NCBI GenBank assembly: GCA_030606485.1
Contig: JAUWGH010000007.1
Span: 150,001 to 182,000 of the forward strand
Source of the DNA: Promethearchaeota archaeon
GTDB taxonomy: Archaea > Asgardarchaeota > Lokiarchaeia > Sigyniarchaeales > SOKP01
Length of the DNA stretch: 32,000 bases
Reading direction: 5' to 3'
The notes beneath the pieces were generated by a model. It was not told the DNA's origin, ran no database searches, and worked only from the letters and a program-made list of their open reading frames with translations. Position numbers and translations under genes: made by a program. The stretch's first letter is position 1. Each line of letters opens with the position of its first letter. Shown here piece after piece: positions 1-32,000 of this stretch.

Positions 1-924
1 TCTAAATAATGCCCTTTCTGCTCCCAATAACTGAATAGTTGAGGCTGGTAGCATGGCTAACTTTTTAATACTCCCGGCAGAAGCCACTAATTTAGCTCCT
101 ATTAATGCTCCTACAAGCGTTGTCAAATTAGGGGTTGCTCCATTCATTAATTCATCTAAATCATTTTCCAATCGCGTTCGATATAACTCAATAGATAGAA
201 TTAAATCGGCATATTTCTGAATATTATCAAGGTCAATCTCCGCACCCATTGAATTTTGAGATTGAGTGATGATCTCGTTCAATGTATAATCTTTAAAAGA
301 AAATTTTTCTTGAAGGTTCTCTTTAGTAAAATTCTCTCGGTTTCCAATAATTGAAATTAATTTACTAAATAACACATGATCCTCAATAATTTTGTCAGTT
401 AATTCCGGGAAATGTAATCCATACCACTCTCTAATACGTGTGCTAAATAAATTTATAGTTTTCTTTAGTAAATCAAGAGTATTTATCATTTGAATAATTA
501 ATATATCATCTTTTCCTGAAGCCCGACTTATTGATTTTTTTGCAAGACTTTCCCCTAATTTTTTCGATCGTTCTCTTATTTGTTCCTCCGTTATTTGAAC
601 TCCATATTTATTAACACTATTTATCAAATTTAATTTAAACGATTGAATAAGAGGACACGGAACCTCATGTTTTGCATTAAAATTAGAATTCTGATTAATT
701 AAATTACTTAAATTTGAATTATCAACAATAAATTCATTATACCCATTTTCTGATAACTCCTCTAATAAATATATAAATTCTTGAGGTAGATTATTTTCTC
801 CTATGAGTCCATAGAATTCAATTATTTTATTAATTTCTCCATTAAAATCTCGAAAATTAATTGGATTCTCTAATTCATCAATTACAAAAATCCCAACTAC
901 AGTATCTGCAATATAACACTTAAT
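1..924 (-). CDS. nop5: Nop5 (Nop56/58) C/D-box methylation guide RNP core protein; 3' end runs off the window; proposed ATT start at 924-922
   Basis: Not in the ORF track; translated by hand. The frame is open from 927 to 1: (I)KCYIADTVVGIFVIDE...IREWYGLHFPEL...GAKLVASAGSIKKLAMLPASTIQLLGAERALFR. REWYxxHFPEL and PASTIQxLGAEKALF are Nop-domain signatures. In-frame TAA at 930-928. Confidence 0.93.
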   Translation of the reverse strand, partial: MKCYIADTVVGIFVIDELENPINFRDFNGEINKIIEFYGLIGENNLPQEFIYLLEELSENGYNEFIVDNSNLSNLINQNSNFNAKHEVPCPLIQSFKLNLINSVNKYGVQITEEQIRERSKKLGESLAKKSISRASGKDDILIIQMINTLDLLKKTINLFSTRIREWYGLHFPELTDKIIEDHVLFSKLISIIGNRENFTKENLQEKFSFKDYTLNEIITQSQNSMGAEIDLDNIQKYADLILSIELYRTRLENDLDELMNGATPNLTTLVGALIGAKLVASAGSIKKLAMLPASTIQLLGAERALFR

Positions 925-932
925 AATTTAGT

Positions 933-938
933 CCCCTT
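933..938 (-). promoter_or_regulatory. Shine-Dalgarno-like AAGGGG upstream of the nop5 ATT codon
   Basis: Minus strand reads AAGGGG ACTAAATT ATT AAG TGT, with 8 nt to the ATT at 924. It is an imperfect match to the archaeal GGAGGTGA consensus. Confidence 0.4.
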
Positions 939-1036
939 ATACTATCTTTAAATAATATAAAAATACTTATTATTATAATAATGAGTTCCCTATTAAAAAT
1001 AAACATATCAACACTTGAAAAATTTTAAAAATAATA

Positions 1037-1954
1037 ATGAGTGAATTTTTTAAAAAAATTGCCGAGAAACCATTCATATTGGCTTCTGGTATTCTTGGTG
1101 TTTCTTATTCTAGTATGAAACGGATATTTGAAGGGGGAGCAGGAGCAGTAGTCACAAAATCAATTGGACCAATTCTAAGAAAGGGATATAAAAATCCTTC
1201 AATTATAGAAATACTGCCTGGAACTTTCATTAATAGCGTTGGTCTTGCAAATCCAGGTATAGATAATTTTATTTCAGAGATTAAAGAATTAAAACAGAAT
1301 AATATAACAACTATTGTCTCAGTTTTTGGGGATTCAATAGAAACCTATACCCAGGTAGCAGTAAAGGCCCAAGATGCGGGTGCAGATGCTATAGAATTAA
1401 ATATTTCTTGCCCTCATGCTGAAATATCGATTATTTGTCAAAATAAACAATTAACATATGAATATGTTGTAGCTGTTAAAAAAGAGTTAAAAATACCATT
1501 AATTGTAAAGTTATCTCCAAATGTAACAGATATAGGCGAGATTGCATTAAGTGCTGAGAAAGCGGGGGCAGACGCTATCACCGCAATTAATACAGTAAAT
1601 GCAATGGTAATTGATATTGAAACTCAGAGACCAATTTTATCACATGGAAGCGGTGGTCTTTCTGGGAAAGCAATCCATCCTATAGCTGTAAAAAAAATGT
1701 TTGATCTTTATAAAATTGTAAGAATTCCTATATTTGGATGTGGTGGAGTATTTACAGGGGAAGACGCAATTGAATTTTTCTTGGCTGGCGCTTCTGCTGT
1801 TCAAATTGGTTCCGCTTTATATCAAGATTACAATGCAATAACGAATATTATTAATAGCGCTAAAAAATATTTAGAAGTTCATAATTATAAATCATTCTCA
1901 GATATAGTTGGAAATGCACATAAATTTGAAACTCAGGAGGCTCCAGATTTTTAA
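1037..1954 (+). CDS. pyrD: Dihydroorotate dehydrogenase family 1B, catalytic subunit
   Basis: Motifs ILASG, ELNISCPH, VKLSPN, AINT, GGLSG, GCGGV, AVQIGSA; coupled to a PyrK-like gene by a TAATG overlap. Confidence 0.95.
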   Translation: MSEFFKKIAEKPFILASGILGVSYSSMKRIFEGGAGAVVTKSIGPILRKGYKNPSIIEILPGTFINSVGLANPGIDNFISEIKELKQNNITTIVSVFGDSIETYTQVAVKAQDAGADAIELNISCPHAEISIICQNKQLTYEYVVAVKKELKIPLIVKLSPNVTDIGEIALSAEKAGADAITAINTVNAMVIDIETQRPILSHGSGGLSGKAIHPIAVKKMFDLYKIVRIPIFGCGGVFTGEDAIEFFLAGASAVQIGSALYQDYNAITNIINSAKKYLEVHNYKSFSDIVGNAHKFETQEAPDF

Positions 1955-2817
1955 TGATTAAAAAACCACGAATGGTTCAAATATCGGAGATTGTCCAAGA
2001 GTCAAAGGATGTTAAAACTTTTACTTTTAATATCAAATCAATCCTCAGTAATTACTCTATTCAATATCAAGATCCCACTCCTGGTGAGTTTTTAATGGTG
2101 TGGGTACCCGGAATAGATGAAATTCCAATGTCCCTATCTGGATTTAACAATAATAAAGATTGGAGTATAACCGTTAAAGAAGTAGGAGAATGTACCGAAA
2201 TGCTCTTCAATTTAGAAAAGAGCGATTTAGTAGGAATACGAGGACCATTTGGTAATGGATTTCAAATTCCTGAATTTAACTTCAATAACCAATTAAACAT
2301 TGTCGTTGGTGGTGGCATTGGAATGGCTCCATTAATACCATTAATTTCTGAATTAATAAAACTAAAAATAAAGATAATTGTAATAGAAGGTGTAAAAAGT
2401 AAGGAAGAAATTATCTTTAAAAAGTATTTAAAAAATTATTTAATAGAAAATGAAACCTTCTATATCTCAACCGATGATGGGAGTTATGGGTATAAAGGAT
2501 TTGCAACAGATCTTTTTAATTCAATTATAGAAAAGGAAATAGAAAAAGGAAATAAAATAAATCAAGTGTATAGTTGCGGACCAGAACAAATGATGTATGA
2601 ATTATTTCATATTTGCGAAAAATTCAATATTTCCTTTCAAGGAAGTCTTGAAAGAATGATGCGATGTGGATTTGGTATGTGTGGATTATGTGTATTAGAT
2701 CCCTCGGGTATTAGAGTTTGTCGGGAAGGTCCAATTCTTGATTCAAAAATTTTAAGAACTTGTACTGATTTTGGTAAATATAATAGAGATTTTAGCGGCA
2801 AAAAAAATACGATATAG
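1954..2817 (+). CDS. pyrK: Dihydroorotate dehydrogenase electron transfer subunit (FAD, [2Fe-2S])
   Basis: PGEFLMVW, EIPMSLS, GIRGPFGNGF, VGGGIGMAP, SCGPEQM, ERMMRCGFGMCGLC...VCREGP; directly downstream of pyrD. Confidence 0.9.
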   Translation: MIKKPRMVQISEIVQESKDVKTFTFNIKSILSNYSIQYQDPTPGEFLMVWVPGIDEIPMSLSGFNNNKDWSITVKEVGECTEMLFNLEKSDLVGIRGPFGNGFQIPEFNFNNQLNIVVGGGIGMAPLIPLISELIKLKIKIIVIEGVKSKEEIIFKKYLKNYLIENETFYISTDDGSYGYKGFATDLFNSIIEKEIEKGNKINQVYSCGPEQMMYELFHICEKFNISFQGSLERMMRCGFGMCGLCVLDPSGIRVCREGPILDSKILRTCTDFGKYNRDFSGKKNTI

Positions 2818-2836
2818 AAGTTAGAGTCATTTTTTA

Positions 2837-4468
2837 ATGCAATCACAAAATTTGGATACTTCATCTGTAACTGAAAAAAAAGTTGCTCGAGAAATAATTG
2901 AATTTTTGTTTAAACATCCAAATTTCAATAAAACAAAAATAACTCAACTTAAAGGTAAAATTGGCAAAAAATATAGATATTTTAAGGTTATAAAGAATGC
3001 AACAATTTTAAAACATGCAAAAGATTCAGAATATGAATTTTTAACTAATCTATTAAAGAGAAGAATAACACGAACTATATCTGGTGTGACTATTGTTGCA
3101 ATTATGACCAAGCCCCTTCCGTGTCCTGGAACATGTATCTATTGTCCAGGTCCAAATTCACAACCTGATAAACCAGTAGCACAATCATACACGGGATTAG
3201 AACCTGCTGCAATGAGGTCCATTCACAACAATTATGATCCTTACCTACAAGTCAAAAGTCGTATAGAAGATTTAGAAGCAATTGGTCATAGTGTAGATAA
3301 AATTGAATTAATTGTTATGGGTGGAACTTTTCTTTCAACAAATATTGAATATCAAAATTTCTTTATTCAAGGAGCATTAGAAGGAGTTATAGATAAAAGA
3401 GTTTCTTCTCTTAATAAAGCAAAAAAAATAGCTGAAAAATCCTCCAGGACATTAGTTGGACTGACTATTGAAACTCGCCCTGATTATTGTACTCCAAAAT
3501 TTATTGATTATATGTTAAATTATAGTGCCACTAGAGTAGAAATTGGAGTTCAAACAGTTTTTGATGACATTTTTAAATTAGTAAATCGCGGACATACCAC
3601 TAAAGAGAGTATTGAGGCAATTAGATGGGCAAAAGATGCAGGTTTAAAAGTAAATACTCACATAATGCCAAATTTACCTGGTTCAAATTATTCTAAAGAC
3701 TTGGAATTGTTTGATATCCTTTTTTCTGATCCAGAATATAAACCTGATCTACTAAAAATTTATCCTTGTTTAGTAGTAAAGGGAACCGAATTATATAATT
3801 GGTGGAGGGAAGGAAAATATCAACCATATGATTTGGAGAGACTTATTGATTTAATTGCAAATGTAAAAAGAAACCTTCCACCATATGTTAGGATACAAAG
3901 AATAATGCGAGATATACCAGCTCAGTTAATAGAGGCTGGTTGTAAAAAGAGTAATTTGAGACAACTTGTTAAAGACAGGTTAAATCAATTAAATAGTAGT
4001 TGTAATTGCATTCGATGTCGTGAATATGGTATATCAAATAGAGATGACGTGATTGATACAAACTCATTTGAAAATATCAAATTATATAGATTGGATTATA
4101 AAGCATCTAAAGGTTCTGAAATTTTTCTTTCCTATGAGAATAAACCAAAAAATTATTTGATTGGATATTTACGCTTAAGAAAACCCTCTGAGTTTGCTCA
4201 TAGAGCTGAATTAAATGATGGAAATACAATGATTGTAAGAGAAATAAAAGTTGTAGGAGAATTAGTTCCAAAAGGCTCCAAACCGGTTAAGGAATCTCAA
4301 ATACAACACCGAGGATTTGGAAAAGAATTGATGGAACATGCTGAAAAAATATCAAGGGAGGAGTTTGATGCCAAAAAATTAGCTGTAATAAGCGGTCTTG
4401 GAGTGAAACGATGGTTTAAGAAAATGGGTTATAATAAAGACGGACTATATGTTTCAATTAAGTTATAA
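2837..4468 (+). CDS. elp3: Elp3 radical SAM/KAT tRNA U34 carboxymethyltransferase
   Basis: RTISGVTIVAIMTKPLPCPGTCIYCPG (CxxxCxxC), GGTF, TIETRPD, RVEIGVQ, LKIYP, RIQRIMRDIP, and the C-terminal acetyl-CoA motif QHRGFGKELM. Confidence 0.94.
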   Translation: MQSQNLDTSSVTEKKVAREIIEFLFKHPNFNKTKITQLKGKIGKKYRYFKVIKNATILKHAKDSEYEFLTNLLKRRITRTISGVTIVAIMTKPLPCPGTCIYCPGPNSQPDKPVAQSYTGLEPAAMRSIHNNYDPYLQVKSRIEDLEAIGHSVDKIELIVMGGTFLSTNIEYQNFFIQGALEGVIDKRVSSLNKAKKIAEKSSRTLVGLTIETRPDYCTPKFIDYMLNYSATRVEIGVQTVFDDIFKLVNRGHTTKESIEAIRWAKDAGLKVNTHIMPNLPGSNYSKDLELFDILFSDPEYKPDLLKIYPCLVVKGTELYNWWREGKYQPYDLERLIDLIANVKRNLPPYVRIQRIMRDIPAQLIEAGCKKSNLRQLVKDRLNQLNSSCNCIRCREYGISNRDDVIDTNSFENIKLYRLDYKASKGSEIFLSYENKPKNYLIGYLRLRKPSEFAHRAELNDGNTMIVREIKVVGELVPKGSKPVKESQIQHRGFGKELMEHAEKISREEFDAKKLAVISGLGVKRWFKKMGYNKDGLYVSIKL

Positions 4469-4544
4469 TAAAATAAAAAGTTAAAATTTAATGAATAAAT
4501 AGAATTTAAAAAAGTTATAAACCTCCAAAATAACTGTTAAAAGA

Positions 4545-6476
4545 TTGAAGATGACAGAATATAATTATAAAGAACTTGGATTAAAATGCGGAATAGAAAT
4601 TCATCAGCAATTAAATTCAACAACTAAGTTATTTTGTAGATGTCCGAGTAAATTACAAGGTAGTAGATCTCCTGATTTTACTACTCTTAGATATATGAGA
4701 CCAGTTCTAGGAGAGATGGGTGAATATGATGAAGCTATGCTTACAGAATATTCAAAGGGAATGACAATTATATATGAAGGCTATAATGATTTGATTTGTA
4801 CTTATGAGCTAGATGAAACCCCTCCATTTGAATGTAATCCAGAAGCTATTGATATTGCCCTAATGATAGCCTCTCTTTTAAAAATGACTGTAATCAATGA
4901 ATTACATATCTCACGCAAAAATTATCTTGATGGAAGCGTTCCATGTGGTTTTCAAAGAACAACAGTAGTTGCAACCGATGGAGAAATAACGTTGGCAAGT
5001 GGAAAAACGATTGGATTAGAATTTGTTTGTTTAGAAGAAGATGCTGCAAGGAAGATCAAAACAGAAAATAAAAATCAATATTTTCGATTAGATAGATTAG
5101 GTATTCCTCTCGTTGAAATTACTACTAAACCTGATATTTATACTCCACAAGAAGCTCGGGACTGTGCAGAACGTATTGGATTACTTCTTTGGGGAACAGG
5201 AAAGGTAAAAACTATCTTAGGCTCCATAAGACAAGACTTAAATATTAGTATTGAAAATGGAAGCCGTATTGAAATTAAAGGAGTTCAAAAATTAGATTGG
5301 TTTACACCACTTATTAATAATGAAATTTCACGACAAATTAAATTAATCGAAATAACGAATAAATTAAAGGAAAAAGGAATAAAACAAGAATATATTAAAG
5401 AAGATATTGTTGATCTCTCTAAAGAATTAAGAGATACTAAGTGTAGTTTTGTTAATAAAGGTATAAAATCAGGTAAAAAACTATTCGGAATAAATTTACC
5501 TGGATTTAATGGGATTTTTGGTCTTGAACTCCAACCAAATAGACGATTTGGAACTGAAGTTGCAAATAAGGTTCAAGAAATCTCTGGACTTAAAGGATTA
5601 ATTCATTCTGATGAAGATTTAAAGGAATATGGATTCTCAGAAAAAGAAATTGATCTCATTAAAAATAAATTAAACACAAAAGATTCTGATTGTTTTGTAT
5701 TAGTTTTAGGAATAGAAAAAACCGTAAAAAAGGCAATGGATGTAATAATAAAAAGAACTAAATTGGCATTTAAAGGAGTTCCTGGTGAGACACGAAGAGC
5801 TTTAGAAGATGGTAATACAGAATTTCTTAGAGAATTACATGGGGGTGCTCGTCTCTACCCTGACACGGATTCTAAAGCAATTATTATCACTGAGGATAAA
5901 ATTAAAAGGATCCAGCAAAATCTACCAAAATATCCATGGGATTTGATGAAAAAATATTCTGAACAATTTAAAATTAAAGAACAATCCATAAAAGACCTTA
6001 TTTTTGAAGGTAAGTTGAAATTATTTGAAGAATTAATTAATATCTATAAAGAAAATCCTACTCTAATAATTACCACCTTATTAGAGACGACAAAAGCATT
6101 GAGAAGGGATGGAATAAACGTGAGTAATCTTACTAATACTCATTTTTCTGATCTATTCACTTCATTAAAAAAGAATGAGATTAGCAAAGAGGCTATTGAG
6201 GACATTCTAATTAAACTTTCTAACTATCCAAATACAAACTTTAAAGAAGTGAAAGAACAATTAAAAATAATCAAGCTTTCAGAAGTTGATTTAATCAAAT
6301 TAATTCAAAAAATCGTCAATAAAGAAGTAGAACTTATTAGAAAAAGTGAAATGAGATCTTTTAGCCCTTTAATGGGAGAAGTGATGAAAGAGGTAAAAGG
6401 AAAAATCGATGGGAAAATTGTAGCTGAAAAATTAAAAAAAGCAATTACAAATAAATTGGAGGAGTTAAAAAAATGA
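4545..6476 (+). CDS. gatE: Glutamyl-tRNA(Gln) amidotransferase subunit E (start TTG 4545 or ATG 4551)
   Basis: GLKCGIEIHQQL, RKNYLDGSVPCGFQRT, LEEDAAR, LDRLGIPLVEI, RQDLNISI, EIKGVQ, GARLYPDTD; includes the AspRS-like insertion. Confidence 0.96.
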   Translation: MKMTEYNYKELGLKCGIEIHQQLNSTTKLFCRCPSKLQGSRSPDFTTLRYMRPVLGEMGEYDEAMLTEYSKGMTIIYEGYNDLICTYELDETPPFECNPEAIDIALMIASLLKMTVINELHISRKNYLDGSVPCGFQRTTVVATDGEITLASGKTIGLEFVCLEEDAARKIKTENKNQYFRLDRLGIPLVEITTKPDIYTPQEARDCAERIGLLLWGTGKVKTILGSIRQDLNISIENGSRIEIKGVQKLDWFTPLINNEISRQIKLIEITNKLKEKGIKQEYIKEDIVDLSKELRDTKCSFVNKGIKSGKKLFGINLPGFNGIFGLELQPNRRFGTEVANKVQEISGLKGLIHSDEDLKEYGFSEKEIDLIKNKLNTKDSDCFVLVLGIEKTVKKAMDVIIKRTKLAFKGVPGETRRALEDGNTEFLRELHGGARLYPDTDSKAIIITEDKIKRIQQNLPKYPWDLMKKYSEQFKIKEQSIKDLIFEGKLKLFEELINIYKENPTLIITTLLETTKALRRDGINVSNLTNTHFSDLFTSLKKNEISKEAIEDILIKLSNYPNTNFKEVKEQLKIIKLSEVDLIKLIQKIVNKEVELIRKSEMRSFSPLMGEVMKEVKGKIDGKIVAEKLKKAITNKLEELKK

Positions 6477-7831
6477 GTAGAAATCAAAATAATGAAAAAT
6501 ACCCAGGATATTCTAAAGACGTAATTGATATTTTAGAAAAATTTGGGGTAAAAATATGGTCGATTATAGAAATTAAAACCAGAACTACTGAATATAAAGG
6601 AATTTTACTCCCCCGGTCCAAGTTTTCAGAACCAGGATTTATTGAAATTAAATTGGATAATGGTTATAATATTGGAGTTCAATTATCAAAAGATATTGAA
6701 ATCAAGATTCTTGGAAAACGTGAAGGAAAATATAATGTACCTGAAAAAAGCTTTCCAATAAATAAAAAATTACCAAATATCAAACTTTTTGGCACCGGTG
6801 GAACTGTCGCTTGTAGACTTGATTATACCACAGGTGCTGTTATTCCTGCCTTCACACCAGGAGAATTATTCAGTGCAGTTCCGGAATTAGCTGATATCTG
6901 TAATTTAGACACTGAAATTGTCTTTGAAATTCTCTCTGAAAATATGAAACCAAGTTCTTGGCAAAAATTAGCAGAAAAGGTAGAAAAGGAAGCAAATTCC
7001 GGCATCGATGGAATTATTATTGGACACGGAACGGATACTATGAGTTTCACATCTGCAGCTTTATCATTTATGCTAAAGGATTTATCCATACCTGTCGTAT
7101 TAGTTGGAAGTCAAAGAAGTAGCGATCGTCCATCTTCAGATTCTGCATTAAATTTAATTAATGCTGTAACTGTCGCAGCTAAATCTGACTTAGCAGAAGT
7201 AGTTGTATGTATGTTGGGTTCCTCATCTCATAAATACGGACTTATACATAGAGGTACACTTGTAAGAAAAATGCACACTTCCTATAGACACACCTTCAGG
7301 ACGATTGGAAATATCCCTCTAGGAAAGGTGGAAAATGGTAAAATAACCATGTTTCAAACCGATTATCATAAAAGAAAAAAATCGGAAACTAAAACACTTT
7401 TAAAATTTGAAGAAAAAATTGGATTAGTCTATTCCTATCCAGGAATGACAAATGATATCATTAATTTTTATATAGATAAAGAATATAGAGGAATAGTGCT
7501 TGCTGGAACTGGTTTAGGTCATACGTCAACATATATATTTGACTCAATTAAAAGAGCAATTGAAGAAGGAATAATAATTTTAATGGTAACTCAATGTCTT
7601 AATGGTTTTGTAGGAATGGATGTTTATTCTACAGGAAGAAATTTAACACAATTAGGAGTAATTCCTGGTAAAAACTTGTTACCTGAAGTTGCTTACGTAA
7701 AACTCGGATGGGTATTAGGACAAACTCAAAATCCTGATGAAATTAAAAGTTTATTGTTAAAAAACATTGCCGGAGAATTTTTAGAAAGAGAGATTCCAAT
7801 CGCCTTTAATTATAATGCCGATGAATTATAA
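6473..7831 (+). CDS. gatD: Glutamyl-tRNA(Gln) amidotransferase subunit D
   Basis: KLDNGYNIG, GTGGTVACRLDYTTGAV, HGTDTM, GSQRSSDRPSSD; ATGA overlap with gatE; SD GGAGG at 6458-6462. Confidence 0.96.
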   Translation: MSRNQNNEKYPGYSKDVIDILEKFGVKIWSIIEIKTRTTEYKGILLPRSKFSEPGFIEIKLDNGYNIGVQLSKDIEIKILGKREGKYNVPEKSFPINKKLPNIKLFGTGGTVACRLDYTTGAVIPAFTPGELFSAVPELADICNLDTEIVFEILSENMKPSSWQKLAEKVEKEANSGIDGIIIGHGTDTMSFTSAALSFMLKDLSIPVVLVGSQRSSDRPSSDSALNLINAVTVAAKSDLAEVVVCMLGSSSHKYGLIHRGTLVRKMHTSYRHTFRTIGNIPLGKVENGKITMFQTDYHKRKKSETKTLLKFEEKIGLVYSYPGMTNDIINFYIDKEYRGIVLAGTGLGHTSTYIFDSIKRAIEEGIIILMVTQCLNGFVGMDVYSTGRNLTQLGVIPGKNLLPEVAYVKLGWVLGQTQNPDEIKSLLLKNIAGEFLEREIPIAFNYNADEL

Positions 7832-7840
7832 AAAAAATTG

Positions 7841-7861
7841 ACATAAAACATAAAACATAAA
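7841..7861. repeat. Short tandem repeat (ACATAAA)x3
   Basis: Three exact 7-nt copies in the gatD-rpl2 spacer. Confidence 0.75.
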
Positions 7862-7931
7862 AATTTTGCACTATTTAACTTTTTTAACTTTTCAAGATAT
7901 TATTAAGAATAAGTAAGCCATGTGAATTTGG

Positions 7932-8651
7932 ATGGGAAAACGAATTTTAGTTCAGCGTAAAGGACGTGGAGGCTTAAATTTTCGAAGCCCTAGCCATAAA
8001 CATATTGGAGCGGTCCATTATCGCAATATCATAGATAGAAATGATGTAAAGAAATTCAAAATTATTGAATTACTTCATTCTCCTGGAAGAGGAGCTCCTG
8101 TTGCAAGAGTGAGATATAATGATGGAAAAGTTCATTTGTTTCTTCCTCCAGAAGGTATTTTTGTGGGTGACGAATTTACCCATGGAGCTGGAGGAAAAAT
8201 TGAAATTGGAAATGTTCTGCCAATTATAGATGCCCCTCTTGGAACTTACATATTCAACATAGAATCTACACCTTTTGATGGAGGAAAATTTGTTAGATCT
8301 TCAGGAACTACTGGAAATGTTGTAGGACGCTCGAAAAATTCAACGGAAGTACAATTCCCTTCAAAGAAAAAGCGCTTATTTAATAATAATTGCTTATGTA
8401 CGATAGGAATCGTTGCGGGTGGTGGTAGAACTGAAAAACCATTTGTGAAAGCTGGAAATAAATACCACTATATCAAACCTAAAGCTAAAAAGTGGCCAAT
8501 TAATCGAGGCGTTGCTATGGCTGCTTGTTCACACCCTCATGGTGGAGGAAGTAAGCAAGGACCTGGAGGTTCAACCACAATTTCTCGTAATGCTCCTCCA
8601 GGAAGGAAAGTTGGATTAATTGCAGCAAGAAGATCTGGTCGTAGGAAATAA
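7932..8651 (+). CDS. rpl2: 50S ribosomal protein uL2 (archaeal L2)
   Basis: MGKRILVQRKGRG, HSPGRGAPVA, DGGKFVRSSG, GGRTEKPFVKAG, RGVAMAACSHPHGGG, PPGRKVGLIAARRSG. Confidence 0.97.
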   Translation: MGKRILVQRKGRGGLNFRSPSHKHIGAVHYRNIIDRNDVKKFKIIELLHSPGRGAPVARVRYNDGKVHLFLPPEGIFVGDEFTHGAGGKIEIGNVLPIIDAPLGTYIFNIESTPFDGGKFVRSSGTTGNVVGRSKNSTEVQFPSKKKRLFNNNCLCTIGIVAGGGRTEKPFVKAGNKYHYIKPKAKKWPINRGVAMAACSHPHGGGSKQGPGGSTTISRNAPPGRKVGLIAARRSGRRK

Positions 8652-8766
8652 AAAATTTAATTCTTAAAATGTATATAAGTTAAAATTTCCTTAATTACTC
8701 TTTAGGAATTTTACTGATTAAAAAAAAAAATTTAAAAAATTTTAAATTTATTAATAATTTAAAAAA

Positions 8767-10476
8767 TTATTGTGCTTCTTTCCGAAGCACCCTCTTTAAT
8801 ACTTTACCGACGGTAGTTAGCGGAAGTTCGTCTCGAAATTCCCATATTTTCGGATTTTCGTATTTCGAGAAATTTTTATTTGCATATTCCTTTATATCTT
8901 CTTTTATTGAATCGGTTAATTGAATCCCTTCTTTAAGTTTAATAACAGCCTTCACTATTTCACTACCTGGTCGGTTTGGATCTTTAATACCAATAATAGC
9001 AGTAAGTTCAATATTTGGATGTTTAACTAGAATATCTTCAAGGCGAACGCTATAGACTTTATAACCACTTACTATTAACATATCTTTTGTGCGGTCTACA
9101 ATAGTAAGATATCCTTCTTCATCCATTACCCCAACATCACCTGTGTGAAACCAACCATCGATAATTGTTTGCGCATTTGCTTCGGGTTTTTCATAATACC
9201 CCCTAGTTACTTGAGGACCTCTGCAGATTATTTCCCCAGGTTCCCCGATCCCAACTTGTTCACCTGTTTCTATATCCACAAGCCGGATATCAGTATCAGA
9301 CACTGGCAATCCAACAGTGCCAATTTTTTTCTTCCCAAGATAAGGATTCATTGTAAGAATGGGTGAAGTTTCTGTCATGCCATATACTTCTAAAACTTTA
9401 TTTCTAGCTGCCATATTTTTTTCATAGTCGATGATGGCTTCTGCCGGAAATGGAGCTGCTCCTGATACATAAATCTTAACATTGTCTAATACTGATTTGG
9501 GGACCGTTTTTAGTTTTGGATTATTCATTATCATCAGATATAATGTTGGCACATTGCAAATAATTGTAGGTTTTTTATCAATCATTTCTTCGATTAAATG
9601 ATTAGTGTCTCTTGGATTTGCAATTAATACTTGGGGATCTGAGACCCATACGGAAACCATACAAAATGCTAATCCCGCTAAATGAAAATAAGGGAATGCA
9701 GATAAAAATATATCCTTACCAACTTCTACCGTTACCCAATTTATTATTTGAGTTATATTCGAAATTATATTAGCATGTGTAAGTTCTGTACCCTTTGGAT
9801 ATCCAGTTGTCCCTCCGGTGTATTGTAAAAGTGCTAAATCATTATTTACGTCAATCGAGACTTCCTTCACATCAATAATTGTATTCATTACATCTTGAAA
9901 TAGGATAACTTTCTTTCCTGGAAAAGGTTTCACTTTGCCTTTTGGAATCTTTTTTAATAATTTACCAAGGAATACCACAAATTTTGAAAGACCCATATAT
10001 TCTGAAATATTCATAGGTATTATAATCTCGAGGTTTGGTACTTTATTTAGGATTTTTTCTAGCACTTTTTCATAAATTGCATCTAAAGTTACAATAACCT
10101 TTGCCTTACTGTCATTTAATTGATATGCGATTTCTTCCTCACTTAAAAGGAACGAACAACCTGAAGCAACTCCACCAGCTAATAACGTTCCAAAGTGTGC
10201 AATTAGATATTGAGGACAATTTGGTAAATTAATAGCAACAACATCACCTTTCTCCAATCCATTTTGTTGCAAAAACGTAGCAAATTTATGAACACACTCT
10301 CGAAGTTCTTTAAAAGTAATTTCTCTCTTCATGAACCAACATGCAGGCTGATCTGGGAATTTTGTCATTCCCTCATCAAAAATCTTGCCAAGGTCTTCAC
10401 TTGAATATTCTAAACTTGGCTTTACATTTGGATCATAACTTTTAATCCAAATCTTCTCGTCATATACGGATGGAAT
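8767..10476 (-). CDS. Long-chain fatty acid-CoA ligase (FadD-like AMP-binding enzyme), 569 aa with proposed ATT start
   Basis: LQYTGGTTGYPKG, YGMTETSP, GWFHTGDVG, VDRTKDMLIVSG, GKVLKR. The frame stays open 36 codons upstream of the track's ATG (10368), giving IPSVYDEKIWIKSYDPNV..., up to TAA at 10479-10477. Confidence 0.9.
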   Translation of the reverse strand: MPSVYDEKIWIKSYDPNVKPSLEYSSEDLGKIFDEGMTKFPDQPACWFMKREITFKELRECVHKFATFLQQNGLEKGDVVAINLPNCPQYLIAHFGTLLAGGVASGCSFLLSEEEIAYQLNDSKAKVIVTLDAIYEKVLEKILNKVPNLEIIIPMNISEYMGLSKFVVFLGKLLKKIPKGKVKPFPGKKVILFQDVMNTIIDVKEVSIDVNNDLALLQYTGGTTGYPKGTELTHANIISNITQIINWVTVEVGKDIFLSAFPYFHLAGLAFCMVSVWVSDPQVLIANPRDTNHLIEEMIDKKPTIICNVPTLYLMIMNNPKLKTVPKSVLDNVKIYVSGAAPFPAEAIIDYEKNMAARNKVLEVYGMTETSPILTMNPYLGKKKIGTVGLPVSDTDIRLVDIETGEQVGIGEPGEIICRGPQVTRGYYEKPEANAQTIIDGWFHTGDVGVMDEEGYLTIVDRTKDMLIVSGYKVYSVRLEDILVKHPNIELTAIIGIKDPNRPGSEIVKAVIKLKEGIQLTDSIKEDIKEYANKNFSKYENPKIWEFRDELPLTTVGKVLKRVLRKEAQ

Positions 10477-10482
10477 TTAAAT

Positions 10483-10487
10483 TCACC
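10483..10487 (-). promoter_or_regulatory. Shine-Dalgarno GGTGA upstream of the acyl-CoA ligase ATT codon
   Basis: Minus strand GGTGA ATTTAA ATT CCA (6-nt spacer). Comparable geometry occurs at rrp4 (GGTGA + 7 nt + GTG), porB (GGAGGTGA + 7 nt + ATG) and rpl2 (GTGA + 6 nt + ATG). Confidence 0.7.
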
Positions 10488-11047
10488 AAAATAATTGATT
10501 TTTTGTAATAAATAAAATAGATGTTTTATGAATATTTAAAATCATTCTTTAAGTAATTAAAAATTGAAAAAATGAATTAGAATTTAAATACTTGGCAATT
10601 AATTAAATTGCATTTTTATTATTTAATAGTATTTTCAGAAGAAAAATATCTTAAATTCTAAATAATTTATCGGCTTAAGATTTGAAATTTAACTAATCAT
10701 TGTTCTGATTTTTAAAAATTTTCCCTTTTCTAAAATTAGTAATTAATTTTTTTTCCTTTCATTTATATAAATAAATACTTATTTTATGAAAAAACATTTA
10801 ATTAAAGAAGATTTATACTTCATTATTAAGAAATATAATACCCCAAAAAGTTATAAGAATTTTTTAAAAATCTCCAATACCTTCGTTCATGATTTTAAAA
10901 TTGGCTATGATATTTAATTAATTAACTTAATGGGTCAAAAATTTAATAAAAATTACTTTCTAAGAATTTAAAAATTTTTTAGAGCAAATAATTAATTAAA
11001 GAAAATTTTAGAATCTCCCAACAAATTTAAAAAGGATAAGTTGAAAA

Positions 11048-11839
11048 ATGGATGGTTTAATCCTCGCAGCAGGTTATTCTAGTCGATTTAATTCGATGAA
11101 TAAGGCATTCAAAAAATATTTTTTAAAGTTAAATAATTCAAATATTTTGAGTTATATTATTACTGGAATGATTAAAACTGGAATTAAAAAAATCAATATT
11201 GTAACAAATAAAATCTCAAATAAATCAAATTACAAACATTTTATATTAAAATCAATAAAAAAATCTGGAATAGAGTTAAAAAATTTTAAATTAAATTTAA
11301 TTGAGAATAAATTTTCAGAAAGGGAAAACGGTTATAGCCTTCTATTAGGTCTAGATAATATATCCTCTGAATACGTTCTATTATCAATGGCGGATCATAT
11401 ATTTTCGAAAAATATTTTTTCTCGTTTAATAAATCACTATAAAGGATATGATGTTCTTTTAGCTACAGATCCTATGGTAAGAGAGGGATATTATGATTTA
11501 GATGATGCTACTAAGGTATATGGAATTAATTCTCTTATTGTTGATATTGGAAAAGAGGTAATCAATTATAATCGACTTGATATGGGAGTATTTACATTAA
11601 AGACAAAAATTATTCGGAACATCTCCCAAACTATAGAATCAAATTTTCAAAAATTTGGTGTTACGGATGTGATTCTTTCAGCAATTGAATCAGATTCAAA
11701 TGTAGGCTATTTTGATTTTCCCCGTATGATTTGGTTGGATGTAGATAATTATGCGAATTATTCACGATTAAAAAGACTATTTAATAATTCTTCTAGTTTA
11801 TATCCGTTTGGTTTAGATCATACAGATTTTATTTCCTAA
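11048..11839 (+). CDS. NTP-transferase (GT-A fold) cytidylyltransferase, similar to inositol-1-phosphate cytidylyltransferase (IPCT)/LicC
   Basis: N-terminal LILAAGYSSRF...K, ENGYSL, LSMADHIF, DDATKV, DMGVF, WLDVD; adjacent to a CDP-alcohol phosphotransferase. Confidence 0.8.
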   Translation: MDGLILAAGYSSRFNSMNKAFKKYFLKLNNSNILSYIITGMIKTGIKKINIVTNKISNKSNYKHFILKSIKKSGIELKNFKLNLIENKFSERENGYSLLLGLDNISSEYVLLSMADHIFSKNIFSRLINHYKGYDVLLATDPMVREGYYDLDDATKVYGINSLIVDIGKEVINYNRLDMGVFTLKTKIIRNISQTIESNFQKFGVTDVILSAIESDSNVGYFDFPRMIWLDVDNYANYSRLKRLFNNSSSLYPFGLDHTDFIS

Positions 11840-11858
11840 TTAAGAAAGAAAAAGAGAT

Positions 11859-13208
11859 ATGAGGAAAAATAAAATACAACAAGATTTAATTCAAATTAAA
11901 TCAACTGCCCGAAATTATGGTAATTTAATAGGATTAATTTTTCTACCTAATAATCCATTTTATTTTGAGGATCAGCCGTTTTATCTAAAAAAATTATGTG
12001 GCATGACAATTTTGGATAGAAATCTTAGTGTACTTAAAAAAAATGGAATAAAATCTATTTTTATTCTTTCTAATGATTTAAAAAATTTGAATGATACATT
12101 TGAATTTAATAAATTGAAATTTAAAGATGTAATAATAACTAAATCGGTTCGTGAGCTTAAAGAATACGCAAATAAAGAAAAATTAATTAATTTGGACTTA
12201 AAATATGCAATTATTTTAGATGGTGGAGTTTTAATAGATAATAGAATAGTTTCTTCTTTATTATCTCATGAAGAGATTATTTATACTAAAGGAGATAACA
12301 TTCATTCAAATTTTAATAACGAGAATCAATGGAAAATTTTAACTGGTAAAATAAAACTTGAACATTTTGATAATATTTTTCAAGATAATATAAATTCTTT
12401 TGAGAATTTTTTCAATTCCCTATCATTAAATAAAGCGATATATCATTCTTCGGATGAAATTGCTACATATCAGCCAGATATGAGAAGAAATCTTCCTCTT
12501 TATATCAATTTATTTCGAAATAAAGAAGATTTTAAGTCCGCTAAAAAGCTACTTGTTAAAAGAACTCAAAAAGGCACATTAGATTTAGTTGCCTGGTACT
12601 TCAATAGATATTTCGAAAATCTTTTTGTTTATTTATTTGCTGAATCCAAGATTACCGCTAATCATATAACATATTTCGTAAATTTTTTAGGATATATAAC
12701 TGTTTTTTTGTTCTTAACACAAAACTGGTGGATTGGACTTATTTTGATGATATTTATAAATATTTTTGATGGTGTAGATGGAAAACTTGCTCGTATAAAA
12801 AATAAAGAGAGTCTTGTTGGACATATTGAACATTCTTTTGATCAATTATACGAACAAGCAATTTACGTAGGAATAGGTCTTGGCTCTTACTTTATTATAA
12901 ACCAATTTTATGTTATTATTATATTAATAGTTATGTTACTTGCAGATTCATTTAATCGTCATTGTTCAATGCAATATAAAGAAGTAATGAAGATAACTTT
13001 GGCGGATAGTAGTAGATTTGATCAATTATTTCGAAGATTTGATGGAAGGAGAAATATTTATACTCTACATATCTTAATTTTTGGAATTCTGGGTCATTTT
13101 GAATATATAATATTTTCATTTTGTATCCATGCAATTATCACAAGTATAATTTATTCAATTCAAGCAATTAAACATATGAAAAAGAGAGATAGTCTAAAGG
13201 AATTTTAA
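11859..13208 (+). CDS. CDP-alcohol phosphotransferase (DIPPS/AF2299-like) with a degenerate N-terminal nucleotidyltransferase-like domain
   Basis: ITANHIT, FDGVDGKLAR...G..E...D motif, C-terminal TM helices. The N-terminal PFYLKKLCGMTILDRNLSVLKKNGIKSIFIL resembles an NTP-transferase but lacks the LAAGxGxR loop. Confidence 0.8.
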   Translation: MRKNKIQQDLIQIKSTARNYGNLIGLIFLPNNPFYFEDQPFYLKKLCGMTILDRNLSVLKKNGIKSIFILSNDLKNLNDTFEFNKLKFKDVIITKSVRELKEYANKEKLINLDLKYAIILDGGVLIDNRIVSSLLSHEEIIYTKGDNIHSNFNNENQWKILTGKIKLEHFDNIFQDNINSFENFFNSLSLNKAIYHSSDEIATYQPDMRRNLPLYINLFRNKEDFKSAKKLLVKRTQKGTLDLVAWYFNRYFENLFVYLFAESKITANHITYFVNFLGYITVFLFLTQNWWIGLILMIFINIFDGVDGKLARIKNKESLVGHIEHSFDQLYEQAIYVGIGLGSYFIINQFYVIIILIVMLLADSFNRHCSMQYKEVMKITLADSSRFDQLFRRFDGRRNIYTLHILIFGILGHFEYIIFSFCIHAIITSIIYSIQAIKHMKKRDSLKEF

Positions 13209-13251
13209 ATTAACTATTAATTTCTATTTTTTACAAAAAATAAAGAAAAAA

Positions 13252-14745
13252 TTAGATTTTATAAATTGGATAAAATTTTTTCTCTAAATATTCTATGAAA
13301 TATTTGAAGTTTAAATCTTCTCCAGTTACTTTTTTTAATAAATCACGTGGCTCATAAATCTTTCCATATTGATGAATATTTTCTCGTAAATAAGAAAGCA
13401 ATGTTGAAAATTCTCCTTTTTCAAATTCCTCAAGAAGATTTGGAAGTTTTTCTAACACTTTTGAATAGATTTGGGCACCATAAAGATTTCCCAAAACATA
13501 CGTGGGAAAGTAACCAAAACCCCCTCCTGACCAATGAACATCCTGCAAAACCCCTTTCGCATCATCAGGTGGAATAATGCCCAAAAGTGTCTCCATTTTT
13601 TCATTCCATAATTGTGGCAATTCTGAAACCATAATACTTTCTCCTATTAGATCTTTTTCTATTTCATAACGAAGAATTATATGTAAGGAATAGGTTACCT
13701 CATCAGCCTCAACTCGAATTAATGAGGGTTGAACTGAATTAATCGAGCGGTAAAATTCCTCTTCGGGAAATTTCTTAAGGTTTTCCGGAAAATATTTTTG
13801 TAAAATTGGATACCAATACCTCCAAAATTCACGGCTGCGTCCCACCATATTCTCCCATAATCTTGATTGAGATTCATGAATCCCAAGTGAAGTTCCATCA
13901 GCAAGTATAGTATCATGAATTTCATTATCAAAACCCATCTCATATAATGCGTGTCCACATTCATGAATAGTTCCAAAAAGACATGCTGGTAGGAAGTTTT
14001 CCCAAATACGAGTGGTAATTCTTGTATCTGTCGATGATAAAGAAGTCGTAAAAGGATGGGTTGATTTATCCTGGCGACCGAACTCAAAACTATAATTTAA
14101 CTTTTTAAGTACTTCAACGCTAAAATCCCATTGTTTTTCTGGATCATAAAATTTTTTAAGAATTTCTTGGTTAGGTTTATTACTTGAAGAATCAAGCTTT
14201 TTAATTATTCTTATCAAATGTGGCTTTAAATCCTTAAAAATTTTTAAAACCCAATCAGATTTAGCACCCGGTTCAAATTGATCAAGCATTGTATCATAAC
14301 GCGTTGGTCCGATGTCAATTTTGTCAGCCTCTTGCTGTTTTAATGAAACCAATTTTTCTAATACTGGTTTAAACATTTTAAAATCACTTTTAGCTCTTGC
14401 TTTTTCCCAAGTCTTATACCCTAGAGTAGTTGTTTTAGCGATTTCCTTGACCAATTCAAGAGGAACTCTTACTGCTCTATCATAATCTCTTTTTGCTTCT
14501 CTGAGTATGGCAGCATCAATTAAATTTGGGTTAGATACTCCCTCAGCCTTCTTTATTATTTCTGCTGTCTTATCAGAAACCAACTTCTGGTGAATAATTC
14601 CCTCAAGCAGGGCACTTTGTTCACCTCGACCTTGACTTGCACCTGAAGGCATATATACTTGCATATCCCATTCTAATAAGCAAACAATATATTTTAAACG
14701 TAAAATTTCAGTAAAATGTTTACGCAATTCTTTTAACGGATCCAT
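13252..14745 (-). CDS. Carboxypeptidase, M32 family (Taq/Pfu type)
   Basis: LLEWDMQVYMP, GRQDKSTHPFT, DTRITTR, HECGH (HEXXH), GIHESQSRLWEN, IRVEADE, GVLQDVHWSGGGFGYFPTY. Confidence 0.95.
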   Translation of the reverse strand: MDPLKELRKHFTEILRLKYIVCLLEWDMQVYMPSGASQGRGEQSALLEGIIHQKLVSDKTAEIIKKAEGVSNPNLIDAAILREAKRDYDRAVRVPLELVKEIAKTTTLGYKTWEKARAKSDFKMFKPVLEKLVSLKQQEADKIDIGPTRYDTMLDQFEPGAKSDWVLKIFKDLKPHLIRIIKKLDSSSNKPNQEILKKFYDPEKQWDFSVEVLKKLNYSFEFGRQDKSTHPFTTSLSSTDTRITTRIWENFLPACLFGTIHECGHALYEMGFDNEIHDTILADGTSLGIHESQSRLWENMVGRSREFWRYWYPILQKYFPENLKKFPEEEFYRSINSVQPSLIRVEADEVTYSLHIILRYEIEKDLIGESIMVSELPQLWNEKMETLLGIIPPDDAKGVLQDVHWSGGGFGYFPTYVLGNLYGAQIYSKVLEKLPNLLEEFEKGEFSTLLSYLRENIHQYGKIYEPRDLLKKVTGEDLNFKYFIEYLEKKFYPIYKI

Positions 14746-14797
14746 ATTATTAACCTTTAAGCAAATTTTAGATGATAGTTTTATTAATTATTAATTT

Positions 14798-14901
14798 AGG
14801 GCTATGGGGGAATTTCTAAAAAGAGCGAGATGCCCTTTTTGTTCGAACCCCCGACCGACGGATTAAGAGTCCGCTGCGCTACCTGACTGCGCTAATAGCC
14901 C
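14798..14901 (-). tRNA. tRNA-Lys(CUU) with a 30-nt intron at position 59/60 (T-loop; intron 14812-14841)
   Basis: GGGCUAU UA GCGC AGUCAGGUA GCGC A GCGGA CUCUUAA UCCGU CGGUC GGGGG UUCGAA [CAAAAAGGGCAUCUCGCUCUUUUUAGAAAU] U CCCCC AUAGCCC U. All four stems pair once the insert is removed; CCA is not encoded. Confidence 0.92.
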
Positions 14902-14918
14902 ATTTATTTCCAATTGAA

Positions 14919-15000
14919 CGCAGATGGAGGGATTTGAACCCCCGAGCGCTTGCGCGCACTGGCTCTCAAGGCCAGCGTCTTACCACTAGGCTACATCTGC
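14919..15000 (-). tRNA. tRNA-Ser(UGA), intronless
   Basis: GCAGAUG UA GCCU AGUGGUA AGAC G CUGGC CUUGAGA GCCAG, long variable arm, GGGGG UUCAAAU CCCUC CAUCUGC G73. One C11-A24 mismatch in the D-stem. Tandem with tRNA-Lys (17-nt spacer). Confidence 0.93.
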
Positions 15001-15244
15001 ATTTACTTAAAATTAATAATAACTTAAATTTATTTTTGTTTTTTTAACTCTTTGATAAAGATATAAGCAGAAAATAATCATAAAATACCTTTTACATAGA
15101 AATAATATTTTTAGAAAAACGATATTGACTAGAGCGGATTTAACCATTTAAGATATAAATTGCTTAAACTTTCCAAATTCCAAAATTTTCTCAAAAATTA
15201 TTTATTCTATCTTTCATTGTTTAATGTGAAAATGGAGGATTACA

Positions 15245-15721
15245 ATGGCAGATAATTTTAGATATTTAATTCCCGAAAAGATTTATGATGATATCATACA
15301 AAAAGTCTCTGATGCATTGCCATACATGTTACGTGGTTGGGTTTTTGCTGATAGACGAGGAAATTTCGGGATTATTAATAGAATTCACGTTGAAAATGAG
15401 AAAATGAGGTCGAAAGCACATAAACGGCCGAGAAGCTGGATGAGGTACAAAAAAGCGAAGATCTATAACATGCGTAAGTTTAAACAAGAAGAAGGAATCG
15501 ACATAGCTTGGGAGTGGCATTCACATCCTTCAGGAAATGAGAAACTTCATCAGATCGATAAACAAATTCTCAACTATCTTTCTATGGGTGTCATGATTAT
15601 AGTTTGCCCAAAACTCGAATTAAATGATAATAAAGGTTCATTATTAGGTTGGTATTACGATAAAAGGACAACAAAAAAACCCATCATTGAAAAAATGGTA
15701 TTCGAAATAATTTCTGAATAA
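15245..15721 (+). CDS. JAB/MPN (Mov34)-domain protein with an atypical JAMM motif
   Basis: WEWHSHPSGNEKLHQID is H-x-H-x7-(H for S)-x2-D, followed by MIIV; SD GGAGG at 15234-15238. Confidence 0.75.
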   Translation: MADNFRYLIPEKIYDDIIQKVSDALPYMLRGWVFADRRGNFGIINRIHVENEKMRSKAHKRPRSWMRYKKAKIYNMRKFKQEEGIDIAWEWHSHPSGNEKLHQIDKQILNYLSMGVMIIVCPKLELNDNKGSLLGWYYDKRTTKKPIIEKMVFEIISE

Positions 15722-15824
15722 ACGCTAGATTATTTCATTTATTTTCTTTTAAATTTTAGACTTTATTATTTTTTGATGATTCAATAGAATTCAGAAATAA
15801 TAATTGAATTTCCCTTGATTTAAA

Positions 15825-15906
15825 CGCAGAGAGGGGGATTTGAACCCCCGTAGGTTTCCCCACTGGATTAGCAGTCCAGCGCCGTACCAGGCTAGGCTAT
15901 CTCTGC
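15825..15906 (-). tRNA. tRNA-Ser(GCU), intronless
   Basis: GCAGAGA UA GCCU AGCCUGGUA CGGC G CUGGA CUGCUAA UCCAG, variable arm UGGGGAAACCUAC, GGGGG UUCAAAU CCCCC UCUCUGC G73. Confidence 0.95.
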
Positions 15907-15957
15907 TTTTTAACATTAGTTCAAAATAAAGTTAATTTATTTTAATTGTATTTTATT

Positions 15958-15985
15958 AAATAATAATAAAGATTTATTATTATTT
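15958..15985. repeat. Perfect 13-bp inverted repeat between divergent tRNA genes
   Basis: AAATAATAATAAA-GA-TTTATTATTATTT. Confidence 0.7.
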
Positions 15986-16015
15986 TTCCTATATAATCTT
16001 ATATTCAGTTCAAAA

Positions 16016-16115
16016 GAGCTTGTGGTCTAGTGGTTACGTGTTATAATTTTATACGCTACAAATGACGCCGCGCTTACACCGCGGAGGTTCGGGAGTTCGA
16101 TCCTCCCCAAGCTCA
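16016..16115 (+). tRNA. tRNA-Val(UAC) with a 26-nt intron at position 20a/21 (D-loop; intron 16036-16061)
   Basis: GAGCUUG UG GUCU AGUGGUU [ACGUGUUAUAAUUUUAUACGCUACAA] AUGAC G CCGCG CUUACAC CGCGG AGGUUC GGGAG UUCGAUC CUCCC CAAGCUC A73. BHB central helix GUGG/CUAC. Confidence 0.92.
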
Positions 16116-16127
16116 CTATTTCACCTA

Positions 16128-16907
16128 TTATCTAATACCATTTATCTTTTTAGGACGAATGGCACTTAATTTGGAGTGTTGCAATTTTTTTCCAATATGG
16201 GCGATGATACCAGGGGCATTTGTGTCTTCTTTAAGTATAATAATATTTTCTAAAAATCCCAATTTTTTTATTGTGATTATATCTTGCGAATGTCCTGTTA
16301 TTGCTATTGCTTTTTTAATTTGAGCTCTAGTAGAACCTGATACAAAAACTCTCTCTAATTTATCTAGAAAACAATCATTTATTATTTCTAAGGTATTTTT
16401 TGCAATTAATCCCTTAATCTCTTTCTTACTTTGAGAAATTTCTTCAACTTTTACATGGATTGGAAAGTTTTCAATGAAACCAAACGAGTCTATTATTTTT
16501 CTGAGTGGAATTTTTTTACCTCTGCATAATTGATTTCTAAGAGTGTGAAGATTAATTAAAACATCGATAGTTGGATATCTAATGCTACAATCAATAAAAA
16601 TACCAAAACCAACCTTTCCTACATCAACTAAATATCCTCTTAATACATCTCCTTTGTGAATTTCATTAAATCTAATTGTTGAACCAATCTTTTGTTTTAT
16701 TAAATTTTTGACGAATTCCTCATCAGGTCCTTCAATTTTTATTTCAAGACGGTTATCTTGTTTTCTAAAGCTTACTATTTCAATATGTACATCTAGTTCC
16801 CTAATTTCATTAGATAACATTTGTAAATATTTCTGAAAGAGGGGGTTAAAATCAAAATTTGGATTATAACTATAAATTTTCTCGGCCAAAATAAGTTTTT
16901 GAACCAT
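16128..16907 (-). CDS. Conserved archaeal protein, DUF2110-like (OB/S1-like central domain)
   Basis: EIKIEGPDEEFVKNLI...G...GYLVDVGKVGFGIFIDC...IDSFGFIENFPI pattern, recalled as the archaeal DUF2110 family; not verified by search. Confidence 0.65.
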   Translation of the reverse strand: MVQKLILAEKIYSYNPNFDFNPLFQKYLQMLSNEIRELDVHIEIVSFRKQDNRLEIKIEGPDEEFVKNLIKQKIGSTIRFNEIHKGDVLRGYLVDVGKVGFGIFIDCSIRYPTIDVLINLHTLRNQLCRGKKIPLRKIIDSFGFIENFPIHVKVEEISQSKKEIKGLIAKNTLEIINDCFLDKLERVFVSGSTRAQIKKAIAITGHSQDIITIKKLGFLENIIILKEDTNAPGIIAHIGKKLQHSKLSAIRPKKINGIR

Positions 16908-16979
16908 CTTTAAGTAAAATAAACCTACATTTTTAAAGAAATTTTTGTATAAAATTAATAATAATTTTGAGGAATTAAT

Positions 16980-17357
16980 TTGAACGAATTTAAGTTTATT
17001 GAACTCGTTGATAAATTAAAGGAAGAATACGATGAAATAAAAGAAATCTTTCTCTTAGATTCCTTAGGAAATATTATTTTTAAATCAGAAAATTTTAGTT
17101 TAAATGAAAACGAGGCAAAAGAGATATTATATGCTTGGAAAAACAAAAAATCCTTTTTAAATTTTATGGGAAATCGTTTTGCAATTGTAAAATGGGCTAA
17201 AATTCAGTTAGCTGCAAAAAATATGTATGGAGAAGGTAGTATATGTGGGTCAATCACTCCTGATAATGAGTATTTTATCGCTCACATTCAAGAAAGTAAA
17301 GAATTACTTCTAATCGAATGGTCAATAATAATCAATAAACTTGTTTGGCAAAATTGA
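16980..17357 (+). CDS. Profilin-like protein (divergent Asgard profilin/profilin fold), TTG start
   Basis: 125 aa. Pattern helix-IFLLDSLGNIIFKSENF-helix ending AW-GNRFAIV-LAAKNMYGEGSICG-YFIAHI-C-terminal helix resembles Asgard profilins. SD GAGG at 16969-16972. Confidence 0.6.
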   Translation: MNEFKFIELVDKLKEEYDEIKEIFLLDSLGNIIFKSENFSLNENEAKEILYAWKNKKSFLNFMGNRFAIVKWAKIQLAAKNMYGEGSICGSITPDNEYFIAHIQESKELLLIEWSIIINKLVWQN

Positions 17358-17361
17358 TTAT

Positions 17362-18387
17362 TTAAGGGGGCTTGCTTTTTTCTTTTAAAAGCATTTCTAA
17401 TTCTTCCTTTTCTCCCTTTAATTTTTTAATCTTTCTATCTTTTCTTTTCATTTTTATAGAAATTAAAGTGATTCCATGAATATTTAGAAGTTTCTTTGTA
17501 AAAATAAATGTGCCTGTTATAATACCAATTAAATAACCTAGATTCACGATCCAGTAATAATTTGATATAAGTTGATAAAATGGATTAAATATATCCCAAA
17601 AAGGAATTAGTATTGCGAACACTCCAATAAATATTATTGCTACTAGAAGCATAATTTTTTCATACCTTGCAGGTTCATTTCTAAATAAGATATAAATTCT
17701 CACCCAATACATAATGCAAATAAATAAAACTGGAGTAAAAATTAAAGATCCAATTGATAATATCAATAACATATTTAATGCAAATTTTCTGTGCCAAAGA
17801 TCTAATACTTCATTAATCTCCATCTGATCTTGAACTTGGGCTAATGCAAAGTCTTTTCTAAGTTGGAAATATTTCTTTTTTAAAGATCTTCCCGTTTTTT
17901 TGAATCTTTTTTTCCACCATGTTAATTTCCCCAACTCAGCTGCTTTATCAAATTCCTCAATAATGATTGGCTTTATGTATAAAGAAATAAGTAGAGATAA
18001 GATTCCATATAAGAAAAGAATGTTTTCAATCCAAGCCATAATTCCTGTTTGTGAAAGGCTTCCTCCTCCAATTGCGCTGGATATTACCAAATAAAATCCA
18101 TAACCTATCAATATAAAAGGAAATATAGATGTAAATATTGTAATATTTCGAGATGTTTTTTGTTTTCTTTTTAGTTTTTCACTTAATTTTTCAAGAATAA
18201 ATATTGTCCCTTTGCTAATACTCAAAATTAACCCAAAACCACTTAAAAACTTAATTGAGATAAAGAAAATTAATAAAGTTCCGTATAATGATAATTCTCC
18301 CCAAAACAATATCCAAATCATTAAAAATAAGGAAATTAAAAGCCCAACAATATAAATTACCAAAAATTTTTTCCGATTAGATTCCAT
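17362..18387 (-). CDS. Polytopic membrane protein of unknown function
   Basis: About 7-8 hydrophobic segments, a basic central loop (KLTWWKKRFKKTGRSLKKKY) and a charged C-terminal tail. Confidence 0.8.
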   Translation of the reverse strand: MESNRKKFLVIYIVGLLISLFLMIWILFWGELSLYGTLLIFFISIKFLSGFGLILSISKGTIFILEKLSEKLKRKQKTSRNITIFTSIFPFILIGYGFYLVISSAIGGGSLSQTGIMAWIENILFLYGILSLLISLYIKPIIIEEFDKAAELGKLTWWKKRFKKTGRSLKKKYFQLRKDFALAQVQDQMEINEVLDLWHRKFALNMLLILSIGSLIFTPVLFICIMYWVRIYILFRNEPARYEKIMLLVAIIFIGVFAILIPFWDIFNPFYQLISNYYWIVNLGYLIGIITGTFIFTKKLLNIHGITLISIKMKRKDRKIKKLKGEKEELEMLLKEKSKPP

Positions 18388-18627
18388 ATTTTTAGTAATA
18401 CAGTTTTGTTAATTAATTTTTTTTCTAAATATTAATAAAAAAGTAATTTCCAGAAAGAATTAATCCACATTTATCCCAACTTCAAAATCAAAAATGTTTT
18501 TATATTTTATTTTAACAAATTTTAAATTTTTTAATTTATATAATCCCTTAATAAAGAAAAAGTAATAAAAAAATCTGAGAAAAATTAATAATAATTTTAA
18601 AAATTAGAATTTGGAGGAAAATTATAT

Positions 18628-19341
18628 ATGTTTGCTCAGCCGGGAAAAGGGTATGATATGGCAATAACACAATTTTCTCCTGAAGGGAGATTATTCCAAG
18701 TAGAATATGCAATAGAGGCTGTACGCAGAGGTACTACTACAATTGTTTGTAAAAATGATGAGTCAGTAGTATTTGCTGTGGAGAAAAAGTTTTCTAAACT
18801 TCAAGAACCGTGGGGTTCTGAAAAAATTTTCAAGATTGATGATCATATTGGAATTGCGATTAGTGGTTTAACCGCTGACGCTCGTGTTTTAATTGATAAA
18901 GCACGAATTCAAAGTCAAGTAAATATTTTGAGTTATGATGAAAAAATTTCTGTAAAAGATGTAACATTACATATTTGTGAATTTAAACAAGCATATACCC
19001 AAAATGCCGGCGTAAGACCATTTGGAGTATCTTTTCTAATCGGTGGTGTTGATTCGAATGGTCCCTCAATTTATTTAACCGACCCTTCGGGGGCGTCTTG
19101 GGGTTATAAAGCTCAAGCAATTGGTAGTGGAGCTACAGAAACTCGAGCTTTTTTAGAAGATAATTATAAAGATAATTTGAGTGATGAAGAATTATTACTC
19201 CTTCCATTAAAAGCTCTACGTGATATGATGGGTGATGATTTAAACCCTAATACATGTGATATTGGAGTAATTATGAGGGATGATCGTTTATTTAGGATGA
19301 TAAATGAGAAAGAAAAGAAGGAATTATTAGATAAAGTCTAA
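18628..19341 (+). CDS. psmA: Proteasome subunit alpha
   Basis: GYDMAITQFSPEGRLFQVEYAIEAVRRGTT, EKIFKIDDHIG, SGLTADARVL, RPFGVSFLIGG, TDPSG, AIGSG; SD GGAGG at 18613-18617. Confidence 0.97.
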   Translation: MFAQPGKGYDMAITQFSPEGRLFQVEYAIEAVRRGTTTIVCKNDESVVFAVEKKFSKLQEPWGSEKIFKIDDHIGIAISGLTADARVLIDKARIQSQVNILSYDEKISVKDVTLHICEFKQAYTQNAGVRPFGVSFLIGGVDSNGPSIYLTDPSGASWGYKAQAIGSGATETRAFLEDNYKDNLSDEELLLLPLKALRDMMGDDLNPNTCDIGVIMRDDRLFRMINEKEKKELLDKV

Positions 19342-19428
19342 ATAAAATCATAGTAATTTTGTTCAAAGTTTTGATTAACAATATCTAGAAGTTTTAAAGG
19401 TATAATTTTATTAATTTAAAGAAAGAAA

Positions 19429-20220
19429 ATGATTAGAGACCGAGCTAGAATCGAATTAGGAAATCATGTCATTGGAAGAATTGAAAAAGGCAATAAAAAA
19501 TTTGAAATGCTTTTAGATCCTGAAAAAGCATGGGCTGCTAAAAAGAAAATCAGAGAAGAAATTGAAAAAAAATTAAAAAAAGGGGATAGTAAAACACGGT
19601 TGACTGTTGATGATCTATTGAAATTTCAAGGTATTAATCTAGATTTAATTTTTGAGAGTTTTGCTGTTTTTGAAGATTTAAAAAGAGGGAAGAAAGCCCT
19701 TGATTCAGATATGCAAGATTTACTTCAAACAACAGATTCCATGAGAATAGGAGCTGAAATTCTGTTAAATGGTCAAATTCAATGGACTCAGAAGCAAAGA
19801 GAAGAGGAATCTCAAAAGAAAATGAAACAAATAATAAATTTAATAGCAAAAAATGCAATTAATCCCCAAAATAAGAAACCTCATCCTCCCGAAAGAATTG
19901 AAAAGGCAATTGAACAAGCTAAAGTAAAACTTGATATCATGAAGAATGCTGAAGAGCAAGTTGAAGATATTGTAAAAGCAATTCGGTCAATCATCCCAAT
20001 TCGAATCGAACAAGTACAATTGGCAATAAAAATACCTTCATCCTTTGCCGCAAAAGGTTATAATATGGTCGCTAGATATGGCACTATAAAAAAAGAAGAA
20101 TGGCAATCTGATGGAGCTTGGGTAACCATTATTGATCTTCCTGCAGGGTTGCAAGCTGAATTTTTAGATAAATTGAATAAATTAACCCATGGACGAGTAC
20201 AAATAAAAACATTGAAATAA
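19429..20220 (+). CDS. sdo1: Ribosome maturation factor SBDS/Sdo1
   Basis: FEMLLDP, VFEDLKRGKKA, GQIQWTQKQR, INPQNKKPHPPERIEKA, EEWQSDG; conserved position after psmA. Confidence 0.93.
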   Translation: MIRDRARIELGNHVIGRIEKGNKKFEMLLDPEKAWAAKKKIREEIEKKLKKGDSKTRLTVDDLLKFQGINLDLIFESFAVFEDLKRGKKALDSDMQDLLQTTDSMRIGAEILLNGQIQWTQKQREEESQKKMKQIINLIAKNAINPQNKKPHPPERIEKAIEQAKVKLDIMKNAEEQVEDIVKAIRSIIPIRIEQVQLAIKIPSSFAAKGYNMVARYGTIKKEEWQSDGAWVTIIDLPAGLQAEFLDKLNKLTHGRVQIKTLK

Positions 20221-20314
20221 TCTGATCTAAAATCAGCAATGGATCTTTATGTAGAATTTATTATTACTTTTTCTTAGAAAATAATTAATTAAAAAAATAG
20301 AAGGTGATTTAACT

Positions 20315-21067
20315 GTGGAAGTTGAAGACATTGACGAAATTGACCTTAATCAAATGAAAGATAAAGAAATAGTTATTCCAGGAGAAGTTTTATCCGAAGA
20401 TTTAACTAATTTTACTCCAGGAAGAGGTACTACAAAACAAGGCAATAAAATTATCTCTTTATTTGTAGGGCTTAAAGTTATTAGAAAGAATTATATTAAT
20501 GTTATTCCATTACGTGGAATATATACTCCTACTGAGGGAGATAAGGTTATTGGCGTAATAATAGATAAAAATCCTGTAAAATGGAAATTAGACATCAACG
20601 CAAGAAATTTTGGAATTTTAAAACCAAGTAATACTGTTGCGAGAACTCAAAAATTCAGAAAAGGAAGACCTGAAAGAGTTTATGAAACTACTGAAAAATT
20701 CAGTGTTGGTGATGTTCTAATAGTAAAAATCACACAAGCGGATAGATTACATCATCCAGAGTTAACAACTCAAGGTAAATATTTAGGCAAGCGACATTCA
20801 GGAAAACTTATTGAAATCCCTCCTCCCAAAATACCAAGAATTATAGGACGAAAAGGATCAATGATTAATCTATTAAAAGAAATGACTAATTGTAATATTT
20901 TTGTAACTCAAAATGGAAGGATCTGGATACAGGGGGATAATTTTGAGAAGGAAATGTTATTAATTGATACAATCCATAAAATTGAGACTGAAGCACATAC
21001 TTCTGGTTTAACTGATAGAATTAAGGACTTTATTATAAATGAAAAAACAATAAGAGGTATAAATTAA
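20315..21067 (+). CDS. rrp4: Exosome cap subunit Rrp4 (GTG start)
   Basis: VIPGE, VIPLRGIYTPTEGDKVIG (S1 domain), KIPRIIGRKGSMI (KH GxxG), QNGRIWI, EAHTSGLTDRI; SD AAGGTGAT at 20301-20308. Confidence 0.95.
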   Translation: MEVEDIDEIDLNQMKDKEIVIPGEVLSEDLTNFTPGRGTTKQGNKIISLFVGLKVIRKNYINVIPLRGIYTPTEGDKVIGVIIDKNPVKWKLDINARNFGILKPSNTVARTQKFRKGRPERVYETTEKFSVGDVLIVKITQADRLHHPELTTQGKYLGKRHSGKLIEIPPPKIPRIIGRKGSMINLLKEMTNCNIFVTQNGRIWIQGDNFEKEMLLIDTIHKIETEAHTSGLTDRIKDFIINEKTIRGIN

Positions 21068-21906
21068 TGAGTTTATTAATTAAGGATGAATCTCCAGAAA
21101 AGTTGATTGGAGAAGATGGAAAAAGGTTAGATGGGAGAGATTTAAATGAATTAAGATCTATTAAGATGGAAGTCGGAGTAATTCCAAATGCAGATGGAAG
21201 TGCTTATATTGAATGGGGTGGTAATAAGATTTATGCTGCTGTGTATGGACCAAGAGAAGTTCACCCTAGACATGATGCTCGACCAGATAGGGGTATCTTA
21301 AGGACTTTTTATAGGATGACAACTTTTAGTGTTTCTGAAAGAAAAAGACCGGCTCCAGGAAGAAGGGAAAAAGAAATCTCAATGGTAATAAAAAATGCAA
21401 TCGAACCAGTATTGTTTTTAGAATTATACCCAGACTCAGTAGTAGAAGTATTTATTGAAGTAATATCAGCGGATGGAGGAACAAGATGTGCCTGTACTGC
21501 AGTAGCTATACTCGCATTAGCTGATGCTGGAATTCCAATGAAGGGTTTAATAACCGCAGTGGCTGCTGGTAAAGTAGATGGAAAAATTATTATAGACTGC
21601 AGTGGAGATGAGGATAAATCGGGAGAAGCTGATTTACCATGTGCAATTTCATGGTATAATAATCAAATTGCCTTATTACAATTTGATGGAATCATGGATC
21701 TCAAAGAATTTGATAAATCAATTGATCAAATATTAGAAGCCTTAGAAAAGATACGTAAATTGCAAGAAGAAGCTTTAAAAAAGAGATATATTGATGTTCG
21801 AGACCATTTAAAAAATTATAACCCTAAAGTAGTTACAACAAATAATATTGAAGAAAAAATTGATTCAAATAACCAAAAAAATCAAAATGGAGGAGATCAA
21901 ACATAA
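21067..21906 (+). CDS. rrp41: Exosome catalytic subunit Rrp41
   Basis: RLDGR, ADGSAYIEWGGNKIYAAVYGPRE, YRMTTFSVSERK, RREKEIS, ADGGTR, DEDKSGEADLP (catalytic Asp residues retained). Confidence 0.96.
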   Translation: MSLLIKDESPEKLIGEDGKRLDGRDLNELRSIKMEVGVIPNADGSAYIEWGGNKIYAAVYGPREVHPRHDARPDRGILRTFYRMTTFSVSERKRPAPGRREKEISMVIKNAIEPVLFLELYPDSVVEVFIEVISADGGTRCACTAVAILALADAGIPMKGLITAVAAGKVDGKIIIDCSGDEDKSGEADLPCAISWYNNQIALLQFDGIMDLKEFDKSIDQILEALEKIRKLQEEALKKRYIDVRDHLKNYNPKVVTTNNIEEKIDSNNQKNQNGGDQT

Positions 21907-22745
21907 TGAGTTTATCAAAAATACTTGTGTCGACTGAGAGAAAATATATACTGAAAAATTTAAAACAGGATAAAAGAATTGACGGAAGAGACTTGTTCCA
22001 ATATCGTGATATAAATATTGATGCTAATATAGTAAAAGCTGCTGAAGGTTCTGCAAAAGTTCAATTAGGTAAAACATGTGTCATTACTGGTGTTAAATAT
22101 GAATTAGGACCTCCATTTCCGGACATGCCTGATAAAGGGGTTTTTACTGTAATGGCTGAATTAGTTCCTATGAGTTGGGGCGCATTTGAAGGAGGTCCAC
22201 CAGGTAAACAAGCAATAGAATTGGCAAGATTAATAGATAGACCAATTAGAAGCGCAAAAACTATACAAAATGAGATGTTATGTCTAATTCCTAATAAATT
22301 AGTCTACATTATTTTTATTGATGTATATTTAATTAATTATTCAGGAAATTTAATCGATAGTGGAGCTATCAGTGCATTAACCGCTCTAGTTTCATCAAAA
22401 ATTCCAACAGCTAAAATATTGGATGAGGAGAAAGTTAAAGTCGAATGGGATGGAGGTTATTTTAATACAAAGAAATTACTAAAAAACCTTCCAATATCTA
22501 TAACATTTGGAAAAATAGATGATGTAGTATTCGTAGATCCTAACTTAACAGAGGAATTAGTAATGGATGGAAGAATAACTTATGCATTTGATGATGACGG
22601 AAATTTAGTTTCATTACAAAAAGGTGGATTAGCGACGTTTTCTATTGATGAGGTAAAATCTCTTGCCCGAAAAGCTAAAGAACTTGGAGATAAAATGAGA
22701 AAGGATTTGAATCTATGGCAATATCAGAATTTAAAAAATAAATAA
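21906..22745 (+). CDS. rrp42: Exosome subunit Rrp42
   Basis: RIDGR, AEGSAKVQLGKT, PFPDMPDKG, ELARLIDR, NYSGNLID, VDPNLTEE, LQKGG. Confidence 0.95.
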   Translation: MSLSKILVSTERKYILKNLKQDKRIDGRDLFQYRDINIDANIVKAAEGSAKVQLGKTCVITGVKYELGPPFPDMPDKGVFTVMAELVPMSWGAFEGGPPGKQAIELARLIDRPIRSAKTIQNEMLCLIPNKLVYIIFIDVYLINYSGNLIDSGAISALTALVSSKIPTAKILDEEKVKVEWDGGYFNTKKLLKNLPISITFGKIDDVVFVDPNLTEELVMDGRITYAFDDDGNLVSLQKGGLATFSIDEVKSLARKAKELGDKMRKDLNLWQYQNLKNK

Positions 22746-22746
22746 G

Positions 22747-22770
22747 TTTTTTTTTAATTGTTCTTTTTTT
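22747..22770 (+). terminator. Oligo-T tract(s), putative archaeal intrinsic terminator after rrp42
   Basis: T9 at 22747-22755 and T7 at 22764-22770, immediately after the stop codon. Confidence 0.5.
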
Positions 22771-22799
22771 ATTTTAATTACTTAACTACGTACAAAATT

Positions 22800-23081
22800 A
22801 TGTCAAAAACGAAAAAAGTTGGTATTACAGGAAGATATGGAGCCAGATATGGTACAACCATTCGAAAACGAGTCAAAAAAATAGAAGACCTATTACACTC
22901 TAATCCTAAATGTCCTAAATGCTTTACTCCAGCAATCAAGAGAAAATCTACAGGAATATGGTACTGTAAAAAATGCGGCTGTGAATTCACAGGAGGTTCT
23001 TACCAAATGGAGACACAAAGGGCGATTGAATCAAAGCGAATTACAAAAAGAAAACAACGAGAATTAGAAATTGAAGAATAA
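22800..23081 (+). CDS. rpl37ae: Ribosomal protein eL43 (L37Ae); start at ATG 22800, not TTG 22758
   Basis: MSKTKKVGITGRYGARYG, C4 zinc finger CPKC...GIWYCKKCG, FTGGSY. Confidence 0.96.
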   Translation: MSKTKKVGITGRYGARYGTTIRKRVKKIEDLLHSNPKCPKCFTPAIKRKSTGIWYCKKCGCEFTGGSYQMETQRAIESKRITKRKQRELEIEE

Positions 23082-23083
23082 TA

Positions 23084-23332
23084 ATGGAAAAAATTATTTC
23101 TAGAATTGAAATAGAATTTAAAGATGAAGAAATACGTGATATTTCTTATAACTCTTTTATTCCTGAACTCTCTCAATTATCACGAAAAAGAACATCACTA
23201 AATATTGAAAAAGGTAAAAATTCCATAATTTTTAATGTAACAGCAACTGATATTACTGCTTTTCGAGCAGCCGTTTCAGATATTATAAATTTTGGAAAAA
23301 TATTAGAAAAATCTAAAAAGTTATTAAAATAG
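23084..23332 (+). CDS. pcc1: KEOPS complex subunit Pcc1-like
   Basis: 82 aa; SRIEIEF...PE...RTSL...IFNVTATDITAFRAAVS; canonical position between rpl37ae and pfdB. Confidence 0.82.
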   Translation: MEKIISRIEIEFKDEEIRDISYNSFIPELSQLSRKRTSLNIEKGKNSIIFNVTATDITAFRAAVSDIINFGKILEKSKKLLK

Positions 23333-23364
23333 TTAAGTTATATTAAAAGAAAGAGGAAATTTTT

Positions 23365-23736
23365 ATGAGCATACCCTATGAGAATTTATCTGATGATCTA
23401 AAAAATAAATTGCAAAATTATAATAATCTGGTTCGAACTCTCGAATTTCTTACTCAACAAAGATTTGAATTAGAACGTGGATTGAGGGATGCTGAACTTG
23501 CAATCGGAGAATTAGATAAAACAGAATCTGATAAAGAAGTTTATAAGTCTATTGGGGGCATAATGGTAAAAAGTGAGAGAGACAGACTTTTGGATGAAAA
23601 AAAAAGTCAAAAAGCTTCAATTGAGTTGAAATTAAAAACCATAACCCAACGAGAAGAACGAACAAAAACCCAATTAGAAACATTAAGAATAGCACTAGAA
23701 AAAGATTTTAAGGACCAAGGAATAAGCCAATCTTAA
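23365..23736 (+). CDS. pfdB: Prefoldin subunit beta
   Basis: Coiled coil-VYKSIGGIMVK-coiled coil; conserved operon position. Confidence 0.93.
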   Translation: MSIPYENLSDDLKNKLQNYNNLVRTLEFLTQQRFELERGLRDAELAIGELDKTESDKEVYKSIGGIMVKSERDRLLDEKKSQKASIELKLKTITQREERTKTQLETLRIALEKDFKDQGISQS

Positions 23737-23746
23737 ATTAACAATT

Positions 23747-24778
23747 ATGAATTCTAACTTAAAAAAAAAAATAACGAATATAATTTCATTTATCGAAGGA
23801 AAAAATATAATCATATCCACCCATAGTTTGGCAGATGTAGACGGCATAGCCTCTGCATTTGGTTTAAAACTTTTTTTAAGTAAAATATTGAAACATTCAC
23901 TTATAGATTTAAGATTTCCAAAATGCACCAAGTATAATAAACAAATAATTAAAATAATTGAATCTATATGTGAATGTAAAATTTTAAATACATCTTCTAA
24001 TATTGATTTCAAACCAGATATTTTACTCATTACTGATACAAATAATTATAATCAAATTAGATTTAAAGAATTAAATCTTAAATATCGGGACATTAAATCA
24101 AATTTAATATACATTGATCATCACAGAAAAGGAAATAATTTAAAAAATAAACCTCTTGACAAATACAATATCATCATGGATAATTACACTTCTGCCAGTG
24201 AGATAATTCTTGACATTCTCAGACTTTTTAATATCAAATTGAATAAATGCATTTTACATTTATTTGCAGCGGCTATTCTTACAGATACAGGTAATTTTAA
24301 ATATGCAACTAATGAAACCTTTAGTCGATTTAACTTTCTTCTTCAAAAAGGATTAGATTATAAAATAATCCTAGGTATCCTTAAGATGGAAGTTGATGTT
24401 TCTGAAAAAATCGCAATAATTAAGGGGAGTCAAAGAAGTAAATTAATTCGGTATGGAGACTGGTTAGTATGCAAAACTCAAGTTAGTAATTATGAATCAA
24501 GTGTGGCTACATCGCTAATAAATTTAGGATATGATATCGTATTAGTAATTTCTCCTTCAAAAAAAAGCGATGCGTTTAGAATAACTTCAAGGGCAAATCA
24601 AAAAGTAATAAATGAAACTGGGATTCATCTTGGAGAACTCTTTAACGAAATTTCCGAAATTAGCCAAGGCAACGGAGGAGGACATAATGGAGCTGCATCC
24701 CACGTTGGAAAAATAAAACTTGAATCTACTATAGAAAAAATTTTTAGTTATTTTGAGAAAAAATTAATAGAAAAATAA
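23747..24778 (+). CDS. DHH/DHHA1 phosphoesterase (NrnA-like)
   Basis: THSLADVDG, ITD, IDHH, ILTDTGNF, GGGHNGAA. Confidence 0.9.
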   Translation: MNSNLKKKITNIISFIEGKNIIISTHSLADVDGIASAFGLKLFLSKILKHSLIDLRFPKCTKYNKQIIKIIESICECKILNTSSNIDFKPDILLITDTNNYNQIRFKELNLKYRDIKSNLIYIDHHRKGNNLKNKPLDKYNIIMDNYTSASEIILDILRLFNIKLNKCILHLFAAAILTDTGNFKYATNETFSRFNFLLQKGLDYKIILGILKMEVDVSEKIAIIKGSQRSKLIRYGDWLVCKTQVSNYESSVATSLINLGYDIVLVISPSKKSDAFRITSRANQKVINETGIHLGELFNEISEISQGNGGGHNGAASHVGKIKLESTIEKIFSYFEKKLIEK

Positions 24779-24820
24779 TCTTAGAAATATTTATCATAAC
24801 TCACAATAAAAGTTTTTACC

Positions 24821-25663
24821 TTGAATTTAATTAAATTTGAAGATTTCAGTTTTAAATACGACCAAGCACAAGATTTCGTATTGAAAGATATTAAATTAAA
24901 CATAGAGTCAGGTAAATTCATTTTATTGTGTGGAATTACAGGCTCGGGAAAAACAAGTTTAGTCCGAGCAATGAATGGTTTGATTCCACAATTTTATCAC
25001 GGTGAAATAAAAGGGGATGTATTTGTAAAAGGAAAAAATACTAAAAATGTTCCCACATCAACATTATCAAGAGATGTAGGTTTAGTATTTCAAAATCCTG
25101 AGAATCAATTAATAGCTATGAATGTAGAACGAGAAATTGCGTTTGGGCCTGAAAATATTGGTATTCCTTGGGATGAAATGGATTCGAGAATTAAAGAATG
25201 TATTAAAATTACAGATATTGAACATCTTAGAAAAAAAGCACCATTTGAAATAAGTGGTGGAGAACAACAGAGGGTTGCGATTGCTTCAATACTCGCATTA
25301 CAGCCAGAGATTATAATTTTTGATGAACCAACTTCACTTCTAGACCCAAAAAGTGCAATTCAAATTCTTAATTTATTGAAAAAGATCCTTCTTGAAAAAA
25401 AAATATCTACAATAATAGTTATTGAACATAGACTGGATATTGTACTTCCTTTAGCCGATGAAGTTATATTGATTGACAAAGGACGAATTATTGAGCATGG
25501 TGAAGCCCATTATGTGATAAATGGAGAAAAATTTTTAAATTCAGGAGTTAATATTCCAAAATGTGTTTCAGTTTTTCAAAAATTAATGAATCAGAATATA
25601 TTTACCGGTAAATTGCCAATTTCAATCGAAGAAACTAAAAATTTGATAAATTCTATAAAATAG
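24821..25663 (+). CDS. ecfA1: ECF transporter ATPase A1 (TTG start)
   Basis: GITGSGKTS, FQNPENQL, ISGGEQQR, FDEPTSLLD, IEHRL. Confidence 0.9.
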   Translation: MNLIKFEDFSFKYDQAQDFVLKDIKLNIESGKFILLCGITGSGKTSLVRAMNGLIPQFYHGEIKGDVFVKGKNTKNVPTSTLSRDVGLVFQNPENQLIAMNVEREIAFGPENIGIPWDEMDSRIKECIKITDIEHLRKKAPFEISGGEQQRVAIASILALQPEIIIFDEPTSLLDPKSAIQILNLLKKILLEKKISTIIVIEHRLDIVLPLADEVILIDKGRIIEHGEAHYVINGEKFLNSGVNIPKCVSVFQKLMNQNIFTGKLPISIEETKNLINSIK

Positions 25664-25668
25664 ACTGG

Positions 25669-26559
25669 ATGGAGAATGATAATATGGAAAAAAAACTTGA
25701 AAACCTTCAAATCTTAGTCAATCATTTGACTTATCATTATCCCGATGGGACTATTGCATTAAAAGGAATCAACCTTAATATTTACTCAGGAGAAATTGTA
25801 GGAATAATGGGTAAAAATGGAGCAGGTAAATCTACCTTAATAAAAACATTCAATGGTTTATTGAAACCCACAACTGGGACTGTTTATATAGAAAATGATG
25901 AAGTTAATAATGTTTTAATGTCAAAATTAACGAGAAAAGTAGGTATCGTATTTCAAAATCCCGATCTTCAATTGTTTGCTAATACCGTTGAAGATGAGAT
26001 TAAATTTTCACTAAAAAATCTAAATTTTTCAAAAACTGAGCTTGAAAACCAAATTTATTTAACTCTAGAAAAATTTAAACTAAAAAAATTTCAAAACCGG
26101 ACTCCTTTTACTTTATCTGGTGGGGAAAAAAAAAGATTGGCTATTGCCTCAATAATGTGTAGAAATCCCGAAATTATTGTGTTTGATGAGCCCACAATTG
26201 GTCAAGATGCAGAGGGAGTAGAATTCATAAAAAATTTGATAAAAGAAAAACATGCTGAAGGAAAAACAATAATAATTGTTACCCATGATATAGAATTTGC
26301 TATAGATAATATACCAAGAACAATTCTGATGGCTGATGGTCTTATTGTAGCTGATGGCCCAACAAACAAAATTCTAAGTCAAGATCAAATTCTAAATATT
26401 GGTTCTTTAATTTCACCCCAATTAATTAAACTATCAAAATTTTTAATAGATTTAAAGCTAAAGGTCCCTGAGGACGTATATATAAAAGAAAACATGGTCC
26501 AATTCTTAGGTTCATATTTTAAAGATAAAATGGGAATTACTGAAGGAGGGAAACCATAA
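25669..26559 (+). CDS. ecfA2: ECF transporter ATPase A2
   Basis: GKNGAGKST, FQNPDLQLF, LSGGEKKR, FDEPTIGQD, VTHD. Confidence 0.9.
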   Translation: MENDNMEKKLENLQILVNHLTYHYPDGTIALKGINLNIYSGEIVGIMGKNGAGKSTLIKTFNGLLKPTTGTVYIENDEVNNVLMSKLTRKVGIVFQNPDLQLFANTVEDEIKFSLKNLNFSKTELENQIYLTLEKFKLKKFQNRTPFTLSGGEKKRLAIASIMCRNPEIIVFDEPTIGQDAEGVEFIKNLIKEKHAEGKTIIIVTHDIEFAIDNIPRTILMADGLIVADGPTNKILSQDQILNIGSLISPQLIKLSKFLIDLKLKVPEDVYIKENMVQFLGSYFKDKMGITEGGKP

Positions 26560-27326
26560 TATCCTTTGAATTCATGGAAGCTTTCAAATTTATTCAAATG
26601 AAGACAATTATTCATAGTTTAGACCCTAGAACTAAGCTTCTACTAGCAATCATTTATAGTATTCTTGCAATTATATTTGAAGAAATTTTCATTCTCTTTT
26701 TTGTTTTTCTTTCATTATTTCCATTCATTCTCGCTGGACAATTATTCAAAAAATGGATTAAAAGTATTCGGGGAATGACATTCTTATTTTTATTACTAAT
26801 TATTTTCAATACACTTTTTAGCACATTTTCTAAATCCATATCAATGATATTACGTATAATGATTATGGTAAGTTCATTTTCATTATTCTTTTTAACAGTT
26901 CATCCTGACGATCTCATGCTTTCTCTTCTTTCTCTTAAAGTACCTTACAATATTGCGTTTTCATTTTCATTATCTTTTAGATTTGTTCCAACAATTGCAA
27001 TTGAAGCCCAAAATATTATTGATGCACAAAAAAGTAGGGGATATGAAATGGAACAAGGAGGCTTAATATCTCAAGCAAAGAATTTAATACCTTTATTAAT
27101 TCCATTAATTGTTTGTTCCATGAAAAGGGCATTTCACATTGCGGAAGCTTTAGACTCCAGAGCTTTCGGAAGCACTAAAAATAGAACCTATTATTATTCA
27201 ATTTCATATACAAAAAAAGATTGGTTAATAACAGTAATTCTAATCATATTCTTTATCTTTGGAATTATTGTAAAAATATTCCCAGATCTATTACCTAATT
27301 GGTTTTATTGGAGATTTCCAGTCTAA
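26559..27326 (+). CDS. ecfT: ECF transporter transmembrane component T (first ATG 26574; proposed ATA start 26559)
   Basis: IHSLDPRTKL, RFVPTIAIEAQNIIDAQKSRG, IAEALDSRAF. Embedded GGAGG at 26545-26549 precedes in-frame ATA codons at 26556 and 26559. Confidence 0.9.
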   Translation: MSFEFMEAFKFIQMKTIIHSLDPRTKLLLAIIYSILAIIFEEIFILFFVFLSLFPFILAGQLFKKWIKSIRGMTFLFLLLIIFNTLFSTFSKSISMILRIMIMVSSFSLFFLTVHPDDLMLSLLSLKVPYNIAFSFSLSFRFVPTIAIEAQNIIDAQKSRGYEMEQGGLISQAKNLIPLLIPLIVCSMKRAFHIAEALDSRAFGSTKNRTYYYSISYTKKDWLITVILIIFFIFGIIVKIFPDLLPNWFYWRFPV

Positions 27327-27358
27327 TAAATGGAATAAAATAATTCTTACGATTAAAG

Positions 27359-28069
27359 ATGATTAAAAAAACAATTTCAGTAAAAACTCAAGGTGAAAAC
27401 ATTGAAATTTATTTAGGATTCGATGGTATAAGAGTAAATATCAAAAATTTGAAAGATAAATATAAGTTACAAGATAATGTTGATATTATTGATTATTTTG
27501 TTAATCTCATATCTAAGTTAGAAAGTCAATATAATCGATCTACAGTACAAATATTTAATCCAGAATTCGTTATTTCTCCAGAACATATAATCACAGCATT
27601 TTATAATACGCATAAGGCTTTTAATGATAAAAAAAACATATCTAATCAAAAAAAACTCGAATTTTTATTATATCTCTCAACTAAAAGGCAGATTTCCGAA
27701 GCAATCAAATATTTCGGCATAAAAATTGATGAAAAAGAGTTAAAAACCCCATTAGAACTTACATATTTAATAGCTAGTTATGAAAATAACGTTGAAACAA
27801 TAAAAGAATCTATCAATCAATCACTTAACATTATTAATGACCCAACTATTATTACGGAAAAATCTATAGCAAAACTTCAAAAAATTATTGACTATTTTAA
27901 AATCAGTATGAATCAATTGGAAATTATATTTCATTCTAATGGAAAAAAATTTAATGAAGATGATGCGTTTAGAAATAATAATTTAAATGATTTATATGAA
28001 GCATGTCAAGAGATAATTTATGAAAAAATGGCATTTTTATCTTTAGAGAAAACACCTAAGCCTGAATAA
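27359..28069 (+). CDS. cgi121: KEOPS complex subunit Cgi121
   Basis: VQIFNPEFVISPEHIITAFYN...F...NIS...LEFLLYLSTKRQISEAIKYFGI; overlaps the convergent THUMP gene by 14 nt. Confidence 0.85.
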   Translation: MIKKTISVKTQGENIEIYLGFDGIRVNIKNLKDKYKLQDNVDIIDYFVNLISKLESQYNRSTVQIFNPEFVISPEHIITAFYNTHKAFNDKKNISNQKKLEFLLYLSTKRQISEAIKYFGIKIDEKELKTPLELTYLIASYENNVETIKESINQSLNIINDPTIITEKSIAKLQKIIDYFKISMNQLEIIFHSNGKKFNEDDAFRNNNLNDLYEACQEIIYEKMAFLSLEKTPKPE

Positions 28070-28592
28070 TACGAACTTGTTCTTTAACCACACTCAAAAT
28101 ATCGTCTTTTGTTATAAATGAAATACCAGTAAAATTACCTAATATTTCAATATTTACGATTTTATCTGGCTTTCTCAAATTTACTTTATTATTAAGACCT
28201 TCTGCAACGTGTTCGATTATTTCTAATTTTGATGTCTTAAAATTTCTTTTATTAATTTGGATTTTAAATGTTTCATTCTTTTTTACAACTTTATGAAAAT
28301 TCTCAGTTACGATCTTTTTTATTATATTTAAATCGGTCTCGCAAGCATATTCAATAGGAGTAATTTTCAAGATATATTGAAAAAAATTTGGATTTTTTAG
28401 TGCCATTTTCCTTAATTTCTCTATACATTTTTTGGGATTTAAATTTGTAAGTGCAATAAATAATCCTGGAAACTCCACTCTAAAAATTAAGGGAAATTCA
28501 TCGCCCATCATAAATAACAAAAACCAAAGTTCTGCTTTGGCATTTATTTCATTATGTCTTGATGTGGATATTAACAGATTAAAATTTCTCAT
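28056..28592 (-). CDS. Stand-alone THUMP-domain protein
   Basis: NLLISTSRHNE...ILKITPI...ETFKIQINKR...VNLRKPDKIVNIEILGNFTGISF; SD GGAGG embedded in the 3' end of sua5. Confidence 0.85.
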   Translation of the reverse strand: MRNFNLLISTSRHNEINAKAELWFLLFMMGDEFPLIFRVEFPGLFIALTNLNPKKCIEKLRKMALKNPNFFQYILKITPIEYACETDLNIIKKIVTENFHKVVKKNETFKIQINKRNFKTSKLEIIEHVAEGLNNKVNLRKPDKIVNIEILGNFTGISFITKDDILSVVKEQVRIIQA

Positions 28593-29266
28593 TAAATTCC
28601 TCCATCATTAAAAATTTTTAAAATTTCTTCCTTAGAAATTGAGCCGATTCTTAAAAATTTCAATTCTGACTTCTTTTTTGCTGAAGAACAATCAACAATT
28701 GTGCTGGGAATTTGTGTTAATGTCTTTCCACTGTCTAATATTACATCTATTTGATCAAATAATAATTTTGGTATATATTCTCCTTCTATAATGTTCTCTT
28801 GATCAGAAATATTTGCAGATGTTCCAATGATTCCACCGAAATGTCCTTTCTCTCTAAGAATATTTACAACACTTAGAATAGCCTCATTTTCTGGGACCCT
28901 GAGAGCAATGGTCTCCTTACCACCTGTTAATTCGTCCGGAATAAACCCCAGTTTTTTTTCAACAACAATAGTAACTTGACCAGGCCAAAATTTTTCAGCT
29001 ATTTTTTGAGCAAATTCATTAAATTTTCCAATTTTTAAAGCTTCGTTTAAATCGTTTATTAAAACAGGAAGCCCCTTATCCCTTTCTCTAAATTTCATTT
29101 CAAAAATCCTATTAATCACTTTAAAATTTTGTGGATCACCACCGAGACCATAAACGGTATTTGTTGGATATGCAATTATTTTACCTTCAATTACTGCATC
29201 AGCTGCTTTCTCCAAAAAAATTTGGTCCAGTTTATTATCTCCGCTCAATTTTAATAATAATCCCAT
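28592..29266 (-). CDS. sua5: Threonylcarbamoyl-AMP synthase, single-domain TsaC/YrdC type (no C-terminal SUA5 domain)
   Basis: IAYPTNTVYGLGGD, IFEMKFRERDKGL, FWPGQVTIV, IALRVP, GTSANIS, PSTIVD. Confidence 0.92.
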   Translation of the reverse strand: MGLLLKLSGDNKLDQIFLEKAADAVIEGKIIAYPTNTVYGLGGDPQNFKVINRIFEMKFRERDKGLPVLINDLNEALKIGKFNEFAQKIAEKFWPGQVTIVVEKKLGFIPDELTGGKETIALRVPENEAILSVVNILREKGHFGGIIGTSANISDQENIIEGEYIPKLLFDQIDVILDSGKTLTQIPSTIVDCSSAKKKSELKFLRIGSISKEEILKIFNDGGI

Positions 29267-29301
29267 TATAAAAATCAGCTTAATTTCTTTTTAAAAAATC
29301 T

Positions 29302-29748
29302 TTATTCCTCTGGTGCTTTCCATTTTTTATAATATGCCTCAAACTTTTTTAGGAGCACCTTTGGTTCTATCTTTCTGTTCTCGTTCATTGCCTTAAATGC
29401 CTCTAACATGATTTCTAATTGTAGTAATTGAAATTCTTGATTTTTTTCATCGCTGGTTGTAAGAAATCGGTGCGTTATTTCATTGGTCTTAAAAATTTCC
29501 ATAGAATTAATGTTGTAAATATCCATAAAATAACCGACTAAAAATGCTCCAAGGAAGATTAGAGGAAATGCTATAATCAATATCCAAATTGTAAGTTCAA
29601 ATGCAATAAAAATAAGAGAAACTGCACTGATTGTAGACATTGCTATTTGATAATATGACTGCCCCATCTTGAGTCGAGACATCTGTCTTCCGACGAATCG
29701 AGCTGTTTTTACCCATCTGGGCTTTCTGACTTTTTTGTTATTAAACAT
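29302..29748 (-). CDS. Hypothetical membrane protein (2 TM helices)
   Basis: 148-aa ORF filling the gap, with a basic N-terminus and hydrophobic hairpin; AT palindrome TTAATATATTAA about 20-30 nt upstream. Confidence 0.7.
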   Translation of the reverse strand: MFNNKKVRKPRWVKTARFVGRQMSRLKMGQSYYQIAMSTISAVSLIFIAFELTIWILIIAFPLIFLGAFLVGYFMDIYNINSMEIFKTNEITHRFLTTSDEKNQEFQLLQLEIMLEAFKAMNENRKIEPKVLLKKFEAYYKKWKAPEE

Positions 29749-29919
29749 CTTTTCACTGTTTGCTTTTATTAATATATTAAGCTTTTCATATTTAAAAAAT
29801 AAACCAAATCTAAAGGTATCTAAAAAGTAGATTGCTCTTCATCGATCTGAATTTTTAATTAAAAGTCCAAGCCTAAATTATTTCACACTCAAATATCAAG
29901 AAAAAAATGAAAAATTTAG

Positions 29920-29945
29920 TTGATAATTAAAATTTTAATTGTCAA
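29920..29945. repeat. 26-bp near-perfect palindrome downstream of porB
   Basis: TTGATAATTAAAA/TTTTAATTGTCAA, one mismatch. Confidence 0.6.
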
Positions 29946-29972
29946 TAAATGATTATTTCAAGTTTTATTCAA

Positions 29973-30911
29973 TTATTCACTTTTTTCCTTTAATTCTAAT
30001 TCTAACTCAATATATTTCCATGCATTTTTTATATTTTCTTGCCATTTAACTAATCCAACCTCAGAAAGTGTGTTAAATCTTTTTTGAATCCCTAAATATT
30101 CTTGAATTGGTCTGCGTTTCGAGGGATCCAAATATTTTTTACTCGGCTTAGATAATTTAAATTCACCATTTTCAACTTCATATAATATCCAAAATCCAGT
30201 TTCCACCGCCAGTTTTCCCATTTTTACGGTATCTTCAGAAGCAAAACCCCAACCGGGTGGACAAGGAGCAAGAATATGAATATATCTAAATCCTTTAATT
30301 TCTTTCGCTTTCTTAAATTTCTCATAAAGATCAATTGGATAAGAAATACAACATGTAGCTACATATGGGACGTTATGAGCCGCCACTATTGCAGGTAAAT
30401 TCTTTTTAAATCGTTGTTTTCCAAAGGGTGTAGTTGTAGTTCTAGCCCCATGAGGTGTAGACGAGCTTCTTTGAATACCGGTATTCATATAAGCCTCATT
30501 ATCGTAACAAACATAAAGGATATCGGAGTTTCTTTCTGCTGCACCACTTAAACCTTGAATTCCAATATCCGTTGTACCACCATCTCCCGCGAAGACTAAG
30601 GAAGTCATTTTCCCCCACACTTTTCCAGGAAATTTATATTCTTTCGCTTTAAAGGCTGCAGATATACCAGATGCTGCTGCTGCAGCTGCAGCAAATGCCA
30701 TATTAATAAAGGGGAAATTTGGAGCGGTTTTAGGCCATAATCCAACAACCACATTAAGGCAGCTTGCCGGAGCAACCAGAGCTGTCTTAGGACCGAGCGC
30801 TTTCATCGCCCATCTAAGTGCCAACTCCAATCCACAACCAGCGCATGTTGAGTTCCCTGGTAGGAATAATTCTTCTGCAGTTGTTTCTTGTAATTCTTTT
30901 AAACTAACCAT
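29973..30911 (-). CDS. porB: Pyruvate/2-oxoacid:ferredoxin oxidoreductase beta subunit (TPP, [4Fe-4S])
   Basis: CAGCG, FAGDGGTTDIGIQGLSGA, YDNEAYMNTGIQRSSSTP, APCPPGW; SD GGAGGTGA. Substrate specificity (Por vs Vor) cannot be determined from the sequence. Confidence 0.88.
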   Translation of the reverse strand: MVSLKELQETTAEELFLPGNSTCAGCGLELALRWAMKALGPKTALVAPASCLNVVVGLWPKTAPNFPFINMAFAAAAAAASGISAAFKAKEYKFPGKVWGKMTSLVFAGDGGTTDIGIQGLSGAAERNSDILYVCYDNEAYMNTGIQRSSSTPHGARTTTTPFGKQRFKKNLPAIVAAHNVPYVATCCISYPIDLYEKFKKAKEIKGFRYIHILAPCPPGWGFASEDTVKMGKLAVETGFWILYEVENGEFKLSKPSKKYLDPSKRRPIQEYLGIQKRFNTLSEVGLVKWQENIKNAWKYIELELELKEKSE

Positions 30912-30913
30912 TA

Positions 30914-32000
30914 TTATTTCACCTCCAAAACGCCATCCCAGAGAGTTCCATGTATCATGTCCTTTGGAAGCTCACCTGTCTCTTTTAATTTCATTAATAT
31001 CTTGAATTCTTCCTTCTGTTGTTCTACTGAAACTTCTCTCCCTCCAATCCCAGTAATAATTGGTAAAATAATTGTATCAATTCCTGTATTATGAAGTGCA
31101 CTTTTGCATTCAGAACTAACTGCACCTCCAGTTGGGGATCCAAAAGCTGTATCTCGATCAACTACTCCAATAACATCAACCCTTTTTGCTATATTTATAA
31201 TTTCATCTATAGGAAATGGTCTAAAATGTCTTAATTTTACTGAACCCACTTTATAACCCTCCTGTCTTAGTTCATCTACAGCCTGCTCTGCCTGTAGTGC
31301 AAGCCCTCCAATATTAATCAATACTACATCCGCATCATCCATCTTATATTCTTGAATAAGTCCATTTCCATAACTTCTTCCAAAGATCTTTTCAAATTCT
31401 AAAGCAACTTGTTTAATTATATGCGTCGATTTCATCATTTCATCATGAATTTTCATTCTGAATTCATAATAAAAACCAGAAGGCATAATTAGATTTCCAT
31501 GCATCATTGGTCTTTCTGGATCAATAAAAATATGTGGCCAGCCTTTTTCATCGGGTAAAGGCGGCAGAAACTTTTCTAATTTATCATCAGGCTCAATAAT
31601 TACCGGTTTAGATGTGTGTGATAATACGAAACCACCATATGCGATAAACATTGGGAGTAAAACTTCCTCATTTTCACAAATTTTATAGGCCATTAAAACA
31701 CTATCATAAATCTCTTGATGTGAAGATGCGAATGAAATTAACCATCCAGCGTCTCTCTGTGAAATCACATCAGTAAAATCCGCCCAAATATTCCACGGAG
31801 GAGCGATTCCACGCGATGCAATAGTCATTACTATAGGTAATCTCGCACCAGCTGCCCAATGAACCATCTCACTCATATATAAAAGACCTTGTCCTGCTGT
31901 TGCGGAAAAAGTTCTAGTTCCAGCAATGCTTGCACCTACTAGAGCAGCCATAACTGAGTGTTCCGATTCAACTTTAATATATTGGGCTGGCATATCTCCA
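30914..32000 (-). CDS. porA: Pyruvate/2-oxoacid:ferredoxin oxidoreductase alpha subunit, 5'-truncated by the window edge
   Basis: VESEHS, ATAGQGLLYMSE, PPWNIWAD, RDAGW, LRHFRPFP, GIGGRE. The frame stays open to 32000, so the ATG at 31993 is internal. Confidence 0.88.
   Translation of the reverse strand, partial: GDMPAQYIKVESEHSVMAALVGASIAGTRTFSATAGQGLLYMSEMVHWAAGARLPIVMTIASRGIAPPWNIWADFTDVISQRDAGWLISFASSHQEIYDSVLMAYKICENEEVLLPMFIAYGGFVLSHTSKPVIIEPDDKLEKFLPPLPDEKGWPHIFIDPERPMMHGNLIMPSGFYYEFRMKIHDEMMKSTHIIKQVALEFEKIFGRSYGNGLIQEYKMDDADVVLINIGGLALQAEQAVDELRQEGYKVGSVKLRHFRPFPIDEIINIAKRVDVIGVVDRDTAFGSPTGGAVSSECKSALHNTGIDTIILPIITGIGGREVSVEQQKEEFKILMKLKETGELPKDMIHGTLWDGVLEVK

Follow-up and report, generated by a model that had tools for sequence, protein, structure and literature searches.

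Putative AUU and AUA translation starts in an Asgard archaeal lineage

Three genes in the window, i.e. the whole stretch of 32,000 nucleotides analysed here from a Promethearchaeota metagenome-assembled genome, and roughly 3–6% of the genes of this genome likely have AUU or AUA as their translation start; a few probably use CUG. From the sequence evidence we put the probability of this reading at about 0.8. The three genes encode Nop5, an acyl-CoA ligase and EcfT. In nop5 (ATT) and ecfT (ATA) this codon aligns with the ATG for Met1 in sister-genus orthologues, and in the ligase gene an ATT stands at the beginning of the conserved N-terminus. Each of these codons lies behind a Shine-Dalgarno (SD) or SD-like motif with a spacer of 6–7 nt in the anti-SD register; the most frequent spacer at ATG starts of this genome is 6–8 nt. 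The upstream coding sequence is conserved among relatives, and ATH codons are enriched behind SD motifs genome-wide. The 16S rRNA 3' end reads GGATCACCTCCT, and the SD is complementary to its ..GGAUCACCUCCU. We infer that ribosomes would initiate at these codons and insert methionine, in a lineage with relaxed start-codon stringency.

A sequence-only reading of the window had described the three cases, and they are present in the sequence as described. The four TAATG overlaps that it claimed were located at positions 1954, 21067, 21906 and 28592. Its tally of three in 36 coding sequences holds for the three cases, but the denominator is now about 34 genes. Three minus-strand ORFs (16128–17015, 29302–29838 and 29973–30971) with 20–36 start-less codons at the 5' end were considered as further cases and rejected. 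Each of them starts at a normal ATG that is preceded by non-coding or SD sequence, and the tally is therefore about three in about 34 genes.

Start regions of nop5, the acyl-CoA ligase and ecfT

The gene nop5 (aNOP56/Nop5, minus strand) exceeds the left edge of the window; its 5' part covers positions 1–924, with the proposed start ATT at 924–922. The initiation region (922–938) consists of an SD-like AAGGGGA (938–932), an in-frame TAA (930–928) and two ATT codons (927–925 and 924–922), followed by AAG TGT TAT. From the end of the GGTGA-equivalent (932) to ATT 924 the spacing is 7 nt, the mode of canonical starts. ATG, GTG and TTG are absent from 100 codons, the earliest canonical codon being TTG at 627. 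In the frame read from stop to stop, the Nop5 N-terminal domain (Pfam PF21572) begins at residue 3, and PF01798 is matched as well. At the position of MKCYI, sister-genus orthologues have ATG (17), GTG (1) or TTG (1), and ATT ATT AAG TGT is found in four of four genomes of the genus, i.e. this one and three other species. A TATA-like sequence lies 20–35 nt upstream of nop5, and could direct transcription to begin at the SD-like motif or beyond it; what the SD does at this gene is uncertain. Given similar TATA-like sequence upstream of a roadblock gene, leaderless initiation is possible for some cases.

All three genes might instead start at the next canonical codon (TTG 627, ATG 10368 and ATG 26574), with the upstream frame an untranslated leader. 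Gene finders do choose such downstream starts, but in nop5 this would cost the protein its entire 100-residue N-terminal domain. The stretch before the TTG is also conserved as protein: it shares 37 of 99 residues with another genus and shows synonymous changes within the genus. Comparably long start-less 5' frames were inspected in the sister family, and conservation was not found among them. The truncated annotations that the sequence-only reading predicted do occur: public Nop5 gene calls in the genus set the start 9, about 20 or about 100 residues too far downstream, and the match to the N-terminal domain disappears.

The acyl-CoA ligase (AMP-binding, FadD-like; PF00501/PF13193) occupies positions 8767–10476 of the minus strand, with the proposed start ATT at 10476–10474. 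Its initiation region (10474–10487) comprises GGTGA (10487–10483) and the 6-nt spacer ATTTAA, which contains the in-frame TAA 10479–10477. The earliest canonical codon is ATG 10368, 36 codons downstream of the ATT. A start there would remove 36 residues including the conserved KIWxKSYD motif. The N-terminus upstream of this ATG (..KIWIKSYD..) is common to orthologues and paralogues. The ATT stands at the beginning of this conserved N-terminus, where orthologues have ATG, GTG or ATA. Same-genus genomes read GGTGA ATT GAA ATT CCA (GGTGA-N6-ATT), from which the present genome differs by GAA>TAA, and orthologues in two other genera show AGTGA/AGGTGA-N6-ATA with 31–40 codons free of a canonical start.

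The third gene, ecfT (CbiQ family, T component of an ECF transporter; PF02361), lies on the plus strand at 26559–27326 directly behind ecfA2 (ABC ATPase, PF00005; 25669–26559, plus strand), whose 3' end holds the ecfT SD. The initiation region (26545–26561) includes GGAGG (26545–26549), the ecfA2 stop TAA (26557–26559) and the proposed start ATA (26559–26561), which shares one base with that stop (TAATA); another ATA is found at 26556–26558. Counted from GGAGG the spacer is 9 nt, within the range commonest at ATG starts (9–11 nt). ATA TCC TTT GAA TTC aligns with ATG TCx TTA GAA TTT (MSLEF) of relatives. Among genomes of the genus, three have ATA at this codon position, one has ATG and one ATT, and a genome of another genus has ATA as well. 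Here the downstream alternative is at its strongest, as the in-frame ATG at 26574 retains MEAFKF..HSLDPR and forfeits five residues only. Conserved coding sequence upstream of every canonical ecfT start is confined to two genomes (G004 and G010), and it is possible that this ATG, five codons downstream, is the start of ecfT in the present genome and gives a viable N-terminus. In G004, the genome with ATT, no canonical codon occurs for 58 codons, which argues against a downstream start. For the three genes taken together, canonical starts behind untranslated leaders are improbable.

The source of the window is a metagenome-assembled genome, and the ATT and ATA codons could in principle stem from a faulty consensus or assembly, or from mutations peculiar to one strain in pseudogenes of a degenerate bin. 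The codons are matched, however, in three other species-level genomes (four for ecfT), and the frames are full length and conserved, nop5 being an essential gene. The sequence-only reading had proposed a check for consensus errors. Contigs of another study, one for each region, show no difference over 800–1295 (nop5) and 7872–10700 (ligase), which excludes assembly error at those two sites. Among the variants listed for four runs from four studies, none falls within positions 922–930. Error or decay has thus a negligible probability as an explanation.

Very improbable, too, is a canonical start upstream or in another frame from which the gene is reached by frameshift, stop read-through or termination-reinitiation coupling. 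The ligase SD does hold a TTG and a GTG in the +1 frame (TTGGTGA), and at ecfT the overlap of ATA and ecfA2 stop could allow coupling to help. Against this, the +1 ORF of the ligase is not conserved, with eight codons here and two in the sister species; nop5 has a further in-frame stop at 939–937, and about 80 nt read upstream contain no ATG, GTG or TTG. Moreover, nop5 and the ligase gene each stand first, beside divergent intergenic regions.

Orthologue comparison and SD enrichment across genomes

Genes that could be tested against relatives were searched for conserved coding sequence that precedes every canonical start. In this genome (G000), 28 of 489 genes were recovered under lenient and 15 of 489 under strict conditions. 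Other genera of the same family gave 8–12 of 191 (G020) and 3 of 187 (G014), and genomes of the sister family 0 of 77 (G032) and 1–2 of 85 (G038). Two first-pass cases from G032 and one from G014 proved to be fragments of genes, which a requirement for N-terminal alignment eliminated. The affected genes include those for Nop5, acyl-CoA ligase, EcfT, an SMC-like protein, an SDR and a roadblock protein, among others. Across the same gene pairs, a non-canonical start was needed in eight of 77 genes of G000 versus none of 77 in G032, and in five versus two of 85 in the comparison with G038. With such small control samples the contrast between family and sister family is marginal (Fisher p 0.04–0.1; paired sign test p 0.03–0.07).

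Two other measures were abandoned. The share of ORFs with at least 30 start-less codons is equal in both families and was rejected as a discriminator because chance-open leaders dominate it. Same-genus protein alignment flagged 71–76 of 316 genes and was uninformative, since non-coding leaders also align at about 90% nucleotide identity. Within the genus, codon-level comparison was therefore used in place of protein alignment. The codons at first-ATG positions switch only to TTG, GTG, ATT, ATA or CTG, and ATG–ATH switches are about as common as ATG–GTG/TTG switches. Two genes that begin with ATG in G001 show ATT at that position in G000, and their frames then run through 30 and 53 codons before a canonical one appears. 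In the roadblock gene, the position of the G001 ATG holds ATT here.

The SD motif offers a measure within a single genome. Upstream of the first ATG, GTG or TTG, a strict SD at the correct spacing precedes 47 of 2220 in-frame ATH codons versus 94 of 12715 other codons (OR 2.9, p 3e-8), and 27 of 5787 AT-rich control codons. When 4-mer SDs are taken, the excess amounts to about 52 genes. The score of CTG is 9/52. Among the best orthologue-supported cases an SD is found in about 14 of 18 (counted from the list of cases) versus 19% of first ATGs, although some orthologue-supported cases, such as the roadblock gene, are without any SD. The enrichment of ATH behind SD is absent from G038 and G033 (OR 0.8). 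Together these sequence comparisons indicate that ATH may serve as start in some 3–6% of the genes of this genome, and that some of its genes probably start at CTG. The relaxed rule put forward by the sequence-only reading, by which an SD and an AUH codon suffice, is largely supported by gene-level alignments, SD/codon enrichment and orthologue anchoring.

Several genera of the family share the trait, which seems to be less frequent in the sister family. Its lineage specificity was judged on small controls, with p of about 0.03–0.1. A wider reading is that the whole family has relaxed stringency, with AUU, AUA, AUC and probably CUG as regular starts behind strong SDs in about 100–200 genes per genome, interchanging freely with AUG between species; we consider the chances of this to be even. 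It is possible, if doubtful, that ATH initiation is real and not special to the lineage, being either general among AT-rich, SD-using archaea or a result of drift under weak selection, with the machinery unchanged. The small controls with their marginal contrast, the like length distributions of start-less frames in both families, one plausible ATA/CTG case in the sister family (G038), the conserved aIF1 loop and the normal initiator tRNA favour this, as do a rare ATT start in a Heimdall-group Asgard (PMC13394414) and near-cognate sites in Haloferax (PMC7261190). The paired counts against G032 and G038 and the missing enrichment in G038 and G033 speak against it.

Initiation machinery and proposed mechanism

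A single initiator-like tRNA was found (C6:44349–44448), with anticodon CAU, A1:U72 and a GGG/CCC stem. The tRNA census is incomplete (ARAGORN 15–38 tRNAs with or without introns, Infernal 33) because many tRNAs carry introns, and initiator-type anticodon arms were therefore searched by pattern (GGG-YU-NAU-R-CCC, with or without intron); none was detected beyond the CAU tRNA. Mitochondria start at AUA and AUU with a modified tRNA-Met, and a second dedicated initiator tRNA, or an anticodon modified like the mitochondrial f5C34, could likewise read AUA and AUU as cognate codons here. The incomplete census (33 Infernal matches, introns) leaves some room for this, and DNA does not reveal modifications, but with the CAU tRNA alone recovered by the search for anticodon arms we regard it as unlikely. 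Only one initiator-like tRNA having been found, near-cognate pairing is the likely mechanism.

The factor aIF1 is encoded in single copy, and its RKWGR loop is conserved in all families compared; no obvious fidelity-related change in aIF1 was found in this comparison. The earliest canonical codon of the aIF1 gene is GTG, which is available as start. A basic C-terminal tail is the only genus-specific feature of the protein. The cause that the sequence-only reading had suggested in the initiation machinery was not found in the aIF1 loop or in the single initiator-like tRNA, whose CAU anticodon is normal.

In the mechanism that we propose, the SD would pair with the 16S 3' end (..GGAUCACCUCCU) in the same 6–7 nt register as at canonical starts and so bring the near-cognate codon into the P site. 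There the one standard initiator tRNA (CAU) would pair with the first two bases, and the third-position mismatch would be tolerated. In a lineage with about 30% GC, changes from ATG to ATA or ATT at SD-led starts would then be tolerated as well; as a result they would be retained, with turnover from one species to the next.

Consequences and comparison with known systems

If the genes begin at ATT or ATA, their N-termini are lost to standard gene finders, and with 3–6% of genes using ignored starts, deposited proteins would lose N-terminal strands or whole domains. Such loss is seen in Nop5 here and in one tubulin in the literature. Eukaryotic signature proteins are sought in Asgard proteomes, which also serve structure prediction and biochemistry; if the relaxed stringency is true, a few percent of the Asgard proteins published so far would be truncated N-terminally, eukaryotic signature proteins included. 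For this lineage, annotation might permit ATH and CTG starts behind a strong SD. Frequent AUH initiation, if true, would also provide a natural system for the trade-off between aIF1/aIF2 stringency and SD strength, and would open the evolution of start-codon choice under AT mutation pressure to study.

Mitochondria use AUA, AUU and AUC starts in the absence of an SD, with AUA read as Met and a modified C34. The likeness lies in routine AUH starts, very AT-rich genomes and a single tRNA-Met-type initiator. In contrast, the present genome gives no sign of SD loss, a changed code or a modified C34, modifications being unreadable from DNA. Bacterial near-cognate starts are known from infC and pcnB of E. 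coli, NCBI table 11 lists ATT, ATC and ATA, and the AUU start of infC is autoregulatory through IF3. None of the affected genes named above encodes a start-discriminating factor of this kind. The present starts resemble the bacterial AUU, AUA and AUC starts in the SD-led near-cognate codon, the ordinary initiator tRNA and in having been overlooked by gene callers. The bacterial cases, however, comprise a handful of genes per genome, whereas here diverse functions and perhaps at least 100 genes per genome would be involved, in an archaeon with eukaryote-type aIF1/1A/2. In Deinococcus deserti, non-canonical starts were shown by N-terminal proteomics (PMC2830850), and among the annotated starts of 36 prokaryote genome groups, one of 61,358 AUG starts had switched to AUU (PMC5622118); in the genus studied here, by comparison, ATG changes to ATH about as often as to GTG or TTG.

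Reviews of archaeal initiation name AUG, GUG and UUG as the start codons of mRNAs with an SD and of leaderless ones (PMC7531240), and aIF1 is reported to destabilise complexes formed on codons other than AUG (PMC6237735). The SD motif (GGAGGTGAT), its spacing and the A-rich context at −3 to −1 are alike here, but AUU or AUA stands at the start position, whereas the reviews list AUG, GUG and UUG only. Ribosome profiling of Haloferax placed about 30% of putative alternative initiation sites at near-cognate codons (PMC7261190). The nearest parallel within the Asgard archaea is AtubA of Kariarchaeaceae (Heimdall group), for which a single 'rare ATT start' was noted in the methods (PMC13394414). 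There as well, the deposited protein is too short and an upstream ATT at plausible RBS distance restores the conserved N-terminus; that case concerns one gene, whereas here the test of the pattern covered a whole genome and several genera in a different Asgard family.

Start regions of nop5, the acyl-CoA ligase gene and ecfT

The studied genome (3.75 Mb in 13 contigs, ~30% GC), of which the window covers C6:150001-182000, is represented in cold-seep and marine-sediment metagenomes from eight studies. Its Nop5 has its nearest public matches in proteins assigned to Promethearchaeota (Asgard archaea). For three genes of the window, the loci of orthologues in as many as 40 relatives were compared, with each frame read from its upstream stop. 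A frame without an in-frame canonical codon (ATG, GTG or TTG) is called start-less here, and ATT, ATA and ATC are abbreviated as ATH.

In nop5 (minus strand), TAA at 930-928 closes the frame, a further in-frame stop lies at 939-937, and the sequence continues with ATT ATT AAG TGT TAT ATT GCA GAT, start-less for 100 codons. The archaeal Nop5 N-terminal domain of Pfam sets in at residue 3 of this frame. Relatives at 65% identity begin with MKCYIADT, and in the family's other genera 19 orthologues have ATG (17), GTG (1) or TTG (1) at the MKCYI position. TAA ATT ATT AAG TGT TAT is conserved in all four genomes of the genus. The second ATT (924-922) thus corresponds to Met1, and the protein would begin M/I-KCYIADTVVGIF.. 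if this codon is used. Public gene calls of this genus begin VVGIF.., MVNPINF.. or MSNNVKKYG.. and lack a match to the N-terminal domain.

The ligase gene (8767-10476, minus strand) reads GGTGA (10487-10483), ATTTAA, ATT (10476-10474), CCA TCC. An in-frame TAA (10479-10477) falls within the spacer between the Shine-Dalgarno (SD) motif and ATT, and the first canonical codon lies 36 codons downstream. Three other genomes of the genus have GGTGA ATT GAA ATT CCA; in the studied genome GAA has become TAA, and the only ATT left is the one at a distance of six bases behind the SD. In two other genera, the orthologues carry AGTGA/AGGTGA-N6-ATA and are start-less for 31-40 codons. G004, a fifth genome of the genus, has a paralogue with AGGTGA-N5-ATT, and other orthologues start with ATG or GTG. 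The predicted N-terminus is M/I-PSVYDEK... The paralogue set is large (20 matches in the studied genome, 10-29 in most relatives), and several paralogues across genera independently lack canonical starts.

For ecfT (plus strand), GGAGG (26545-26549) is followed by GAAACC and ATA ATA TCC. The second ATA (26559-26561) shares one base with the ecfA2 stop TAA (26557-26559), a geometry like that of the TAATG junctions at 1954, 21067, 21906 and 28592. Relatives read ATG TCx TTA GAA TTT (MSLEF) where the studied genome has ATA TCC TTT GAA TTC, predicting M/I-SFEFMEAFK... Within the genus, the codon at this position is ATA in three genomes, ATG in one and ATT in one, the last being start-less for 58 codons; ATA behind GGAGGG also occurs in one genome of another genus.

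The sequence-only reading had described all three of these arrangements and had predicted truncated annotation, and each was recovered: the ATT of nop5 and of the ligase gene just inside a stop, behind an SD or SD-like motif and without canonical alternative, the ecfT overlap mirroring four TAA/ATG junctions, and, for the predicted truncation, the late public Nop5 calls. Its caveat of consensus errors is settled in part. Contigs from four other studies were compared over 800-10700; those of one study are identical to the window over 800-1295 and 7872-10700, and among the variants listed none falls at 922-930 in any run. With the genomes of three other species added, assembly error is ruled out at nop5 and at the ligase gene; for ecfT the sequence support comes from other same-genus genomes only. 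Elsewhere in the window, ORFs whose 5' part is start-less over a long stretch have ordinary ATG starts.

Shine-Dalgarno spacing and genome-wide enrichment

The 16S rRNA ends with ..GGATCACCTCCT. Unambiguous ATG starts show an upstream enrichment of the motif GGAGGTGAT, with GGTGA ending 6-7 nt and GGAGG 9-11 nt away from them. Measured in anti-SD pairing register, the spacers are 7 (nop5), 6 (ligase) and 6 (ecfT; 9 nt counted from GGAGG); the adjacent ATT at 927 and ATA at 26556 lie too close to the SD. A TATA-like sequence lies closely upstream of nop5 and of a roadblock gene, and some ATH cases such as these may be leaderless. Often AAA stands before an ATH start (AAA ATT or AAA ATA) and a codon beginning with A after it (10474-10487; C6:136179, C7:82924, C8:312923), in line with canonical starts, which are A-rich at -3 to -1.

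The ORFs examined (n = 2,735) run from stop to stop, do not overlap and have 150 codons or more; in them, in-frame codons located at least four codons before the first canonical one were scored for a strict 5-mer SD at register 5-9. Such an SD precedes 47 of 2,220 ATH codons versus 94 of 12,715 other codons (OR 2.9, p 3e-8) and 27 of 5,787 AT-rich control codons; shortening the SD core to 4-mers gives an ATH surplus of ~52 genes. CTG looks like a further start codon: 9 of 52 in-frame CTG upstream of the first canonical start (17%) have a correctly spaced SD, versus 19% at first ATG codons. Examples are C5:113667-114614 (-) and C10:786593-788347 (+), and in a ParA/MinD-like gene GAGGTG-N8-CTG is accompanied by conservation that reaches upstream of the first ATG. 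The ATH enrichment is found again in another genome of the genus (OR 7.2, p 8e-5) and, weakly, in two further genera of the family; it was not seen in G038 (sister family) or G033 (a relative with 54% GC).

Orthologue anchoring and turnover among relatives

Stop-to-stop ORFs from ~400 kb of each of six relatives were aligned to those of the studied genome. A non-canonical start was considered necessary where conserved residues aligned upstream of the first canonical codon and both alignments reached the N-terminal region. This holds for 28 of 489 genes in the studied genome (at least 8 residues, score at least 15), or 15 of 489 at stricter thresholds (at least 12 and 35). The corresponding counts are 8-12 of 191 in G020 and 3 of 187 in G014, two other genera of the family, 0 of 77 (G032) and 1-2 of 85 (G038) in the sister family, and 0-2 of 39 in G033. 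Cases in the studied genome include an SDR gene with GGTGA-N6-ATA, an SMC-like gene start-less for 100 codons and a KH-like gene that has AGGT-N8-ATT and is start-less for 66. G020 has a set of its own, e.g. GGGTGA-N6-ATT where the studied genome has ATG, and shares some cases with it, which indicates that the trait turns over gene by gene. An SD is present at about 14 of the 18 best orthologue-supported cases, as counted from their listing, versus the 19% of first ATG codons.

Long start-less frames are equally frequent in the sister family, but there homology sets in at or after the first canonical codon. The difference between the families (Fisher p 0.04-0.1; paired sign test 0.03-0.07) is suggestive, not proven. 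Several long start-less ORFs of G032 (G032:C1:1000001-1400000) are gene fragments; one (130912-131388 of the joined piece) is reverse-transcriptase-like and aligns with residues 115-274 of an 893-aa protein of the studied genome.

Among 311 orthologue pairs between the studied genome and the same-genus G001, codons aligned with a first ATG are TTG, GTG, ATT, ATA or CTG wherever they differ from it; internal ATG codons are replaced also by ACG, AAG, TTA and others. Two genes with ATG in G001 have ATT in the studied genome and are start-less for 30 and 53 codons; the ATT of the roadblock gene is backed by its ATG homologue in G001. In the gene at 23726-24778 (+), the first ATG of G001 aligns with ATT and the ATG of the studied genome follows one codon later; read from the alignment, it is an example of a start moved by one codon. 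For annotated starts in 36 prokaryote groups, a single AUG>AUU change is reported among 61,358 AUG starts versus 476 changes to GUG/UUG (PMC5622118).

The codon, SD and orthologue checks support the proposal of routine ATH starts. We put the probability of AUU/AUA initiation at the studied genes, judged from sequence comparison, at roughly 0.8. The wider proposal of a relaxed rule fared less clearly: G020 and G014 do show cases, and the odds that start-codon use is relaxed lineage-wide appear about even.

Initiator tRNA, aIF1 and known non-AUG starts

When initiator-type anticodon arms were searched for by pattern, a single tRNA was retrieved (C6:44349-44448 (-), outside the window), with A1:U72, a GGG/CCC stem (G29-31:C39-41), anticodon CAT and an intron. 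The intron (~21 nt) lies just 3' of the anticodon loop and not clearly at the canonical position 37/38. Most tRNAs of this genome were missed by ARAGORN, presumably owing to introns; the window itself holds tRNA-Ser genes with anticodons TGA and GCT (14918-15001 (-), 15825-15906 (-)) and a third Infernal match of ~100 nt (16016-16115 (+)) that probably contains an intron. With a single initiator-like tRNA, the simplest model is near-cognate pairing of the normal initiator with ATH, which a well-placed SD would stabilise.

aIF1 is reported to disfavour non-AUG complexes (PMC6237735), and altered factor fidelity or a modified initiator tRNA had been suggested as a possible cause. The sequence gave no sign of it: there is one copy of aIF1 (C6:14364-14765 (+), outside the window), all families share its RKWGR loop, and the sole initiator-like tRNA retrieved has a CAT anticodon. 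The comparison of aIF1 across families yielded no sequence clue to relaxed fidelity. The aIF1 of the genus has an extra basic C-terminal tail (..RNVVKQKYKKRR), absent from most other genera of the family and from the sister family.

The proposed starts carry practical weight for the annotation of Asgard genomes. Reviews of archaeal initiation list AUG, GUG and UUG only (PMC7531240). Near-cognate candidate sites were seen in Haloferax ribosome profiling and then put aside (PMC7261190), and a 2026 paper describes a single 'rare ATT start' with a ribosome binding site in an Asgard tubulin gene (PMC13394414). ATH initiation as proposed here would be a variant of an already known phenomenon.
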